From a virus: a stretch of 64,000 bases of DNA. Where the stretch lies: the IMG/VR virus record IMGVR_UViG_3300044648_000427. The stretch is one strand, 5' to 3'. Below, in pieces: positions 1 to 64,000 of the stretch; positions within the stretch are counted from its first letter, which is position 1, and each line of letters opens with the position of its first letter. Position numbers and translations under genes: made by a program. The notes below the pieces were generated by a model that saw nothing but the letters and a program-made list of their open reading frames with translations, made no database searches and was not told where the DNA came from.

Positions 1-941
1 GTTGCAGTATCACATCCAAATACTATTACCGCTTTAGCTCCGTGGGTCATCTCTGCAGGAACTTCAATTGTTGTGTTTCCAGTTGTTGCAGGTTCAAGTG
101 CTGAAGTAGTAAAATATTCACCACCTCTTAGAGCAAGATATGATTTTACAGTCGCAACAGAGAACGAACTATTTGTAAGTGTGAAACCAGTTGCATCAAG
201 TGAAATAATTGAACAGGTATTAAAAATGGCTCCTGTAGTAGCATTCATATCTGAAGTAATTCCGGCTCCTGTGTTGATTAGCTGCCAAGTATCCATAGCG
301 GTTCTCCCACCACCTTCAGATACAAAACCAGCTCCACCCCTAAAGTTAATAGTTGAATTGGTACAACCAGCAACACCTAATACAAATGATGACCCATCAC
401 CTACTGCGGTATTAAATGCAGTATTATGTCCTGATACCAGAAATAACATTTGAGGTTGGAATCCGGGGCCGGTATATCCTACATTAGTACCATTAGCTGA
501 AATGGTAATATCTCCTACTTTGGCATTTGTTAAGTCACTACCTCCCAGAAAAAGAACATGTAATTTAAATGCAGCAGTTGGTGCATTACTCCAGTTAATA
601 CGCATCCCATCAGCGTTCCATTGTACAAAACTTGCTCTAGCATCTTCTGTTGTTAATGTTCCTGTCTGATTAAGTAGGACAATTATGGAATCATTTCGTG
701 CTATACGTGCAGCGTCTGATGTTGCAACTGCATCCTCTGATACATTACAGTAACAACGTGAATTGGTTCCATCTGTAAACCCAAAACCAAAAGAGAATCC
801 ATTAACAAAAGTATCTACTGCATTATTACCAGCGGTAAACCATACAATAGCGGCTTTGGGTGTGAAAGATGTTCCTGTTAAGTCTTGATCTCCAGTACTG
901 GTGTTGGCTGTAAATGTTAAAACTTTAGCACTAAATACCAT
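1..941 (-). CDS. Virion/tail-fibre protein (partial, runs off the window start); not in the ORF track
   Basis: ATG at 941 reads MVFSAKVLTFTANTSTGDQDLTGTSFTPKAAIIVWFTAGNNAVDTFVNGFSFGFGFTDGTN and appears open to the window edge. Same repeat domain (F-x-PK...FGFSDGTN) as the C-terminal half of 19977..22427. Confidence 0.75.
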   Translation of the reverse strand, partial: MVFSAKVLTFTANTSTGDQDLTGTSFTPKAAIVWFTAGNNAVDTFVNGFSFGFGFTDGTNSRCYCNVSEDAVATSDAARIARNDSIIVLLNQTGTLTTEDARASFVQWNADGMRINWSNAPTAAFKLHVLFLGGSDLTNAKVGDITISANGTNVGYTGPGFQPQMLFLVSGHNTAFNTAVGDGSSFVLGVAGCTNSTINFRGGAGFVSEGGGRTAMDTWQLINTGAGITSDMNATTGAIFNTCSIISLDATGFTLTNSSFSVATVKSYLALRGGEYFTTSALEPATTGNTTIEVPAEMTHGAKAVIVFGCDTA

Positions 942-946
942 GTTTA

Positions 947-1237
947 TTATTCATCCAAAGCGTTTATGGTAGCATCTTTCTGATGTACTTGATTTATATC
1001 ATTTTGAAATGCATTTAGATGATCTTTAGCATGTTTTAATGATAAATTATCTACACTTGTAAAACTATTTCCGTTATTTACTATTGAGTTACTATTCATA
1101 TAATTATCGTGTTCTGTTATTACTTCATTTAATCTCGTTAAAGCGTTTGAAATATCGTCACTTTGGACAAGATTTTTTATATATTTTCGTTGATCTTTGT
1201 ACCTATAATAATATTCATGTATTATTAGATTAGTCAA
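947..1237 (-). CDS. Hypothetical protein
   Basis: ORF track; overlaps the upstream gene and abuts the downstream gene. Confidence 0.6.
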   Translation of the reverse strand: MTNLIIHEYYYRYKDQRKYIKNLVQSDDISNALTRLNEVITEHDNYMNSNSIVNNGNSFTSVDNLSLKHAKDHLNAFQNDINQVHQKDATINALDE

Positions 1238-1841
1238 GTGTGAACACCAAATGTGCTGTTAGAGATCCTGTAGTTCCAGTTCCAGAAGTTTGTTGTAACG
1301 TAAGGCCATCAAGTCCGCCCGGTCGTAATTGTATTGCAGAACCATTTCTTGAACCTGAGAATATTACATATACTCCTGCTGTGTTAACTGAAAAGGTAGC
1401 TCCTCCAAGTATATAAGGGGTTACTGGAGCAGGTGTTTGAAATATACTTACTGTGGCTCCAGTTTTTACGAGTACATCATTTGGGATTGCTGTGTTATTT
1501 GGATAATCAGCGGCATATTTCAATATTGAAAGATCTGTTCCTCCAGTTGGAACGGTATTAATATATCCTAATTGTAATGTTACTACATGGTTAGCTAAAG
1601 TCCTTGGATAAACATATACTTCTTGAATTCTAATTCTCTTTGTTGCTAATCTATTGAAAATAGAAATAATATTTTTATTTAGTGCAGGAGCAACGTTATC
1701 GGCTACTGCTTGATATGTAGGGATATCCGCTGTTAACGTTTCTTGAACATTAATCGATGTACCTGAGAAATCAGGATGTTGATTAGTTTCAAAAACGACA
1801 AGTTTCTTACCGTCTGGTAAATCTATGACACTTTCGGGCAT
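1230..1841 (-). CDS. Putative virion structural protein
   Basis: Thr/Gly/Val-rich, beta-type sequence; preceded by the TAGTT motif at -36. Confidence 0.6.
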   Translation of the reverse strand: MPESVIDLPDGKKLVVFETNQHPDFSGTSINVQETLTADIPTYQAVADNVAPALNKNIISIFNRLATKRIRIQEVYVYPRTLANHVVTLQLGYINTVPTGGTDLSILKYAADYPNNTAIPNDVLVKTGATVSIFQTPAPVTPYILGGATFSVNTAGVYVIFSGSRNGSAIQLRPGGLDGLTLQQTSGTGTTGSLTAHLVFTLD

Positions 1842-1894
1842 ACAAAAAAATATAGAGTGACGAATTAAAGATAACTATGAAAAATTAGGGATTA

Positions 1895-2953
1895 TTAGAA
1901 AACTATCTCTTTCCAATTAGGATCTGTTTTAGTTTTAATCCATTCTTTACGTTTTATACCTCTGCTATACCAAACGATTATTACTTTGTTATAGCCGTTC
2001 ATGTTTTCGTATGAACGCATTTTTATTTTTGCGTCACTTTCTAGTATTTTCTTTTCAATTTCAATTGCTACAAGTTGATTATTTTCAGCATAAATAATAT
2101 CTGGAACCGGTTTACGAGTTATAACGTAACTTTCTAGTCCTCTTTCATGTGCGTCACTGATTACTATATCCCAATCACATTTTACCGGAATTCCTCTTTT
2201 TGATTGACTTATTTTGAGTCTTGTTTCTTCGGATCTTGGTATCCCTATATGTGGTTTGGATTTTCCTGTAAGAGATTCACTTATTTTCATTTTTACATCT
2301 TCTGGGGTTTCTTTACCTATTCTAGATTCATGGTAACATTCTTGTGAACAATACATACCATCTCCATATTCTTTGACACGTCTATTGTATATCCACCTTA
2401 ATTGTTGAAATTTCTTTTTACATTTTTCATTTTTACAAATTAATACAACTATGGGTGGGTCATGTCCTTGTTCTTGGTATAATCTTTTTCTTGTTTCACT
2501 TATTTTCTTTTTATGTTCTTCTGATAATGTTTTATTTTTTCTCCCACGTTGAGGACAAGATTTATCTATTTGTGAGTTACCTATTTTTTCTTTTCTCTCC
2601 TCAGTAAATTTTACTCCAGTTAAACTACATTTAATTGAACAAAAAATTTCTTTTCGTTTATTTCTATTTATTCTATGGTTATATTCCCATTGTTTCATTG
2701 TAAGTGGTTTATTGCATTGTGAACATTCAACTGTAATGGTTGGTGATAAATTACGTGTACCTTCATTATATGATTTTTTTAATGCAGTAGTTAATTTATT
2801 TCGTGTTTCTTGTGTTGGTTTTTTACCTAATTGGCCACATTCTTTTGAACAAAAAATTCCTCTTCCATTGTTTCGTTTTAAACGGTAGTTATACCACCAT
2901 TCATTGATTATTATATCTTTAGAACATGTTGTACATTTTACATTAATTTCCAT
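1895..2953 (-). CDS. Putative homing endonuclease: Zn-finger/NUMOD3 repeats plus C-terminal PD-(D/E)xK nuclease
   Basis: Three CxxC...(F/Y)CSxxC units, NUMOD3-like SEEHKKKIS and SEETRLKIS motifs, C-terminal PDII...AIEIEK. Confidence 0.75.
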   Translation of the reverse strand: MEINVKCTTCSKDIIINEWWYNYRLKRNNGRGIFCSKECGQLGKKPTQETRNKLTTALKKSYNEGTRNLSPTITVECSQCNKPLTMKQWEYNHRINRNKRKEIFCSIKCSLTGVKFTEERKEKIGNSQIDKSCPQRGRKNKTLSEEHKKKISETRKRLYQEQGHDPPIVVLICKNEKCKKKFQQLRWIYNRRVKEYGDGMYCSQECYHESRIGKETPEDVKMKISESLTGKSKPHIGIPRSEETRLKISQSKRGIPVKCDWDIVISDAHERGLESYVITRKPVPDIIYAENNQLVAIEIEKKILESDAKIKMRSYENMNGYNKVIIVWYSRGIKRKEWIKTKTDPNWKEIVF

Positions 2954-3040
2954 AAAAAATATATAGGGGGAGCAGTATATAAAGATTACTGCTATTAGAA
3001 TGTGTTTTGGGTTATTAACCTAATGTTAAAGTTCAGGTAT

Positions 3041-3514
3041 TTATCCCAAAGTCAAAGTCCACGACACCTGAAGTGTATCATTTGTTGCAAGCGTGACGGG
3101 TGTGAACGTATTTTCATGCGTCATTGTTCCAGCACTTGATGCGTTGAACAATGCAGCTTTTTGAACAGCAGTATGAGTACCTGATGCGGTAAATGTGATT
3201 GCTAATGTTGTAGTATTTGTACCTGCACTGTGAGTTCTTGTTGTAGCTTGTGCACGACCTAAACCGTTAGTTGTAATTTCAGAGGTCAGTGTTGTATCTC
3301 CTGCCGCTGGTGAACCAGTATCGGTTGTAACAGCTATATAATTTCCGCCTATTGTTCCTGCCGATGTGTTAGTATAAACTTGAGCATGGAAAAAGTCTCT
3401 TCCACCGTTAGTCAATAAGTTTGGTTTATTTTTGACAATTGTTTCCCACTTGTCAGAATTTGCTCTTTTAACTAAAACGGTTAAATATCCATGAATATTT
3501 GCATCTGGGTACAT
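3041..3514 (-). CDS. Minor tail/baseplate-associated structural protein
   Basis: NLLTNGGRD...YIAV..D...DTTLTSEI...GLGRA motif typical of tail-associated proteins; likely start MYPDAN at 3514; related to 17282..17998. Confidence 0.65.
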   Translation of the reverse strand: MYPDANIHGYLTVLVKRANSDKWETIVKNKPNLLTNGGRDFFHAQVYTNTSAGTIGGNYIAVTTDTGSPAAGDTTLTSEITTNGLGRAQATTRTHSAGTNTTTLAITFTASGTHTAVQKAALFNASSAGTMTHENTFTPVTLATNDTLQVSWTLTLG

Positions 3515-3515
3515 C

Positions 3516-3734
3516 TTAGCTGATCTCCCCCTTGCATTCTTCACAAATCGGTGATTTTCCAAATGGCAAATTATCAAAGGTTACTTCCTTTTTGCACATG
3601 GCACATGGTTTTGCACCAACTTCAACTATTCCTGTTTCTTTGGCATGTTTTTCCCATTCTTCGGGATCTGTAGTTTCAAAGGAGTATTCTTCTCTATAAT
3701 CAATGAATTTTCCTCCACCTTCTATAAACGACAT
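3516..3734 (-). CDS. Small Zn-finger protein
   Basis: CAMC...CEEC; TAGTT motif at -36. Confidence 0.6.
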   Translation of the reverse strand: MSFIEGGGKFIDYREEYSFETTDPEEWEKHAKETGIVEVGAKPCAMCKKEVTFDNLPFGKSPICEECKGEIS

Positions 3735-3816
3735 ATGAGTGTAGATAGAAGTTCTAATTAATGATAACTATGAGAAAAAATGTAAAGTTTATAAATGATA
3801 AAACTAACTTTAATTA

Positions 3817-4323
3817 ATGCCTAAAGGAAAGCCGGATCTATATAAAAGACAATTTAAAGGTAAATTTAGAAAATGTAAATGTGGATGTGGTGAAATAATT
3901 CCATATTTAAATAGTGCTAATAGGTTTATCAAATATAAATTAAGTCATAATTTAAAAAAATTTCATTTTAAAGGGGGTCAAGATAGTCCAAGATGGAAAG
4001 GTGGTAAAATTACTATGCCTGATGGTTATGTTAGAATATTAGTTCCAAATAATTATTATACAGATCATTCTAGTAGATTCATTTATAAAAGTGGTTATAT
4101 GATGGAACATCGTTTAGTGTGGGAACAATATCATAATGTTTGTTTACTTTCGTGGGCTCATGTTCATCATAAGAATGGTATTAAATATGATAATAAAATT
4201 GAAAATTTAGAAGCGATGATGGAAGGAAAACATGCTATCATCCATTTAATAGAAAATAATTTTCATATTGGAAAGAGAGATTATTCTAAATCTAAGAAGG
4301 CATTACGAATTTCGTTAAAATGA
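3817..4323 (+). CDS. HNH homing endonuclease
   Basis: CxCGCG N-terminus, WKGG..DGY, EHRLVWE, VHHKNG.K.DN..ENL; own TATA box (TTTATAAA near 3788); opposite strand to neighbours. Confidence 0.9.
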   Translation: MPKGKPDLYKRQFKGKFRKCKCGCGEIIPYLNSANRFIKYKLSHNLKKFHFKGGQDSPRWKGGKITMPDGYVRILVPNNYYTDHSSRFIYKSGYMMEHRLVWEQYHNVCLLSWAHVHHKNGIKYDNKIENLEAMMEGKHAIIHLIENNFHIGKRDYSKSKKALRISLK

Positions 4324-4783
4324 CTTGTATTGTCATCATTGAATGAAATATAGTACTTGTATTATCCTCTTCATCGATTCGCCTAAAATTAATTGGAACA
4401 ATAAGTGATATACCAAAAGCCGGAAAACCTCCAACTGATGTAGCGATTATTCTTGATACTTCTTTGTTAAGATTTGTCATGGTTTGAGGATATTGTTCGC
4501 TTAATTCCCTACAGAAAGTATGAATTTCTATAAATAATGAATGATCCCATACTTTATTACCCAGAGCTGCTGATCCCATAATATCTGCATTAAGTAGCAC
4601 GGATATTACATAATCATGTCCATTATCATACCAATCAGTGTTAAAGTGTACATTCTTGAATTCATTTGGATCATCTATAGGAGGATTATTTATCGCCCAA
4701 GAAGATTTAAGTTTATCAATAATTATTTTAAGTACTTGATTATTAGAAATGTTAGGTTTATTACCCCCTAAAACTATAGGCAT
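4292..4783 (-). CDS. Putative tail terminator/tail completion protein
   Basis: Size, position near the tail tube gene, alpha/beta pattern ending FHSMMTIQV; TACTT motif at -35. Confidence 0.5.
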   Translation of the reverse strand: MPIVLGGNKPNISNNQVLKIIIDKLKSSWAINNPPIDDPNEFKNVHFNTDWYDNGHDYVISVLLNADIMGSAALGNKVWDHSLFIEIHTFCRELSEQYPQTMTNLNKEVSRIIATSVGGFPAFGISLIVPINFRRIDEEDNTSTIFHSMMTIQVILTKFVMPS

Positions 4784-4805
4784 AGAAAAACAAACTTATC
4801 GTTGT

Positions 4806-5459
4806 CTAATAGGAAGTATTTTCAAACTTTAGTAAAAAATTATTGTGAGCGTTTCTTATTATCCAATTTTCTTCTGTACAAAGATTTCTATTATGCATAA
4901 TTTTTATTCCTGAAACTGTAATATGGAAAGAATCTGGAGCAAATATACCTATTTGATTTGTTTGTGTTTTTTTTATTGGAATAGCATGTTTATTTTGGTA
5001 ATATGTAAATTCCCATGGATTATGATAAACTAAAGGAAAATCTACATATGCTTCGGGGGAATCATCTCGTTGGAGTTTAAGTTTATAGAGATTTTTGTGT
5101 TTGAAATCATAACTCTTTATTCTTTCATATGAAAGCAGAAATTTTTCCCAATCTCCTTCAATATATTCATCTGAATCAATAATGATTAAGTTATCTGTTT
5201 TGCAAAGGTTTTTAACTAACTTACGTTTGTCTACTTCATAATCATTGGGTCTATCAATAATTTTGACTTTATCAAAGTTTTGTAGATATTCTCTGCTACC
5301 GTCAGTTGAAAGTTGATTAAATTCTGTTCCCATTTTATGTTTTCCGTCAACTGCGATTACTTCATCTACATAGTCTATATATGTAGGTAGACTACGTTGT
5401 AAATTCCTCAAACAATTAAAGAACAATAATTCTACTGTGAATCCGCTCTTTTTTGCCAT
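4806..5459 (-). CDS. Glycosyltransferase family 2-like protein
   Basis: VDEVIAVDG, STDGS, IIDSDE (DxD) motifs. Confidence 0.8.
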   Translation of the reverse strand: MAKKSGFTVELLFFNCLRNLQRSLPTYIDYVDEVIAVDGKHKMGTEFNQLSTDGSREYLQNFDKVKIIDRPNDYEVDKRKLVKNLCKTDNLIIIDSDEYIEGDWEKFLLSYERIKSYDFKHKNLYKLKLQRDDSPEAYVDFPLVYHNPWEFTYYQNKHAIPIKKTQTNQIGIFAPDSFHITVSGIKIMHNRNLCTEENWIIRNAHNNFLLKFENTSY

Positions 5460-5710
5460 TCTAAAAGATAGTTTTTCACATCTTCAAATGTATTAAATTC
5501 TTTATGATCTTCAAACCTTAGATAGTAATTATTTAGAATTTTACTGACAGTTACACGATATTTAGTTAAAGATTGATCAAATAGTCTACGATCTTCAACT
5601 GCAAATATACTAGCAAGTTCAACTGATAACCTTGATTCAACATTAATTACATACTTCTCATTATTGATAGAAAATGTAATTTGATATGTAGGGTTAAGTA
5701 TTTCTTTCAA
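5432..5710 (-). CDS. Hypothetical protein
   Basis: ORF track. Confidence 0.5.
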   Translation of the reverse strand: MKEILNPTYQITFSINNEKYVINVESRLSVELASIFAVEDRRLFDQSLTKYRVTVSKILNNYYLRFEDHKEFNTFEDVKNYLLEWQKRADSQ

Positions 5711-5755
5711 TATTTATAATACTTCTCTTTTTTACGAACTTATAAAGTTTTCTGT

Positions 5756-6658
5756 ATGGTAGAATATATTCCAACAGGCTCGTGGGAATACGTAAAACAA
5801 CCTCAATTCGTTGAGGAAGTCGTATACGGAACGTTGCCTCTCGCTAATACAACTTTTACATCTTGTGGACTTATCACAGAGGTTACTCGTGAGTTCACTA
5901 TAGAAAACGAACAATATAGAATTCTTGGTTCAAGGGATATTCATACACAGATTAAATTGGGAGAACAGCACACTTTTTCATTTAAATACCGACCACAAAA
6001 CATGGTACTTGCAAAGTATGGAACTGATTTGCCTGTAGGAACAGGAACAAATGCTAAGAGTATCAGTATTCTTGTCTCAAAAAATGTTGATGGAGTAGAG
6101 AAATTCAAAGTCTTTACTGGTGTAAAAACCGCATCAATTACAATTGAAATTACAAGAGCTTCTGGTGTTAATGTTACTCAAAACTTCAAGTGTAAGAATA
6201 TTACTGAATGGGGAACTGCTCCTGTATTTACAGGAACTACAACTTATGCAACATTAAGTGCCGCTGATCCATGGACTGGAATTTCATCCGGTGTAGATCC
6301 ATTGACTATTGATGCTGTTGCTTATGATACACCAAGATTCAGTGTTACTGTTGATCAAGGTTTACAAGAACTGAAACCAAATGGCCAATTAACACTTAAA
6401 TACTTGTTCGCAACCAACAGAACAATTACAGTTGACTTTGATACATGGGTTAAAGATACAGTATTGAATGCTGCACAGGCTGCTTATACAGCTCAGGCCG
6501 CAGAGTACATGTTGAATAACAGTACGCAAGATACTAAGCTGGTCTTTACATCACTCAAGTTCGACTCAGCTTCTGAAGGTGATACTGCTGGTGGAGCCGA
6601 ATTTACAATGGCTAAATTCAGTGGTACAGCAAAAACAATGACGATAACAGTCGTCTAA
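5756..6658 (+). CDS. Major tail tube protein
   Basis: 300-aa Thr-rich two-lobe beta protein with N-terminal E...YGT.P motif, upstream of the chaperones and tape measure; followed by an oligo-T terminator. Confidence 0.75.
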   Translation: MVEYIPTGSWEYVKQPQFVEEVVYGTLPLANTTFTSCGLITEVTREFTIENEQYRILGSRDIHTQIKLGEQHTFSFKYRPQNMVLAKYGTDLPVGTGTNAKSISILVSKNVDGVEKFKVFTGVKTASITIEITRASGVNVTQNFKCKNITEWGTAPVFTGTTTYATLSAADPWTGISSGVDPLTIDAVAYDTPRFSVTVDQGLQELKPNGQLTLKYLFATNRTITVDFDTWVKDTVLNAAQAAYTAQAAEYMLNNSTQDTKLVFTSLKFDSASEGDTAGGAEFTMAKFSGTAKTMTITVV

Positions 6659-6709
6659 ACTCATTTTTTTTCGAAACTTTTATATTACTGATTAACTATT
6701 AATTACTTA

Positions 6710-7342
6710 ATGAATAAAAATATTTCATTAGCTTTATTGCTCCTAGCTCTTATGCTAACAGCAACGGCTTCACTTAATATAAACGTTTCTGCTGAAGAAG
6801 GCGGAGATGGTGGCGATTCTGGAGGAGACTCTGGAGGCGATAGCGGAGGGGATTCCGGCGGCGATAGCGGCGATAGTGGCGATAGCGGTGGAGACTCAGG
6901 AGGCGATGACGGTGGAGATTCCGGCGACAGCGGCGATGACGGTGGAGATGATAGCGGATCAGACGATGGAGGAGATACGGATACAGGCGGAAATGACGAT
7001 GGAACGGATGGCGGAACTGGAGGAAACGACGATGGAACTGGTACGGACGATGGTACAGGCGGAAATGACGATGACAACGATGGAGACGGTGATGGCCGAG
7101 ATAACGATGATGATGATGATAGAGATGATAAAGACAAAAATAAAAAAGTTATAATCAAAAAGAAGACAGTATATAGAGATGACGATGATGACGATGATGA
7201 TGACAACAAAAACTATTATTACTATCAACCACCAAATTATGCACAGGGCGAAAATAGCGAAATCTATAAATTCTGTGTATTACTCAAATCAAGTGGAGAT
7301 CTAAATAAAGACTTTAATTGTCTGCAATTTCTCCCACCTTAA
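6710..7342 (+). CDS. Secreted Gly/Asp-rich low-complexity protein (moron)
   Basis: Signal peptide, GGDS and GGNDDGT repeats, poly-Asp; own BRE-TATA (CGAAACTTTTATA) and oligo-T terminator. Confidence 0.75.
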   Translation: MNKNISLALLLLALMLTATASLNINVSAEEGGDGGDSGGDSGGDSGGDSGGDSGDSGDSGGDSGGDDGGDSGDSGDDGGDDSGSDDGGDTDTGGNDDGTDGGTGGNDDGTGTDDGTGGNDDDNDGDGDGRDNDDDDDRDDKDKNKKVIIKKKTVYRDDDDDDDDDNKNYYYYQPPNYAQGENSEIYKFCVLLKSSGDLNKDFNCLQFLPP

Positions 7343-7349
7343 TTTTTTT

Positions 7350-7739
7350 TTAACAAGTTTTAAAATTTATAGGTTGACCTTCTACTAGTCCGCATATTTT
7401 ACATACTATATGATATTTTGCATAACCATAATATCCACTATCATAATATTCATTATGCGGTTTACCATGTTCACACCAATTTCCATATATACAATGTGGC
7501 CCTTGTCCTGTTTGAGTTTTTTCCCATTCATGAGGACAGTTAGCATAAACTAGTAATGTAGCTTTATTCTTAATTCTACATATTTTTTCATGATATTCAC
7601 GATTAGTTGATTCTAGATCAGATATTTGTTGTGTTAATACACCTATTTCAGAAATATTAATTTTGATCTTACTCTCTAATTCTTTAATGTATTGTATGTC
7701 TTCATATGCAAGAAATTTATTTAATTGCTCATCTTTCAT
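7350..7739 (-). CDS. Hypothetical protein (coiled coil plus CxH...CxxC Zn site)
   Basis: ORF track; motifs read by eye. Confidence 0.6.
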   Translation of the reverse strand: MKDEQLNKFLAYEDIQYIKELESKIKINISEIGVLTQQISDLESTNREYHEKICRIKNKATLLVYANCPHEWEKTQTGQGPHCIYGNWCEHGKPHNEYYDSGYYGYAKYHIVCKICGLVEGQPINFKTC

Positions 7740-7786
7740 TGATTTTTATACTTCTTTTCTGTTTATAACCTTTTCCCCCTTTATAT

Positions 7787-8254
7787 ATGTCTGAAGAGGA
7801 AAAAACTCCTATAGAAGAAGCAGCCGTAGATTATACAAAACACTACCGAAAATATTATGAAGAATTAGCTGGAGTAAGAATGAAAGAAGTTACTAAATTA
7901 GCTAAAGAAGATCAATTTAATATTGATATCTTTGATGAAAAATCCGGTGAGTGGACAAGTAAACCTTTTAAATATAGAGAAATTCCAACAAAGAAATGGA
8001 TGGAATTAGAAGAATTACGTTCTCGTTATACTGATCTAGAAAAAGTTGCCGCAACAAAATTATTGGTTGCGAAAGATCAAAATACATATGATTATGCTCA
8101 ACAGTTAAATAAATTATTAAGTGAATTATATCAAAAAAGTGCTAAATACTTTTTAGGCATGGAAGAATACGAATTTGATAATTCCAAATGGACTCAAGTA
8201 AAAAGTATTATAGACGCTTGTAACCATAGAACAATCTTTACCCTCCCAAACTAA
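7787..8254 (+). CDS. Tail assembly chaperone (gpG-like)
   Basis: Position between tail tube and tape measure genes; ends in the slippery heptamer C CCA AAC just before TAA. Confidence 0.75.
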   Translation: MSEEEKTPIEEAAVDYTKHYRKYYEELAGVRMKEVTKLAKEDQFNIDIFDEKSGEWTSKPFKYREIPTKKWMELEELRSRYTDLEKVAATKLLVAKDQNTYDYAQQLNKLLSELYQKSAKYFLGMEEYEFDNSKWTQVKSIIDACNHRTIFTLPN

Positions 8255-8529
8255 GTCAGCAAATCCGCCAGTACTTCTTATCCGAAGGTGGGGTAAGAGC
8301 TGAGGATTTGAATGCTAAAGAAAAACTTTTCCTAAAGATTTGGGAAAGATTTCAAGTATGTAAAATGTTACCTCATGAATGGCTTACTGATGGTGAAGTT
8401 ATCGAGGAACATATGAATGGACTTGTTGAAATGCATAAATTACATAACAAGAAATTACAGATGGAAGCTGATCTTGCACAAAAGAAATCTGCGTCAAGAG
8501 GTGGAACATCCGTTCAAAGAGGATTTTAG
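8245..8529 (+). CDS. Tail assembly chaperone frameshift extension (gpT-like), reached by -1 frameshift
   Basis: The -1 frame from 8245 (CCC AAA CTA AGT...) is open and in frame with ORF 8308..8529. Confidence 0.7.
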   Translation, partial: PKLSQQIRQYFLSEGGVRAEDLNAKEKLFLKIWERFQVCKMLPHEWLTDGEVIEEHMNGLVEMHKLHNKKLQMEADLAQKKSASRGGTSVQRGF

Positions 8530-8561
8530 TTCACAAAAAGGACATTTACGTTACATTTTTT

Positions 8562-9125
8562 ATGCCGATGAAACTTCAAGGCTTCGAACAATGGGAGACT
8601 AAACTAAAGAATGCTGAAAAAGCTTTAGGTTTCGTGCCGGCCGCTACACTTAGCGAAGTAATGAAGATTGGTTTCAAAATCGCATACGACGAGGCACCTC
8701 AAGGAGAAACGGGATTCTTGAAATCATCTATCAATTACGAAATTTTTATGACCAGTTCAGGAGAAGTTGGAGAGTTAAGAGCTGATGCTCCATATGCGGG
8801 ATATGTTAATGATGGAACATCACGTAGGAAACGTGTGCCGTTTTTCTCTAATGCGGTAATAGCAATGAATATTGCCGTTTTTCGTATTTTAGAGAAAAAT
8901 ACTAAAGCTGCGTTAGAGGGTAACGTAACTAAAGTATTTGAACGAACTGAAGGTAAAAGAGGTGGAAATCCTCAACTAAGGTCACGTAAGCACTTGTATC
9001 AGAGTTATTCACGATCTGGTAAGAAACGTTATATTTATGCTAAAGGTAACAGACCCGGAACAGTAAAGTTCAGAGGTAAAATATATCGTGGACGAAATTA
9101 TGCATCAAGGTTCGAATCTGCATAA
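8562..9125 (+). CDS. HK97 gp10-like tail completion/neck protein with basic C-terminal extension
   Basis: AP..TG.LK.SI and APYAGYVNDGT.R...PFF motifs. Confidence 0.8.
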   Translation: MPMKLQGFEQWETKLKNAEKALGFVPAATLSEVMKIGFKIAYDEAPQGETGFLKSSINYEIFMTSSGEVGELRADAPYAGYVNDGTSRRKRVPFFSNAVIAMNIAVFRILEKNTKAALEGNVTKVFERTEGKRGGNPQLRSRKHLYQSYSRSGKKRYIYAKGNRPGTVKFRGKIYRGRNYASRFESA

Positions 9126-9187
9126 TCTTATATAAACTTTTCCTTACATAGTTATCTTATTCTAATCCATTAAATTTCTTTACATCT

Positions 9188-12100
9188 ATGTCTAATCGTG
9201 GTGGCGGAGACGCTTCTTTAACGGCTCGTATTCAGATTCTAAACGAAGGTCTTGAAAATCTTCAAAAGACTATGCAACAATTACAGCAACTTAGAGTTGA
9301 ATTTCAAAATTCTGAAAATCAGATGAAGTCATTCGAGGCTGCCCGCAAAACCGTTGGAAGTGGTAATGATGCAATATCTGCATTTGCTGCAAGTGCAACA
9401 GGAGCAAAGAATTCCCTTAATGCATTAAATAGTACAATGACTCAAGCATCTGCTACGGTTAGGACATTTGGAAGAGATACTACTCAAGGAACTCAGGGAG
9501 CAAGTCAGTTTAAGAGTATGCTTGATCAAACTAGTACTTCTGCTAAGAACTTAAGTACAAATATGCAAACTTTAGGAACAGGTCTTACTTCTTCTATAGC
9601 ATCATATTCTGCTGCCGCTGTTTCCGTGTTCGGTCTATATAATGCTTACGATAATCTTGAAAAAGTTCAACAAAGAGCTGATCGTTCAGCATTAGCAGCT
9701 CAAACTGCACAGACAAGATTAGCATCTTTACAGGAAAATTATAATGAACAATTAGCTAAAGGAAATCTTACAGCAGAAGAAGTAGCAGTACAGCAACAAA
9801 AAATTGCAGATGCTCAAGAAAGGGTTAAAGTATCTTCTGAGCAAGCAGATATTGCAGCAGGCGATTTAAACGAATCTATGGCTGGACTTGCTTTACAGAC
9901 TTTGCCTTTTGTTGCTACTGCTGCAATAAATGTTATTCATATGATTACAACTATGCGTGGAGCATTTGCGGCTCATACCGCAGCCACGGGTGTACTTACT
10001 ACGGCTACTGTTGGATTACGTGGGGCACTTACAGGATTACTATTTCATCCTGCATTTTTGCCACTTGTTGCTATTGGAGCAGTTGTTACAGCATTTACTA
10101 CAAACTTATTTGGACTCCGTGATGCTATAAATGGAATAGGTGTAGCAATTGGAAATGCAATTCCGGGGCTGCGTCCACTTTTGGATTTAATGGGTGGTAT
10201 TAATTCACTTTTTGGTGAAACTAAAGATGAAGCTGCTAAAGCTACTTCTGATGTTTCAGGATCATTTGATGAAATGGAAACATCGGTAGGTTCAAGTATT
10301 GGAAAGGTTAATACAACTATAGATTCACTTAGGAGTAAATTAGGTGAAGGATTTCCATCAGCATTAACTAATGTCCAAAATATTATGGATACAATAACCA
10401 AGAATTTAGGATCTGTAACTCTTGGTATAAAACCTAAGATGGAAGAATCTGAAGTTACAAAAGTTAAGAGTGAAGCAGAAAAAATACTCGGAAAAGGTGT
10501 TGCATTAGAAATACATGCGGGAGCAACTATAGGTGGAACCATAGATCAAGTAAGGAATCTTGGTAAAGCTTTAGATGAAACATTTAATAAAACAGGTGCA
10601 AGTGGTCAAAATTTAATTAGTTTTGCGAAAGCAATGGGATTTTCCCAAGATGAAGCATCAAAACTTTTTGCAGCGGTTAACAATGTAGGAAATGCTATTG
10701 TTACATTTGATGGAAAAATAGGGGTAACTAAAGGACAAATAGCAGAATTATCCAAGGAAACAGGAGTTTCTGAAGACCGTATTACTAAACTTATGGAATC
10801 ACTTGGGGGATTCATAAAAGTTGAAGATACTGGACTTATACCTGTTCAAAATGCTTTTGTGGTAGCCAATGAAGCTACTAAAGATTTAGGAATTGGAATA
10901 GATGAATTAAAAGGTCAATTTGGTCAAGCAATTGGTTCATTCTTTGGTGTAGTAGATCCTCTTACTGAATTAGAAAATATTATGAAAATGGTTGAAGAGG
11001 CTATGAAAAATTCAGGAGCCACAGCAGAAGAGGTTGAACAAATAATGGCACATTTGAATGATGTAATAGCTACTAAAACTGCTGAATCTGGTGCAAAAGT
11101 TAATGAATTCTTCACAGTTCTTGGAGAGGTAAGGAGTAAAGGTGGAGATGTAGTATCTACTGCTGGAGAAATCGGTTTAGCATTTACTGATATTACTTCA
11201 AGACTTGATACTGCTAGACCAGCAGTACAAAATGCAATTTCAGTATTTGAAGATTTGGCTTCAAGCGGGCAATTTACCGCAGAAGAAATCGTTACAGCAA
11301 TGGAGAATATGAGAAATGGTGTTGCTACTAATCTTCAAGGATTAAATGCTGAACAACAATTAGCTATGACAATTTTGACTAACTTTTTCTATTTATTAGA
11401 AGGAGGAAGTGATGCAGAATTCTTTGATTTTCTTGCAACTAAAGGTATACCTGCTGTAAAAGGTTTGGCTGAAGAGGTTAAAGAAACCAGTATCAGTATA
11501 GATGAATTTAATAAACAGATGCAACAAGCAGCAAATGATCAAGATGCTGTAGGTGCTCAATTTAATAAAACTTGGAATGAAATAAAAGATGTTGTACAAA
11601 ATACTACAGACCCAACAAAAATTGAAGCATGGATCGAAAAACTTCAACAAATGGCAAATATTGAAGGAATTGATCCAAAAGTCAAAGCTTTGATTGAAGA
11701 ATTTATTCCCGTACTAACATTTTACAAGGATAACTTGGATGAAATAGGTAAATCGCAAGATGAGTTATCTAATATAACTCTTGCTCACGCACAAGCAGTA
11801 GGAGTAGATATGCAAACACTAGGGCCATTATTAGAACTTAAACGACAAGATATTGATCTTACAAATGAACAAATAATTGCAACCCAAAATAAAATAGCTA
11901 ATCAAGCAACATCTAATGCAATGTCTTTGAGTGAAGAAGAAGCTGAGATACGCAAGAATCAAGCATATTATCAGACAATAATGTCACTTACTGAAATGCA
12001 GGGAAAAGCACAGGAACAAATAGGAGTACAAGAAGCATTAGCTGCATCAGTACATGTACTAGAGGCTACATATGGTACGACATGGCCTGAAGGACTAGCT

Positions 12101-15100
12101 GTAACTGCTGAAAATATACAGATGGTTATATCTGCTGAAGAAGGTTTAATAAGTGCTCAAGAAGGTGTTGCTGCGGCACAAGTGGAAGCAGCAGGTGGGC
12201 TTACAGCTATGCAACAAGCAGAATTAGATCTTACTAATTCAATTGAAGAAAGTGCGAGAGCTTTAGGTGTAAGCCAAGCTGCGTTGATTAGATATAATAG
12301 TGCAAAGAATCAATTTGGTATTGCTACAAATCAAGCAAGAAATCAATTATTAGCAGAAGGTCAAGCTGCAAATATCGCTGGAAGAAATCTTCAAGGTATG
12401 GGATTTAGTATGCAACAAGCTAGAGCTGCAACATTAGGAGGTCAAGCACAGTTTAGAGCATTTGCAACAACTGTTCAAACTGATGCAGCTAGATCTAGAT
12501 CATACGCACATGCATTAGCTCAAGCTCTTATTCAATTGGGTATGTCTGCTGCCAAAGCTTTTGCGATGGTACGTCAATCAATCGCTGCCGGAGAACAAGC
12601 CTACAAATTCCTCAAAACAGGTATGGGTTCTATGCCTGATATGAATATGAAGAAGTTTGGCGGAGGCGGCGGCGGTGGTGGCGGTGGTGGAGGTGGCGGA
12701 GGCTCCAAACAGAAAATTACCAAAGAAGAAAAAGAAGATATGCGTGAACAAGCCATACAGGATGCAATTAAAGAAGAAGCCGCAGTAAATAGTTTGGTAA
12801 AATCCCTTATCGATGAAACTAGTGCAATACACAAATTAGGTTTGGAAACTGGCCTTAGTAGAAAGGAAATGGAACAATTTCAAAAGGCTACAGATGAATT
12901 TGGAATAGCTACCGAGAAGGCAAGAATTGAAATGCTTCTACTTATAGAAGCTCAATCAAAACAGCTTAAATTCCTTACTGATAGTACTGCAATTTATAAA
13001 GATTATATAAGGGCTAATATTGAAGGTATTACTAAGGCTAATGATTTTACTAGAGAAGTTAGATCTAATGTAAGATCGCTTGAAGCACAACGAGAACAAC
13101 TTTTCCAGATTACAAGAGCTTTAGGTATTACTCTTCCTTCCGCTTTACGTCCAACTGTAAAGAATCTTCAAGATTTAATTGCTGCATCTTATGGTAGTGA
13201 AGAAGCTATGGAAGCTTTACGTAAGAGTGCGTTGAGTGCAACAGACTTTTATCGTAAAACAATTGCTGATGCAAAGAAAGCAATTACTGACGCAAAGTTT
13301 GAAGAATTCGTAAAGAAGGAATTATTGTTTGAAAATCTTGGAGATGAATTTTTCAGGAATGTAAGTAGAGAACTTCAAGCTGAAATGAAATTAGATTCAA
13401 TTTCTGATCAGCTTCAGAAACAGCTTGGATTAATTCAATTAAATCCAAAAATGTTTGAAATGAATGTCAGTGAAGCGGAATTGCGTGGTGGTGTACAAAA
13501 CACTATTACTATGATTGAGGAAACAATTAGAGGTAGTGAAAGATTGACCGCTGCGTGGCAGCCGATATTAGATGGATTATATTCTGTACTTAATGCTCCT
13601 GATGCTCATGATGCTATACAGGGTTTTGCACAACAATTCCCTGATATAATGGAACCCGCTTTGCTGGGCGTAGAAGAAGCTATGAAAGGTGTAGATACAC
13701 AAATAGATGCTACATTTGATGATACTGCTAAAGAGAATGCTGCTGCTTATACAGAAACTGTAGAAAATCTTAAAGATAAAACTGAAGAGTTATATGAAGA
13801 ATTACTTAAGGAAGCTAAAGCTGCAAATGAGGCCAGTAATTCCATGGGTGGCGGTGGAGGAGGAGGCGGCCTCGGTGGAGCGATGGGTGAAGCTATGGAT
13901 GCAACTAATGATCTTACAATGGCAATGGGGCAAGTTGAACCAACTCTTTCTCAAATTACTGCTGCAACAGAAGTAGCAGCAGGAATTATACCCGGTGAGT
14001 TTCAAGCCTTACCTCCTGCTATAAGACCTACATGGGAAACAATGCAACGTGACGCAGTAGCAACAATGATTCAGATGGGCACCTCCTTTGATCAACTTCC
14101 TCCAAGTCTTCAACAGGCTGTAGCTAAAATGCCTCCAGAAATGAGAGCAGCACTTGGTATTATGGAAAATGAAGCAGGAGCAACTACGGCAACAATAGCT
14201 GATGACTTTACAATACTTCCTCCAGCGGCAGGAGATGCAGGAACGGGGATGGTAGACGAGTTTGGTAATGCTATACCCGGTATATCAGATGCTACTAAAA
14301 CTGCTACAGATGATTCTATTACACAATTAGCTACACTTGCTCCAGAAGGAACTACAACTGGTAAAGATACTGCTACTAACTTAGATACTGCACTTCAACA
14401 AGCTAAAGAATATGTTAGTGCTATAGTTGTAGAAATGGGAACAAGATTTTATAAGCTTGCTGAATTTGTTCAAAACACGTTTAATCCCAATTTTGCTACA
14501 ATTGTAGATCAGGGGTTTGCTCAATTACCGCCACTTGTAGAAGTTCATGTAACTCAAATGCAGACTAATTATGATGTTCTTCAAACTTCTATGCCTGCTT
14601 CTACACAAACAACTGTAGATTCAGTAAACCTTGTACTTGATCAACTTCCCATTCATATGACAGGAGTAGTGAATATTATGCAAGTTAATTATACTACTGG
14701 AATGCAAAAAATACAAATGCAAACTCAAACTACAATTAATGATATAACTACTCGTCTTGGTACTCTTGGCCCAGTAACTACAGGTATAGTAAATGAAATG
14801 GTTAAACAATTTACAACTGGAATGGCCAAATTCCCTCCTGCTGCACAACAAGCGGTTAATGCAGTAACTAATTCATTGGGAACATTAGTTCAAGTTACGG
14901 CTAATATTACTGCTAGAATGGCTCAATCATTTGCTCAACTTGCTTCTCAAGCAGCTCAACATATGGCTAGTCTACAAAAAGCGGCAGAAAAGAATTGGGA
15001 TGCAATGGCAAAAGCGTCTGAAAAGGCAGCTCAAAGGGCAACCAAAGCAGTAAAAAGTATTCCAACATATCACCTCACTATACATGAAATCCGTACGGTT

Positions 15101-15487
15101 CGTACTGGTGGTGGTAGTTTTGCAGAGGGAGGTGTTCAAATTGTTGATCATCCTTCTCACTTTACAGTTGGTGAAGGTGGTAGACCTGAGATCGTAAGTG
15201 TGATTCCACTTAAATCAGATATATTTGATAATAATGGTAAGGCGGATATGAGTCTTGATCTTAGTGGAACTGCTGATAGGATTTCCGAGACTCTGAAAAT
15301 GCCCGGCCCTGAAGTTATGAATAATCCTTCTGCTGCTGTATCATTTAAATCTGCTGATATTGGCGGTGGAGGAGGAGGTTCAAGAACAATTAATCTTAAT
15401 ATTAACCAACCAATTATTATGAATGACAGAGAGATTGGACGTAACATCGTTAACCAAACTTTCACTGATATGGATGGACAAACCTAA
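9188..15487 (+). CDS. Tape measure protein
   Basis: 2099 aa, Ala/Gln-rich helical, hydrophobic segments near aa 230-340, C-terminal FAEGG...GEGGRPE...IPL motif. Confidence 0.92.
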   Translation: MSNRGGGDASLTARIQILNEGLENLQKTMQQLQQLRVEFQNSENQMKSFEAARKTVGSGNDAISAFAASATGAKNSLNALNSTMTQASATVRTFGRDTTQGTQGASQFKSMLDQTSTSAKNLSTNMQTLGTGLTSSIASYSAAAVSVFGLYNAYDNLEKVQQRADRSALAAQTAQTRLASLQENYNEQLAKGNLTAEEVAVQQQKIADAQERVKVSSEQADIAAGDLNESMAGLALQTLPFVATAAINVIHMITTMRGAFAAHTAATGVLTTATVGLRGALTGLLFHPAFLPLVAIGAVVTAFTTNLFGLRDAINGIGVAIGNAIPGLRPLLDLMGGINSLFGETKDEAAKATSDVSGSFDEMETSVGSSIGKVNTTIDSLRSKLGEGFPSALTNVQNIMDTITKNLGSVTLGIKPKMEESEVTKVKSEAEKILGKGVALEIHAGATIGGTIDQVRNLGKALDETFNKTGASGQNLISFAKAMGFSQDEASKLFAAVNNVGNAIVTFDGKIGVTKGQIAELSKETGVSEDRITKLMESLGGFIKVEDTGLIPVQNAFVVANEATKDLGIGIDELKGQFGQAIGSFFGVVDPLTELENIMKMVEEAMKNSGATAEEVEQIMAHLNDVIATKTAESGAKVNEFFTVLGEVRSKGGDVVSTAGEIGLAFTDITSRLDTARPAVQNAISVFEDLASSGQFTAEEIVTAMENMRNGVATNLQGLNAEQQLAMTILTNFFYLLEGGSDAEFFDFLATKGIPAVKGLAEEVKETSISIDEFNKQMQQAANDQDAVGAQFNKTWNEIKDVVQNTTDPTKIEAWIEKLQQMANIEGIDPKVKALIEEFIPVLTFYKDNLDEIGKSQDELSNITLAHAQAVGVDMQTLGPLLELKRQDIDLTNEQIIATQNKIANQATSNAMSLSEEEAEIRKNQAYYQTIMSLTEMQGKAQEQIGVQEALAASVHVLEATYGTTWPEGLAVTAENIQMVISAEEGLISAQEGVAAAQVEAAGGLTAMQQAELDLTNSIEESARALGVSQAALIRYNSAKNQFGIATNQARNQLLAEGQAANIAGRNLQGMGFSMQQARAATLGGQAQFRAFATTVQTDAARSRSYAHALAQALIQLGMSAAKAFAMVRQSIAAGEQAYKFLKTGMGSMPDMNMKKFGGGGGGGGGGGGGGGSKQKITKEEKEDMREQAIQDAIKEEAAVNSLVKSLIDETSAIHKLGLETGLSRKEMEQFQKATDEFGIATEKARIEMLLLIEAQSKQLKFLTDSTAIYKDYIRANIEGITKANDFTREVRSNVRSLEAQREQLFQITRALGITLPSALRPTVKNLQDLIAASYGSEEAMEALRKSALSATDFYRKTIADAKKAITDAKFEEFVKKELLFENLGDEFFRNVSRELQAEMKLDSISDQLQKQLGLIQLNPKMFEMNVSEAELRGGVQNTITMIEETIRGSERLTAAWQPILDGLYSVLNAPDAHDAIQGFAQQFPDIMEPALLGVEEAMKGVDTQIDATFDDTAKENAAAYTETVENLKDKTEELYEELLKEAKAANEASNSMGGGGGGGGLGGAMGEAMDATNDLTMAMGQVEPTLSQITAATEVAAGIIPGEFQALPPAIRPTWETMQRDAVATMIQMGTSFDQLPPSLQQAVAKMPPEMRAALGIMENEAGATTATIADDFTILPPAAGDAGTGMVDEFGNAIPGISDATKTATDDSITQLATLAPEGTTTGKDTATNLDTALQQAKEYVSAIVVEMGTRFYKLAEFVQNTFNPNFATIVDQGFAQLPPLVEVHVTQMQTNYDVLQTSMPASTQTTVDSVNLVLDQLPIHMTGVVNIMQVNYTTGMQKIQMQTQTTINDITTRLGTLGPVTTGIVNEMVKQFTTGMAKFPPAAQQAVNAVTNSLGTLVQVTANITARMAQSFAQLASQAAQHMASLQKAAEKNWDAMAKASEKAAQRATKAVKSIPTYHLTIHEIRTVRTGGGSFAEGGVQIVDHPSHFTVGEGGRPEIVSVIPLKSDIFDNNGKADMSLDLSGTADRISETLKMPGPEVMNNPSAAVSFKSADIGGGGGGSRTINLNINQPIIMNDREIGRNIVNQTFTDMDGQT

Positions 15488-15527
15488 CCTTTTACTTCTC
15501 TTTTGTTGAGTATATGTTTTTTCCTTT

Positions 15528-17285
15528 GTGGTTATTCTTACTACTAGTGACGATCAATATATTGAACCTTTAAGAGTTAAAGTAGTATTCAACGATCGAA
15601 AAGATACAATCACATATTATACTTTTGATTCGTTTGTTTATCCCAATACCATTAACATTATGTATGTTGATGTGAGTTTGGGAATTGGTCAAACTGGAAC
15701 TTTCAAAATTGAGATTGAAGATTCAGCAAAGGCTATTGATTATCACGCCTTACTTGCAATGAAAATTTATATTTATGCTGGTAAAACTCAACAATCTTAT
15801 ACACCTTTAATTGTTGGAGTAATTCGTTCTGTTGAACAAAGTAGAGACGATACAGGTCTTCAAACTTATATTTTAAGTGGATATGGATTAGCAATCGTAT
15901 TTAATGAAACAGTTGTAAACTGGAGAAAAAGTGCCTTTAGACAAAGCCTTGATTCACTCAATCCTTCATTACAGGATATTTCTCACGAAGCTAATAATCT
16001 TGTCCGTCATCTTGTTACCAGTAGAGATGTATTCCCATTGCAGAACAGCGAATCAATTATTGAAAGATATAATCTGAGTGCTGATGCGATTGATATTAGG
16101 GTAAAAGATTTTCTTTCTACAATTAATGAACAGAATGTTGAATCTTCTCATACAATGAATTTGTTGAGTAATGCCGTAGGTGGAATGTGGGGAGTGGATA
16201 GATTTGGTAGAGTGTTTTATAAATATGCTCAGTTTGAATATTCACCAATTGTAGTTAAAGATACTGTTGAGTCAACTGATCTTGCGGATCGTACGTCATA
16301 TTTTGCTGGGGCATGGAAAAGACTTATAAGTATCAAGAAAGAGGATGGATTTAGTAATAGGCTTTTCGCTAAAACTTCTTCACAGACAATTGAAACTTTT
16401 ATTGAATTAAATTCTCAAGGTTCTACGCCATTACTTGATAAGGCTGCTGCCCAAATGTGGGTTCCTAGTGCTAGCAAATTTACTAACATGGGATTTTTGC
16501 TCCGTAAAGTAGGTGATCCTAAATCAACTCCAAGAAACATCGTTCAGGGAAGGATTGTTCATGATAACGGAGGCTATCCAACTGGATCGGAGGTTATAAG
16601 TTTTACTATTCCAATTGAAGATATAAAGAGAACACCAACTCCAATTTATCAATTTGATATTAATTTTGCGGGGGTCGATGTTACCGTAGGGCAAAAATAT
16701 TGGGTAATACTCTTCCGTAGAGGAAGCAATAACAAAAATTACGTTGAATGGTTACACAATAATGACTTTAGTACTAATACAGAAGCAATAAATAGAGTTA
16801 GTGCAGTATCAGATCCCAACGGAGATTATTCTTCATGGCCGGGTCTGAGGTGGAATTTACATAATTCCGGCCCCGTATATGCTTTTGCTACTTTTGATTC
16901 TCTTTCTCACTTGGTCTATGCGGAAGATCCTGTAAGCGTTGATAGGTATGGGCCGATTGAAAGCTTTATTGATGTTAGAGGTTTAGATGATAACAGAACG
17001 ATTGACAAATATTTACACACTTATTTACAATTTTCAGCACGTCCTATCATCTTTTACACTATTAATCGTGTTACAATTCCTGATAGTCTATTTATGCCGG
17101 GGCAACTTATCACCATCGTAGATAATTTAGGCGGTATGGAAAGATCAAAAAATATCAGTGCAGAAATTCAAGAAGTTAGATATGAATTTAATGTTGCTGA
17201 AGATGGACTTGGAACAAGGTACTGTGAAATCAGACCATTAGGATATTATGATCACCTGTTTGATTTGGAGGGTGTTTGTAGTTGA
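15528..17285 (+). CDS. Baseplate hub/tail tip protein
   Basis: Immediately after the tape measure gene; GTFKIEIED, WGVDRFGRVFY and PGQLITI motifs typical of hub proteins. Confidence 0.7.
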   Translation: MVILTTSDDQYIEPLRVKVVFNDRKDTITYYTFDSFVYPNTINIMYVDVSLGIGQTGTFKIEIEDSAKAIDYHALLAMKIYIYAGKTQQSYTPLIVGVIRSVEQSRDDTGLQTYILSGYGLAIVFNETVVNWRKSAFRQSLDSLNPSLQDISHEANNLVRHLVTSRDVFPLQNSESIIERYNLSADAIDIRVKDFLSTINEQNVESSHTMNLLSNAVGGMWGVDRFGRVFYKYAQFEYSPIVVKDTVESTDLADRTSYFAGAWKRLISIKKEDGFSNRLFAKTSSQTIETFIELNSQGSTPLLDKAAAQMWVPSASKFTNMGFLLRKVGDPKSTPRNIVQGRIVHDNGGYPTGSEVISFTIPIEDIKRTPTPIYQFDINFAGVDVTVGQKYWVILFRRGSNNKNYVEWLHNNDFSTNTEAINRVSAVSDPNGDYSSWPGLRWNLHNSGPVYAFATFDSLSHLVYAEDPVSVDRYGPIESFIDVRGLDDNRTIDKYLHTYLQFSARPIIFYTINRVTIPDSLFMPGQLITIVDNLGGMERSKNISAEIQEVRYEFNVAEDGLGTRYCEIRPLGYYDHLFDLEGVCS

Positions 17286-17998
17286 AAGTACATAGTTCAG
17301 GTGGAATTAACCATTTCGATGTTGGGTATGAAGCGTTATGGGATAAAAGTGATTATAATAAAATTTCTAAACATTTTAATGAAATTAATCAATTAACAAA
17401 AGAAATTAAAAATTTAACTATTAATAAATTTATATATCCCAAAGAACATATGATTAATTTTCAGATAGAAGATGAGATTAATTTTATTAAGCAAAAAAAA
17501 TCAAGTTTAGTAAATATTTTTGAGGATCAACTTGAAAGAAGTTATAATGATCAAACTACTGTAATTGAACCACATGAAATAAATAAATATATAATTCCAT
17601 TGAAAGTTAATAAACAAATTGATAGAGTTGTAGCTAGTGGTATGGCAAGACTAGCAGAGTTTTCAGTTGGTGAAAGTACCCAATTCTTTAATCATTATTC
17701 AGCGGGAACAGGAACGACTCCAGTTTATGCATCTGATACTGCACTTGTAGAAGAACTTGTAAGAGTTTCTATCGAACAGCAGGGTTACGCAACAGCGTCA
17801 GGAGCGGTAATAAAATTTGGGGCGTACTTTCCCCCCGGTGTGCAAACAGCGACGATTACAGAAGCTGGAGTATTTGATCAGATGGTCGCAGGAGTTATGT
17901 TATTTAGGGTCGTTTACCCACTAGAAAAATCTCTGAACCATGTGCAATCTATAACTTTTTTTACATTATCACATGCAATATATATGTCTTCAATCTAG
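17282..17998 (+). CDS. Tail-associated structural protein (related to 3041..3514)
   Basis: VVASG...GTGTT....SDTAL..E..R...ITEAGVF motif. Confidence 0.65.
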   Translation: MKVHSSGGINHFDVGYEALWDKSDYNKISKHFNEINQLTKEIKNLTINKFIYPKEHMINFQIEDEINFIKQKKSSLVNIFEDQLERSYNDQTTVIEPHEINKYIIPLKVNKQIDRVVASGMARLAEFSVGESTQFFNHYSAGTGTTPVYASDTALVEELVRVSIEQQGYATASGAVIKFGAYFPPGVQTATITEAGVFDQMVAGVMLFRVVYPLEKSLNHVQSITFFTLSHAIYMSSI

Positions 17999-18005
17999 AC
18001 ATATA

Positions 18006-18839
18006 TTATATTCCTCTTTTATTTAAATTTTTAATATATGTACAAATATTATTATCTTGTTTATTTATATATTGTAACATCATTTCACCTTGGATTTTCT
18101 TGGTTACTAAATATGGAATAAAATGTGGAAGTAATGTAACAATATTATCAATTTTTCTTGTTTTTAGATCGTAAATTGGATTCCAATTATTATTAGATTT
18201 GTTGATTTTTACAATAGATAGAGTTGCTAAAGGTTTTAATAATTCCCTAATTGATTTTACTAAATATGAATTTGTATTGACTAAGAATGATAAAATTGGG
18301 GTATAAGTATTTCTTCTTCGATCAAACCCAAAACATATACTTCCTTCAGAATCTATAATACCCGAAATAAAACTTTTTTGTGTTTCAGTTAAGTTTTTTA
18401 TTTTTATTATATCATTAATATCTAAATAATTATCTTTATTTTTTAATATATTTATACTCTTTCCATTCATTTTTTTACATTCTTGATGATTTTTTTCACA
18501 CTCTATTCCCTTGCACACATTTATAAGATTTTCAATTCTTGATTTTTTTGATATTAAATATGGATTAATAATTTCTGATAATCTAATTAAATCATTTATA
18601 TTATATATCTCTATACTATGTCTGGGTTTATGAAGTGAAGATCTAGATCGTTTAGATACATTATAAGTATATTTATAGTTATCCTTATTAAGAATATTAA
18701 TAATATAATTTATAGTTTTTTCAGATGTATTAATAATTGATATACACTTTCTATACCATATTCCTTTATCTCGTCCAATATAAATTGATCCATCTCCCTC
18801 AATAAACCCAGCTAAATACGCAGCTTCAGTATCTTTCAA
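18006..18839 (-). CDS. LAGLIDADG homing endonuclease (two-motif)
   Basis: YLAGFIEGDGSI and FISGIIDSEGSI motifs; very AT-rich; convergent with the tail gene. Confidence 0.92.
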   Translation of the reverse strand: MKDTEAAYLAGFIEGDGSIYIGRDKGIWYRKCISIINTSEKTINYIINILNKDNYKYTYNVSKRSRSSLHKPRHSIEIYNINDLIRLSEIINPYLISKKSRIENLINVCKGIECEKNHQECKKMNGKSINILKNKDNYLDINDIIKIKNLTETQKSFISGIIDSEGSICFGFDRRRNTYTPILSFLVNTNSYLVKSIRELLKPLATLSIVKINKSNNNWNPIYDLKTRKIDNIVTLLPHFIPYLVTKKIQGEMMLQYINKQDNNICTYIKNLNKRGI

Positions 18840-18888
18840 TTACTCTTTTTTAACAACATTTATATTTAAGCATTCCTATAATTTCTTT

Positions 18889-18996
18889 ATGAGATCCTTT
18901 CCCGAATTTTGCCCTTTATGTAAGAACAAGTTTTGGCAATATAATCATGGTAAAGGATATTATACTTGTTCAAGATGTCCTTATACAGTTGAGTAA
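18889..18996 (+). CDS. 35-aa Zn-ribbon micro-protein
   Basis: MRSFPEFCPLCKNKFWQYNHGKGYYTCSRCPYTVE; upstream TTTATA. Confidence 0.55.
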   Translation: MRSFPEFCPLCKNKFWQYNHGKGYYTCSRCPYTVE

Positions 18997-19030
18997 AAAC
19001 CTTTATATTTAGCTATACCTATTATTCCTT

Positions 19031-19198
19031 ATGGATAAAATTGACCAATATGTGAATGACTTACTTGAAGCATTATATGTTGATCCTCACAATAAGGATT
19101 ATAAGATAACAGTAAATGCTGTATATTTAGCCGGTGAATTAATGGATAAAGGTTATTGTAGAATATCTGATGAAAATAAAAAAAGATTAGGTTGGTAA
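19031..19198 (+). CDS. 55-aa hypothetical protein
   Basis: Translated by hand; upstream AAAAACCTTTATA promoter. Confidence 0.5.
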   Translation: MDKIDQYVNDLLEALYVDPHNKDYKITVNAVYLAGELMDKGYCRISDENKKRLGW

Positions 19199-19238
19199 AT
19201 AAGAAAGACTTATATTATACAACTCTTATTTATATTTT

Positions 19239-19643
19239 ATGGTTACTGCTGAAGAACTAGTAAGATTCCACGAACAAGTTTGTAACAAGGCAAGAAGTCT
19301 TGTGACACCAAAAGGCAAGGATTATAGTTTAAATCACGAAAAAGATACATTAGCTAATCTTCGTATTCCCGCTAAACGTGGACGTACAAAAAATGATATT
19401 GAAACTATGAAAGTAATATTGGATCTTAAGGATGGAAGATTAGATTCTCTAACGGCAGATTTAAATAAGCCTATTAACTATGAAACAGTTGATGAAACGG
19501 TTTATGATAAAATTAATTATTTAATTTATTTACTTTATTTTTATCATGAACTAAAGTCAAAACGAACTTCTGCTCCAAGCATTCAAGCTATCGAAGCAGG
19601 AAGAATACAGTTTGGGGAATCAGGAATAGAAGAGGATCTTTAA
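19239..19643 (+). CDS. MazG-like/nucleotide-modification-associated (DUF1599-type) protein
   Basis: KGKDY...ANL...K..RL...E.V.ET..D.INY pattern. Confidence 0.55.
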   Translation: MVTAEELVRFHEQVCNKARSLVTPKGKDYSLNHEKDTLANLRIPAKRGRTKNDIETMKVILDLKDGRLDSLTADLNKPINYETVDETVYDKINYLIYLLYFYHELKSKRTSAPSIQAIEAGRIQFGESGIEEDL

Positions 19644-19810
19644 TCCACGAACTCAAATTTTATTCCACTATCATAGAGTAATTCTACAATAGATTCATCT
19701 CCTTCAATTATCATTCCATCGAGCTTTATAGGCTTAGAATTTTTATTAGCATAAACTAGAAGGTGTTTAGCTTTAGCGAGGTTTTCATAATCTAAGAATC
19801 TAATTTTCAT
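19640..19810 (-). CDS. 56-aa hypothetical protein
   Basis: Translated by hand (MKIRFLDYENLAKAK...); fills the intergenic gap. Confidence 0.45.
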   Translation of the reverse strand: MKIRFLDYENLAKAKHLLVYANKNSKPIKLDGMIIEGDESIVELLYDSGIKFEFVD

Positions 19811-19848
19811 TAGTTGATTTATTTAAACACTAATTTATAAACGTTGTT

Positions 19849-19980
19849 ATGAGTTTTAAATATTTTCGCCCTGCTATACGAGGTCATGGCCCAAATTGTA
19901 AATGCAGTTTAGATTTTGGTGGGTGCGTTATAAAGAAACTTATTGAAAAACTAGAAAGGTTTGAGGAGCAAAATAAATGA
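19849..19980 (+). CDS. 43-aa micro-protein resembling the N-terminus of the downstream fibre
   Basis: TAGTT at -38; ATGA overlap with 19977. Confidence 0.55.
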   Translation: MSFKYFRPAIRGHGPNCKCSLDFGGCVIKKLIEKLERFEEQNK

Positions 19981-22427
19981 GCTTTCAAGATTTTCGTAAA
20001 TATAGTAGCTCTCGTCAAAATTCTAAAATTAAAGCTCTTCTCCAACGTTTAGAGAAATTCGAATCTGAAGCTAATCCTGTTGAAAACAATAACCTTTTTG
20101 CATTAGGTTTTACTAGTCGTAACTTTCTTACTTTTCATGATAATCTTGCTTTTTCCCGTTTACATACTCTTGCAGATGATGATGATTATAAATTAACTGC
20201 TGAACCTGACGGGAATTTATTTAAATTATGGTTTACGTTTGACGGAATAACGGAATTAGAGGATCATGCGTTATGGGGTCATATAGGTACTATTTACGGC
20301 GATAGCGGCTGTGACGCATTGGCCGAAGGTGTCTATGAGGGAATAGGAGCCGGAGGAACAATTTGTATGAAATTCAATGGAACCAATAAATATATTCAGG
20401 TTCTTCCATCGGAGCATTTAACAATAAATAATAAATCACAATTTTCAATTTTTATGCGTTTCAAAGTTGATGATGTAACTCAAACCCAAACCCTATTTGA
20501 AAAGTATGATGATTTAAATGGCTCATATGCTTACAAGGCAATCATAACAAACAGAAGAGTTGTATTTATGGTAAGTGTAAATGGAACAGGATATACCAAG
20601 GTTAATAACGCAAATTTGGTAAATAATACATGGTATGATGTTTGGATGAGACGTGATAATATTACACTAACAGTTTATGTAAATGGTTCAGATGCTACTG
20701 CTGGCTTAAATTCAGCAGGTTTCAGTGAAGAAGGTTTTAGTTCTGGTGGATTCACAACAAGATTTCCTCCAGTTGAATTTGAACCTATTCCTACCGGTAC
20801 AGGAGTGGGTACTTCATTACTTATAGGCGTGGATGGAACGTTACAGTCATTCTTTAAGGGTTATATTCAGGATTTTCGCATTTGGGGAAAACTTGTATCT
20901 TCTACTGAGATTTCTAATCAATGGACAAACAAAGTAAGTGTTTCAAATATTGCTTTTGAGCGATGTGCCGTTGTAGGATATGCTCCAATACGTTCTGCGA
21001 GGAGAAGAAGTTTTACGGAAACAATCACATTTGTTGATTCTCTTACCGTAACTTATAAACCTACTAATCCAAAGTTACGTTCTATTTCTAATAGTGTTAC
21101 TTTTAGTGATTCAATTACCCCTCTTACGAACGTTATCAAACCTGCTAATGTAGATGATACATTTACTTTTGGTGATTCTATATCAATATTTAGAGGAGCA
21201 ACTCAGGTCAAAGTAGGAGCAATAGTAAAATCTACTCAAACAACAGGTTTACCTCTTACTGTCAATTATGCAACAGACGTTGGATTTAGACCAAAATTTA
21301 TGTTATTTTGGGGGTCAAATGCAACATCATATAATTCATTCAGCCAAGATCCTAGATTTTTCATGGGTTTTTCTGATGGTACAAATAATATTGCTTATTG
21401 TGCAAGTTCAAATGATGGTACAGATACAACTGATACTGCAAAGGGTTTATATAATTCTGCAATTCTTGGAATAGACTATGACAATAATCTTGAATTTAAA
21501 GCAAATTGTACATTTTCAGATACAGGATTTAGTCTTATTTATTCTAATAACAATAATGTTGCTTCTATTATTAATTTTGTTGCTATAGGAGGATCTACAA
21601 TTACTAATATAAAGGTGGGAAGTTTTGCTCAACCAACATCTGCTACTGGCCTATTTTCAGTTACGGATGTAGGATTTAGTTCTGATGCTGTATTTTTATT
21701 GCCTACTCAATTTGCTACTATAAATTCGAAGACAGTTAATTTTGGCTTTTCCTTTGGGGCATTTAATACAAGTCAGGAATTTTCTATTTCAGGAACAGAT
21801 CAAGATAACGTTGGAACAACAGTAACTAGGAGAATTTCACGTAGCGATAGACTTATTACAATGTTAGGATCAGAACCTACTGGAATTCATACTGTTATGA
21901 AGATGGCTGATCTATCAGAGATTACACCAACTGGGTTTGATCTTAATTATGATGTTAATCAGGCTACAGGTGCAACAGCGGGATTATGTGGATATGCAGC
22001 ACTCAAAGGGATTAAATGTGCAATTGGAAAATTTACCGTAGCATCTGGTACTGGTATTCAGACAGTTACTAATTCTAGTATTTCATTCAAACCATTAGTA
22101 ATGATATTTATGTCTCATGGAAGAGTAGTTCAAACTAATACTACTCCATTAACAGAATGTAAACTTTCAATAGGTGCAGCGGTTGATTCTTTAAATCGAC
22201 GTTCATCTCATTTACACAGTGCAGATGCTTTAGGAGAAGGAACTGCGGTACATCAAGGAAAATCAAATTCTACTTTAACTGTGTTCGAAGCAAACGATAG
22301 TCACAGTAATTCAACTACACAATTAAGTTTTGATATTGTCTCTATGAATCAGGGGGAATTTACTATAAATAAAACTGTATATAATACAAGCAATACTATA
22401 GATATTCATTACATTGCGTTAGCTTAA
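19977..22427 (+). CDS. Tail fibre/adhesin with LamG (concanavalin A-like) domain
   Basis: MKFNGTNKYI, FSIFMRFK, NTWYDV, YVNG, FKGYIQDFRIW LamG motifs; repeated GF.P. beta-domain in the C-terminal half. Confidence 0.8.
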   Translation: MSFQDFRKYSSSRQNSKIKALLQRLEKFESEANPVENNNLFALGFTSRNFLTFHDNLAFSRLHTLADDDDYKLTAEPDGNLFKLWFTFDGITELEDHALWGHIGTIYGDSGCDALAEGVYEGIGAGGTICMKFNGTNKYIQVLPSEHLTINNKSQFSIFMRFKVDDVTQTQTLFEKYDDLNGSYAYKAIITNRRVVFMVSVNGTGYTKVNNANLVNNTWYDVWMRRDNITLTVYVNGSDATAGLNSAGFSEEGFSSGGFTTRFPPVEFEPIPTGTGVGTSLLIGVDGTLQSFFKGYIQDFRIWGKLVSSTEISNQWTNKVSVSNIAFERCAVVGYAPIRSARRRSFTETITFVDSLTVTYKPTNPKLRSISNSVTFSDSITPLTNVIKPANVDDTFTFGDSISIFRGATQVKVGAIVKSTQTTGLPLTVNYATDVGFRPKFMLFWGSNATSYNSFSQDPRFFMGFSDGTNNIAYCASSNDGTDTTDTAKGLYNSAILGIDYDNNLEFKANCTFSDTGFSLIYSNNNNVASIINFVAIGGSTITNIKVGSFAQPTSATGLFSVTDVGFSSDAVFLLPTQFATINSKTVNFGFSFGAFNTSQEFSISGTDQDNVGTTVTRRISRSDRLITMLGSEPTGIHTVMKMADLSEITPTGFDLNYDVNQATGATAGLCGYAALKGIKCAIGKFTVASGTGIQTVTNSSISFKPLVMIFMSHGRVVQTNTTPLTECKLSIGAAVDSLNRRSSHLHSADALGEGTAVHQGKSNSTLTVFEANDSHSNSTTQLSFDIVSMNQGEFTINKTVYNTSNTIDIHYIALA

Positions 22428-22463
22428 TAGTTATTAAATGTTTCTATATAATATCATTTTCTG

Positions 22464-23435
22464 ATGTCTAGTGAGATTCTTGTTTCCCTTTTAGGTGGAG
22501 CTTGGGTCGGAGAGAATAATCTTTCTGCTCCACGTATGAATGCTAAAACCGTTTGGGTTGGAACGGGTGCAGCTTTATCTAATCTTTCTCCCACTTATCC
22601 CGGTCAGATAGCAGTATGTAGTTCAACCGAAAGTGGATTTATTAAAGATTCTGTTTATTATCGTGATACAGATAATGCAGGATGGTTATTCCTATCAATG
22701 TCTAAGCATACTCATAATGTTGACGATCATTTATCAGGTGGTCTTTATACTGATATAATGTATGATAATCTTATGAATGCTTATCAATGGGGTTCATTAA
22801 GTGTTACAAAGGAAATGTTTCATAATATTGTAGCTGGTTCGGCAACAATTACCAATGATTTAAGTTCTGCGTCCGGAAAAGTTGTTTTAGATTCTGGGGC
22901 TATTGCTAATGATTATGCACAGAGCGTAGTACCGCCGGGGGCTAAATTATCTTTTGCACGTAAATCTAGGTTATTAGCGAAAGTTGGAGTTACGTTTGGA
23001 GGTAGTGGAGTAACAAATTACATTACAAGAATTGGTGTTGCTGGGGAAGATATTAACGGAGCAAATACTACAAGTAATAAATATGGTATTGAAGCTTGTT
23101 CTCAAGATTCTCAGGTTAATTGGATGATATTTAGTGCTAATGCAGGAACTAGAACTGGAGGAACAGTAACAAGTTCTCCTGTAGATGCTGGTTATGATTC
23201 AAGTGGTAAAGGTTATAGATTAGATCATACACCGAACCTTGATATAAAATTTTATAATAATGGTGTAAATTGTGGTGCTAATTGTACAAAAACAAGTAAT
23301 AATCCAAATTCTGGAAATACAGGAACAGATTATGTATTACGATTAGGAATAAAATCTACTAATACCAATGCGAAGAAGATGGCGTTATTCGGTATTAGAC
23401 TTATAGGAACCATTTCAGATGCCGCTTGGGCATAG
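22464..23435 (+). CDS. Putative virion structural (fibre-associated) protein
   Basis: Gly/Ser/Thr-rich; HTH-like KHTH motif; TAGTT at -36. Confidence 0.55.
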   Translation: MSSEILVSLLGGAWVGENNLSAPRMNAKTVWVGTGAALSNLSPTYPGQIAVCSSTESGFIKDSVYYRDTDNAGWLFLSMSKHTHNVDDHLSGGLYTDIMYDNLMNAYQWGSLSVTKEMFHNIVAGSATITNDLSSASGKVVLDSGAIANDYAQSVVPPGAKLSFARKSRLLAKVGVTFGGSGVTNYITRIGVAGEDINGANTTSNKYGIEACSQDSQVNWMIFSANAGTRTGGTVTSSPVDAGYDSSGKGYRLDHTPNLDIKFYNNGVNCGANCTKTSNNPNSGNTGTDYVLRLGIKSTNTNAKKMALFGIRLIGTISDAAWA

Positions 23436-23823
23436 AGAATTAGTTCGACTCAAGATGACTCCTCAGGAGGTTAATAATTTTAACCCTCCACAAGGAATTG
23501 ATATTACTTGGCATGATTATGATTATTATCAAGGAGAAGTTACAGCTTCAATTACGGGGCTAGAATGGTCAGCTCCTGATGATACATATTTAGTATATAA
23601 AGAAGAAGTTAATCATATGTTAGCTGATTTGAAGATTGCTCAAGATGGAATTAGAAGTAGTAAATATCCAATACCATTTATTCGTAGTATTGATACACGT
23701 AAAAGTTTTCTTGAAGATACTGAATATGATTATTTAATTAGTAAAGGAAAAACTAACACTGAAACTTTTTATGGTAAAAATAGAAAAACATATAAGTTAG
23801 AAACTGTAGGATTTGTAGTATGA
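23419..23823 (+). CDS. Hypothetical protein
   Basis: ORF track; overlaps neighbours. Confidence 0.55.
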   Translation: MPLGHRELVRLKMTPQEVNNFNPPQGIDITWHDYDYYQGEVTASITGLEWSAPDDTYLVYKEEVNHMLADLKIAQDGIRSSKYPIPFIRSIDTRKSFLEDTEYDYLISKGKTNTETFYGKNRKTYKLETVGFVV

Positions 23824-24038
23824 TAGATTCAAAATCAACTACAATAGTGTTTCATACAGTAAGTAAAAATGATGGTATGTTAATTCAGGTTAGTAAAAGA
23901 TTTATAGATGATTTATTAGAGTGCTTTGATGACAGACTAGAAAAGCTTACAAAATTTAGTAATACAAGGGAAGAACAACATGATAGAATTATTAGCTATA
24001 GAAATCAAATTATGAAACAAATAACACGATTAACATAA
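23820..24038 (+). CDS. Hypothetical protein
   Basis: ORF track; ATGA coupling. Confidence 0.5.
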   Translation: MIDSKSTTIVFHTVSKNDGMLIQVSKRFIDDLLECFDDRLEKLTKFSNTREEQHDRIISYRNQIMKQITRLT

Positions 24039-24044
24039 TGACTG

Positions 24045-24356
24045 ATGAATGTTTCCTTACAAATAAGACTTGATAATTCATTACTGAAAAATATAGTAAA
24101 AAATGGGATATTCCCAGATTCCTTAGAGAATGTACTAGCATTACGAGTACATGATTTATTAAGAAAATATACTATTCCCTATAAAGATATTTATAGAAAA
24201 GTAACACGCTCACAGGGAGTATTATTCAGTTTATATGAAATAAGTATAACAATTATTGATATTGAATTTGATATAGGTCAGTTAAAACTTTTATTCACAG
24301 AATGTCTTAATCCATTCGCTCATCAGATTAGAAAGATAAATATGGTAGTTCATTAA
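24045..24356 (+). CDS. Hypothetical protein
   Basis: ORF track. Confidence 0.5.
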   Translation: MNVSLQIRLDNSLLKNIVKNGIFPDSLENVLALRVHDLLRKYTIPYKDIYRKVTRSQGVLFSLYEISITIIDIEFDIGQLKLLFTECLNPFAHQIRKINMVVH

Positions 24357-24398
24357 TCAATAGTTCATTAAATGTAACAAACGCATGGACTCTCATCC

Positions 24399-27300
24399 AT
24401 GGTTGTTCTGCCTAATGATATTAGATTCTTTTATTCAGGTGGTACTGATAATCAAAATCCACTTGCAAGTTTAGGTGGCCAAATTTCTGTTACTCAAATT
24501 ATTAATGAATCTCAAGAAAACGTCTTCAATAATGTTACATTAATTGAAGCTGATAACGGATTAACAGATTACCGTTGTTTTTACGTAAAAAATGTAGGTC
24601 AAGAATTATGGAGAAATGCGGTTATTTGGCGAGAACAAGGTACACAATCTGGATTTGATAGTATTGGTATTGGGTTAGGAACTTCTATAATTGATGGTAC
24701 TGAACAAATAGTATTAGATAGGTTTACAGCTCCTATAAACGTTAATTTTGCTGGCCCTGATAGTAAGGAAAGTGCTTTACTGCTAGGTGATCTTGCCCCC
24801 GGTTCACATAAAGCAATTTGGGTAAGAAGGATAGTAGAACCTTTAGCAAGAACATTCAAGAACAATACATTTAAATTAAGAGTTGAATTAGGAAATCCCG
24901 CTGGTAGCGGTGGTGGCGGAGGAACGCCACCGGGAAATCCGCCCGGTCTGCCCGGAACTGGTGGCGGTGGAGGAACTGGAACGGGATGTCAGACAGGATA
25001 TCATAAAGTAAATGGTGTGTGTATTCCTGATACAGTACCTCCTATTACTGGAGGTGGAGGAGAAAATATTTTATGGCAATCTACTGCATGGTCTAATGGT
25101 CATGATAGAACAATTACCTCTCATAATGCTAGAGATCCCGATGATCCTACATTATCATTTGGTGCTGGTGAAAACAGAGAATTAATTATTAAAGGTGCAT
25201 CAGATCCCGGATTTGTTAATCATACAGGTGCCAGAACTCGTATATATGTAGATCAATTTGGTACTACTACTAATCATTATAATGCTTCACTAGAAATTCA
25301 AAAGTTTTATATTAATTCTTCACTCGATGGGTTATCTCTTAGATTACGTTCACGTCATAATGAAGATGATCCCACAACTAATCGTTTTGGAGGCTATAAT
25401 ATGTCAGTACATCATACAGAAATTGAAGCTCAACGTGAAAATTATCATAACGATCATACTAGTCTTACACCTTCTACTATATCCCTTCCTCATGCATTGG
25501 TAAATGGAACCGAGTATGGTATAAGATATTCATGCAGAGATACAACAGATGGAAAAGTAGAATTAAAAATGGAATTAAAAGGTGGTGCATATGGAACAAG
25601 TTATGTTGAAGTAGCTAAAGCATATGATAATAATCCATCATCCTATATGCTTGATAAACAACTTTACCTTAATAATCGTTCGTATTTCTGGATAAGGACT
25701 AATGGAGATGCTCCAGAAGATGTTAGATATGGTTTTGTTGTTTTCAGAGATTTAGACAAAAGTTCTGTTACATCATGCCCTGCTGGGTATACACTTAAAA
25801 ATGGGGTCTGTGTTGCTGATACACTTCCTACTACTCAACCTCCTCCTTCAGGTGGTGGAGGGGCTACAATTGCAGATTATACAGCTACGGCAGTTGGTGA
25901 TACTACTTGTGGTAGTACAGCTCAAACTATTGTTAGTAGAATCGTAGGTAGAAATCCTAATTTCCATATACCTTTAGGTGATTATACATATACCAGTTCA
26001 ACTGCTTGTTGGTTATCCATGATGACTCCTCTAAAATCTAAAATATTTTCTATGAATATTGGAAATCATGATGATGAAGAAGATGAAAGTAACACGTTAC
26101 GATCACAATATTTATCTTGGGTTAATTTATCTCAACCATACCATGCTTTTACATTTCGGAATACATTTGTACTTACCCTTTATACTTATGCTCCGTTTGG
26201 GTTTGGTTCTGGTTCAGCTCAATTTCAATTTGCACAACAGCAATTAGCGGCTGCGAGGGCTAACCCTGCGATTGACTGGATTATTGTTAATTTCCACAAA
26301 CCAATTTATACTGCTGCATCTAATCATTCTGGTTATACAGCTTTTCGTGATGTTTATCACCCATTATTCGATCAATATAAAGTAGATTTATGTTTATCTG
26401 GGCACGTACACAATTATCAGCGTACTAAACCACTTAAATATACTGGTACTGGAACTGGTAATAGTATAGCTAACAATCAGACTACAGGTTATATAAATCT
26501 TGTTAATCCGATATTTGTAATTGCCGGGTGTGGAGGAAGAGAAATAAGTTCAATTAGTGACCAACCATCCTATAATGCTGGTCAACGTGAAGGATATGGT
26601 TATGTACTTATGTCATGGTCAAACAATGGTAAAAAGCTTACATGTAGACATTATGATCAAACAGATACTTTACGTGATGAATGGACAATGGACAAAACTG
26701 CGGTCAGCCAACCCCCACCACCCCCCAGCGGAGGAGGGGGAACAACGCCACCACCAACTACAGGAGGCCAAATAGATAGTAATGGAATTAAATGGTTACT
26801 AGCAACAGGTCAACAATCTGTAATTCCTAATTCAAGATATGATAAAAGTGGAGATGAAAATGATTTTCGTTGGTCAGAAGTTTATCCTAATTTGAGAGAT
26901 AATGGATTTGAAGTTACAGCATATGGTATATTTGAGACTACTAATGGTGATGCTCATTTTGCTCTCAAACATTGGGGAGGAAATCATAGTGGAGATTGTC
27001 AATATAGCGAAGGAGGGAGTTGTTGCTGTTGGTATGACACGGGTATACGTGAAAATGGAGCGGTACAATTACAAATTGAGCGACCTCACCCCTCAAATGA
27101 TGACTTTAGTGCTACTACATTTATGAGTAATATTGGAGTAGGTATGTCTAATAATACTATTGGCCTTAAATGGATAATATATCCAATTCAAGAAGGTGGA
27201 GATGTTGATCGTGGTGGAGTAAAGTTGAAAATGTATGTAGATACTAGTGGATTTTCAGCAAGTAAACCACAAAATCAATGGAGATTAGTGTATGATATTA

Positions 27301-29279
27301 CGGACACTGGACAAATATTAGGTGATTATCCAGCTCCAGAAGAACAGGAAATTGAAGTTCGTAATTCAGATACTAATGATACTGTTATGTATGGTGGAGG
27401 AATTCACTGGAGAAGATTAAGTAGGGCTGATATTAATGCAGGGGGTACGAGTGGCGGTGGTGGAACTACACCTCCCCCATCTTCACCAGCTCAACCTCCT
27501 ACAAATGTTACATACTATTATGATTCAACTACCACACAAAACACACCACAAACTATAGATGCAGAAGAGTATGATAGTACAGAAGGTATTATTGCATGTA
27601 GGCCAAATAATGGTATCACCTCAACAGTAATTTCAGGTGGATATATTAATGTTAAAAGTAATAATTCTTCTGGTGGTATATATATTGACTACTGGAAGAA
27701 ACCTCGGTTTACTCAGGATAATTTACCGGGATTTAATCAGGTAGTCTCATTTTCCTTTCTGTATGAAGGACAAGGAAGTATTACTGTTAAATCTGCAAAT
27801 GAAATGACAGAAACAAATTGGGATAATCTTGATACTGTATTCGGTGGGTTCATGGTATTTTTAAATACTTCCCTAGTTACTACGGAGGGATATTCTAATG
27901 AAGTAAGTTTCCGAGCAAGATATTATGATAATATAAACAGTCCAGATCTCGCTGTACCACAACCGAGCTGGCTAGGACGTAATTCTCCAAGAACTCCTGT
28001 AGGTACATATCCTTTTCCAGCAGGAAAAACATTTGTAAATGGGAACATTTATAAAGTATTTATTACTTATCGAACTAATCAAACAGCACAAACTGTTGTA
28101 ATAACTGTATGGTTAGACTTTAGTGATGGAGTTGGATGGAGAAAAATTGTTGATTCTCATACATTTGATAGACTTAATTGGCTTCCGGGTACTGTTCCAC
28201 AAGGCTATGATGATACGGAACAGATTGAACAAGGGCCTGACTTAATAAAACGACATAGAATAGTTATACGTAACAATAATGTAGATCAAGGATCTAATAC
28301 TGATCTAAAGGTTAAAGATATAAAAATTGGTACAATGCCATATTTACCAGATCCTATAATTACTAATCCCCCCGGCGGCGGTGGAACAACAAATCCACCT
28401 CCAGACGATCCAGATCCTCCATCCGGAACTTCTGGTAATGACGCAAATGGTGTAAAAATGATTTATCCAACTAAGGCAAGTGGAGATACATTTTTATGGG
28501 ATTTGTCAGGTTCTAATTCCCGAATTGCTGGGCAAAATGTAACTGCTGTTAGAAGTACATCAGGTGGCCCATGGGCATTTAGTAAGAATTCAACAAATCC
28601 ATTCCGTATATATATTTATACAAAAGAAAATAGTATTAGTAATATAAATACAACTCAATTATCTACCATTCCCCCTATAAGTACATTTAATCATAATTCA
28701 CTTGCAACTTTAGGTTATTTCTATCAAGCTAGGGATTGGAAAAACATTGAATTTACAATTTACTTTTCTACAGACATGATTGTAGTAAATGATCAAGAAT
28801 TACCAAGTACTCAAACATCTTTCTTAAGTTTAATTGCTAGATCTGCTAATCATACTACTGCTAATGGTGGATGTGGAGGATCATCATATCATGCTGATTT
28901 TAATATTCAAACAGGTGGTATTAGATTTAAAAAAGAGCAATATCATAGTTCATATGCTACTGATTCATTTACTGCTACGAATATTGGTTCCTCACAGGGT
29001 AGGTGGATGGGTCTGAAATTCGTCGTTTGGAATAGATCATCTGATGGAAAAGTTGAAATGGAAATATGGGTAGATAAAGATGCAACAAATAGTTGGGTAA
29101 AATATTTAGGAAAAATTGATGCTGATGATTGGGGAACTGGAGCAGCTCAATGTGCGGGAACGCCGCCGGGTAAAAAGATTACTTGGGGATCACCTGTTAC
29201 AATGTTAAAAATGGATGTAACTCAAACAACGTTATTTATATCATACTTGTCTGTTAGAGAGATTACTCCTCCAAGTTAA
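24399..29279 (+). CDS. Giant multidomain virion adhesin: anchor domain, four copies of an unannotated beta-domain and a purple-acid-phosphatase-type metallophosphoesterase
   Basis: N-terminal SGG...SLGG.IS...YRCFYVKN tail-anchor-type domain; GD/GDxxY/GNHD/H/GHVH motifs; Pro/Gly linkers. Confidence 0.75.
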   Translation: MVVLPNDIRFFYSGGTDNQNPLASLGGQISVTQIINESQENVFNNVTLIEADNGLTDYRCFYVKNVGQELWRNAVIWREQGTQSGFDSIGIGLGTSIIDGTEQIVLDRFTAPINVNFAGPDSKESALLLGDLAPGSHKAIWVRRIVEPLARTFKNNTFKLRVELGNPAGSGGGGGTPPGNPPGLPGTGGGGGTGTGCQTGYHKVNGVCIPDTVPPITGGGGENILWQSTAWSNGHDRTITSHNARDPDDPTLSFGAGENRELIIKGASDPGFVNHTGARTRIYVDQFGTTTNHYNASLEIQKFYINSSLDGLSLRLRSRHNEDDPTTNRFGGYNMSVHHTEIEAQRENYHNDHTSLTPSTISLPHALVNGTEYGIRYSCRDTTDGKVELKMELKGGAYGTSYVEVAKAYDNNPSSYMLDKQLYLNNRSYFWIRTNGDAPEDVRYGFVVFRDLDKSSVTSCPAGYTLKNGVCVADTLPTTQPPPSGGGGATIADYTATAVGDTTCGSTAQTIVSRIVGRNPNFHIPLGDYTYTSSTACWLSMMTPLKSKIFSMNIGNHDDEEDESNTLRSQYLSWVNLSQPYHAFTFRNTFVLTLYTYAPFGFGSGSAQFQFAQQQLAAARANPAIDWIIVNFHKPIYTAASNHSGYTAFRDVYHPLFDQYKVDLCLSGHVHNYQRTKPLKYTGTGTGNSIANNQTTGYINLVNPIFVIAGCGGREISSISDQPSYNAGQREGYGYVLMSWSNNGKKLTCRHYDQTDTLRDEWTMDKTAVSQPPPPPSGGGGTTPPPTTGGQIDSNGIKWLLATGQQSVIPNSRYDKSGDENDFRWSEVYPNLRDNGFEVTAYGIFETTNGDAHFALKHWGGNHSGDCQYSEGGSCCCWYDTGIRENGAVQLQIERPHPSNDDFSATTFMSNIGVGMSNNTIGLKWIIYPIQEGGDVDRGGVKLKMYVDTSGFSASKPQNQWRLVYDITDTGQILGDYPAPEEQEIEVRNSDTNDTVMYGGGIHWRRLSRADINAGGTSGGGGTTPPPSSPAQPPTNVTYYYDSTTTQNTPQTIDAEEYDSTEGIIACRPNNGITSTVISGGYINVKSNNSSGGIYIDYWKKPRFTQDNLPGFNQVVSFSFLYEGQGSITVKSANEMTETNWDNLDTVFGGFMVFLNTSLVTTEGYSNEVSFRARYYDNINSPDLAVPQPSWLGRNSPRTPVGTYPFPAGKTFVNGNIYKVFITYRTNQTAQTVVITVWLDFSDGVGWRKIVDSHTFDRLNWLPGTVPQGYDDTEQIEQGPDLIKRHRIVIRNNNVDQGSNTDLKVKDIKIGTMPYLPDPIITNPPGGGGTTNPPPDDPDPPSGTSGNDANGVKMIYPTKASGDTFLWDLSGSNSRIAGQNVTAVRSTSGGPWAFSKNSTNPFRIYIYTKENSISNINTTQLSTIPPISTFNHNSLATLGYFYQARDWKNIEFTIYFSTDMIVVNDQELPSTQTSFLSLIARSANHTTANGGCGGSSYHADFNIQTGGIRFKKEQYHSSYATDSFTATNIGSSQGRWMGLKFVVWNRSSDGKVEMEIWVDKDATNSWVKYLGKIDADDWGTGAAQCAGTPPGKKITWGSPVTMLKMDVTQTTLFISYLSVREITPPS

Positions 29280-30769
29280 ATATATACTGTACAAGCAAGA
29301 TCATAAGTAAGATCTTCCACATAATGACTACTAGGATTGGGTTCACGTCGTACTAAACAAGTTCTTGAACCATCATAAGGATCACTTTGATTAATCCCTA
29401 CTTTTAGATATGTTTGAGCTGTTCCTTCAGTATAAACTAATACTAATCTATCATCTTTAGCCATACGATGAGAATTGTTTAAATCCTCAAAATACACTAC
29501 TGTATCACCTTGAGGTAATGTAGTAACATCAATTGAACCAAATGTTGTAACTATATCATTTCCTGAATTCTTCTTGATATATAAAGTTGCCGTTCCTATA
29601 GCTCCTCCATATTTTGACATAATCATATCAACACGTCGAATTTTCTTTCCAATAAGTTGAGATTTATCATTTACATTATTATTTTGAACAGAATTATCAT
29701 GAGCGATTAAACCCACATGATCTCTATTATGATCAAGCGTTATATCATGAGTTTTCGGAACAGTAAATAGTACTTGTAATGGAGGAACATCAACTAGTAA
29801 TCCTGAACAACCATCTGATTCATTAAAGTTAATATTATATACACCAATAAGGTTTGCAAAAACGGCTCCTGTAATAGGCTCTTCTACTGGTGGTGGGTCA
29901 GTTGATCCCGGTGGTGGATCTGGGTCAGGGTCAGGGTCAGGATCTGGGTTACTTCCTCCAAGTAAAGTTATATCAATCTCTCTGATACTTAATTTCTTGA
30001 ATGTTACATTCCCATTACCTCCTTCCCATTTGTAAAATACATATGGCCCTCCATGAATTCCTATATAATCTGGGCCTCCGTCGGCACTTCCTGTTCCAGT
30101 AGTTTTTTGACATGCTCCAGCTTGTGATCCCCATCCTCCAGAATCAACGAATTCATCTACTTTTACCCATGTATTAGTTTCATCTGCATCGATATAAGTT
30201 TCTCCTCTAACATTAGTATTATTATTAATATTAAAAATTACAAATTTAAAACCTACCCATTTATCCTTAGGGGCAGTTACTGCTGTGGTCTTCTCAGGTG
30301 TTGATGATTGATTAACATGCCACTGTTCTTTGACAAAGCGAACCTTACCTGTTTTTAGGTTAAATGTGGATTTATAGGCAAATCCTTCGCATTTTTTATC
30401 TGAAAAATGTCTACCAGTTCTAACATAAAAAGCCATAACTTTATCAGATGTTCCAGAATAATTAAAATATGCAGTAACTTCAATATTTTTCCAGTCTTTA
30501 GCATCCATATAATAGCCTCGTTCTTTCAATGTATTATGATTAGTAGTTATATTTGATTGAACAAATCCTGCACTGGTTGTTATTCCTATTCTAACATCAT
30601 CTTGTTTAGTAATAGTATAATCTTCTGATGCTGATCTATAGGTAATTGTACCGTTATCTCCATATATATCTACTCTTCCATCCGCCATAGGGTTAGTATC
30701 AATAACCCATGATTCCCCGTTAATTTTGGATGGATAAATCATTTGTACACCTAATTGATCATTAGCCAT
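29276..30769 (-). CDS. Adhesin-like protein; N-terminal domain homologous to the last domain of 24399..29279
   Basis: GV.MIYP.K, DWKNIE.T.YF, G..RF.KEQ.H, W.G.KFV shared; DPDPDP linker. Confidence 0.75.
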   Translation of the reverse strand: MANDQLGVQMIYPSKINGESWVIDTNPMADGRVDIYGDNGTITYRSASEDYTITKQDDVRIGITTSAGFVQSNITTNHNTLKERGYYMDAKDWKNIEVTAYFNYSGTSDKVMAFYVRTGRHFSDKKCEGFAYKSTFNLKTGKVRFVKEQWHVNQSSTPEKTTAVTAPKDKWVGFKFVIFNINNNTNVRGETYIDADETNTWVKVDEFVDSGGWGSQAGACQKTTGTGSADGGPDYIGIHGGPYVFYKWEGGNGNVTFKKLSIREIDITLLGGSNPDPDPDPDPDPPPGSTDPPPVEEPITGAVFANLIGVYNINFNESDGCSGLLVDVPPLQVLFTVPKTHDITLDHNRDHVGLIAHDNSVQNNNVNDKSQLIGKKIRRVDMIMSKYGGAIGTATLYIKKNSGNDIVTTFGSIDVTTLPQGDTVVYFEDLNNSHRMAKDDRLVLVYTEGTAQTYLKVGINQSDPYDGSRTCLVRREPNPSSHYVEDLTYDLACTVYI

Positions 30770-30864
30770 AAGATCTGAGCTTAGATTTTGGTATTTATGA
30801 CAACTAAGTTTACCTTATTTCAGTTTCAATAGTTGTTTTGTTTGATTTATTTAAAAGTTTTCAT

Positions 30865-31053
30865 ATGAAGTTACAGAAAGGAGCGATTCTATCAAAGAAT
30901 AATGCAAGTTACATTACATGTGTGAAATGCGGCAGAGAGTTAAATATCTTTAATGAATACGATTATTATGATCTAAATGGATCATTCATTAAAGAATGCT
31001 GCGGGAAAATTCACACACTTACTCAACATACTTATATCTTCCAATATAACTAA
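30865..31053 (+). CDS. Small Zn-finger protein
   Basis: CVKC...CCG.IH; ATG at 30865 lies 35 nt after TAGTT. Confidence 0.5.
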   Translation: MKLQKGAILSKNNASYITCVKCGRELNIFNEYDYYDLNGSFIKECCGKIHTLTQHTYIFQYN

Positions 31054-31099
31054 GAGGAATCTTAGTTCTCTTTTTTATCTTTCCTTATAATTTCTCCAT

Positions 31100-31777
31100 A
31101 TGACTAAGAATAAAGAGCTAAAGAAGCTCGGAGAGCAAATTGACGAACTTGAAGAAGGAGAAATCAAGAAACAATTAAGTATCAATTATCGTAATATTTT
31201 ACACAACAACGGTGAATTACCTTGTGATGGCATTTGGAATGCAGCAATGGGTAAATGTGACGAATTTGATGAAACAAGTATCCCTCCAAAAGTATCAGCA
31301 GGAAGAAATAGAACAGTAGATGTAGGTGAATCTGTTACTTTAGCCGGAGAAATTAAAGATTTTAAAAATTATCTGGTATATAAAGGATGGAATCAAGTAA
31401 CTCATCCATCGGTTCCATTAGTACAACAAGAAGGTTCAGCAGATGGTTCAACTCTTATCATTCATCCAGTGAAGGAAGGAGAATATACATATCAATTTAC
31501 TGCAACAGATGTAAAAGGACATAGTGGTTCGGATACAGTAGTTGTAACAGTAAAATCAAAGGAAAGCAGAAAAGCAGAAAGAGAAGCAAAAGAAAAGAAA
31601 GAAGCTGAAGAAAAGGAACAAGCAGAGAAACAAGCTAAAGAAAATAAAATAATTGAAGAAAAACCAAAACCAATTGTTGAAGAAAAGAAACCAATTGAAG
31701 AAAAAAAACCAAACTTTCAAGGCTTTTTAAAGGCTGACGAGGAATTTAAACCAAAAGAATTCAATAGAGGTAAATAA
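31100..31777 (+). CDS. PKD-domain protein with charged tail
   Basis: PPKVSAG.N.TV..GESVTL.G...W.QV...G.YTYQFTATD..G.SGSDTVVVTV. Confidence 0.75.
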   Translation: MTKNKELKKLGEQIDELEEGEIKKQLSINYRNILHNNGELPCDGIWNAAMGKCDEFDETSIPPKVSAGRNRTVDVGESVTLAGEIKDFKNYLVYKGWNQVTHPSVPLVQQEGSADGSTLIIHPVKEGEYTYQFTATDVKGHSGSDTVVVTVKSKESRKAEREAKEKKEAEEKEQAEKQAKENKIIEEKPKPIVEEKKPIEEKKPNFQGFLKADEEFKPKEFNRGK

Positions 31778-31780
31778 TCA

Positions 31781-32557
31781 ATGTACAAAAACACCGTAAT
31801 TGTTGCAGCAATAGTGTTTATAACCCTATTTACTGCTTCAGTTACAACTTTTTCTCAAAAAGAAGAAGTACAACAAGTTATTTTAACTGATTTCATAAAA
31901 CAATATACTGATTACGGTCAACATGCTGACCCAGCTTATAGAGAAATTTATAATGTATTAAACTTATTTGACAATAAAGTAAATACAACTTATTCATTCT
32001 GGTCGCAACTTGGTGACTCAGGATTCGTCGCAGACTTGAAAGGCCCGATGGAACAACAAGTTTGTGGTGCTGAATTATATGTTTTTAATCCTCAAAATTC
32101 TCCCTTTGTTTTACGTCTGGGAGATAAAGAAATCACAGGATCGTTAGATTCTACAGTTAAAAAAATAGATATTCCTGATTGTGTTAAACAAATAGATAAA
32201 ATTTCTTTAGATATTGATGGTAGTACTTCAACTGATCTGGAAAATGCAAAATGGACAACACTAGAAGAACTTAAGATTTTCACAAAGAATGTTATACCTC
32301 CAGTATGTCCTCCAAATACAAAATGGGATGCAGATTTACAAAAATGTGTTCCAATTAATCCACCAATTGATAACGGTACAGATATTACAAATTCAAACAT
32401 AACTTTGAATGTATCAGGTTCAACAATTACAATAAATGCTGATGAGACAAGTGAAATTATCATCCCACAAAAACAATCTCTAATTCCAGAAAAGGAAGAT
32501 GAAGATGAGGATGAGGATGAAAAGAAAGACAAAAAGAAAAAAGGAGATAAAGATTAA
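31781..32557 (+). CDS. Secreted or membrane-anchored discoidin-like protein with Cys hairpin motif
   Basis: N-terminal hydrophobic segment; NLFD...FWS...WTTLEELKIF; CPPNTKWD...C. Confidence 0.6.
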   Translation: MYKNTVIVAAIVFITLFTASVTTFSQKEEVQQVILTDFIKQYTDYGQHADPAYREIYNVLNLFDNKVNTTYSFWSQLGDSGFVADLKGPMEQQVCGAELYVFNPQNSPFVLRLGDKEITGSLDSTVKKIDIPDCVKQIDKISLDIDGSTSTDLENAKWTTLEELKIFTKNVIPPVCPPNTKWDADLQKCVPINPPIDNGTDITNSNITLNVSGSTITINADETSEIIIPQKQSLIPEKEDEDEDEDEKKDKKKKGDKD

Positions 32558-35500
32558 TGATAAAAATAATTGCATTCGGTGATACTGATACAACTTCAGA
32601 CGCCTCAAGCATTATGGCTCAAATGGTAAAAGAGCCAAATGTAGATGTATTTTTAGGCTTAGGGGATTATCCTTATGCAGGCCGATCTACAAAATGGTGT
32701 AGCATGGTAGATCAACATTTCACCCCAGAACTAAAAGGAAGATTAATGCTTAATCAAGGAAACCATGAAGATGAAGAATCAGAAACAGAAGCTTCTCAAC
32801 AAGATATAGAAAAATGGGTAAATGATCATAATAGTAAACATCCACAATATAAAATGGATAAACTCGATATTACTCCACCTGAAGCAAATGGCGGAGATTC
32901 AACATGGGAAAAACCTACATGGTTAACCTCACGACAAGTAGGCAATGTCTACATTATAAATATGAATACTCAAGACATGGATGTTGAGTTCAAGAGGAAT
33001 CAATATAATTGGGTACTTGCTGAAATTAATAAAGCTAAACAATTAAAAGCTGAAGGTAAAATTGATTGGATAATCAATACAGCTCATAAACCTTGGTTTA
33101 CTTTAAAATCCAGCCACAGCCCTTATACAGCAGTTAGAAAGATTTATAGTGATCTATTTAAAGATGTTGTAGATTTCAACCTTCACGGTCATAATCATAA
33201 TACACAATTATGGTTGCCAATGGTTGCAGACGATACAAGTGGTAATGGAACTGGTACACAACTTTTCACTTATGCTTCAGATGGTAAGACTTTTGATTTC
33301 ACTAAATCTCATGGATGGCTGACCATAGTTTCGGGGCATGCTGGCCATGAACACAATGGAATTAAAGAGACTGGAAATAAAAATTGTATGTGGTTTAATG
33401 ATACGGCTTTTGGATATACTGTAATAGAAATTGACGGTAAAAAAGCTCATGTTATAGCAAAAGATGAAACAGGAGATACTATGTTTGAATACTTTGTAAC
33501 AAAAGAAGGTGGAACTCCAGATGATAATCCACTAGCTAAATTACTCGTTCCTTCACAAGTAGCAGTTGGATCAACTGTAACACTTGATGGAAGTCAATCT
33601 GTTGCTGATACATTAACAATTACACAGACCTTGGGAACACCTGTAAATCTCACAGATGCAGGCAAATTCAAGAAATCATTTGTCGTACCTGACGCTAATT
33701 CTATAATGGCAGCAGGTAACTTCGCATTGGGTTTCCAAGCAGTAGCACAAAAAGGAACCAAACAATCTATAGCACAAGTATCAATACAAGTTACTACAAC
33801 AGATCCAGCAGATCCACCAGTGGCTAAATTAACTGCTCCAACAAGTGCAATAGCAGGATCAAAGGTTATACTGAATGCAAATGGATCAACTAATTATGAT
33901 AGTCTGGTATTTTCACAAATATCTGGGCCAAACGTTTTAATTGAACCACTCGATGCATTAAGGAAACAGTTTAACGCACCAAATACTCCCACACAATTAG
34001 GATTTGAACTTAAAGCTATTAAGGGCACACAACAATCAACAGCTCAAGCAACCATACAAATTAATTCTGAATCTTCAACTGGAGAGACAAAACTCATACC
34101 AATCAGCGTTGCAGCATCAGGGCAAGATTTAGGCAAAGAAGCTTCAAAAGCCGCAGATGGAAATTTCGAATCCAGATGGTCATGTGATGGAGATGGAGAA
34201 TGGATAGAATTTAAATTTGATAAAGTTTATCCGATTACCAAAGTAAAATTAACATGTTATCATTATGATAAAACATATAAATTTGAAATTAAAGGAAAAC
34301 AATTCGAAAATCCAGCAGGAAGACCAGTAAATTCATTAGTAGAATATGACTTGAAAGACCTTAACATTATAAGTGATACAGTAAGGATAATTGGACATGG
34401 AAATAATCTAACTACATATAACTCTTTCCGAGAAATTGAATTCTATTCTGGAACCGCAGACCCACGTCATTGTCAACCGGGTTGGCACTGGGATGATACG
34501 TTAAAACGTTGTATACCAGATTTGGAACCACCTATAAATCCAAATAATAAACCACCAGTTGCAAATGCAGGACAAGATCAAACTGTAGCTCCAAAATCTA
34601 CGGTAACACTAAATGGATTGGCTAGCTCAGACCCAGATGGAACGATAAGTTCATATTCATGGACTCAGTTAAGCGGCCCAACAGTAAGTATAAGTAATGC
34701 AAATACAGCAGTTGCTTCATTTATTGCACCAGATCTTGATACGCCACAACCACAAACTCCAATAGCGGTAATAACGCCAAACACGCTTACAGGATTAAAA
34801 GGTTCAACTTTAACAGTTTCAGGTACAAGTTCTCAAAATGCAAGTACATACAAATGGGTAGCAAGTTCTGGAAATTCAATATCCGGTTCAAGCACTAATT
34901 CAACAGCTAACATTGTACTTTCTGGTACAGTTGGTAGTAATAATAGTGTAACTTTAACCGTTACAAATTCAACAGGGCAAACTAATAGTGTAACCAAAAC
35001 TATAAATATAACGACAACTCCATCTACCGAACTAGATGCAGAAGCAGAAGCACTTATATTAGCCAAAGTTGGTGAAACAGTTTTACTAAAAGATAACGGT
35101 TCTAAAGGAGCAATTACACGTCATGAATGGCTAAAAGAAACACCTGATGCACAAGCAATTCAATTAATTGCCAATTCAAGTGCAAAATTCGGAGCTAAAT
35201 TCATTGCAACAAGCAATATGGTAGATAAAGATATTAGATTCAGATTAAGGGTTTTCGACGCTCAAAACAACTTTAATGATGATATAACTGGCACTAAAGT
35301 ATCAATTACCGCTGGAACTCCAAGTGGCGGATTCGGTCAAGATGCATTCGGAATGAAGATGCTTCTCAAACCAACAGGTAAGAAAATCGCTATGGAATGG
35401 GGTACAGACCACGAAAATGGCCAAAGATTTAACGTAAATCATGAATTCCATAATTATATAATGCAAGGGTACTTTAAGCTAGGATCAGGTCAAGATGCAA

Positions 35501-37206
35501 TAAACCACAAGGGAGACGGCCCCAACCATGGAGGATGTACGTCAACAAGTAACTTTATCTGTCTATGGTATGAGCTTCATTTGGAGCTTTCCACAGGAAA
35601 AGGTGAATTACAATACGAATTCCCTCATCCAAAGAACAATAACGTTGACTCTTCAAAATTGGAATTATCCAAATCTATAGGCAAATTAAATGCTGGACAA
35701 TGGATAGGATGGGCTACCGCTTATTACTGGGGTGCTGATGGATACAGGCATATAAAAGCCTTTGTTGATCCAAATCCATTCCCTAACAACGATCCAAACC
35801 AAAAACCATTGAATAATTGGGATAATGTTGTATATGCAGTTGAAAGAGGTCAAATAGTACCAAATATTACAATGCCAAGAGACTTGCAGAAAGTAATAGA
35901 TTCTGATGCGGGATTTGAAAGTGAAATCCGTATGAACAATGCAAATTCGGGAACAACTGATATGAAAAACGTATGGGTTATGGAAGTTGATCCAAAAGTA
36001 ACAGGAATTCAACCATTAATGAACCAAACAATCAATTGGCAAGTATTACCTGACAAGAGTTCTAAAGAACGAAGAGCATTAGATGAAGAACGAGATAGAG
36101 AATTAGGTATAAATGATGATATAAAACCAAAGAAAATTAAAGAAGCTATAACTACCGCACTTCCAAAAGATTTACTATTCCAACTCAGAGTAACAGATAA
36201 TAAAGGGTCTAGTAGCACAGATACAGTAAAGATTACTGTTTCAGACTCTTCACTCCCACCACCTCCAGATGATGTAGATGCTAAATTCCCTGAATTATTA
36301 GCAAAAGCAACACCCGGCAGTACATTCGTACTTGATGGTTCCCAATCAACAGGAAATATTACATCATGGAATATTAAACAAGATGAAGGCCCAACAGTTC
36401 AATTATTAGATAATCCGAAGAAATGTTCAAAACAGTTTACAATGCCAAATGAAAAAGTCAAATTTACTCTAACTGTAAGTAATTCAACAAAATCAAATTC
36501 TGATACAATTACCGTAAATCCAGATGATGAACAGCCAACAGGTGATATATTATATGATTCAAATATTCATGGTAAATGGAATGATGGAAACAAACGAACT
36601 GTAGATGATAAAGAAGGAAATCAATCACCGGATGGAAAAGGATTTCATACTGCTGCATCAGGTAATCCTAGATTTATAATCGATGGTGATGGTGTAGGAC
36701 ACTTAGAAGCAGATTCAGGACATGGCCGTATCTATATCCTAGCCAAAAACTACAATTCCAGACTAGAATTTGACTTTATGTTTGAAGATGAAAATATAGA
36801 TAACATATCTTTCAAGTTAAGAAGTAGACATCAAGAAGGTTCTGATTGTAAGAACAGATTTGGTGGTTTCGGGGGTGCCATAGATAGAGCAGGTGGAGAA
36901 ATTGATTTCCAGACAGAAAGTTGTCATAACGAACACGAAAACAAGATTGCAAAACCAATTCCGCCATTCCAAACAGGTACATGGCATAAAGCGGCAATAT
37001 CGGTATGGGATAAACCAGACAAAAGTGCAGTTAATCTGAAAGCAGAAATAGATGGTAAAGAAGTTTTAACCGGAGAACATAAGAATCCTCAACCCTATTA
37101 TGTTGATGAGGCAAAATTCATGGAACAAAGTTATTTCTGGTTAAGAATAAATAATTCAAAGACAGGTAAAGTAGCCTTCAAAAATGTTAGATTAATTAAA
37201 ATCTAA
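32557..37206 (+). CDS. Multidomain protein: metallophosphoesterase, PKD repeats, F5/8 discoidin and two unannotated beta-domains
   Basis: FGD, GDYPY, GNHE, AHKP, GHNH motifs; AADGNFESRWS (F5/8); PPVANAG.DQTV (PKD). Confidence 0.85.
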   Translation: MIKIIAFGDTDTTSDASSIMAQMVKEPNVDVFLGLGDYPYAGRSTKWCSMVDQHFTPELKGRLMLNQGNHEDEESETEASQQDIEKWVNDHNSKHPQYKMDKLDITPPEANGGDSTWEKPTWLTSRQVGNVYIINMNTQDMDVEFKRNQYNWVLAEINKAKQLKAEGKIDWIINTAHKPWFTLKSSHSPYTAVRKIYSDLFKDVVDFNLHGHNHNTQLWLPMVADDTSGNGTGTQLFTYASDGKTFDFTKSHGWLTIVSGHAGHEHNGIKETGNKNCMWFNDTAFGYTVIEIDGKKAHVIAKDETGDTMFEYFVTKEGGTPDDNPLAKLLVPSQVAVGSTVTLDGSQSVADTLTITQTLGTPVNLTDAGKFKKSFVVPDANSIMAAGNFALGFQAVAQKGTKQSIAQVSIQVTTTDPADPPVAKLTAPTSAIAGSKVILNANGSTNYDSLVFSQISGPNVLIEPLDALRKQFNAPNTPTQLGFELKAIKGTQQSTAQATIQINSESSTGETKLIPISVAASGQDLGKEASKAADGNFESRWSCDGDGEWIEFKFDKVYPITKVKLTCYHYDKTYKFEIKGKQFENPAGRPVNSLVEYDLKDLNIISDTVRIIGHGNNLTTYNSFREIEFYSGTADPRHCQPGWHWDDTLKRCIPDLEPPINPNNKPPVANAGQDQTVAPKSTVTLNGLASSDPDGTISSYSWTQLSGPTVSISNANTAVASFIAPDLDTPQPQTPIAVITPNTLTGLKGSTLTVSGTSSQNASTYKWVASSGNSISGSSTNSTANIVLSGTVGSNNSVTLTVTNSTGQTNSVTKTINITTTPSTELDAEAEALILAKVGETVLLKDNGSKGAITRHEWLKETPDAQAIQLIANSSAKFGAKFIATSNMVDKDIRFRLRVFDAQNNFNDDITGTKVSITAGTPSGGFGQDAFGMKMLLKPTGKKIAMEWGTDHENGQRFNVNHEFHNYIMQGYFKLGSGQDAINHKGDGPNHGGCTSTSNFICLWYELHLELSTGKGELQYEFPHPKNNNVDSSKLELSKSIGKLNAGQWIGWATAYYWGADGYRHIKAFVDPNPFPNNDPNQKPLNNWDNVVYAVERGQIVPNITMPRDLQKVIDSDAGFESEIRMNNANSGTTDMKNVWVMEVDPKVTGIQPLMNQTINWQVLPDKSSKERRALDEERDRELGINDDIKPKKIKEAITTALPKDLLFQLRVTDNKGSSSTDTVKITVSDSSLPPPPDDVDAKFPELLAKATPGSTFVLDGSQSTGNITSWNIKQDEGPTVQLLDNPKKCSKQFTMPNEKVKFTLTVSNSTKSNSDTITVNPDDEQPTGDILYDSNIHGKWNDGNKRTVDDKEGNQSPDGKGFHTAASGNPRFIIDGDGVGHLEADSGHGRIYILAKNYNSRLEFDFMFEDENIDNISFKLRSRHQEGSDCKNRFGGFGGAIDRAGGEIDFQTESCHNEHENKIAKPIPPFQTGTWHKAAISVWDKPDKSAVNLKAEIDGKEVLTGEHKNPQPYYVDEAKFMEQSYFWLRINNSKTGKVAFKNVRLIKI

Positions 37207-37256
37207 CAACAATTTTTTTAATAACTCTCATTAATATTAATAATAAGTTTTCTTTT

Positions 37257-37688
37257 ATGAAACTAGCTATAATAATTGTCATTTTAAGTTTTCTTATAGG
37301 TGGTGCTTATATAGGACACGCCAATTATGTTCTTGAAAAATCACATATCCCAATAGATGAAGAAAAATATATATATTATCATATTCAAACTGAGTATATT
37401 AAATTTATGATATTCTTACCTGTTGCCATATTTTATTTTATGATTGCTATTGTTATTTTTTGTATTCCTCATAATCCTCTTCCTTATGTAATATTTATAG
37501 GATTTACGGGAGCGTTCCTAGCAATAACAGCAATAAATATGTTTTTAGGTAATCCTTATCCACAGTTAAACATGACAACTAAATATGGACATTACATTGA
37601 TTTTCCTCTAGTAAAAACTTTTCAGACTATATCTATGATTGTAACTTTATATGTATATTACAAAAAGTTCTGTTCTAAAGTTGTATAG
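37257..37688 (+). CDS. Membrane protein (about 4 TM segments)
   Basis: Hydrophobic segments. Confidence 0.6.
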   Translation: MKLAIIIVILSFLIGGAYIGHANYVLEKSHIPIDEEKYIYYHIQTEYIKFMIFLPVAIFYFMIAIVIFCIPHNPLPYVIFIGFTGAFLAITAINMFLGNPYPQLNMTTKYGHYIDFPLVKTFQTISMIVTLYVYYKKFCSKVV

Positions 37689-37728
37689 TTCTCAATAAGA
37701 AATAATTAATATCATTTTTCACACATAA

Positions 37729-37911
37729 ATGGTATTCGCTTCATTAGAAACGGGAATCATAGCATTAATTGTAGGAATTGCATTAGTATTAATTGCTAAT
37801 AGAATTCCAATTCAACAATACGTCAATGCAGCTCTTTATATAATAGGTTTTATACTTATTGTACTTGCAATAGTTGCATTCTTGCTATTTTTCGTGGGTA
37901 TAGTAGCTTAG
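37729..37911 (+). CDS. Small 2-TM membrane protein (holin-like)
   Basis: Two hydrophobic helices; TAGTT motif upstream; oligo-T downstream. Confidence 0.55.
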   Translation: MVFASLETGIIALIVGIALVLIANRIPIQQYVNAALYIIGFILIVLAIVAFLLFFVGIVA

Positions 37912-37952
37912 TATCCACAAACAATTTACTTTTAAACTACCCAACTTTTTTT

Positions 37953-38159
37953 TTAAAAATCATATTCATCTGTCTTATAAGTCTTTGGTATTTTACGTAG
38001 GTTAATTCGTTCAGCTATTCCTATTTTTTCTAAAATATTGCAAACTTTTTCAAGTATTTCAGCAACTTGTGATTGATATAATTTATGCTCTTTTGCTATT
38101 TGTTCGATACTTTTATTATCTAGCCAAGAACGAATGATGGAAATTTCAATATCGTTCAT
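37953..38159 (-). CDS. Small HTH protein
   Basis: SIEQIAKEHKLYQSQVAEIL helix-turn-helix pattern. Confidence 0.6.
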   Translation of the reverse strand: MNDIEISIIRSWLDNKSIEQIAKEHKLYQSQVAEILEKVCNILEKIGIAERINLRKIPKTYKTDEYDF

Positions 38160-38314
38160 TAAAACTCATTTTTACATTTTTTCTTTAATTCTTGCCATCT
38201 TCTATGCCATAATATACCAAGTTTATATTCATCCCCACTTTCAAGTTTCTCTAATGCTTCTGCTATCTCCTCAAAAGAATCATAAACAATTTCACGTAAT
38301 TCTTTATCCTTCAT
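38159..38314 (-). CDS. 51-aa hypothetical protein
   Basis: Translated by hand (MKDKELREIVYDSFEE...); stop overlaps the start of the HTH gene. Confidence 0.5.
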   Translation of the reverse strand: MKDKELREIVYDSFEEIAEALEKLESGDEYKLGILWHRRWQELKKKCKNEF

Positions 38315-38352
38315 AATTAAGTATATATAACTCTATGATCTATTTATTTGTT

Positions 38353-38682
38353 ATGAAAGATATGCTTGAAACTATATTTAACCTCCAAAAAGAACTAGAC
38401 AAATTAGTTGGATTTACTAAGATGGATTATCAAGAAAAGGTAAACAACAATTTTATGGCAACCCTTCATGAAATATGTGAATTGCACGATGAAACTAATT
38501 GGAAACATTGGAAAAAGACCAAAAAAGTTGAAAGTTATGAAAAAATACTTGAAGAATATGCAGATGTAATACATTTTATTGTTCAAAAAGCACTAATACA
38601 TGGATTCACCTCAGAACAAGTTTTTGATGCTTATGTAAAGAAAAATCAAGTTAATCGTGAAAGGGTGGCAAATAACTATTGA
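38353..38682 (+). CDS. dut: Dimeric (all-alpha) dUTPase
   Basis: LQ.ELD, E..EL..E..WKHWK, EEYADVIHF, Y..KN.VN..R motifs. Confidence 0.85.
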   Translation: MKDMLETIFNLQKELDKLVGFTKMDYQEKVNNNFMATLHEICELHDETNWKHWKKTKKVESYEKILEEYADVIHFIVQKALIHGFTSEQVFDAYVKKNQVNRERVANNY

Positions 38683-38945
38683 CAGAAGTTCTCACTTTTC
38701 CCCCTGAACGTGTATGCGTTGATTGCGGCTCAAAAACTACATATGGAACTCAGTGGTATTATTTTGAAGATGGATTAACTTGTAATAGATGTTATGAGAA
38801 AAGAAAATATAAAATGAGTAAACGTAAACGATTCTATAGGAAGACTGAAGTATGTTTATACTGCGGTGGCCCGTTCAGAAAGTCTACGTCTAATATAAAG
38901 TTTTGCAAAAATATATGCAAGAAAAAGTATAATATATTAAGATAA
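38679..38945 (+). CDS. Zn-finger protein
   Basis: Four CxxC/CxxxC pairs. Confidence 0.6.
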   Translation: MTEVLTFPPERVCVDCGSKTTYGTQWYYFEDGLTCNRCYEKRKYKMSKRKRFYRKTEVCLYCGGPFRKSTSNIKFCKNICKKKYNILR

Positions 38946-39812
38946 AAATATTTTTTTGTTGAAAAGTTCATCTCCTGATGAGCTTATCATTTTTAGATGT
39001 ATTCCATTTTGATCAAATGTAAATATCGGTGCTTGATAAGTTTCTCCATCCAAGTATTGCCATAATGGATTAGTTTCCTCTATTTTATCCAATGAACGTC
39101 CAAGAGATCCAAATATACCCCAAACAATACCTAGATTATCTTCATTTGTTGTAGGTACTAGTTGGTTGTTAACCATCCTTAGATTATCAGAAATTTGAGT
39201 ATCATGGTCATGCCCTTGAGTTACTAAATCAACAATATGAGCATAAGAATAAATCAAATTAATTATATTTTTATAATCTTTTATTTCTGATGGTTTATGA
39301 TCACCACAGGAATATGCCATTTTTAAATTTTCATCCAACATACAACTCATAATCATCTTGTGCATGGCAATTACTACATATTCAATTTGACCTGCTAACT
39401 TTAACTGATTTGCTTTTTCCAACTCAGTATTTAGAAAATCTTTATTCATTTCTTGGGTGTCAAGAGCGATTACATAAACATCCTTATGTTCATAGGAATA
39501 AAAATTAGAATCTAGATTAAAATGTTCAGTAAGTTGTTCCCATGACTTTTCAGCTCCTTTTTCACTAGATTCGTGATTTCCTCTAACAATTTTCACATGA
39601 AGCCCTTCTACCATATCAATCCAACATTGTTGATCATCTTGATATGAATAATCACCTAAACCCTGTAAAAGTTCTACGTTGTTGGATTTGATGTTATTTA
39701 TATTCTTTTCGGCCTCTTCACTACATGTAAAATCACCTGCAAAACTAGCGTTAAACGCATAAGCAGAGGGCATACTAACCGCTAATAGTACTAAAATTAT
39801 TTGTTTTATCAT
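38937..39812 (-). CDS. Secreted metallophosphoesterase (purple acid phosphatase-like)
   Basis: Signal peptide; AGD, GDYSY, GNHE, MHK, GHDH motifs. Confidence 0.85.
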   Translation of the reverse strand: MIKQIILVLLAVSMPSAYAFNASFAGDFTCSEEAEKNINNIKSNNVELLQGLGDYSYQDDQQCWIDMVEGLHVKIVRGNHESSEKGAEKSWEQLTEHFNLDSNFYSYEHKDVYVIALDTQEMNKDFLNTELEKANQLKLAGQIEYVVIAMHKMIMSCMLDENLKMAYSCGDHKPSEIKDYKNIINLIYSYAHIVDLVTQGHDHDTQISDNLRMVNNQLVPTTNEDNLGIVWGIFGSLGRSLDKIEETNPLWQYLDGETYQAPIFTFDQNGIHLKMISSSGDELFNKKIFLS

Positions 39813-39859
39813 TAAAATTATATAAAATTATTATAATAAAAGTGTTTTTAAAAAAAAAA

Positions 39860-40288
39860 TTATTGGGTTGGAACTGGTGCGTCTAGTTCAACTATTACCT
39901 TGTTTGGTTTCGTTAATGAGTTGATTAAACTTGAGAATTCTAGACCGTTAATGTTTCCGAGTATTGTTTCACCTTTTGTTGGACATGCATCTCCTCCTTT
40001 TTTGAATTGGAAGTTGAATGCTAATGTAGATTCTTCAGCTAATTTTGATTGTGCTTGAAGATTACCTAATTGTGCGGTATAAATTGTTCCATTCACAGCA
40101 TTAAGTACTTTCAGTTGAACCTTTACTTGACATTTCTTTGGTTTTTGTTCTTTGTCTTTTCCGGGTTTTTCTGGTTTTCCGGGTTTGTCTGGTTTTGCAG
40201 TTTGTGCGAAAACGTCGTCAACTATTGGTGCTGTAGCAATTCCGAAAACGGATGCTAACATTGCTAAGGTTAATATAAGTGTTTTCAT
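39860..40288 (-). CDS. Secreted hypothetical protein
   Basis: Signal peptide ending VFAQ; KPxKP repeats. Confidence 0.65.
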   Translation of the reverse strand: MKTLILTLAMLASVFGIATAPIVDDVFAQTAKPDKPGKPEKPGKDKEQKPKKCQVKVQLKVLNAVNGTIYTAQLGNLQAQSKLAEESTLAFNFQFKKGGDACPTKGETILGNINGLEFSSLINSLTKPNKVIVELDAPVPTQ

Positions 40289-40505
40289 TGTAAGGTAAGT
40301 AATATATTCACTAGTATAAAAGCTTTACTAAAAAATTAATTTGGATAAGATTTTAACTCATCCTGAATTATTGATATAAGTTCAAGACCGTTTCTACGTG
40401 CTTTCTCATAATCTTGTTCTTCATATGCACTATAGATCATATTTTGCACAATCTGACACATTTTGAGCGAGATAAGCTCTAATGGATCATCGGTAGAACT
40501 AAGTT

Positions 40506-40811
40506 TCAATTATTTACGCCTTGTGCCTTTTTAACTTCTTCTTTTGGAGCGTTCTGTAAAACTTTTCCTTCATCAGCTATGCTTTTTTCTTGTATACTAT
40601 CAAGGAACTCTTGGGTTGGTACACATCTACCTAAATTGTTATCCCATTTCCATCCTTTACGACAGCCGTTCTCATCAAGCTTAAAGGTTTTACTTCCTGT
40701 TCGTGGATCGATGGTAAATTCATCATCATTGTTTTCTCCATTCTCAAAAGAGTTAATCAAGTTTTGGACTTCTTTATCGTTAGTTGCCTCTGTGGGCGGT
40801 TGATTTGCCAT
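40506..40811 (-). CDS. Hypothetical protein with Cys hairpin motif
   Basis: CRKGWKWDNNLGRCVP; TAGTT at -35. Confidence 0.6.
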   Translation of the reverse strand: MANQPPTEATNDKEVQNLINSFENGENNDDEFTIDPRTGSKTFKLDENGCRKGWKWDNNLGRCVPTQEFLDSIQEKSIADEGKVLQNAPKEEVKKAQGVNN

Positions 40812-40881
40812 ATTTTAAGAATTGATTTTCTTGTTAATAAAAACTATAAGTTTATATTCGTGTTGATCCATTATATAATTA

Positions 40882-41454
40882 ATGTCACAAACAGAATATA
40901 CCCAATCAACATGGGACGAAATAACAGCAAATGATAACGATGTTTCGGACGAAGAATACCAACAATCGGTAAAAGGAAACTTACAATTAGCTGAAGAAGA
41001 GCCTAAAGCAAATAGGGGTAATTTACCGGGATTTGTAAAGTTCGCTAAAGGCGAGGAAAAAACTTTGTATTTCCCAAAACGAACTTCAGATGGAAGTATC
41101 AATGCAGGCAAACCTGTATATAAAGTTTACCTTGAGAACTTACCAGACAAGAACAAGAACCTTGTTCACGAGAAATTAGAGGACTTTGACACCGATGAAA
41201 AATATCAAACATATGGAGAAGGAAAAAAGCCCGGTCTTAGATACTATGTAGAAGTTGTAGAATTAACACCACAAGGAAGTCGAAGAGCTACATTTGACAT
41301 GGCTAAAACCAAATACGATCTAGTCTTTAGAGAGTTCCTTACACCAGACCAAAGAATTCTTACAATCAAGATGGGTAAAAATAGTACTGATGCACCAATC
41401 GTTAAATATCCATCAGCAGCTACTTTAAAGGCTTTATTGCCAAAATCCAAATAA
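40882..41454 (+). CDS. Putative ssDNA-binding/replication protein
   Basis: First gene of the replication cluster; acidic N-terminus and OB-like pattern (inference). Confidence 0.4.
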   Translation: MSQTEYTQSTWDEITANDNDVSDEEYQQSVKGNLQLAEEEPKANRGNLPGFVKFAKGEEKTLYFPKRTSDGSINAGKPVYKVYLENLPDKNKNLVHEKLEDFDTDEKYQTYGEGKKPGLRYYVEVVELTPQGSRRATFDMAKTKYDLVFREFLTPDQRILTIKMGKNSTDAPIVKYPSAATLKALLPKSK

Positions 41455-41462
41455 CTTTTTTT

Positions 41463-41792
41463 TTGTTAAATTTATTTGAACATTTAATTAATATTAAAGA
41501 AATTTTTATTGATGATTACGGTGTAGTTAGTTCAAGAAGTAAATACTTAGAACGAGCAAGATACGTACTTTATAGACAAAGAATTTTTGATCCTCCTGCA
41601 AAGTTAAAAATTGATAATTCAGACCTTCCTGAGTTTAAAGATGATGATTTACCTATGTCAACCATAGGAAATCCCGATAAAATTTCTCAATATAAACATT
41701 TATTAATCAGGGAAGCTGTAAAAGATATGTTTATGATGATCAATAAGGAAATTTATAATGAATTTAAAAATATTGAATATGAGGTGGTATGA
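41463..41792 (+). CDS. Hypothetical protein
   Basis: ORF track. Confidence 0.55.
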   Translation: MLNLFEHLINIKEIFIDDYGVVSSRSKYLERARYVLYRQRIFDPPAKLKIDNSDLPEFKDDDLPMSTIGNPDKISQYKHLLIREAVKDMFMMINKEIYNEFKNIEYEVV

Positions 41793-41795
41793 AGT

Positions 41796-43685
41796 TTGGA
41801 TTTATGGGATATTCGACAGCAAAAAGCTGAAGAACGAAAAAAGAGACTTAGGGAACTTGCCGATAAAGTTAAATCGGATCGAATCACTTATATAACCAAC
41901 GTAATACTTAAAGAGGTTCGCAAAGAACACAGACTTGTAATGCAGATATTATATGCATTATTTTCTATTTATACACCAAATCCAATTAATTTAGCGATTA
42001 ACGCCCCAACGGGTGAAGGTAAAACTTATGGATTGAAAAATGTAGCTAAACATTTTCCGGGAGATGACGTAGATCATCTCGGTGGAATGTCGGAAAAAGC
42101 CCTATTTCACCGCAGGGGCGAAGTGGTGGTAAAAGAGGACGAAGATGAATATGCACCAATTGAAAAATATACTGATGAGATACATATAGAACTTGAAGAA
42201 ATTGCCGAAGAAATGAAAGAATCTGATGATAAAGCTGGATTACGTGCAAAGCGTAGAGAATTACAAGAAAAGCTTGAACGTTATGAAGCTGAAGCAATAA
42301 AGCGAATTGATTTACGACAAAAAGCACTTGTTTTTCAAGATACTCCTGATGCAAAATTACTTGAAACCATTATGCCTTTACTTTCTCATGATCAACCTAG
42401 AGTATTTTACGAATTTGTAAGCAAAAATAATAATGGAATTCAAACTACTCAAAATATGATTGAAGGATGGCCAAGTGTTATCTATTGTCAGGCAATTGAT
42501 ATAAGTGCAAGAGAAAGGTGGCCGGAGTTATTACGGCGATTTATAATTTGTAATCCAGAGATGACAAAAGAAAAATATGCTGAAGCAATTGATCAGATTT
42601 ACAAAAGCTCTTATACAGATAATAAATATGAACTTGAAGTTGTAACGAATGAGGAAAAACAAACCGTAAAAGGAATCATATTAGATATTATTGAAACTCT
42701 TAAAGATCATTTTTCAGATAATCGCAGAAACTCCGTAATAATGCCCTTCAGAGATTCAGTTCAATCAAGTTTCAAAACTGATGGAGCTTTTGATGTTGGA
42801 GTGGCAATGAAAACACATGATTTATTAGTATTACTTTCCGTAGTAAACCTTAAGGAAAGACCGTATTTATTAACCAAAGAGGAAAAACGAATTCCTTTTT
42901 GTACTTTTAAAGATTTAGAGGATGCATTATATATCAATGAATTTGTTTTTGGTGGACTTAGACAATATGTTCTACAATGGTATATTAGTGTATTTTATTA
43001 TGAGTGGAATAGAAAAAATATGGACAATGATCTCGATGCGGAACAACGGTCAAGTAATTCAGCTCCAGTTATGGAATCGAAACCTGTAGCAAGAATAGGG
43101 GAATTAGTAAGACGAACCCAAGAAGTGTATGGTGGGGAAAAAGTTGCAGAAAGCGAGATAAAGAAAAAATATCTTAATCCACTCATTAATCATGGTTATA
43201 TCGACGAATTACAATCAGAGGTAAAAAGAGAAAAAGTTTATTATCCAACATCTCATGAAATAGTTACTCGATATGAGGTTAAGGATAATTCCTTAAAATT
43301 AATCAAAAAACTTCAAGTACGTGACCCTTCCAAATATCCAAGTAAACGTTATTTAGCGGCTCAAATAATCGAAGATATGAAAGTAGAACCGGGATGCAGA
43401 ATTTGTGATGTTGATGGTCAAGATATTAGTGTTTCCGATTTGATTGAAAAATATTACACTTCTCCAGAAACACACTTTATGGAATTTACTGATCTAAAAC
43501 CAGAAGATATAGAAAAAATCACCAGTACTAATACACCTGTTACACAGAGATTAACTAATTGGACAAAAGAGAAAAAAGGTTTACAAGAAATTGTTTGTGA
43601 AAATTGTGGAAAAAGCTTTTTAGAGCAAGAGATGAAAGATCATAAAGAATTTGATAATTGTAAACCACGGCAGAAATTATTTTAA
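41796..43685 (+). CDS. AAA+/MCM-like ATPase, putative replicative helicase
   Basis: Walker A APTGEGKT, ELLRRF arginine finger, C-terminal wHTH-like segment (KYLNPLINHGYI) and Zn motif. Confidence 0.65.
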   Translation: MDLWDIRQQKAEERKKRLRELADKVKSDRITYITNVILKEVRKEHRLVMQILYALFSIYTPNPINLAINAPTGEGKTYGLKNVAKHFPGDDVDHLGGMSEKALFHRRGEVVVKEDEDEYAPIEKYTDEIHIELEEIAEEMKESDDKAGLRAKRRELQEKLERYEAEAIKRIDLRQKALVFQDTPDAKLLETIMPLLSHDQPRVFYEFVSKNNNGIQTTQNMIEGWPSVIYCQAIDISARERWPELLRRFIICNPEMTKEKYAEAIDQIYKSSYTDNKYELEVVTNEEKQTVKGIILDIIETLKDHFSDNRRNSVIMPFRDSVQSSFKTDGAFDVGVAMKTHDLLVLLSVVNLKERPYLLTKEEKRIPFCTFKDLEDALYINEFVFGGLRQYVLQWYISVFYYEWNRKNMDNDLDAEQRSSNSAPVMESKPVARIGELVRRTQEVYGGEKVAESEIKKKYLNPLINHGYIDELQSEVKREKVYYPTSHEIVTRYEVKDNSLKLIKKLQVRDPSKYPSKRYLAAQIIEDMKVEPGCRICDVDGQDISVSDLIEKYYTSPETHFMEFTDLKPEDIEKITSTNTPVTQRLTNWTKEKKGLQEIVCENCGKSFLEQEMKDHKEFDNCKPRQKLF

Positions 43686-43718
43686 CATTTATATTACCGA
43701 CTGATCAATATAATACTG

Positions 43719-45605
43719 ATGATAACCGACTTGTTTCCATTTAAGACAATGAGAAATTCTCAACGTAAAGTTCTCGATGAAATTGAGGATGCTTTTCGTT
43801 CAGGATATAGTCAAATTGTTCTAGAAGCTTCAACAGGATTTGGAAAAAGCCCCGTAGCAATTGCGGTAGCAAAGTTCCTAAAATCCTCATACATTTGCAC
43901 TTCGACAATAAATTTACAGGATCAATATCTTAGGGATTTTCCCTTTTTAAAGAAGGTAATTGGAAAAAATAATTTTGATTGTAAAGTCCAACTTGAACGA
44001 AAAGATGCGGGAATGTTTAACTGTGAAAGGTGCGAAACAAATGATCATGAACAATGTAAACATACTACAGTAGATAAAGCTCTTTGCGTGAATAAGCGTT
44101 ATGTTTGTCCATATATGACGAATCGTGCTGATTATGATGAAGGATTTTACAATGATGAAGTACGCTTAAAACCTGAATTAATACAATTAATGGAAAATCC
44201 TAGAGATGTAAATACCCTTGATTGTTCTACAAGTTCCCAGACAAAAATTATGAACTTCTTTGCATGGGATCACTATAAAGAATTTGGAAATAATTGGAGT
44301 CCGTGCAATTATTATCATCAAAAGAATGTTGGTTTATTAAGTCCACACACAATATTCAATTATGCAATATTCAATAAAATGTCACAAGTGAAAAGAAAGA
44401 CAGGTAAACCATATTTAGCCCCCAAAGGTATATTGATTCTTGATGAAGGACATTTATTCGAAAATGAGGTAATTGCTCATAACGGAGAAGAGCTTGAATT
44501 AGGAACAATAATGAATATTACTCATGATCAAATTAGAACAATGCCGGATCAACTTACATTCTCTCAATGGGTGGAATTTCTCAAGAATGTATTAAGTTAC
44601 ACTCAAGTAAATATTGATGAATTACAGAACGAATTTGCTAGACTTGATGCAAGAAGAAAACAATTAAATCAAAGAGAGTTAAAAAGGTTTTACAATCTTC
44701 CTGACATTCTTAGGTATGTAGAGGAAAAATATGAAAAGTTACAAGATTTAACTATTCAAATGGAATTACATCCCGAAAATTGGATAATAGATAGAAATGG
44801 TAATAAGTTAATTATTAAACCTCTAGATATTTCGGCTTATTGTAGGGAATTATATGAAGCAGGGAGTAGATTACTTGTAATGAGTGCTACGATACTGGAT
44901 AAAGATTTGTATTGTAACCAAATTGGATTAAATCCATCAGAAGTAAAATTCATTTCTATTGATAGTGAATTCCCTGTAGAAAACAGGCCAATATTCACAC
45001 CGTATTTAGGAAAATTAAGTCGAGACAATATTGATCTTCCTGCTACGCATCAAGTAATAGCTAATAATTTGAACAAAATTATGGATCAATATACTAATCA
45101 GCGTGGACTAATTCATATGCCTACTAATAAACTTATTGACCAGATACTACCATACCTTAAAGATCGACGACGTATTTACGTAATAAAGTCAATGACGTCA
45201 AGAGAGCGAGCAAGGGCATTAAAGGAATTTGAGGATGATCCAAGAGGTGTATTGATGAGTCCTAGTCTTTATGTTGGACTTGATTTGAAGGATGATTTGA
45301 GTAGGTTTCAAGTAATAGTAAAAATTCCCTATCCCAGCTTAGGAGATAAGTGGATAAAAGCTAAATTCGACCAGAACAAAAAATGGTATACATGGCAAAC
45401 TGTATTAAAGGTAATACAGGGATATGGTAGAAGTATAAGAAGTGTTGATGACTATGCAGATACATACATATTAGATTCAAACTTGGATAATATAATCAGA
45501 TTTTCTTCTTCCATGCTTCCCAAGTCATTTACTGATGCAATCAGATATGGAAAGAATAATCCAAACGCTAAAATAGGCGATAAGGTGAGAATAAAACATG
45601 GATAA
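43719..45605 (+). CDS. XPD/DinG-family SF2 helicase
   Basis: Q motif (RNSQ), EASTGFGKS, DEGH, MSAT, QGYGRSIR, Cys-rich FeS region. Confidence 0.9.
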   Translation: MITDLFPFKTMRNSQRKVLDEIEDAFRSGYSQIVLEASTGFGKSPVAIAVAKFLKSSYICTSTINLQDQYLRDFPFLKKVIGKNNFDCKVQLERKDAGMFNCERCETNDHEQCKHTTVDKALCVNKRYVCPYMTNRADYDEGFYNDEVRLKPELIQLMENPRDVNTLDCSTSSQTKIMNFFAWDHYKEFGNNWSPCNYYHQKNVGLLSPHTIFNYAIFNKMSQVKRKTGKPYLAPKGILILDEGHLFENEVIAHNGEELELGTIMNITHDQIRTMPDQLTFSQWVEFLKNVLSYTQVNIDELQNEFARLDARRKQLNQRELKRFYNLPDILRYVEEKYEKLQDLTIQMELHPENWIIDRNGNKLIIKPLDISAYCRELYEAGSRLLVMSATILDKDLYCNQIGLNPSEVKFISIDSEFPVENRPIFTPYLGKLSRDNIDLPATHQVIANNLNKIMDQYTNQRGLIHMPTNKLIDQILPYLKDRRRIYVIKSMTSRERARALKEFEDDPRGVLMSPSLYVGLDLKDDLSRFQVIVKIPYPSLGDKWIKAKFDQNKKWYTWQTVLKVIQGYGRSIRSVDDYADTYILDSNLDNIIRFSSSMLPKSFTDAIRYGKNNPNAKIGDKVRIKHG

Positions 45606-46399
45606 AAGTGTTATTAAAGTTGGAGGAAATCTTTCAAAAGAGGAGCTTGAGAAATTAGTGGAACAATTAAATATGGGTCATTGGATAGCAACAGATAAGA
45701 ATGTTATTTGGGAAGTAATAGAAGATGAATAAGAGTCTTAAAAAAGAGATATATAATCGGTTAACTTTTTTTAGTGAGCAAAGAGATAAGTGGGAATACG
45801 ATAAATGTACAAAAGATATTTTAAATATAATTAAAAAAAGAATAGAATATGAAATAGATCATACTAGTTTAGGTGATTGTCCAGAATGTTTTGGTGATGG
45901 TTTAAAAAGATTTGGAGAGATGTTAGATGAATCTTAGAGAAGAAATTATTTCATCCTTACAAGATAGTAAATGGTTCATTGCGGGCGGATCATGGGATCA
46001 ACCAGCAGATGATATATTGGAAATATTCGAAAAAAGAATAGATGAACATATTAAAAAGATTGATAGTAAAAGATGTTGCCGATTAGATAATAAACATGCT
46101 GATATCATTGAAGAGTTTAGAGATTTTAAGGAGATGTTAAGTTAATGTCTTATTATTTCGAACCAGAAGAAATACAAAAGGTACTCAATAAATTCAGAGA
46201 AGTATTTGAATACACTGTAAACTTAAATCGTCCCTCCATTACCGTAAAGACTCATAGTAGACTCGCTATTGATATAATGGAAGCAATTAAAACAGATACA
46301 CCATTTTATATTAGTTTTGTTTATGCAAGAGCATCAGAAACACTAGAAATTCTATGTGATCTTGATCATGAAAAGTGGAAAAATGACCAAAAAACTTAA
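45598..46399 (+). CDS. Coupled small ORFs 45598..45732, 45725..45937, 45927..46145, 46145..46399
   Basis: Start/stop overlaps; 45725 and 45927 are paralogues. Confidence 0.6.
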
Positions 46400-46424
46400 A
46401 TATAAATAGTTTAAATAACTATTA

Positions 46425-46880
46425 ATGAAATTTTTTTTATTTATTATGTTAGCAATAGGAATTTATCCTGCTTCCGCTGAACTACAATTAGATGCTGATA
46501 AGGATACATTGTTGCTTGCTGAAAATGAGGGTAATATGACAGTTGATGATTTTGATTTAGCTGGAAAGATAACAAGGGTTATTGATGGAGATACATTAAT
46601 AATTGAATCAGGAGAAAAGATTAGACTTTCAATTGTCAATACACCGGAAAGAGGTCAACAAGGATTCCAAGAAGCCAAACAATTTACTATAGATTTATGT
46701 TTAGGTAAAGAAGCTTTGGTGGATCTTGATGATAAACAGAAGAAATCTTATGATCGTGTTGTAGGAGCTGTATTTTGTGATGGTGGACAATTTCTTAACA
46801 AATTATTAATTGAAAAAGATTTAGCTATTATTTGGGATAAATATTGTCCTAAATCTGAGTTTGAGGAAATTCTTTGTTGA
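46425..46880 (+). CDS. Secreted thermonuclease (SNase family)
   Basis: Signal peptide; RVIDGDTL, IRL..VNTPE, YDR motifs. Confidence 0.9.
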   Translation: MKFFLFIMLAIGIYPASAELQLDADKDTLLLAENEGNMTVDDFDLAGKITRVIDGDTLIIESGEKIRLSIVNTPERGQQGFQEAKQFTIDLCLGKEALVDLDDKQKKSYDRVVGAVFCDGGQFLNKLLIEKDLAIIWDKYCPKSEFEEILC

Positions 46881-46892
46881 GGAGGATGTTAA

Positions 46893-48206
46893 ATGAATAA
46901 TAGAAAAATAAAAATTTGTTGTAAAGGAATGAATCATTTAATTAAAGAAGCGATGCTTGGATTTGATTATTATTCTGATAGTGATAGATTTTGTCTAATA
47001 GAACATAATGCAGCAGATGACGGTGATGGATATATCGATACATGGGAAAATTATGATATTGAAGTAAATTTTTGTCCTATTTGTGGGAAACAAGTTGAAA
47101 AGGAGAAATATAATGAATCTTAGAGAAGAAATCAATCAAGTTCTAACTACTGTAAAAGAGCATGCTTATTTAACTGGAATAACAAAACCTAGAGATTCAG
47201 AGATTGCAAGTATATTTATGGTTATTGAAAAACGAATAGATTCAATCATGCAGAGAGAAATATCCGATTCACACCATTTCGAGATACAACAAGCCAAAAA
47301 TGATGTATCGACTATTGATGCAATAGTTAGAATATGTAGGGAGATTAAGGATGAATTGCGGATATTGTAAAGATAAAATAAATTTAGCCCTTAATGGATT
47401 TTCTGGTATAAAGGAAAAATTCTGTCAGACTTGCTGGAGTAAAATTTATTCTGTATATAAGGGTAATAGAATAGCGAAAGAAGAGCCTGAGATATTAAAT
47501 TGGGTGGTAAAGATAAAAAATGAATAAATCTCAACAAATAACAATCCATTGTGAGGAATGTTCTAGGGATGCAACTGTAACAATAACATATTTGATGAAT
47601 TTAGGTAGATCTGGATGGAATGAATTACTATGTCCATCATGTTTTGCTTTTAAAATGATGACTGAATTACTAACGGAGAAAGAAAAATGAAATGTTGTGA
47701 TTGGTGTTATGAGGATTCCAATGTATTAATTGAAGTACTTAATCAAAAATATTGGGGGCCGAATAATGATTATAAAGAATCATATGAAAAAACAGAATTA
47801 GTTTGTACTAGATGTTTAGTTAAAGATGGGATGAATAATTTATGAAATCTGTTAATGAAATAAATCAAAAAATTGAAGAATTAAGGAAGGAATATCGTGA
47901 AATTGATAATAAATTTCCTTTCATTGAAGAAGATCAAAACAGTTTTTTAATTAACGAACTTCTTTCGGGTATAGCACAACAAATTAGGATTTTACAATGG
48001 GTTATAGAAGAAAAATGATTTTACCTCCCATTTGTAAACATCAACTATATTGTGCAAATAATCATAAATATATGGATTGTCCTCAAAAAGGTTGTATTTG
48101 GGGTCATTGTGAAACTTGCGGTGTATGTTATAACCCGTTATTTGATTGTTCTAAATTACTTGATGAAGAGCTTCCTGAGAGTTTAAAGATGGAAAAGCTT
48201 AAATAA
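46893..48206 (+). CDS. Chain of translationally coupled micro-ORFs: 46893..47123, 47113..47370, 47351..47527, 47520..47690, 47687..47845, 47842..48018, 48015..48206
   Basis: Translated by hand; ATGA overlaps; most carry two CxxC pairs. Confidence 0.6.
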
Positions 48207-48227
48207 TTAAAACTACAAATACAAAGA

Positions 48228-49272
48228 GTGGAAAATCGTAACGTAATATTCATTGAACCTAAGGATTTATTAATTATTCCAAATAAAAATGAATTGATTC
48301 GACAAACTAAAACTTATCGGAAATATGAAAAAGCTGATACTATTGTAATAAATAATGTTCTTTATACAATTACTCTTGAATTCTATGATAATAAATTTCA
48401 TGTAGAAGTCTACAGTTCAAAACTTAAAGGTATGGCATTAGGAGAATATCAACATTTTTGGAATAACTCAGATAATCCTGAAGGTGTAGAACATGATAGA
48501 ACTCTTGCATTAGCAAGATTTATATATGATCAGATAATGTCTGAAGTTATAGAGATTGCAAGAGGAGATGAAGATGAATCATAGTTTTGTTAGATGTCCA
48601 GATTGTTTTATAGAATTTTGCACGGATTGTGGATACAAGAAAGACGTTCTTATTGATTTAGCGAGTGGAGAAAAACTTCCTTAATGAAAGACGATAACTA
48701 TTTCAAAGAACAACGTAAAAAAGAGGACAAATTAAATCTTGGAGAATTACCTGAAATAGTTGAAGATCTCGAAGCAACAAGTATTACATTATTTTTTGAA
48801 GATAAAAAACCAACATCTTTGAATGTAATTATGAAAGGTGGAATAAATAGTCATATGATGTACAAGATACAAAAATTATATAATTTAGATCTAATTACCG
48901 TAAGTCCTGTAGATGAAGAACGTGTAGAGGTTAATTTAAGGTATATAGGATTGTAGTAATCCTTATAAGTTATAAATCTTTCTATTCTAATTCGTGGATG
49001 ACAGTAAATACGTTGAAGCTTTAAAAAAGATAAAACAGGTTAAAGATGAAAATAAAAAGAAAGTAGAGAAGATTCGCAATGTAAATTTAGAGGAAAAGAA
49101 AAAAATAATCAACGCAATTGTTAATATAGAGATAGTGGAAAAGCTTATTAAGGAGGGAACCATATTCGATCCTAACCATAATGGCGGTGAATTGGCCTTC
49201 GTATACCCTGACGGAAATAGACTTGGCCTTATAGACGCTATTAGGGCTTTACGTTCATTATTAAACCAGTAG
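48228..49272 (+). CDS. Hypothetical ORFs 48228..48584, 48574..48684 (Zn finger), 48684..48956, 48994..49272
   Basis: ORF track plus hand translation. Confidence 0.55.
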
Positions 49273-49294
49273 TTTTTTTAATCACCGATTTCCA

Positions 49295-49864
49295 TTGTAT
49301 GAATATTTGAGTAAACCGATCACCCTCAAGAAGCTAAACTATTACCGCTCTTTGGCTTTAGTGAAACGTAAAAAGAACAAGACTACAGCGGCAAATACTC
49401 CTAAAAAGAAGAAGAAAAAAACCCTGCGAGATAGAATGAACGCAGCTTCCCTTGGATTGTTCAATCGCAAAGATAAAGCTGGCAATAGAATATGTAGAAA
49501 TATATTCTGTTCAAGATCCCCAAAAGATGGTTTCTATTGTTCAGTGACTTGTAGGAAAAAATTTTTTACCTATTATGAAAACAATTATATGTGGGCGAAT
49601 GTCAGATTAAAAATATTCAAGCGTGATAGATACACATGCAAGATTTGTAAGACATTTTACCCAATCTGCGAGCTAGAATGTGATCACATTAAACCAATTG
49701 ACTTGATAAAGGAAAACGGTTATAAAGTCCTTAATCTTAGGGCATTTGATGAATATATTTATAGCGAAAAGAATTTAAGAACGTTATGTAAAGAATGTCA
49801 TAAAGATGTTACAAAGGAATTTATGGCCGATAAAAGGCTTAAACTCAAGACCCTAAAATCTTGA
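49295..49864 (+). CDS. HNH endonuclease (HNHc, Zn-binding)
   Basis: RD.YTCKIC...DHIKP...NL.TLCKECH; probable start TTG at 49307, 37 nt after TAGTT. Confidence 0.85.
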   Translation: MYEYLSKPITLKKLNYYRSLALVKRKKNKTTAANTPKKKKKKTLRDRMNAASLGLFNRKDKAGNRICRNIFCSRSPKDGFYCSVTCRKKFFTYYENNYMWANVRLKIFKRDRYTCKICKTFYPICELECDHIKPIDLIKENGYKVLNLRAFDEYIYSEKNLRTLCKECHKDVTKEFMADKRLKLKTLKS

Positions 49865-50219
49865 AAACATTTATAGCCAACTTTCTTATTTGAAATAGGG
49901 GATTTAGTTTAGCCATTTCAGCAATAACGTTTTCTGCGTATAGCGGTCTTACCGTAGCAAGTATAGTATTATAGTTATTTTCATCATCTTGTGTTATTTT
50001 ATATTTTGTTTGTATATGATAATCCCAATTGTAATATACGTAATTTGTAACATTCTTTAAAGAGGTAGCCTTGTATAGTAATTCATAAGTTTCATCTGTA
50101 ACATTAACAATCTCACAAAATTCCTTGTGTTTTTCTACCATATGAGCTTTAAAGTTTTTCAAAATGTAATTATTATTACATACAGGACATAAAGTTTTAC
50201 AAAAATCACCGTTAAGCAT
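49845..50219 (-). CDS. C2H2 Zn-finger protein
   Basis: CPVC...F..HMVEKH. Confidence 0.6.
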   Translation of the reverse strand: MLNGDFCKTLCPVCNNNYILKNFKAHMVEKHKEFCEIVNVTDETYELLYKATSLKNVTNYVYYNWDYHIQTKYKITQDDENNYNTILATVRPLYAENVIAEMAKLNPLFQIRKLAINVFKILGS

Positions 50220-50247
50220 ATAAGTTAGTATCTTGAATCTCTTATTT

Positions 50248-50514
50248 ATGGCTTTCGATGAAGATCCTGATAAAGTTCAAAGAGAACAAATCAATAAAAC
50301 ACTTCAATTTGTGCAAGAACAAGAACGAATAGTTCAAAGGATGAATTATTCCATTAATAAACTTTATTCTATTATGGCTTCTTACCATCCTCCAGACTCA
50401 GACCTGAAACCATTTTTTGATAGATTTGTAGTAATTCATGCTATGCTTAGGGTATTAGTTGCTGATGTTAAATTATACAATGAGCAAAATTACACTGACT
50501 ATATGAATGCATAA
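50248..50514 (+). CDS. Hypothetical protein
   Basis: ORF track; ATG at 50248. Confidence 0.55.
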   Translation: MAFDEDPDKVQREQINKTLQFVQEQERIVQRMNYSINKLYSIMASYHPPDSDLKPFFDRFVVIHAMLRVLVADVKLYNEQNYTDYMNA

Positions 50515-50557
50515 AAAAAACAAAGTTTTTAAGTAGGGGCAACCCTAATGCATACAG

Positions 50558-53500
50558 ATGATTAAGGTTAAAAAACGTAATGGCAGTATTGTTGATTTTA
50601 ATAAAGATAAAATCGTGAGTGCTGTTAACAAAGCTTTGAAAGCAGCTAAAATTGAAGATAGTAAAATTGCTAAAGATGTAGCAATAAGCATTTATGAAAG
50701 CATCGATAAAGAACAGGTTTCAATTGATGAGATTCATGGAATGGTAGAAACCGAACTTATGGAAAAAGGGTTTAGCGATGCAGCAAGATCCTACATACTT
50801 TACAGGTACAAGAAAAAGGAAAAATTTATTAAGGAGAGGCAAGAAAAAAGAAAATTACTCAATATTGAAGGACAATTAGATCCTGTTTCAGAGAAATTTT
50901 CATTAAACTCGTTGCGTGTACTCGAATCACGTTATTTGATTAAGGATGAAAATCTTAAGGTAATTGAAACTCCAACAGCGTTATTTGAACGTATTGCTAC
51001 CCATGTTGGATGTGCGAATATAATGTATGATGAGAAAGTGTTTGATAGGGAAGCTAAACATGAACCAAATACAGGTACAATAAGTGGGTTACTTACATGG
51101 AATAATGATTATTATATAAGAACTCCTGAAGAATATGAAAAAAGTGATTTACATATCGGTAAATATAGACTTAATGGATATAATTTAAAACAATTAGAAC
51201 AACTTTATGGTAAATTATCTAATGAAAATAAGATGAAAGTATCTTTCGATGAAGTTTTAAGAATGGTTGCAGAAGGTGAATTTGACAAATATGAAAAAAC
51301 AATCAAATCTTATTTCGACCTTATGGTAAGCCAAAAATTTATGCCTAACACCCCAACGATCGCCAATGCAGGTAATAAACTTGGTCAACTTTCCGCATGT
51401 TTCGTAATTGACATGAACGATAACATTGAATCTATAATGGATACAGCAAAAGATATGGCAATTATATTCAAATCCGGCGGTGGAGTAGGGATTAATTACG
51501 CTAAACTCCGTGAAGAGGGAGCAACGATTAGCACCACAAGCGGAACTTCTTCAGGGCCTTTAAGTTTTATGAACATAATCAATACAGTTACTGATACAGT
51601 TAAACAAGGTGGTAAAAGGCGTGGGGCAAATATGGGTAGTATGAATTCATCTCATCCTGATATATTAAAATTTATTCATGCCAAAGAAACTCCGGGGATA
51701 TTAGAAAACTTTAATGTATCTGTTGGTATTGATGGTAAATTTTGGGAGTGTTATAAAGAGAATAAGCCATATGAGTTGATTTCTCCAAGTAGCGGAAAGG
51801 TAAAAGCTACAGTTAATCCTCGTGATTTTATGAAAGAAATTTCTAGATCTGCATGGAATAGCAGCGAACCCGGCGTATTATTGTTTGATAATGCAAACAA
51901 ATATAACGTTATGAAGGGATTGAAAGGTGAATTAAATTCGACCAACCCTTGCGGAGAACAATATTTATATCCATATGAAAGTTGCATAGCGAAGAATACA
52001 AGAATATTAACTAAAGATGGATATAAATTTATCCAAGATATAAAACCCGGAGAAGAAATTGCAATAAATAAAAATGGTTATGCTTCATTCTCTACGGTTA
52101 ATACAATTATTAATAATGGAATAAAAAATATTTATGAAATTACTACTCATGAAGGATACACTGTTAAAGCAACAAACAATCATAAATTTTTAACCAAATC
52201 GGGGGAATGGGTTAGATTAGATGAACTCGCCGAAGAAACAGAATTAACAATCTCAGCTAAAGAACCTTATTGTTCAATCCAAACAAATACTGATAACTAC
52301 AAAGAAGATGAAATGATAGGTTGGATTCATGGTGATGGATGGTTTACCGATAAAGTAGTAGGAATCAGTTTCAATGGTAAAGATGGTGATTTTGATGTTA
52401 AACGACGTCTACTCCCGGTATTCCACAAAGTATTTAAAACTGAACATATTAGACCAATGTATGATAGTCCAGATAATTTCCAGCTTCAAACCGAGTCAAG
52501 CGGAGCAAAACAGATTTTAGTTGGTTTAGGTGTTAAATTCGGTAGAGCTGGACAAAGGAGGATTCCTGATTATATATGGGAAACTGATTCAGTAAGACAA
52601 ATAGCATTTTTAAGAGGATTATTTAGTGCAGATGGTTCCATTCAAAATAGATCTAATACTGCTGTACAACTTGCAAGCACTTCTAAGGAATTCTTACTTG
52701 ATGTTCAATTATTATTACTACGATTTGGATTACATTCAACAATTTATACTACAGAGTTTAAAACAACAAAACGTAATCCTCAACATAAATTGGCTTTAAC
52801 CCAAGAAAATGCACGTAGATTTATGGATAGTATAGGATTTTTATCCGAACGAAAGAATTCTATGTTTAATAGAAATCCTCCAAAATATTACAACTCCGAT
52901 AAAAAGACTGTTAGAATAAAAAGTATTGTAGAATGTGGTAAAGAAGAGGTTTATGATATTGAAGTTGCTAATGAACATCAATTCATAGCCAATGGATTTG
53001 TAGTTCATAATTGTAATCTCGGATCTATAAATTTGACGAAATTCGTCAAAAATAAGCTATTTGACTTCGATTCTTTCGGTCAAGTGATTGATATTTGTGT
53101 TGATTTTCTGGATTCCGTAATTGATGTAAATAAATATCCGGTAAATGAAATTGACAAGGAATCATGGAAAACACGAAGAATTGGTTTGGGAGTAATGGGA
53201 TTAGGTGATTTACTCTTTATGCTTGAAATACCATACAATTCTGTAGAATCTTACGCTCTTCAAGAACAAATAGCTCAATTTCTTTCTTATAGATCAATAT
53301 CAAGGAGTATAAAATTAGCTAAACTGAGGGGTTCTTTTCCATATTTTGAACAGACTGAATGTAAACATGGAAAAGTTGATATTGCTGGTGTATGGGAAGG
53401 TGGAATTACTTCAAAAGCTCCAGTTGCTGATTGGCAAGAAGTTAAAGATGATATTCAGAAATATGGTTTAAGAAATGTAAATGTTGATATGGTAGCCCCA

Positions 53501-54265
53501 ACAGGTTCAATATCTATGATTGCTGATTGTTCAAGTGGGATTGAACCAGTATTCGCTTTGGCGTTTGAGAAAAAGGTTGCGGTAGGAAACTTTTATTATG
53601 TAAATCCATATTTGGAACTTTATCTTAAAAAGCATAATATTTTTTATGATGAAGAATTACTTAAAACTATTTCTAAATCAGGTTCATGTCAAAATGTAGA
53701 TTTACCTGAAGAGGTTAAACGTATTTTTGTAACTTCAATGGATATTCATGGACTTGATCATGTAGTAGCTCAAGCAGTTTGGCAACGATGGATGACAAAT
53801 GCAGTTTCAAAAACTTGTAATTTGCCTAATAATGTAACTCCTGAAGATATTGAAAATATCTATTTATTTGCTCATGAAATGGGATTGAAGGGAATCACTA
53901 TTTACCGTGATGGTAGTAGAAATACACAAGTTCTTTATACTGAAAATATGGAGAATAAACAATTAAATGCTACAGAATATTCAAGAAATCTTTATCAACA
54001 AAAGATGATTAAAGGATTAGACGGAATGATTATGAAGGCACAAATGATAAATAAAGAAGTAACTCCTACAGTTGAAGAATTTTTTACACAAAATAAGGAA
54101 TTCAATCCAAACAATCATTCTGAATATGGTGAATCTGAACTAGAACCTTTACCCCGTTACAAAACTAGTAACATAGCAGATTGTCCTAAATGTGGTAAAC
54201 GAATGGTTAAATTTGATGGATGCAAAAAATGTCCAGATCCTTCATGCGGGGAATCACTTTGTTAG
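50558..54265 (+). CDS. nrdJ: Class II (adenosylcobalamin-dependent) ribonucleotide reductase with ATP cone, intein and C-terminal Zn ribbon
   Basis: ATP cone VKKRNG..V.F...KI; PNTPT..NAG; SACF; TNPCGE; CNLGSINL; APTGSIS; YRDGSR. Confidence 0.95.
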   Translation: MIKVKKRNGSIVDFNKDKIVSAVNKALKAAKIEDSKIAKDVAISIYESIDKEQVSIDEIHGMVETELMEKGFSDAARSYILYRYKKKEKFIKERQEKRKLLNIEGQLDPVSEKFSLNSLRVLESRYLIKDENLKVIETPTALFERIATHVGCANIMYDEKVFDREAKHEPNTGTISGLLTWNNDYYIRTPEEYEKSDLHIGKYRLNGYNLKQLEQLYGKLSNENKMKVSFDEVLRMVAEGEFDKYEKTIKSYFDLMVSQKFMPNTPTIANAGNKLGQLSACFVIDMNDNIESIMDTAKDMAIIFKSGGGVGINYAKLREEGATISTTSGTSSGPLSFMNIINTVTDTVKQGGKRRGANMGSMNSSHPDILKFIHAKETPGILENFNVSVGIDGKFWECYKENKPYELISPSSGKVKATVNPRDFMKEISRSAWNSSEPGVLLFDNANKYNVMKGLKGELNSTNPCGEQYLYPYESCIAKNTRILTKDGYKFIQDIKPGEEIAINKNGYASFSTVNTIINNGIKNIYEITTHEGYTVKATNNHKFLTKSGEWVRLDELAEETELTISAKEPYCSIQTNTDNYKEDEMIGWIHGDGWFTDKVVGISFNGKDGDFDVKRRLLPVFHKVFKTEHIRPMYDSPDNFQLQTESSGAKQILVGLGVKFGRAGQRRIPDYIWETDSVRQIAFLRGLFSADGSIQNRSNTAVQLASTSKEFLLDVQLLLLRFGLHSTIYTTEFKTTKRNPQHKLALTQENARRFMDSIGFLSERKNSMFNRNPPKYYNSDKKTVRIKSIVECGKEEVYDIEVANEHQFIANGFVVHNCNLGSINLTKFVKNKLFDFDSFGQVIDICVDFLDSVIDVNKYPVNEIDKESWKTRRIGLGVMGLGDLLFMLEIPYNSVESYALQEQIAQFLSYRSISRSIKLAKLRGSFPYFEQTECKHGKVDIAGVWEGGITSKAPVADWQEVKDDIQKYGLRNVNVDMVAPTGSISMIADCSSGIEPVFALAFEKKVAVGNFYYVNPYLELYLKKHNIFYDEELLKTISKSGSCQNVDLPEEVKRIFVTSMDIHGLDHVVAQAVWQRWMTNAVSKTCNLPNNVTPEDIENIYLFAHEMGLKGITIYRDGSRNTQVLYTENMENKQLNATEYSRNLYQQKMIKGLDGMIMKAQMINKEVTPTVEEFFTQNKEFNPNNHSEYGESELEPLPRYKTSNIADCPKCGKRMVKFDGCKKCPDPSCGESLC
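51983..53011 (+). mobile_element. Intein (343 aa) with LAGLIDADG endonuclease in NrdJ
   Basis: YES|CIAKNT...T.NHKF...IGWIHGDG...FLRGLFSADG...VYDIEV..H.F.ANGFVVHN|CNLGS. Confidence 0.95.
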
Positions 54266-54581
54266 TTCAACAACCTTGCAAAATTTGTTATCTAATTCAT
54301 TCCTTTTTCATTTGTACATGTAGGTGTAAATGTCATAATGAATAAAGATCACTGTTACAAATGTAAAAGAGAAAAAACATCTTTTTGGGATAAGTTTTCA
54401 AATGTATTAACATATAAATGTTGGTGTAGGTGTCATAGTCATGTTGGATAAATACATACTTGAAGTTACAATCCAAATGCTTGAAGATGAAATGAAAGAT
54501 CCTTCCTTCGATTGCCGTATAATGCAAAGCCGCTTGAGGCGAGCAGCGGAATTGCTTATTATGCTTAAGCGGACAACATAA
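54259..54581 (+). CDS. Three coupled micro-ORFs: 54259..54345, 54338..54451 (both CxxC...CxCxCH) and 54441..54581
   Basis: Translated by hand; overlapping start/stop codons. Confidence 0.45.
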
Positions 54582-54619
54582 CAAAAACATTTATATATTT
54601 ATTTATTCTATATATTATA

Positions 54620-54877
54620 ATGAGTATAGAACAACAAGTTTTGAAAATAACTCCAACAAGAGAACAGTTCAACAGATTCATTATTTGGCATACTGAAACA
54701 TATAATCATGGTTCAAAATGGAGAGATGAAGATTTTGCAAGAAAACTCGATGTTTTTGAAAAAGAACTTGCAGAAACCGGTTCCATAACACTAGCAGATG
54801 AATATGAAATAGAAACGTGGCAAGGTTTAGTAGAAGATAATTTTATAATAGATGAAGATTACCCAACCTTCCCATAG
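54620..54877 (+). CDS. Hypothetical protein
   Basis: ORF track; canonical AAAAACATTTATATA promoter. Confidence 0.6.
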   Translation: MSIEQQVLKITPTREQFNRFIIWHTETYNHGSKWRDEDFARKLDVFEKELAETGSITLADEYEIETWQGLVEDNFIIDEDYPTFP

Positions 54878-54937
54878 AACTAGCTCAGTTATCTTTTCCT
54901 CTGGGAAAAGATTTATATTACCTTAAGTATATAGGTC

Positions 54938-55128
54938 TAGTACCATCTATTGCCGTGCAGCGAAAGTTGGGAGAAAGTTGTTTTGAAGTGTTCAGCCAAA
55001 TTTCCCCCTCAACGTTGGAGGGGGATAAAGTTTAAATATCCTTATGATTAATATAAAGTAGCGTCGTAAGGGGCCTCCGTAAAGTTGAACTACGCCGGGA
55101 GGAAGAAATTCCTCCTATATACTTTTTA
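54938..55128 (+). ncRNA. Two tandem candidate small structured RNAs
   Basis: Each has a TATA box, GC-rich hairpins (GAAA tetraloops) and no ORF. Confidence 0.4.
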
Positions 55129-55184
55129 AGTTGTTTAAACATCCTTTATAAAGGTTTTTAAATTTACAACTGCAATTACCATTT

Positions 55185-56324
55185 ATGTTTATAACTGATC
55201 CACATTTACCAGTAAACGAGCGTATTAAACAGCTCGATATAAGGGAATCAAAGATTCTTGACGATATAAAAGGTTTGGATTTATCTCTCAGAGACACCCA
55301 AAATCGTATACAAGAAATACTTCATGACTGGTCATTAGTAATCGAAGAACAACATGTTTTAGGTTCATACATGAAACCTGTTAACACAATTTGTAGTAGA
55401 ATAATACAAATTCTGAAAGAAAATAATTTAGACGAATTAACCAAATATACATACAATTTACCTGATAGATTCAAACAATTAAAGTATCAACATGCAGGAT
55501 TATTTGGAGCCGCATATAAGAACACACCATTCAAATCTGCGGATGATGTAGTTCAAAGTGAACTTGATAATTACCGAGAATTAGAAAAGGAAGAATACGT
55601 TAAGAATATGCTTTCTTCAGAACGTAAATTCCCTGTTTTTCTGCCCGCTAACACACCGCTTGACGGAATGACAAAAGATGAAATAAGAAGACGATATGAA
55701 TTGATTAAGGAAGCAAAATCTAGATTACGAGAAGAAATGAGTAACCTTGAAGAATCAATAAAACTCAACAATATTGCTCTAGTTGAAGAAAAGCTTGAAG
55801 AGCATATAAGTACGGATAAACCAGAAGCAAGAGAAACGGAATTCTCTCAAGCTATAGGAAGTACAATATTTGAACTAAATAAACTTGTTTCAACACTTGA
55901 ACAACTAAAAGAGAAAGTATATCAATTTCCTCCTAATGATGATGATGCTGCTCCATACACAATAGGATTTAACGAATTTATGAGTGAATTAATTAAAGGA
56001 ATAAATAGATTCATACAACCCATTAAAGACGAAAAATGGACTAACTCTTGGAGTAATTGGTTCCAAACAGCTAATCTTGAATATGATCACGGCAAACATG
56101 CAGCAGGAAAGATGTCAGCGGCTCCTTCGCATAAAGGAATAATGCGTCCTATGACTAGAGAGATTGTAGGTGATTCTAGAGATAAAGTATTTAATCAAGC
56201 ATTGGAATTCGTAAAAATGGTTAGCATGTTTGACCAACTAACTGATTATCACGAGAAATACATACGCCCAAGAATTCTCGATCGCAAGATTCGTCTGAGC
56301 CCAAAATTGAGTGAACAAGCTTAA
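55185..56324 (+). CDS. Hypothetical helical protein
   Basis: 379-aa ORF with TATA promoter and oligo-T terminator. Confidence 0.75.
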   Translation: MFITDPHLPVNERIKQLDIRESKILDDIKGLDLSLRDTQNRIQEILHDWSLVIEEQHVLGSYMKPVNTICSRIIQILKENNLDELTKYTYNLPDRFKQLKYQHAGLFGAAYKNTPFKSADDVVQSELDNYRELEKEEYVKNMLSSERKFPVFLPANTPLDGMTKDEIRRRYELIKEAKSRLREEMSNLEESIKLNNIALVEEKLEEHISTDKPEARETEFSQAIGSTIFELNKLVSTLEQLKEKVYQFPPNDDDAAPYTIGFNEFMSELIKGINRFIQPIKDEKWTNSWSNWFQTANLEYDHGKHAAGKMSAAPSHKGIMRPMTREIVGDSRDKVFNQALEFVKMVSMFDQLTDYHEKYIRPRILDRKIRLSPKLSEQA

Positions 56325-56381
56325 CTTAACTTTTTTTTAACCAAAAACTTTATATATTTTGATCATAGCAACCTTTATATA

Positions 56382-56564
56382 TTGACAGAAAAGTCTTATA
56401 AAATAATAAAGTATTGGTCATCGAATAATCAACCGAACAACTGTACGATTAACATACCTAAACAGTTTGTTAAAGAACATAATTTATTGAATAGCCAATT
56501 TCTAATGGTAACTTCAATTGAAAATGGTATTTTAATTCAGCCGCTAAAGGAGGTTAAAAAATGA
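56382..56564 (+). CDS. AbrB/SpoVT-like DNA-binding protein
   Basis: TINIPKQF...L....GILIQPL. Confidence 0.7.
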   Translation: MTEKSYKIIKYWSSNNQPNNCTINIPKQFVKEHNLLNSQFLMVTSIENGILIQPLKEVKK

Positions 56565-56740
56565 GTAAAAGTGAGTACAGAATAAGTCGTTGGTGGCATA
56601 CAAATAGCAGAAAAGAATCTATCACTGTTTATATTCCAAGAAAATTTGCAGATGCTCATAAAATGATGGAAAATCCCTATGTACAGATAATAAATAGAGA
56701 AGACGGCGTACTAATTAAACCTTTGGAACCTACAAATTGA
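56561..56740 (+). CDS. AbrB/SpoVT-like DNA-binding protein (tandem paralogue, not in the ORF track)
   Basis: MSKSEYRISRWW...ITVYIPRKFA...DGVLIKPL. Confidence 0.65.
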   Translation: MSKSEYRISRWWHTNSRKESITVYIPRKFADAHKMMENPYVQIINREDGVLIKPLEPTN

Positions 56741-57330
56741 AAGTCAACAAAGTTACAACAGTAGACATAAATGACGTTAAACTCGATCCTGCAAATCCGA
56801 ACGTAATGGATCAGGATGAAATGGATAGATTACGTAAAAGTATGGAGACTTATGGATTCCTTACCCCGCTTGTTCTTGATCAAAACAATATGCTTGTAGA
56901 TGGTGAACATAGATTTACTGTTTTCAAAGAATATAATATTAAGGAAATTCCATGTATAAAACTAAAATTTAATTCAGAAGCGGAAAGGCGGACTTTACGT
57001 CAGGTTATGAATAAACTTTCTGGTACTCACGATATTGAAAAAGACCTCAAAGAGCTTGAAATAATCATGGAAAATGATGCTCAAATGCTTGAAGAGCTTA
57101 CAGGAATCACCGAAAAAGAAATAGAAGATATGCGAGCGGAATTATCGGATGAGCCGCATTTCCAAATGCCGAAAAGCGATTTTGAGCCCGAAGAACAAGA
57201 GGAAAAACATGTATTACATATTCCTGTTTCCGATGGACTATTAAGTAAAATAAAGTTTATAATGAAGAAAAGAAATATAGATGATTATGAGGAATTACTA
57301 GAATGGTTAACATCTCAATCAGAGGTTTAA
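56737..57330 (+). CDS. ParB/Srx N-terminal domain protein
   Basis: NPN.M...L.KS...YGF..P.V...LVDGEHR motif. Confidence 0.85.
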   Translation: MKVNKVTTVDINDVKLDPANPNVMDQDEMDRLRKSMETYGFLTPLVLDQNNMLVDGEHRFTVFKEYNIKEIPCIKLKFNSEAERRTLRQVMNKLSGTHDIEKDLKELEIIMENDAQMLEELTGITEKEIEDMRAELSDEPHFQMPKSDFEPEEQEEKHVLHIPVSDGLLSKIKFIMKKRNIDDYEELLEWLTSQSEV

Positions 57331-57645
57331 TCTCTTTATTCTATCTACTCTAAATTCCTCACATGAATTATAATTAAATGAAATATATTCTAAAATTTGA
57401 ATAATAATTTTACAATATAATCGTAAATTTTCGCCCTTATTTAACTTACCTTTAAGGTATTTTCTTATGACGCTTGGAAACGTTGTTCGGTAATATTTTT
57501 TCAGGTCTATTTCAGGATCAAGGTAACTGGAATCGATATATGATGAGAATTTTTTTGTGAACGCTACTGGATTACCATGGTGATCTAGAATAAGTATGTC
57601 TAATTCTTCCATTCTATTCAATACTTCAGGAGCTACCACTTGCAC
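57319..57645 (-). CDS. Hypothetical protein
   Basis: ORF track; TAGTT at -34. Confidence 0.55.
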   Translation of the reverse strand: MQVVAPEVLNRMEELDILILDHHGNPVAFTKKFSSYIDSSYLDPEIDLKKYYRTTFPSVIRKYLKGKLNKGENLRLYCKIIIQILEYISFNYNSCEEFRVDRIKRLNL

Positions 57646-57702
57646 AAGTAGAATAGAAAGTTAGAGTTTATGTAAACTACCAGAAGAGTTAAATACTTTT
57701 AC

Positions 57703-58938
57703 TTGTATTTATTCGTTATGACAAAATTAAGTCCACAAGAATTAGCTATAATTAAGGAAGCTGGGGATTCTTATATAAGTCCAAGCCGATATAAAATGGC
57801 TGTTGTAAATGGAATAAGGCAAAAACTTGAAGAAGAAGATCCAGACTTTACCAATGCAGAAATGTCACAAATGTTCGAATTTCTTGCATCTTATGCTACC
57901 GATAAACACGAAAGATTAATGGTTGATTCCTTAAGAGAAAAACTAAAAAGATTTAAATTTCCTCCAGATGGTGTTGAACGATAAGTTTATTAGTTGTTTA
58001 TCGTAATAAATCAGATATGTTTGATAGGTTGTTATATCTGAACGATAGTTATCCCCCAAAAAGCCAGTTTGTTGTAAGCAATTGTGTAAATATCATCAGT
58101 GAGATTTACAAAGAATTAAGAAAAAAATACAGGATTCCTCAATATGTAGACAATTACAATAGTTTTGAATCATATTTAAAAGAAAATGATATAGAAGAAA
58201 TTTACATAAAGGATTTACCGGATATATGTAAAGCTATACTTGGATATACGGTAGATAACGGGCTAAAATTACCAAATTATTTGCAACGTAGAGTACGTAA
58301 ACTTCAAGACTTTTTTGATATAACTGAAGGAAGAAATTAATCTCCCTTCATGGTAAAGCTTAAATAGTAGTATTTCACTATTACTATTGGTAAAGTTTAT
58401 TGGTAAATATCAAGGATGTAAGAACTAAAGTAGATCAAGGTAAATACTTGAGTCTAAAAGAAAAAAGAGAATATCTCAGATGGTGTATAAATCAAGAAGT
58501 TGATAACAAGCAAATTATTGATCAATTTAGTAAGTATGATTTAAATATTTCACAGTTCGTTTTTATGCTGAATGATCTAAGGGCAAATTTACGGTCTAAT
58601 TGACTCATATAATTGATGAATATAAACAAAGATTTCTTCAAAATACTAATCTTTTTATAAAGCGTTTTCATATAGAAAATGATATAGAATTTGATAATGT
58701 TATTCCTAATGGGGCTACTATGCCTTCTCATACTGAAATGAGAGATCAAGTTATATTGAATGTAGAACTTGAAGCAAGAGATGGAAGTCGTCCACTGTAT
58801 GGTGAACTTGGAGATGAGACTTTTAGACTTCACCAAATGCAAACTCATATTGAACCTTTATACCCTTATGAATTAGATAGAAATAGAATAAATAATGTGC
58901 ATACTTTTAGGTTAAAATATTTTATAGTTAAAAATTAA
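57703..58938 (+). CDS. Hypothetical ORFs 57703..57984, 58017..58340, 58400..58603, 58600..58938
   Basis: ORF track; TATA boxes upstream of most. Confidence 0.55.
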
Positions 58939-58944
58939 AAAAAA

Positions 58945-59148
58945 TTATTTTTGCTTTCGGGCTTTTCTCATCACAACTTCATCCCCTCGCATTTCAAATA
59001 TTACTGAATCTGGATAATTCCAGTTTTCAATTATATCTTTTGGGATATAGGCTTGTGTGCCTCTTGTTGGATGATGGGTTACACTAGATTTAAATTTTCT
59101 TGTACCCTCAGCATATTTTTTACCATTAAAAACTAAATAATCGGTCAT
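58945..59148 (-). CDS. AbrB/SpoVT-like DNA-binding protein
   Basis: GTQAYIPKDI....PDSVIFEMRGDEVVMRK; TACTT at -35 from ATG 59148. Confidence 0.7.
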   Translation of the reverse strand: MTDYLVFNGKKYAEGTRKFKSSVTHHPTRGTQAYIPKDIIENWNYPDSVIFEMRGDEVVMRKARKQK

Positions 59149-59216
59149 AAAGAAGAAATGCAATCTGTGATATTTGGGAAGTAATGTTTAAATAGAAGAG
59201 AGTTTAATATTATTTA

Positions 59217-59304
59217 GGTTCCGTCCGGCTGGCAAAAGGGTGTTAGCCTGTAAAATCCGGACTACGAGGTAGATTAGTCTTTGACTATTCAAGCCTCAGG
59301 TTCC
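59217..59304 (+). ncRNA. Candidate small structured RNA
   Basis: GC-rich, two hairpin domains, TTTAAATA about 25 nt upstream, no ORF. Confidence 0.4.
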
Positions 59305-59308
59305 TCCA

Positions 59309-59662
59309 TTAACCCCTACGAATCATAATTCCCCTTTTTGACATCACACAGTCATAAGTATGAATAAATATAAATTCATTATTCTCTTTGGGATGTGCAG
59401 TAATTTCACCATAATTACTACCAATATGACATTTATCTACTAAAATTGTCAATATAACATGCCAATTTTCTACAAGATACATCCTGAATACATCATCAAA
59501 TAATATACCTCTTGGAGCTTCATCAAGAGTTTTCATACCTTCTAAATTATCTACTAAGTCAACTTGATCTAAACCATATGGAATAGTCTCAACCACTTCT
59601 GGAACCACAAAGGAAAACCTATCATTATTTACAGAAAATTCAGTAATATAAATTGGGTTCAA
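59309..59662 (-). CDS. Hypothetical protein
   Basis: ORF track. Confidence 0.55.
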   Translation of the reverse strand: MNPIYITEFSVNNDRFSFVVPEVVETIPYGLDQVDLVDNLEGMKTLDEAPRGILFDDVFRMYLVENWHVILTILVDKCHIGSNYGEITAHPKENNEFIFIHTYDCVMSKRGIMIRRG

Positions 59663-60129
59663 AGTAATTGCCTCACCATCCTTTTACATTGTAGTCTTAC
59701 AAACGTTATATCTCTATAAGTTTCATACTTCATTAACTCTTTACCCAAATCACGTTGTTTGTATTCATGTTCTACACCATCAATCCAATATTTACTAGGA
59801 GGTTGACTATTATATATTTCCCGATTTCGCTTTTGCATAAACGGTTCTAAATCCCATGCATGAGCACAATCAAACCCCACATACCATAAATTGTCATTTT
59901 CCTCTTCCCAAAAATCACTGAATGTTAATCCACCATGAACATCCAACCATATATCATCATAATGCTTTTTATAATATTTATGCCCTTCAGGTAGTCCTAC
60001 ATAACCACAAAGATGACCAAAATCAGGGTGACGAACAATAAGACATTTATAACCCTTGTAAGTAAAGGTTTCTCTGTTAGGTTCAGATTTTATCTTCTCC
60101 AGAACACGATCTAGTTTATCCACAAACAA
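59659..60129 (-). CDS. Conserved viral hypothetical protein
   Basis: HLCGYV...VHGGLTF...GFDCAH motif family common in tailed viruses. Confidence 0.7.
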   Translation of the reverse strand: MFVDKLDRVLEKIKSEPNRETFTYKGYKCLIVRHPDFGHLCGYVGLPEGHKYYKKHYDDIWLDVHGGLTFSDFWEEENDNLWYVGFDCAHAWDLEPFMQKRNREIYNSQPPSKYWIDGVEHEYKQRDLGKELMKYETYRDITFVRLQCKRMVRQLL

Positions 60130-60165
60130 ACATATTAACTAACCTACCTATAAGTCTTTCCAATA

Positions 60166-60179
60166 ATTCCACGTGGAAT
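60166..60179. promoter_or_regulatory. Perfect 14-bp palindrome ATTCCACGTGGAAT between divergent promoters (operator candidate)
   Basis: Direct reading; adjacent to a wHTH gene. Confidence 0.4.
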
Positions 60180-60260
60180 AGGATTTTTATATAATTTTTT
60201 CCCCCATTTAGGAAGCCTTTTCCACAAAACTTAAATAGTTCAAAATATCTCTGCTCTTTC

Positions 60261-60884
60261 ATGACCGAAGAAACCGTTCAAGCGGAAGAAATGATTAACA
60301 CGCCTGAGGCTAAGCAAGATGCATTATTTACTGATCCTTCCAAAGATAATGTAAAAATTACTTCTGGTTCTACACAGCAATCTACCGATGTTACCATTGA
60401 ATCCGAGTTACTTAATAACACATTACGTTTTATGGTACTAAGAGGTAAAGCATGGCCTAATGTCCATCAAGCATACATACATTTAAGCATGATTTTCATG
60501 AACCCTGCATGGTATGGAGAAAATGATTTAGCTACAAAAGTTAACGACAATTTCAAGAAAGCTCCCTTCACCGCAGATCAAACCAAACAGGCGTTGAAGC
60601 GATTAGCCGAAATAGGAATTTTGGAAACCAAGCAAGTCAAAGGTAGTCCGAAATACAAAGTATCAAGATTAGGTAGTGCGATTATCTCACAGGATAATAT
60701 TCTGCTCCAATTACTTGGATTTAAACAGCCCGAACAACCACCACAACCACAGCCACAACCTGAAGCATCAGCAACGTTAGAAGCTTCTACAGAAGCTGCA
60801 ATTCCTGAACCAGTATTAAATATAGCAGAAGAACAACAAAAACCCATTGATACTGATTCTGAACAGGATAACACTCCAGCTTAA
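60261..60884 (+). CDS. Winged-helix DNA-binding protein with disordered acidic termini
   Basis: QTKQALKRLAEIGIL.....PKYKVS.LG. Confidence 0.65.
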   Translation: MTEETVQAEEMINTPEAKQDALFTDPSKDNVKITSGSTQQSTDVTIESELLNNTLRFMVLRGKAWPNVHQAYIHLSMIFMNPAWYGENDLATKVNDNFKKAPFTADQTKQALKRLAEIGILETKQVKGSPKYKVSRLGSAIISQDNILLQLLGFKQPEQPPQPQPQPEASATLEASTEAAIPEPVLNIAEEQQKPIDTDSEQDNTPA

Positions 60885-61174
60885 ATTTTTTCCTTACAGC
60901 GTTTAACGGCAAAAACGTGCTGCGGCCATTGTGGATATTGGTATAGTGAAATAACAGAGCCGCATCTTTTACAAACCCCTTCTACTTCTTTAAATTTAAA
61001 ACCATCAAGTAAACTTTTCCATTCTGAACTTTCCATATTATCTTTAACTGCTTTGGTAGATTCATGACCGAGTAATCTGCACTTGAAATTATGGGGTTTA
61101 GTGCATCCTTCCTCAAGCTCCAAAGAGTACAAGAAAAATTTTAAATCAATAAAAGACTTTAACATATGATTCAT
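60881..61174 (-). CDS. Hypothetical protein (C..GH...CKRC)
   Basis: ORF track. Confidence 0.5.
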   Translation of the reverse strand: MNHMLKSFIDLKFFLYSLELEEGCTKPHNFKCRLLGHESTKAVKDNMESSEWKSLLDGFKFKEVEGVCKRCGSVISLYQYPQWPQHVFAVKRCKEKI

Positions 61175-61512
61175 AATGATAACATGTATGTGATGTGAAT
61201 TGAAGGTTATGAGAATTAGAATTTTCTTTTTTCGTGGGAATTTTTTTTATTTTATTGGCACATAAGCAAGGATTTTATTTTTTATTTTTGAACCTTCAAG
61301 CCTTTTTTATTTCACAATATTTTAATTTTTTAATTCAGGCACTCAAGCCGGGAATTTTTTTTGCCAAAAAAAAAACTTTTAAGGGCGAAACGTTTATATA
61401 TGGGAAGTTTAATCGAAACATTTATATTACACTAAGAAAATTTAAACAAATTAAAATAATTCTAGTTTAAAAATTGGTTATATTAAAAAGGAAAATAGTG
61501 GGTTATGATGAA

Positions 61513-62286
61513 TTATAACTCACACATTTTACATGTATCAGCATTTCCGATTTTAAGATAGACAAAATTTTCACTAACACCTAAGCAAAAGTCTTTATAT
61601 TGATTTTCATCCTCATTATAATTCAACCAAGCAGATCTCGCATCAAAAAATGTAACTTTTTTGAGGTATTTGCCATTTTCATCACCAACAATGAAAAAGT
61701 CATTACAGCTATTGCACTCATACATACCTACTTTTTGTTTACCTTCAATAAATCTTTCAAATTCTAATCGCTTTTCTTCCTGTTTCTTTCTAATTCTATC
61801 ATATTTACGTAATTTTGTTATATATTCCTTATATTCAGGTAACTTTGTTAAATCTTTAGTTTGAATAAGTCCATCGGTGTCCATTAAATCGGCAACAATT
61901 TTTTCAATCAATTTAGAATCACCTTCAACTAATAGATTAAGTTTTTCTATCGTTTCACTTGTAGCCACATTAAATTGAAAAGGCGAATCATAAACAAATT
62001 TTTCACCTACAAGCTTAACAACTGGAGGAATATAAGCCCTTTGTTCTGTCATAAACGATTCATAATTTTTCTTAAATCCTTCATGAAGTTTATTAATTTT
62101 TTTCACAGTTTGTGGATCTAATCGCAATCCATTAACAAAACTTTCTTCGATTAAATAACCATCATCCAATATAACAGCGTTATATAGAGGATCAAATTTT
62201 GCTGGTTTTCCATCAATTGTAGCAGAAAAATCTTCGTTAACTCTTACCGAGTATTCTTGACCATTTTTATTTAATGTAAAATTCAT
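61513..62286 (-). CDS. Hypothetical protein with C-terminal Zn motif
   Basis: ORF track; CNSC...CKMC. Confidence 0.65.
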   Translation of the reverse strand: MNFTLNKNGQEYSVRVNEDFSATIDGKPAKFDPLYNAVILDDGYLIEESFVNGLRLDPQTVKKINKLHEGFKKNYESFMTEQRAYIPPVVKLVGEKFVYDSPFQFNVATSETIEKLNLLVEGDSKLIEKIVADLMDTDGLIQTKDLTKLPEYKEYITKLRKYDRIRKKQEEKRLEFERFIEGKQKVGMYECNSCNDFFIVGDENGKYLKKVTFFDARSAWLNYNEDENQYKDFCLGVSENFVYLKIGNADTCKMCEL

Positions 62287-62827
62287 TTACTATAGGAGTT
62301 TTCATTTTGCCATTTAAAAACCTTTCTACAAAATCACCGATTGATTCAATATCATAAGTATGATTATATGGTCTACGGATTAAATACCCTTTATTTCCGA
62401 ACAAATCAATAACGTCTCTAGAATCATCAATCATTATGTCAACATTAGCTAAAGTTTTATCTAAACTATTATTCACTACAACAAATCCATCTACTTTCAT
62501 ACTCCATTTTTTCAAAACATTTATAACGTTGGGAATTGTCTTTACGTTTCTTCTAGTCACTATTATAATTTGATGATTTTTTCCATGAAGTTTTTTGAAG
62601 TGCAAATTTATGTCTGATTCATATGGTCTAATAGAATTAAAATCATTAATCCAAATAAAGTCTAAAAGACTTATAAAATTATTCACAGAAGTTCCTAAAA
62701 TCTTATGTGCGTGATAATCGATTATATCGGAAGATTTAAAATTAGTTCCATAACGGAGATTAAATTCATTTAGTGTAGGTGTGAGGACATCTAACAATGT
62801 GCCGTCAACATCTATTCCCAGCTTCAA
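62267..62827 (-). CDS. 5'(3')-deoxyribonucleotidase (HAD superfamily)
   Basis: GIDVDGTL, IVTRR, K...DIMIDDS, RPYN motifs. Confidence 0.85.
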   Translation of the reverse strand: MKLGIDVDGTLLDVLTPTLNEFNLRYGTNFKSSDIIDYHAHKILGTSVNNFISLLDFIWINDFNSIRPYESDINLHFKKLHGKNHQIIIVTRRNVKTIPNVINVLKKWSMKVDGFVVVNNSLDKTLANVDIMIDDSRDVIDLFGNKGYLIRRPYNHTYDIESIGDFVERFLNGKMKTPIVNEFYIK

Positions 62828-62892
62828 TTTTGACTTCGCTTCTTCCTATAATAAAAAATGAGTTACTTATATATAAATGTTAGGAAATTTTT

Positions 62893-63117
62893 TTATCCAT
62901 ATAATATAATCTTACAAAAATCATATCCTCTATTAGTAAGTTTATATTCATTGCTACCTTCAACTTTTTCTACAAATCCAATGTTTGATAATCCCTTGAT
63001 AGCATTACTGGCATCGGGATTAAGAGCATTATACGCAAATTGCTTTTTTGGATATAAAAGATGAAGCATAGTTTTTTCATATTCGGTTAAAAATAATAAA
63101 ATATGATGTGTGTTCAT
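62893..63117 (-). CDS. Small winged-helix protein
   Basis: AIKGLSNIGFVE....YKLTNRG. Confidence 0.6.
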   Translation of the reverse strand: MNTHHILLFLTEYEKTMLHLLYPKKQFAYNALNPDASNAIKGLSNIGFVEKVEGSNEYKLTNRGYDFCKIILYG

Positions 63118-64000
63118 TACGTTATTTCCTTACTTTCTACTTTCTGTTTAAATTCTTCTGAGGCTTCTCCTGCCATCCATTTCATTACTTCTTGTAATAC
63201 TATCCATACATGATGTGTTTCTTCCTTTTGACCATCCAAAAGTTTTGTAAGTTTATCTGCTACTTCTTGTGCGATTTTTGGATTATCCTTTCTTGCTTCA
63301 TATAGATAAAGTCCGAATCCAGAAAATCCATCATAGATGTTGTATTGAGATATTAGTTTACACATCTCTATTGCTTTTTCTTTTGTTCCGCCAAAAATAT
63401 ATTCTCTTACAAGTTCTTTGTCATCGGTAATAAATATGTCTTTATCTTTCATGATTATTCCTCATCCTCCGAATCACCAGCTATACGTCTACATTCTTTA
63501 CAATCAGCTTCGGTATCAAATTCTTCTTTAAATCCCTCATTACCACATTCAGCACAAGTAAAAAATTCTTCTAATTTACCGTCATTTTCCATATAAACGT
63601 GACCATCTTCCTCATCATATAGAAATACATATCCACTATTAGCATTAAACGCTAATTTAAATCCACCTAGACTTAAATCTGAATCTAAATAAAGTTCTAG
63701 TAGATCTTTTGCATCCGATAACTCTCTATATCCCCAATTGGTAAAATCAGCTTCATATACATTCATTTAGTTTTCCCTCTCTTCTCTTGCTTTAGATACC
63801 CTTTTAGTTATAGGTTTATCTTTTGATTCACTTTCATATTCTTCTATAAGACTTAATATAGTTTCTGTAGCACTTTCAGAATTTACACTAAAACTCTCAT
63901 ATTCATCATATACAACAGAATCTCCTATTACATAAGCTATATTCCTTTTAAATTCTTGGAATTTTTTTATTTCTTCTGTAATTACCATACTAAAGCTCAA
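63117..64000 (-). CDS. Hypothetical ORFs 63117..63452, 63455..63766, 63767..64000
   Basis: ORF track; tightly packed. Confidence 0.55.

What the first reader, a model, noticed from the sequence alone, without database searches (positions are those of the whole stretch)
1841..59183. A second promoter class: a TA[G/C]TT box at the BRE position in front of nearly all virion genes
Seen: TAGTT or TACTT, usually followed by (A/C)TC and an AT run, starts a near-fixed distance before the start codon of genes at 1841 (-36), 3734 (-36), 4783 (-35), tail tube 5756 (-36), chaperone 7787 (-38), gp10-like 8562 (-35), tape measure 9188 (-39), hub 15528 (-35), 19849 (-38), 22464 (-36), 24399 (-38), 30769 (-37), 30865 (-35), 31100 (-37), 40811 (-35), HNH 49307 (-37), 57645 (-34) and AbrB 59148 (-35). 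Examples: TAGTTATCTTTAATT, TAGTTATCATTAATT, TACTTCTCTTTTTTA, TAGTTCTCTTTTTTA. Replication, moron and endonuclease genes (3817, 6710, 19239, 40882, 43719, 50558, 54620, 60261) instead have canonical purine-rich BRE plus TTTATA/TTTAAATA. Established: on leaderless archaeal mRNAs the BRE sits near -33 to -38, and Nitrososphaerota carry several TFB paralogues. Inference: a late regulon read by a viral or alternative host TFB or activator, a sigma-switch equivalent in an archaeal virus. It would also explain why the structural genes are individually promoted and lie on both strands.
Basis: partly seen in the sequence, partly recalled or inferred. Interest (0 to 1): 0.82.

Follow-up and report, generated by a model that had tools for sequence, protein, structure and literature searches.

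The report
Virion-gene promoter box, thaumarchaeal virus
A large soil virus of ammonia-oxidising archaea puts a conserved non-TATA signal, TA(G/C)TT(C/A)TC, about 36 bases before nearly every tail and appendage gene block, while its other genes use ordinary archaeal promoters; this points to a separate, still uncharacterised switch for making virus particles.

Summary
Confirmed. All 18 listed TA(G/C)TT boxes exist at the stated distances. In my own gene set, 13 boxes fall at -39..-34 against 1.6 expected (P about 2e-8; shuffles reach 6 at most). A matrix trained only on relatives re-finds ten window sites 35-43 nt before start codons.

The box is the 5' end of an asymmetric element of about 12 nt that fills both the BRE and the TATA position. 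It has no recognisable TATA box. A T-rich spacer with a pyrimidine at -1 follows, and the start codons lack a Shine-Dalgarno sequence (leaderless type). It heads 14-15 transcription units of the tail/appendage module. Homing endonucleases, RNR, helicase and small genes use an A-rich BRE plus TTTAWATA at -30.

Three sites outside the module are weak, and 19849 is a hybrid. The same element (TAGTTCTCTTTT) precedes the portal, capsid and tail genes of Nitrososphaera provirus Pro-Nvie1 (53% GC) and genes of metagenomic relatives. It is therefore a conserved virion-gene promoter of this lineage.

Untested: what reads it (host TFB paralogue or viral factor) and whether it is 'late'. No RNA data exist, and the window has no TFB or TBP gene.

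This scan noted the motif before on other DNA (Pro-Nvie1-type proviruses). I found no publication of it.

The parts
1866..1877 (-). Class-2 box TAGTTATCTTTA, 36 nt before ATG 1841 (203-aa protein, then 96-aa and >313-aa genes)
   Evidence: 11.4 bits; same box in ortholog L016 2217
3759..3770 (-). Class-2 box TAGTTATCATTA, 36 nt before ATG 3734 (72-aa Zn-ribbon protein, then SD-led tail-fibre-like gene)
   Evidence: 9.6 bits; divergent from HNH gene 3817; conserved in L016 3037
4807..4818 (-). Class-2 box TACTTCCTATTA, 35 nt before ATG 4783 (163 aa, weak homolog of Pro-Nvie1 gene 16)
   Evidence: 6.7 bits
5720..5731 (+). Class-2 box TACTTCTCTTTT, 36 nt before ATG 5756 (tail tube protein)
   Evidence: 13.1 bits; box kept before tube orthologs in relatives
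7749..7760 (+). Class-2 box TACTTCTTTTCT, 38 nt before ATG 7787 (homolog of Pro-Nvie1 gene 18, chaperone position)
   Evidence: 12.5 bits; conserved in L015 1408 and L016 6270
8527..8538 (+). Class-2 box TAGTTCACAAAA, 35 nt before ATG 8562 (tail completion / gp10-like); its TAG is the stop codon of ORF 8308-8529
   Evidence: 6.1 bits
9149..9160 (+). Class-2 box TAGTTATCTTAT, 39 nt before ATG 9188 (2099-aa tape measure protein)
   Evidence: 8.0 bits; same box before L015 4803
15493..15504 (+). Class-2 box TACTTCTCTTTT, 35 nt before GTG 15528 (baseplate/hub homolog of Pro-Nvie1 gene 23)
   Evidence: 11.9 bits
19811..19822 (+). Ambiguous or hybrid site: TAGTTGATTTAT, 38 nt before ATG 19849 (43-aa Cys-rich micro-ORF coupled by ATGA to the 816-aa LamG fibre gene); followed by a strong TATA box
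   Evidence: TATA 6.4 bits; 5.0 bits
22428..22439 (+). Class-2 box TAGTTATTAAAT, 36 nt before ATG 22464 (323 aa, then three SD-led or overlapping genes)
   Evidence: 8.3 bits
24361..24372 (+). Class-2 box TAGTTCATTAAA, 38 nt before ATG 24399 (1626-aa appendage protein with metallophosphatase domain)
   Evidence: (7.2 bits)
30795..30806 (-). Class-2 box TAGTTGTCATAA, 37 nt before ATG 30769 (497-aa protein)
   Evidence: 7.0 bits; divergent pair with 30830
30830..30841 (+). Class-2 box TAGTTGTTTTGT, 35 nt before ATG 30865 (62-aa Zn-ribbon protein)
   Evidence: 9.2 bits
31063..31074 (+). Class-2 box TAGTTCTCTTTT (identical to the Pro-Nvie1 consensus), 37 nt before ATG 31100 (PKD protein, then 258-aa and 1549-aa genes)
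   Evidence: 17.6 bits, best in window
37686..37697 (+).
   Evidence: 10.5 bits
40835..40846 (-). Weak site TAGTTTTTATTA, 35 nt before ATG 40811 (101 aa); may be chance
   Evidence: 2.9 bits
49270..49281 (+). Weak site TAGTTTTTTTAA, 37 nt before TTG 49307 (HNH protein); its TAG is the stop of 48994-49272
   Evidence: 4.7 bits
57668..57679 (-). Weak site TAGTTTACATAA, 34 nt before GTG 57645 (108 aa); may be chance
   Evidence: 4.0 bits
59172..59183 (-). Class-2-like box TACTTCCCAAAT, 35 nt before ATG 59148 (67-aa protein, AbrB label unverified)
   Evidence: (8.3 bits)
2976..2983 (-). Class-1 TATA box TTTATATA, -30 of ATG 2953 (NUMOD3 homing endonuclease)
3788..3795 (+). Class-1 TATA box TTTATAAA, -29 of ATG 3817 (HNH endonuclease)
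6679..6686 (+). Class-1 TATA box TTTATATT, -31 of ATG 6710 (secreted acidic repeat protein)
7762..7769 (-). Class-1 TATA box GTTATAAA, -30 of ATG 7739 (129-aa coiled-coil/Cys-His protein)
18863..18870 (-). Class-1 TATA box CTTAAATA, -31 of TTG 18839 (LAGLIDADG endonuclease)
19002..19009 (+). Class-1 TATA box, -29 of ATG 19031
19209..19216 (+). Class-1 TATA box, -30 of ATG 19239
19834..19841 (-). Class-1 TATA box, -31 of ATG 19810
39833..39840 (-). Class-1 TATA box, -28 of ATG 39812 (weak, sub-threshold Metallophos match)
40313..40320 (-). Class-1 TATA box, -32 of ATG 40288
40851..40858 (+). Class-1 TATA box, -31 of ATG 40882 (operon up to 629-aa gene)
43688..43695 (+). Class-1 TATA box with TTACCGACTGA extension, -31 of ATG 43719 (helicase)
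46395..46402 (+). Class-1 TATA box, -30 of ATG 46425 (SNase-like nuclease)
48198..48205 (+). Class-1 TATA box, -30 of GTG 48228
50528..50535 (+). Class-1 TATA box TTTAAGTA, -30 of ATG 50558 (ribonucleotide reductase with intein)
54590..54597 (+). Class-1 TATA box, -30 of ATG 54620
55157..55164 (+). Class-1 TATA box, -28 of ATG 55185
57986..57993 (+). Class-1 TATA box, -31 of ATG 58017
60230..60237 (+). Class-1 TATA box, -31 of ATG 60261 (winged-helix candidate regulator)

Best explanation
The TA(G/C)TT box is the upstream end of a conserved, asymmetric, non-TATA core promoter of about 12 nt. Its window consensus is wTA(G/C)TT(C/A)T(C/T)(T/A)T; the consensus in Pro-Nvie1 is TAGTTCTCTTTT. It drives the virion (tail, baseplate, appendage) genes of a lineage of tailed viruses of Nitrososphaerales; in relatives it also drives head genes.

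The element occupies -36..-25 from the start codon. That is the space where this genome's ordinary promoters have an A-rich BRE and TTTAWATA. Transcription should therefore start at or within a few bases of the ATG and give leaderless first cistrons. Following cistrons are translated through GGAGG-type Shine-Dalgarno sites or overlapping stop/start codons.

The element is sequence-specific, one-directional and lacks a TATA box, and the hosts have only one TBP. I therefore infer that the standard TBP/TFB pair does not recognise it alone, and that a specificity factor is needed. My odds for that factor:
- about 35%: one of the host's 5-11 TFB paralogues;
- about 35%: a virus-encoded factor not visible in this window;
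- about 15%: the housekeeping factors acting on a deliberately weak promoter that fires once genome copies are many;
- about 15%: something else.

Shown: the motif, its position, orientation, gene-class bias, lack of TATA and of SD, and its conservation across relatives.
For: Position and statistics:
- 13 sites at -39..-34 against 1.6 expected; shuffles reach 6 at most.
- Mirrored and reversed words give 1-2.
- A matrix built only from 19 sites in relatives finds 20 window hits of 9 bits or more. Nine of them lie 35-38 nt, and one 43 nt, before an ORF start.

A promoter is needed at these places:
- At least six of the sites lie in divergent intergenic regions (3734, 5756, 7787, 30769, 30865, 40811; searches place 19849 and 57645 in the same arrangement). 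No upstream transcript can exist there, and TATA scores are low (0.7-5.1 bits against a class-1 median of 7.3).

Leaderless geometry:
- No SD-like word in 18 class-2 and 19 class-1 upstreams, against 14 of 28 for internal cistrons (P 2e-4).
- A pyrimidine sits at -1 in 17 of 18 class-2 sites.

Gene class:
- Fisher P 4e-4 by homology label and 1e-3 by region.
- P 1e-5 when the 10 kb beyond the window is added, where 0 of 27 genes carry the box.

Conservation:
- Pro-Nvie1 (tube protein 40% identical, 53% GC) has TAGTTCT 34-38 nt before 8 of 30 annotated genes, including portal, capsid and major tail. It has 16 plus-strand TA(G/A)TTCT copies, all inside the provirus.
- L002, L004, L005, L015 and L016 keep the box before orthologous genes while the flanks diverge.

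Host factors:
- AOA have 5-11 TFBs and one TBP.
- The window and Pro-Nvie1 share only tail genes, which argues against a shared viral regulator within what is visible.
Against: - No transcript 5' ends or expression data exist for this DNA.
- No factor is identified.
- Motif-like words are not more numerous in the window than in shuffles; only their position is special.
- Two more distant complete relatives (G001, G002; tube protein 35% identical) show no enrichment of TASTTCTC, so the element is not universal in the wider group.
- In L007 the box lies 43-57 nt from the called starts, so leaderless geometry is not kept everywhere.
- Three or four of the listed sites are weak.
- In Pro-Nvie1 the TAG or TAA of the box is often the stop codon of the preceding gene and is followed by a T run. 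A termination role cannot be excluded there.
Confidence: 0.75

Rival explanations
1. Operator model. The box is the binding site of a conventional virus-encoded regulator, such as the winged-helix protein 60261-60884 or the small protein 58945-59148. The site lies over a weak but ordinary TBP/TFB promoter. The regulator activates, or until late represses, the virion genes.
For: - The window encodes a probable winged-helix protein behind a canonical promoter. Its fold hits are ArsR/MarR/PadR regulators and SSV1 F-93 / STIV F93.
- Archaeal viruses commonly regulate with such proteins (my own knowledge).
- The T/A-rich stretch after the box could serve as a poor TATA box. Class-2 TATA scores exceed random genome positions (P 2e-4).
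Against: - The box has no dyad or direct-repeat symmetry, whereas dimeric wHTH, RHH and AbrB proteins usually bind symmetric sites.
- It sits at one fixed position, as a core element does.
- Class-2 TATA scores are no better than their own shuffled composition (P 0.15).
- The 60261 protein has no homolog in Pro-Nvie1 or in the available parts of other box-bearing relatives.
- The fold model has low confidence (pLDDT 57).
Confidence: 0.15
2. Gene-junction model. The element acts mainly at the end of the upstream gene or on RNA. It would combine a stop codon with a U-run terminator, or be a processing site, separating monocistronic messages. It would not be a start signal.
For: - In Pro-Nvie1 the TAG or TAA of the box is the stop codon of the preceding gene in at least 7 junctions, and T runs of 4-7 follow.
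- In the window this holds at 8527, 37686 and 49270.
- Oligo-T tracts terminate archaeal RNA polymerase (my own knowledge).
Against: - Several window sites lie in divergent intergenic regions with no co-directional upstream gene.
- Five sites are TACTT, which cannot be a stop codon.
- Only 4 of 19 sites have five or more T in a row.
- The distance is fixed to the downstream start codon, not to the upstream stop. Gaps to the upstream gene end range from 0 to over 300 nt.
Confidence: 0.05
3. No function. The pattern is chance in AT-rich DNA, or a repeated intergenic segment copied around the genome.
For: - TA[GC]TT is a short word with 457 copies on both strands of the window.
- About two hits are expected in the -39..-34 slot by chance.
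- The total count of matrix hits is not above shuffles.
Against: - Positional excess is eightfold (P 2e-8).
- The pattern is strand-specific.
- Flanks of the sites are not alike.
- The same element occurs in a 53% GC provirus and in several relatives in front of orthologous genes.
Confidence: 0.02

Closest known systems
Archaeal BRE/TATA core promoters that give leaderless mRNAs (Sulfolobus/SSV1 T6, Haloferax and others; my own knowledge). This genome's class-1 promoters are of this kind.
   Same: Same place relative to the start codon (-36..-24), one orientation, no Shine-Dalgarno sequence on the first cistron, SD on internal cistrons.
   Different: Sequence: pyrimidine-rich TA(G/C)TTCTCTTTT in place of a purine-rich BRE plus TTTAWATA. 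No TATA box is detectable above composition. The -12..-1 region is T-rich with a pyrimidine at -1.
TAGTTCTCTTTT element of Nitrososphaera provirus Pro-Nvie1 (FR725450.1). It is noted earlier in this scan (e1-2601581, e1-2601368). I found it in no paper.
   Same: Same core word, same 34-38 nt distance to start codons, same restriction to head and tail genes, homologous tail genes.
   Different: The window's version is looser (G or C at position 3, C or A at position 6, A/T-rich tail). It rarely doubles as the upstream stop codon. It coexists with a large set of canonical promoters in a genome of more than 170 kb.
Phage late promoters read by a replacement specificity factor (T4 TATAAATA with gp55/gp33; the SPO1 sigma cascade; my own knowledge)
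   Same: A distinct core-promoter sequence reserved for virion genes beside host-type promoters for other genes.
   Different: A bacterial sigma system rather than archaeal TBP/TFB. Here no factor and no timing have been shown.
Regulons specific to general-factor paralogues in archaea: Halobacterium TbpD/TfbA (PMC2121645, as cited in PMC12448741), and the change of dominant TFB in Nitrosopumilus maritimus biofilms (PMC12448741)
   Same: Hosts of this virus group have 5-11 TFBs that could give promoter classes.
   Different: No TFB paralogue has a defined, sequence-distinct BRE in this phylum, and none is linked to a virus. AOA have a single TBP.
Winged-helix regulators of archaeal viruses (SSV1 F-93, STIV F93)
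   Same: The central domain of 60261-60884 gives these among its fold hits.
   Different: Weak match (E 4e-3, pLDDT 57). No link to the box. No homolog in Pro-Nvie1.

Membership tests
Archaeal BRE/TATA core promoter | Element at a fixed place about 24-38 nt upstream of the transcription start (here taken as the leaderless start codon) | tested here: met
   TA[GC]TT starts at -34..-39. The class-1 BRE lies at -37..-32 and its TATA box at -28..-32 in the same genome. The TSS itself is not mapped.
Archaeal BRE/TATA core promoter | TATA box (TTTAWATA-like) centred near -26 | tested here: not met
   Best TATA score in -36..-16: class-2 median 2.5 bits, class-1 7.3 bits (leave-one-out). Class 2 is not above shuffles of its own composition (P 0.15). 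Pro-Nvie1 has CTCTTTT at that place.
Archaeal BRE/TATA core promoter | Purine-rich BRE directly upstream of the TATA box | tested here: not met
   Class 1 has 54% A at -40..-31. Class 2 has TA(G/C)TT there, with 46% T.
Archaeal BRE/TATA core promoter | Strand-specific orientation with the gene | tested here: met
   13 forward words against 1 reverse-complement and 2 reversed words in the same slot.
Archaeal BRE/TATA core promoter | Binding by TBP/TFB and initiation by RNA polymerase | not testable with these tools
   Needs EMSA, in vitro transcription or TSS mapping. No RNA run holds this DNA.
Viral late (temporal) promoter class with dedicated factor | Restricted to one functional gene class and distinct from the genome's other promoters | tested here: met
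   Fisher P 4e-4 (homology labels) and 1e-3 to 1e-5 (regions).
Viral late (temporal) promoter class with dedicated factor | Expressed later than the other class | not testable with these tools
   No RNA holders. The virus is uncultured.
Viral late (temporal) promoter class with dedicated factor | A specificity factor encoded by virus or host that recognises the element | tested here: inconclusive
   No TFIIB or TBP family hit in any window protein of 150 aa or more, nor in G001-G003. The rest of this genome (over 100 kb) and the host genomes could not be searched.
TAGTTCTCTTTT box of Nitrososphaera proviruses | Core word TA(G/A)TTCT 34-38 nt before start codons of virion genes | tested here: met
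   A matrix from relatives scores 14 window sites at 6-17.6 bits. 31063 is identical to the consensus.
Intrinsic terminator / gene-junction signal | Follows the stop codon of a co-directional gene and carries a run of five or more T | tested here: not met
   3 of 19 sites overlap a stop codon and 4 of 19 have T5 or longer. Several sites lie in divergent intergenic regions.

The most novel reading that the evidence does not exclude
Tailed viruses of soil ammonia-oxidising archaea switch on particle genes through a TATA-less core promoter read by a dedicated general-factor variant. That variant would be either one of the host's many TFB paralogues captured by the virus lineage, or a so far unrecognised viral TFB-like or TBP-replacing protein. 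This would be the archaeal counterpart of the phage late-sigma switch. It would also give the first defined DNA specificity for a TFB paralogue in this phylum.
Probability: 0.3. Interest if true: 0.8.

Novelty: new variant of a known kind. Interest (0 to 1): 0.6.

Why it matters
Temporal gene control in archaeal viruses is poorly understood, and so is the purpose of the 5-11 TFB paralogues of ammonia-oxidising archaea. This finding supplies a sharply defined DNA element of about 12 nt. It is conserved from 33% to 53% GC genomes and separates particle genes from all other genes in one genome.

One carrier, Pro-Nvie1, sits in a cultivable host (Nitrososphaera viennensis). The question 'which factor reads a non-TATA archaeal promoter' therefore becomes directly testable with purified factors and existing RNA-seq.

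The element is also practical. It marks virion modules and true start codons in uncultured thaumarchaeal virus genomes, where homology searches mostly fail.

Tried and rejected
- No whole genome is held for the window, so the remaining 100+ kb of the virus could not be scanned for TFB, TBP or TFE.
- No RNA holder is listed for window 1-10000 (20 DNA runs from soil). TSS and timing could not be examined, and read laying was not used.
- Host use of the box could not be tested. The one genome-contig scan returned a probably mis-binned contig in a 'Parafilimonas' MAG and a weak Chloroflexia hit. L002 lies in no held genome.
- A single-protein scan of viral contigs found nothing. The alignment scan found three distant relatives, which lack both the regulon in strict form and TFIIB/TBP genes.
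- Literature searches for the motif string, Pro-Nvie1, and thaumarchaeal virus promoters found no description of the element.
- The 'hidden TATA box just upstream of the box, with the box as a downstream element' idea is rejected. The 8 nt upstream of the sites share nothing, and in Pro-Nvie1 they are GC-rich coding sequence.
- The 'artefact of stop codons at a fixed spacer length' idea is rejected. Five sites are TACTT, only three overlap a stop codon, and the TTCTC part is conserved.
- Orphan matrix hits (5652, 54886, 38686 and others) have no ORF 25-60 nt downstream and are within the chance expectation.
- The AbrB label of 58945-59148 could not be checked: Pfam gives nothing at E 0.05 or below, and the single-sequence model has pLDDT 48.
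- The Atlas search on the 60261 protein gave only weak leads.
- Look-ups of earlier findings by 'host chromosome' and by relatives gave nothing useful.

Full report
WHAT THE WINDOW IS

The window is 33% GC. It carries a tail module with these genes:
- a tube protein (Pfam Phage_tube_2);
- a tail-completion protein (phrog_5);
- a 2099-aa tape measure protein;
- a baseplate protein and fibre-like proteins.

Giant appendage proteins with PKD, LamG and metallophosphatase domains follow. After them come nucleotide-metabolism and replication genes: a helicase, an intein-containing ribonucleotide reductase, dUTPase, nucleases and a ParB-like protein.

The tube protein is 40% identical to the major tail protein of Nitrososphaera provirus Pro-Nvie1 (FR725450.1). 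Six tail genes are shared with that provirus in the same order. Notes from other windows of the same genome place further findings up to about 97 kb beyond the window's end. The genome is thus larger than 170 kb, and only about a third of it is visible here.

THE OBSERVATION

To avoid choosing starts to fit the motif, I called 78 genes mechanically: longest ORFs ranked by codon score.
- Of the 76 starts with a full 80-nt upstream region, 13 have TA[GC]TT starting at -39..-34. The background is about 0.3 per position.
- The expectation from the genome-wide word frequency is 1.6 (P 2e-8). One thousand dinucleotide shuffles of the upstream regions give a mean of 1.96 and a maximum of 6.
- The reverse complement, the reversed word and neighbouring words give 1-4 in the same slot.
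- A blind scan of all 4- to 6-mers for positional clustering returns three signals only: TTTAT(A) near -30, GGAG/GAGG near -15, and TAGTT/TACTTC near -37.

ANATOMY

Aligned on the box, the window sites read wTA(G/C)TT(C/A)T(C/T)(T/A)T followed by A/T-rich sequence.

Nineteen other promoters form the contrast class. Each has an 8-mer of the TTTAWATA type starting at -28..-32, with 54% A at -40..-31.

The conserved element does not stop there, however. It continues through the TATA position. Class-2 promoters score a median of 2.5 bits for a TATA box, against 7.3 bits for class 1. That is no better than shuffles of their own composition (P 0.15).

Class 2 also differs downstream. Positions -12..-1 are 52% T and 22% A, against 41% and 43% in class 1. 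The base at -1 is a pyrimidine in 17 of 18 class-2 sites, against 6 of 19 in class 1 (P 1e-4).

Neither class has a Shine-Dalgarno word at -20..-3 (0 of 18 and 0 of 19). Fourteen of 28 internal cistrons have one (P 2e-4). Both classes thus look like promoters of leaderless first cistrons.

WHY IT IS A PROMOTER AND NOT SOMETHING ELSE

Many class-2 sites lie in short divergent intergenic regions: 3734/3817, 5710/5756, 7739/7787, 30769/30865 and 40811/40882. No upstream transcript can supply these genes, and no canonical TATA box is present for them.

I tested four alternative readings.
- Hidden upstream TATA box. The 8 nt before the box share nothing, and in the 53% GC relative they are coding sequence.
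- By-product of stop codons. Five sites are TACTT, and only three overlap a stop codon.
- Terminator. Only four sites have five or more T in a row, and the distance is fixed to the downstream start, not to the upstream stop.
- Plain word excess. Motif-like words are not more numerous than in shuffles (20 against 31 +/- 6). The signal is entirely one of position, and the ten hits outside promoters are within chance.

GENE-CLASS BIAS

The box heads the transcription units of these genes:
- the tube protein, the protein at the chaperone position, the tail-completion protein and the tape measure protein;
- the baseplate protein, the LamG fibre gene (through a 43-aa micro-ORF) and the block starting at 22464;
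- the 1626-aa appendage protein, the 497-aa protein, the PKD block that includes the 1549-aa protein, and the operon with the fibre-like gene at 3041-3577;
- several small proteins.

Inside the same region, the genes with canonical promoters are three homing endonucleases (NUMOD3 at 2953, HNH at 3817, LAGLIDADG at 18839), a secreted acidic repeat protein (6710) and small ORFs.

The statistics are as follows.
- By homology label: 8 virion genes are class 2 and 0 class 1; enzyme and endonuclease genes are 1 and 8 (P 4e-4).
- By region: 15 of 38 genes left of 37.9 kb against 4 of 48 right of it (P 1e-3).
- With the next 10 kb of the genome added (L012, 0 of 27 genes): P 1e-5.

Of the four sites outside the module, three are weak by the relatives' matrix: 40811 (2.9 bits), 49307 (4.7) and 57645 (4.0). 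They may include the roughly two hits expected by chance. The fourth, 59148, scores 8.3. Site 19849 is a hybrid with a strong TATA box.

CONSERVATION

Pro-Nvie1 is 53% GC. It has TAGTTCT 34-38 nt before 8 of its 30 annotated genes, where about 0.2 are expected. These include the portal, the protease/capsid gene and the major tail gene. Variants (TAATTCTCT, cAGTTCTCT) precede four more genes. Sixteen TA(G/A)TTCT copies lie on the coding strand, all inside the provirus.

Metagenomic relatives with tube proteins 37-95% identical (L002, L004, L005, L015, L016) keep the box at the same distance before orthologs of the tube, chaperone, tape measure, 1841, 3734 and 4783 genes. The surrounding intergenic sequence diverges.

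A matrix built from 19 sites of these relatives alone, without any window site, gives the window's best hit at 31063 (17.6 bits). It places 10 of its 20 hits 35-43 nt before ORF starts.

The element has limits.
- In L007 the box lies 43-57 nt from the called starts.
- Two complete or near-complete IMG/VR genomes with tube proteins 35% identical show no excess of TASTTCTC.

WHO READS IT

This is the open part.
- No window protein of 150 aa or more matches the TFIIB or TBP families, and none matched any other transcription-factor family at the thresholds used.
- The distant relatives G001-G003 have no TFIIB or TBP genes either.
Its best matches are ArsR/MarR/PadR regulators and SSV1 F-93 / STIV F93. 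It has no homolog in Pro-Nvie1, and such dimeric proteins usually bind symmetric sites, which the box is not.
- The window and Pro-Nvie1 share the element, but in the visible parts they share only tail genes. That makes a conserved host factor somewhat more economical.
- Ammonia-oxidising archaea carry 5 (N. viennensis) to 11 TFB paralogues but a single TBP (PMC12448741, PMC4084955).
- Against this, a viral factor in the unseen two thirds of the genome cannot be excluded. Whether host genes use the box could not be tested here.

I therefore commit to 'non-canonical core promoter of virion genes that needs a specificity factor' at 0.75.

KNOWN OR NEW

Promoter classes specific to a virus and leaderless archaeal promoters are both known kinds. 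A TATA-less, pyrimidine-rich element at the BRE/TATA position, reserved for particle genes and conserved across a virus lineage, is a new variant.

I found no paper describing it. This scan had already noted the same word in Pro-Nvie1-type proviruses (e1-2601368, e1-2601581), in another AOA virus (e1-3309797) and elsewhere in this genome (e1-5611562, e1-5611576). I reached the Pro-Nvie1 result independently before reading those notes.

What this window adds:
- the side-by-side contrast with about 20 canonical promoters in one genome;
- the demonstration that class 2 lacks a TATA box;
- the distinct -1 and -12..-1 context;
- the grading of the sites.

Noticed in passing
L012:1-10000 (the 10 kb beyond the window's end); window 43688-43710 and 6679-6700: At least ten small-gene promoters share an extended canonical form, TTTATATTACCnACTnA. 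This may be a third (early?) promoter sub-class with a conserved element just downstream of the TATA box.
   Followed up: partly
window 1895-2953 (-), 3817-4323 (+), 18006-18839 (-), 50558-54265 (+): Three free-standing homing endonuclease genes (NUMOD3, HNH, LAGLIDADG) are inserted in the tail module, each with its own canonical TATA promoter. A LAGLIDADG intein also sits inside the ribonucleotide reductase gene.
   Followed up: partly
window 6710-7342 (+): A 210-aa protein with a signal-peptide-like N-terminus and long (G-G-D-S)n and poly-D tracts lies between the tube and chaperone genes. It is expressed from a class-1 promoter, so it looks like a moron gene.
   Followed up: no
window 19849-19980 (+): A 43-aa Cys-rich micro-ORF ends in ATGA, overlapping the start of the 816-aa LamG fibre gene, which has a GAGGAG Shine-Dalgarno site. 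This looks like translational coupling from a leaderless micro-cistron.
   Followed up: partly
window 37257-37911 (+): Two small membrane proteins (143 aa; 60 aa with two TM helices) lie directly after the appendage genes. The second has a class-2 box at -43. They are possible lysis or holin genes.
   Followed up: no
window 24399-29279, 32557-37206, 38937-39812: Calcineurin-like metallophosphatase domains occur in two giant appendage proteins. A separate 291-aa protein gives only a weak, sub-threshold match to the same family.
   Followed up: no
L001 (Pro-Nvie1) 7402, 10812, 15667: Extra TAGTTCTC copies occur here: one inside the protease/capsid gene, and two just after or before annotated starts. 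They suggest an internal promoter and mis-annotated start codons for genes 16 and 23.
   Followed up: no
window 5460-5755: The spacer between the tube gene and the conserved divergent 217-aa gene is about 230 nt longer than in relatives. It holds a second TACTTCTC copy (5652, + strand) and a 92-aa ORF without any methionine.
   Followed up: partly
L002 9900-10010: In the 221-kb relative the tube gene has no clean start codon. Similarity begins at 9968, after an in-frame stop, and the TACTTCTTATC box lies about 68 nt upstream. This could be an assembly error or an unusual start.
   Followed up: no

Follow-up and report, generated by a model that had tools for sequence, protein, structure and literature searches.

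What is the function of an unannotated domain that a virus repeats across three of its proteins, in the two largest of them beside phosphatase modules? This question is raised by positions 24,399 to 37,206 of a 64,000-nt stretch of viral DNA (IMG/VR record IMGVR_UViG_3300044648_000427; one strand, 5' to 3'), which as a whole is called the window here. The domain carries a His followed by Glu-x-x-His (H...ExxH) and has no match in Pfam, NCBIfam or PDB sequences, in agreement with a first-pass annotation that had listed it as unannotated. Our preferred answer, held at about even confidence, is that it is a glycan-binding module, a reading that we rank ahead of a glycan-cleaving enzyme.

Proteins, modules and domain copies

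The three open reading frames lie where the first-pass annotation had put them. ORF calls and translations give P0001 (24399-29279, plus strand; 1,626 aa) and P0003 (32557-37206, plus strand; 1,549 aa), both putative modular appendage proteins, and P0002 (29276-30769, minus strand; 497 aa). A search of their 3,672 residues with the regular expression H(15-45)ExxH returned six intact copies, exactly at the sites first described, and no further match. When the six domains were shuffled 2,000 times, such a pattern appeared in a mean of 0.52 of the six, and six of six was never reached.

Type A is represented by A1 in P0001 (25038-25766, plus strand, aa 214-456; local A3 HMM, E = 3e-81), with the triad RSRH320/ENYH350 (H320 at nt 25356, E347 at 25437, H350 at 25446), and by A2 in P0003 (36520-37203, plus strand, aa 1322-1549; AlphaFold model ma1c9d86b8d09, pLDDT 93.9), with RSRH1425/ESCH1457 (H1425 at 36829, E1454 at 36916, H1457 at 36925). 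The type B copies are B1 in P0001 (26751-27434, plus strand, aa 785-1012; B HMM, E = 1e-84), where a Cys-rich loop separates the triad residues GGNH863/ERPH897 (H863 at 26985, E894 at 27078, H897 at 27087), and B2 in P0003 (35290-36006, plus strand, aa 912-1150; B HMM, E = 3e-82), with GPNH991/EFPH1024 (H991 at 35527, E1021 at 35617, H1024 at 35626). Type C comprises C1 in P0001 (28431-29276, plus strand, aa 1345-1626; local A2 HMM, E = 1e-80), with SANH1485/EQYH1516 (H1485 at 28851, E1513 at 28935, H1516 at 28944), and C2 in P0002 (29966-30769, minus strand, aa 1-268; AlphaFold model mfb06fdbf7169, pLDDT 87.6), with TGRH121/EQWH151 (codons starting at 30409 for H121, 30328 for E148 and 30319 for H151).

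A suspected seventh, degenerate copy in P0001 (27495-28328, plus strand, aa ~1033-1310) proved to be real. It matches the type A profile in hhalign (98.8%, E = 1e-16), KLRSRH being aligned to TVKSAN so that RSRH has become KSAN, and ExxH is absent from it. This decayed, type-A-derived copy is kept in the related giant proteins P0075, P0081, P0135 and P0069.

Pfam, local HMMs and regular expressions bear out the claim that P0001 and P0003 carry their modules in different orders. In P0001, local HMMs place an N-terminal domain, a Cys hairpin, type A, a second Cys hairpin, a purple-acid-phosphatase (PAP)-type domain, type B, the decayed A copy and type C in succession; the N-terminal domain is of a phage-structural-module kind (aa 15-152 match phrog_13135). 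P0003 runs from a PAP domain through a PKD-like domain, F5/8 type C, a Cys hairpin, PKD repeats, type B and PKD to type A, with Pfam matches to Metallophos, K319L-like PKD and F5_F8_type_C. The PAP-type metallophosphoesterase domain of P0001 (25863-26708, plus strand, aa 489-770; PF00149, E = 9e-12, with the Pfam Metallophos match at aa 507-673) is related by BLASTP to the N-terminus of P0003 (E = 2e-21). The Cys-hairpin linker module, found by regular expression on the translations, reads CQTGYHKVNGVCIPD at 24987-25031 (plus strand, P0001) and has further copies at 25776-25820 (P0001) and 34471-34521 (P0003). The part of P0002 outside type C (29276-29965) consists of a Pro/Asp linker and then an uncharacterised C-terminal domain of ~200 aa.

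Family relationships, triad and fold

The copies form a single domain family with three subtypes, as had been proposed. BLASTP connects the copies within each subtype (A1-A2, E = 4e-19; B1-B2, E = 7e-6; C1-C2, E = 7e-34), and hhalign connects the subtypes with one another (B-C 99.5%, E = 5e-23; A-C 95.9%, E = 6e-9; A-B 72.9%, E = 3e-5), with His, Glu and His column-matched in all three alignments. Identity across subtypes is only ~15%, and the triad is the sole feature common to all of them. Conservation was computed on 270 domain copies from an exhaustive search. Each triad residue is present in 18/18 copies of subtype A; subtype B has the first His in 39 of 41 copies and the Glu and second His in 41 of 41; the entire triad is intact in 172 of the 210 copies of subtype C. 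The type C residues vanish jointly (19-22 copies per pair; Fisher p from about 1e-16 to 1e-23), D194 is partly co-lost with them (p ~1e-5), and E97, T99, K175 and D209 are retained, with no association with triad loss. These results support the triad as the family's defining conserved feature, acting as one functional unit.

The AlphaFold models of types C and A are concanavalin-A (ConA)-like beta-sandwiches, which fits the jelly-roll guess of the first-pass annotation, and a structural search gave the two types the same fold and the same best match, Bacillus subtilis YesU (PDB 1oq1; Pfam DUF1961). The similarity reaches Z 15.9 for type C (rmsd 2.9 Å, 191 residues) and Z 17.1 for type A (rmsd 3.1 Å, 183 residues), and YesU, comparable in size, also consists of one ConA-like, galectin-like sandwich. 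Experiments have established that YesU binds fucosylated glycans, with a sub-micromolar KD (PMC6120924). It differs from the viral domain in sequence (9-10% identity in the structural alignment, and no match to PF09224 even at E = 10) and in location, being described as cytosolic whereas the viral domain's family is secreted, anchored or viral. The next matches are the galactocerebrosidase lectin domain, CBM66, ERGIC-53/VIP36, the receptor-binding domain of mycobacteriophage TM4 gp23 and the Douge baseplate protein, and BFVD returned phage minor tail, tail-fibre and ConA-like proteins. The scores of GH16 and PL7/14/20 enzymes are lower by 2-4 Z units. The list is flat (Z 17 to 13 over 50 entries) and mixes lectins with GH16 glycosidases and PL7/14/20/36 lyases, so the fold by itself does not discriminate binding from catalysis.

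In the models, the loop rim of the sandwich carries both the first His and the Glu-x-x-His. DSSP puts the first His 2-3 residues beyond a strand end; the Glu stands second or third from its strand's end, and the second His falls in the next turn. The strand between the first His and ExxH opens with small residues (GG in A, G or C in B and C), and the loop past the first His is among the less confident stretches of both models (block pLDDT 65 and 74). His, Glu and His would be expected to cluster in space.

A classical 2-His-1-carboxylate facial triad does not describe this site: its residues run H...E-x-x-H, not H-x-D/E...H, and it sits on a ConA-like, not a cupin/DSBH, fold. That part of the earlier interpretation falls; the single family, the shared beta-sandwich, the conserved triad and the phosphatase fusions stand.

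Binding, catalysis or scaffold

The nearest structural neighbours are not enzymes but lectins, carbohydrate-binding modules (CBMs) and phage receptor-binding domains, and for this reason our reading tilts to the metal-dependent lectin that the first-pass annotation had offered as one option. L-type lectins (legume lectins, ERGIC-53, VIP36, Emp47p) and CBM66 share the fold (Z 13-17) and are carbohydrate-binding modules. In legume and ERGIC-53/VIP36 lectins, acidic and His residues in loops hold metal ions that shape the sugar site, and this arrangement is the proposed working model for the triad domain. The candidate ligands would be His, Glu and His, with or without Asp194, in place of the Asp/Asn/Glu/His set of the lectins, and the triad domain matches no Pfam lectin profile. 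The ConA-like modules of phages (TM4 gp23 C-terminal receptor-binding domain, 9n6a; Douge baseplate, 8zdo; J-1 Dit CBM2, 5ly8) have the same fold (Z 12.7-15.5) and, like the triad domain, occur in tail-module proteins; as modules for adhesion to host glycans they are its likely counterparts in function. They have no sequence relationship to the triad family, which, unlike them, combines three subtypes in giant proteins with phosphoesterase domains and is abundant in the secretome of the presumed host itself.

We propose that P0001-P0003 are fibre-like tail-appendage proteins built from shuffled extracellular-type modules. The triad would be a small polar ligand site, probably with a divalent metal, that makes up or shapes a pocket for glycans, and the modules would work as lectin- or CBM-like adhesion domains; both metal and glycan binding by the triad are predicted. 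Combining subtypes in one protein would give the virion multivalent, multi-specific attachment to S-layer or EPS glycans of the host and would also carry phosphoesterase domains onto them. Cells deploy the same domains in secreted or membrane-anchored surface proteins.

A possible but less probable reading is that the domain is a new glycan-cleaving or -modifying family on a ConA-like scaffold (a lyase, hydrolase or esterase, possibly metal-dependent). Its active site would then be His/Glu/His, triad-less copies would be inactive binding derivatives, and several depolymerase-type activities would accompany the phosphoesterases on the virion. The triad is lost as a unit, and a polar triad strictly invariant at ~15% subtype identity would sooner be expected of a catalytic or metal site than of sugar contacts; cells also commonly have standalone single-domain secreted forms. 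In many cellular proteins the triad domain comes last, at the C-terminus, after CBM32-like and Ig domains, the usual layout of secreted CAZymes in which the final domain is the catalytic one. GH16, PL7, PL14, PL20 and PL36 enzymes share the fold (Z 12-15), but their defining motifs are absent here: neither the GH16 ExDxxE nor the PL7 R-x-E-x-R motif was found in the domains. Catalytic residues of GH16 and PL7 lie mid-strand in the concave cleft, whereas DSSP strings suggest strand ends and turns as the place of the triad. R117, Y132 and Q149-x-H151, residue types employed by beta-jelly-roll lyases, are conserved in type C, but subtypes A and B do not keep the R/Y/Q residues. One bacterial member, the Massilia "polysaccharide lyase" WP_218606522.1, joins a PF14099 lyase domain to type C, and a neighbouring paralogue has PF14099 twice, type C thus standing where the paralogue has its second lyase domain; the triad domain has, however, no profile relation to PF14099 domains. 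Same-subtype tandem repeats, frequent in the family as in binding modules, also speak against an enzyme, as do the non-catalytic top structural neighbours; mixed-subtype tandems are common as well.

It is improbable that the triad serves structure alone, as a metal or hydrogen-bond site that keeps the sandwich stable outside the cell, with the domains as spacers or scaffolds and ligand recognition elsewhere (e.g., in F5/8 type C, PKD or LamG). Such a role would suit a rim site beside the conserved type C Cys127-Cys220 pair, a typical extracellular stabilising feature, and many partner domains are themselves binding modules. Yet ~18% of type C copies are without the whole triad and retain the conserved fold residues, so the fold does not depend on the triad. 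Moreover, 19 of the 22 multi-copy proteins with a triad-less copy have an intact copy as well, and 158 of 169 single-copy proteins (93%) have an intact triad, which argues that the triad gives the protein its function, not its stability.

Tail-module setting and cellular relatives

The three genes lie downstream of those for a 2099-aa tail/tape-measure-like protein and a LamG-bearing 816-aa protein, and a related viral contig has an identical gene order and module order. These genes are thus supported as part of the tail module, and synteny suggests that their products may be placed on the virion. No signal peptides were found in P0001, P0002 or P0003, unlike in many cellular homologues, which bear signal peptides, a lipoprotein signal or a transmembrane anchor.

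At 50% identity the family falls into at least 1,501 clusters. Most members are secreted or membrane-anchored proteins of Nitrososphaeraceae, with 4-5 matches in each of the three genomes searched, and some come from soil bacteria. Among 80 representatives, partner domains include F5/8 type C (18/80) and Metallophos (8/80), along with Big, PKD, LamG, CBM_14, Spherulin4 and Polysacc_lyase; the partners are extracellular glycan-related modules. The reported fusion to PAP-type domains thus recurs in the viral proteins and in representative homologues. That recurrence, together with Arg/Lys-rich conserved positions near the triad (type A R99, R101 and R207; type C R117, K147 and K175), a cellular type A gene adjoining a secreted PAP-like gene and a MopE-type copper-binding motif in one representative, could suggest a non-glycan ligand: an anionic, phosphate-containing polymer on which the fused phosphoesterases act, a scavenged metal ion such as copper, a requirement of ammonia oxidisers, or a protein of the host surface. 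This is the least probable reading, as among 13 cellular type A loci only one has a PAP neighbour, no result points to copper or a protein ligand, and the partner domains are mostly glycan-related.

The nearest relatives of type C are Nitrososphaeraceae proteins, and a Nitrososphaeraceae MAG contig carries a homologue of a neighbouring tail gene at 35% identity (E = 2e-40). Soil Nitrososphaeraceae (ammonia-oxidising archaea) are the most likely host of this tailed virus.

Copies, subtypes, and conservation of the triad

The three open reading frames reported by the first-pass annotation lie where it placed them and encode modular viral proteins that we call P0001 (24399-29279, plus strand, 1626 aa), P0002 (29276-30769, minus strand, 497 aa), and P0003 (32557-37206, plus strand, 1549 aa). 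A regular-expression search of their 3,672 residues for a His followed after 15 to 45 residues by Glu-x-x-His recovered the six triad sites that had been claimed and zero others: H320/E347/H350, H863/E894/H897, and H1485/E1513/H1516 in P0001 (copies A1, B1, and C1, named for the three domain subtypes), H121/E148/H151 in P0002 (C2), and H991/E1021/H1024 and H1425/E1454/H1457 in P0003 (B2 and A2). When the six domains were shuffled 2,000 times, a mean of 0.52 of the six carried the pattern, and all six never did.

Copies of the same subtype find each other by BLASTP (A1-A2, E = 4e-19; B1-B2, E = 7e-6; C1-C2, E = 7e-34). Between subtypes, comparison of profiles built from alignments of database homologues gave probabilities of 99.5% for B and C (E = 5e-23), 95.9% for A and C (E = 6e-9), and 72.9% for A and B (E = 3e-5), with the triad His, Glu, and His in identical columns in all three alignments; the subtype HMMs also cross-match the domains of the other subtypes (E = 1e-6 to 1e-14). 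The asserted homology of the copies thus holds, as does their fusion to phosphatases: Pfam detects Metallophos in both giants, and PKD-type repeats and a weak F5/8 type C match among the three proteins. The giants do use their modules in different orders, P0001 running A, PAP (a purple-acid-phosphatase-type metallophosphoesterase domain), B, decayed A, and C and P0003 running PAP, B, and A; the giants also contain three short Cys-hairpin linkers (24987-25031, 25776-25820, and 34471-34521). The degenerate copy described earlier exists as well, since the type A profile aligns with residues about 1033-1310 of P0001 (98.8%, E = 1e-16), and it has lost the triad, with TVKSAN where KLRSRH is expected and without an ExxH. 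This decayed type A copy is retained in related giant proteins.

Conservation was counted after 270 copies of the domain had been aligned to the family profile. Each triad residue is present in all 18 type A copies; in type B the first His is found in 39 of 41 copies and the Glu and second His in all 41; and the complete triad is found in 172 of 210 type C copies. Besides the triad, only a mostly conserved Asp (D194, P0002 numbering) is common to all three subtypes. Triad loss in type C is usually joint, with each pair of residues lost together in 19 to 22 copies (Fisher p = 3e-16 to 1e-22, values that overstate the evidence because the copies are not phylogenetically independent, although the pattern is plain in the listed sequences). 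Triad-less type C copies keep E97, T99, K175, and D209 (none of these four is associated with triad loss), while D194 is lost partly along with the triad (p about 1e-5). The triad is intact in 158 of the 169 single-copy proteins, and 19 of the 22 multi-copy proteins that hold a triad-less copy hold an intact one too. Because the triad is lost jointly with fold residues kept, and because single copies stay intact, it would seem to be dispensable for folding and required for the function of the protein. The proposal of a functional triad is upheld by its conservation across subtypes and its loss as a unit in type C, and, judged from the alignments, the triad appears to act as one functional unit.

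Fold of the domain and predicted position of its site

The jelly-roll fold proposed in the first-pass annotation is borne out by AlphaFold2 models based on family alignments, in which type C (P0002 residues 1-268; pLDDT 87.6, pTM 0.89) and type A (P0003 residues 1324-1549; pLDDT 93.9, pTM 0.90) both form a concanavalin A (ConA)-like beta-sandwich that is nearly all strand, with one or two short helices. The models cover types A and C; type B is placed in the fold through its 99.5% profile match to type C. In an exhaustive structural comparison, the top match for both models is 1oq1, the Bacillus subtilis protein YesU, which has a galectin-like fold. The type C model aligns with it over 191 residues at Z = 15.9 and rmsd 2.9 Å, and the type A model over 183 residues at Z = 17.1 and rmsd 3.1 Å. 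With VIA-align, more than 50 members of the ConA-like lectin/glucanase superfamily align over 160 to 200 residues at Z of 12 to 17. After 1oq1 come the galactocerebrosidase lectin domain, CBM66, ERGIC-53/VIP36, the C-terminal receptor-binding domain of mycobacteriophage TM4 gp23, and a Douge baseplate protein; GH16 glycosidases and PL7, PL14, PL20, and PL36 lyases rank lower (Z = 12 to 15). Foldseek gives a probability of 1.00 to legume lectins and CBM66, and its searches of the PDB and BFVD return legume lectins, CBM66, neurotoxin binding domains, and phage minor tail proteins and fibers at TM scores of 0.4 to 0.6. Because this list of matches is flat, it fixes the fold as ConA-like lectin/glucanase but does not single out a family. 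On the models, then, the H...ExxH domain belongs to the ConA-like lectin/glucanase fold superfamily.

YesU and the triad domain are alike in fold, but no sequence relation to the YesU family profile (DUF1961, PF09224) was found: it matched none of the three whole proteins at E values up to 1 and none of 45 type C domains at E values up to 10, and it was not found in the type C-bearing genomes of Archangium and Massilia. YesU itself was shown to bind fucosylated glycans (PMC6120924). The triad domains themselves had zero matches in Pfam, NCBIfam, and PHROGs, and neither the single domains nor the type C profile had a credible match by sequence in the PDB, in agreement with the earlier view that the domain is unannotated.

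According to the DSSP assignments for both models, the first His comes 2 to 3 residues after a strand (residues 111-118 in type C and 91-100 in type A), the Glu is the second- or third-last residue of a later strand (143-149 and 124-133, respectively), and the second His is in the turn after the Glu strand. At the start of the intervening strand are small, invariant residues (CEG in type C, FGG in type A, CC in type B), and the loop past the first His is among the less confident stretches (block pLDDT 65 and 74). If the three strands form a meander, the three residues of the triad would come together at a single rim of the sandwich, over the glycines, and the site would be more like the loop-borne metal/sugar sites of L-type lectins than the mid-strand cleft of GH16 and PL7. 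The L-type lectins (legume lectin, ERGIC-53/VIP36) resemble the triad domain in fold at Z of 13 to 14.6, and they carry a loop-borne Ca/Mn site of Asp, Asn, Glu, and His beside the monosaccharide pocket.

Glycan binding or catalysis

The reading that we prefer, at roughly even probability, is that the domain is a predicted glycan-binding module, probably metal-assisted. Binding is favored because the top structural neighbors are lectins, carbohydrate-binding modules, and phage receptor-binding domains; because same-subtype and mixed-subtype tandems are frequent (the latter including A-B-C, C-B, B-A, and others); because the domain adjoins clearly catalytic domains (PAP, Spherulin4, PF14099); and because the site would probably lie at the rim.

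That the domain instead represents a new enzyme family seems doubtful, though several observations speak for it: the triad is polar and invariant, single-domain secreted forms are common, the domain is placed C-terminally behind CBM32-like and Ig modules, and in a Massilia gene pair type C occupies the slot of the paralogue's second PF14099 lyase domain. Type C also has an Arg, a Tyr, and a Gln-x-His, the kinds of residue used by beta-jelly-roll lyases, but subtypes A and B do not conserve them. PL7-type lyases (PL7/PL18, with the related PL14, PL20, and PL36) rely on a catalytic Arg (R-[ST]-E-[LV]-R), a Gln-x-His, and a Tyr on a YFKAG-type strand. The R-x-E-x-R motif is missing from all six copies, Q-x-H is present in the two type C copies only, positions 117, 132, and 149 are not conserved across subtypes, and the Pfam lyase profiles do not match the triad domains. 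GH16 enzymes carry a catalytic E-x-D-x-x-E signature on a central strand; it is missing in five of the six copies, the sole instance (A2 domain position 174) lies outside the conserved core and is not in A1, and the Pfam profile Glyco_hydro_16 has no match to the triad domains. By these signatures the domain belongs neither to the PL7-type lyases nor to GH16. Kinship to the PF14099 lyase domains was considered and rejected, as the subtype profiles, compared by hhalign with the Massilia PF14099 domains, reached at most 43% probability and left the triad unaligned.

The most far-reaching version of an enzymatic role, which we hold to be improbable, is that the domain would be the catalytic core of a new, probably metal-dependent CAZyme family (lyase or hydrolase) on a lectin-like scaffold, with which soil ammonia-oxidizing archaea would remodel their own EPS or S-layer glycans and which their viruses would have taken up in three specificities, as virion-borne depolymerases alongside phosphoesterases. 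A structural site or a non-glycan ligand takes up what probability remains. The 2-His-1-carboxylate-like site raised at first is not a classical facial triad: non-heme Fe(II) enzymes of that kind have H-x-D/E...H on a cupin or double-stranded beta-helix fold, whereas here the ligand order is H-(26 to 33 residues)-E-x-x-H on a ConA-like fold.

Either main outcome would be of consequence, a catalytic site defining a new CAZy-type family and a metal-dependent lectin defining a new L-type-lectin-like superfamily branch that spans archaea, soil bacteria, and viruses. The clean three-residue site, gained and lost jointly, makes the matter testable.

Viral setting, probable host, and distribution

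The domain genes follow a tail-assembly region that encodes a 2099-aa protein matching a PHROG tail protein and a protein of 816 aa; genes for a helicase and a ribonucleotide reductase that bears an intein are found further along. The 816-aa tail-module protein (19977-22427) carries Pfam Laminin_G_3, a second ConA-like module unrelated by sequence to the triad domain, and the reductase large subunit (50558-54265) is split by a LAGLIDADG homing-endonuclease intein (Pfam Intein_splicing and LAGLIDADG_3). The N-terminal domain of P0001 (24399-24900, aa 1-165) matches phrog_13135, and its first 150 residues match small hypothetical proteins of Vibrio T4-like phages and one of an Alteromonas N4-like phage that is encoded two genes upstream of the portal gene; this N-terminal domain may be the virion-attachment part.

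A related metagenomic virus (L100:2613-17262, JGI 3300085975) encodes a P0002 homologue 85% identical and retains the gene order, convergent orientation, and module order. Its P0001 homologue (1923 aa) is extended by about 300 NHL/SGL-like residues between B and the decayed A; its P0003 homologue (1860 aa) is longer too. The inserts within a kept order show that modules are inserted inside a conserved frame. The tail-module genes, the synteny and module order shared with this contig, and the phage receptor-binding domains among the structural neighbors speak for a possible receptor-binding role of the phage-tail kind, and the three proteins may be located on the virion tail. None of the three has a signal peptide, as would be expected of proteins assembled into particles in the cytoplasm. 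Viral tail appendages are well known to carry lectin-fold modules; the conserved site is what is distinctive here.

The longest inverted repeat of the region (28436-28474 and 30726-30764; 39 nt, 77% complementary) lies at the beginning of the type C domain in each of the convergent genes for P0001 and P0002, where it codes for a conserved N-terminal family motif (DKFGIKKIYPTK-like; GVKMIYPTK and GVQMIYPSK). The inverted repeats between the convergent type C genes of L100 fall on other conserved motifs, none at a domain start, and the gene orientation is the same in both viruses, which leaves an invertible cassette unsupported, and we treat the repeat as a by-product of homology.

A Nitrososphaeraceae host is supported by three observations taken together: a 35%-identical homologue (E = 2e-40) of the tail gene at 22464-23435 on a Nitrososphaeraceae MAG contig, the G+C of the window (about 0.33), and the distribution of the domain. 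A six-copy profile searched against 1.84 billion representatives matched 1,501 clusters when E values up to 1e-3 were admitted, 717 with a cutoff of 1e-10, and 89 with one of 1e-30, so that the family comprises at least 1,501 clusters at 50% identity. Type C homologues come mostly from Nitrososphaeraceae and Nitrosocosmicus genomes, including contigs of 0.9 to 1.6 Mb, and usually stand C-terminal to F5/8 type C and Ig-like domains or alone after a signal peptide. Four to five matches were found in each of three Nitrososphaeraceae genomes (in secreted or anchored proteins), four in Archangium gephyra, and one in Massilia sp. CF038. Type A is present in Nitrososphaeraceae too (25 of 101 genomes searched at E up to 1e-3, 10 of these at E below 1e-40), in cellular proteins of about 235 to 290 aa that have a membrane anchor at the N terminus and a Pro/Thr linker. 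Among 80 representatives, the partner domains include F5/8 type C (18), Metallophos (8), LamG (4), PKD (4), CBM_14 (3), several Ig types, Spherulin4, and Polysacc_lyase. An IMG/VR scan with a pattern from the type C alignment returned one locus, the pattern being too narrow to gauge viral distribution.

In a quick FastTree phylogeny of type C, two viral lineages (C1-like and C2-like) fall outside a large cellular clade (SH-like support 95), and bacterial domains from Myxococcota, Massilia, Dokdonella, and Clostridiaceae MAGs (loci L008, L024, L026, L027, L043, L054, and L060) are nested among Nitrososphaeraceae sequences. This nesting suggests transfer between soil archaea and bacteria, in either direction.

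By the sequence searches made here, this is a new, large, unannotated family in a well-known fold class, with no relative in Pfam, NCBIfam, or solved structures, and it appears to be common to soil ammonia-oxidizing archaea, some soil bacteria, and archaeal viruses. Soil Nitrososphaeraceae account for a large share of soil ammonia oxidation, and to our knowledge little is known of their cell-surface biology or of its recognition by their viruses; two papers on soil viruses of ammonia-oxidizing archaea do not mention lectin, concanavalin, or phosphatase. With multiple diverged copies in putative tail appendages of Nitrososphaeraceae viruses, the family offers a concrete handle for studies of host range and adsorption, and it is a candidate for a new family of lectins or enzymes directed at the EPS and S-layer glycans of archaea.

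Two cellular loci deserve mention. In Massilia sp. CF038 (L043:2976-6768), two secreted paralogues encoded side by side are 59% identical over an N-terminal region in which the PF14099 polysaccharide-lyase profile was matched in one of the two; the C terminus is a clear PF14099 lyase domain in one and an intact type C H/ExxH domain in the other, a natural domain swap. The NCBI name "polysaccharide lyase" for the type C protein derives from its N-terminal domain. A phosphoesterase neighborhood was rejected as a general rule, a PAP-like neighbor being found at only 1 of 13 cellular type A loci. At the Nitrososphaeraceae locus L087 (G056:C50:100029-114715), a type A protein with a membrane anchor is encoded about 0.9 kb from a divergently oriented gene for a secreted PAP-like metallophosphoesterase, echoing the viral fusion.
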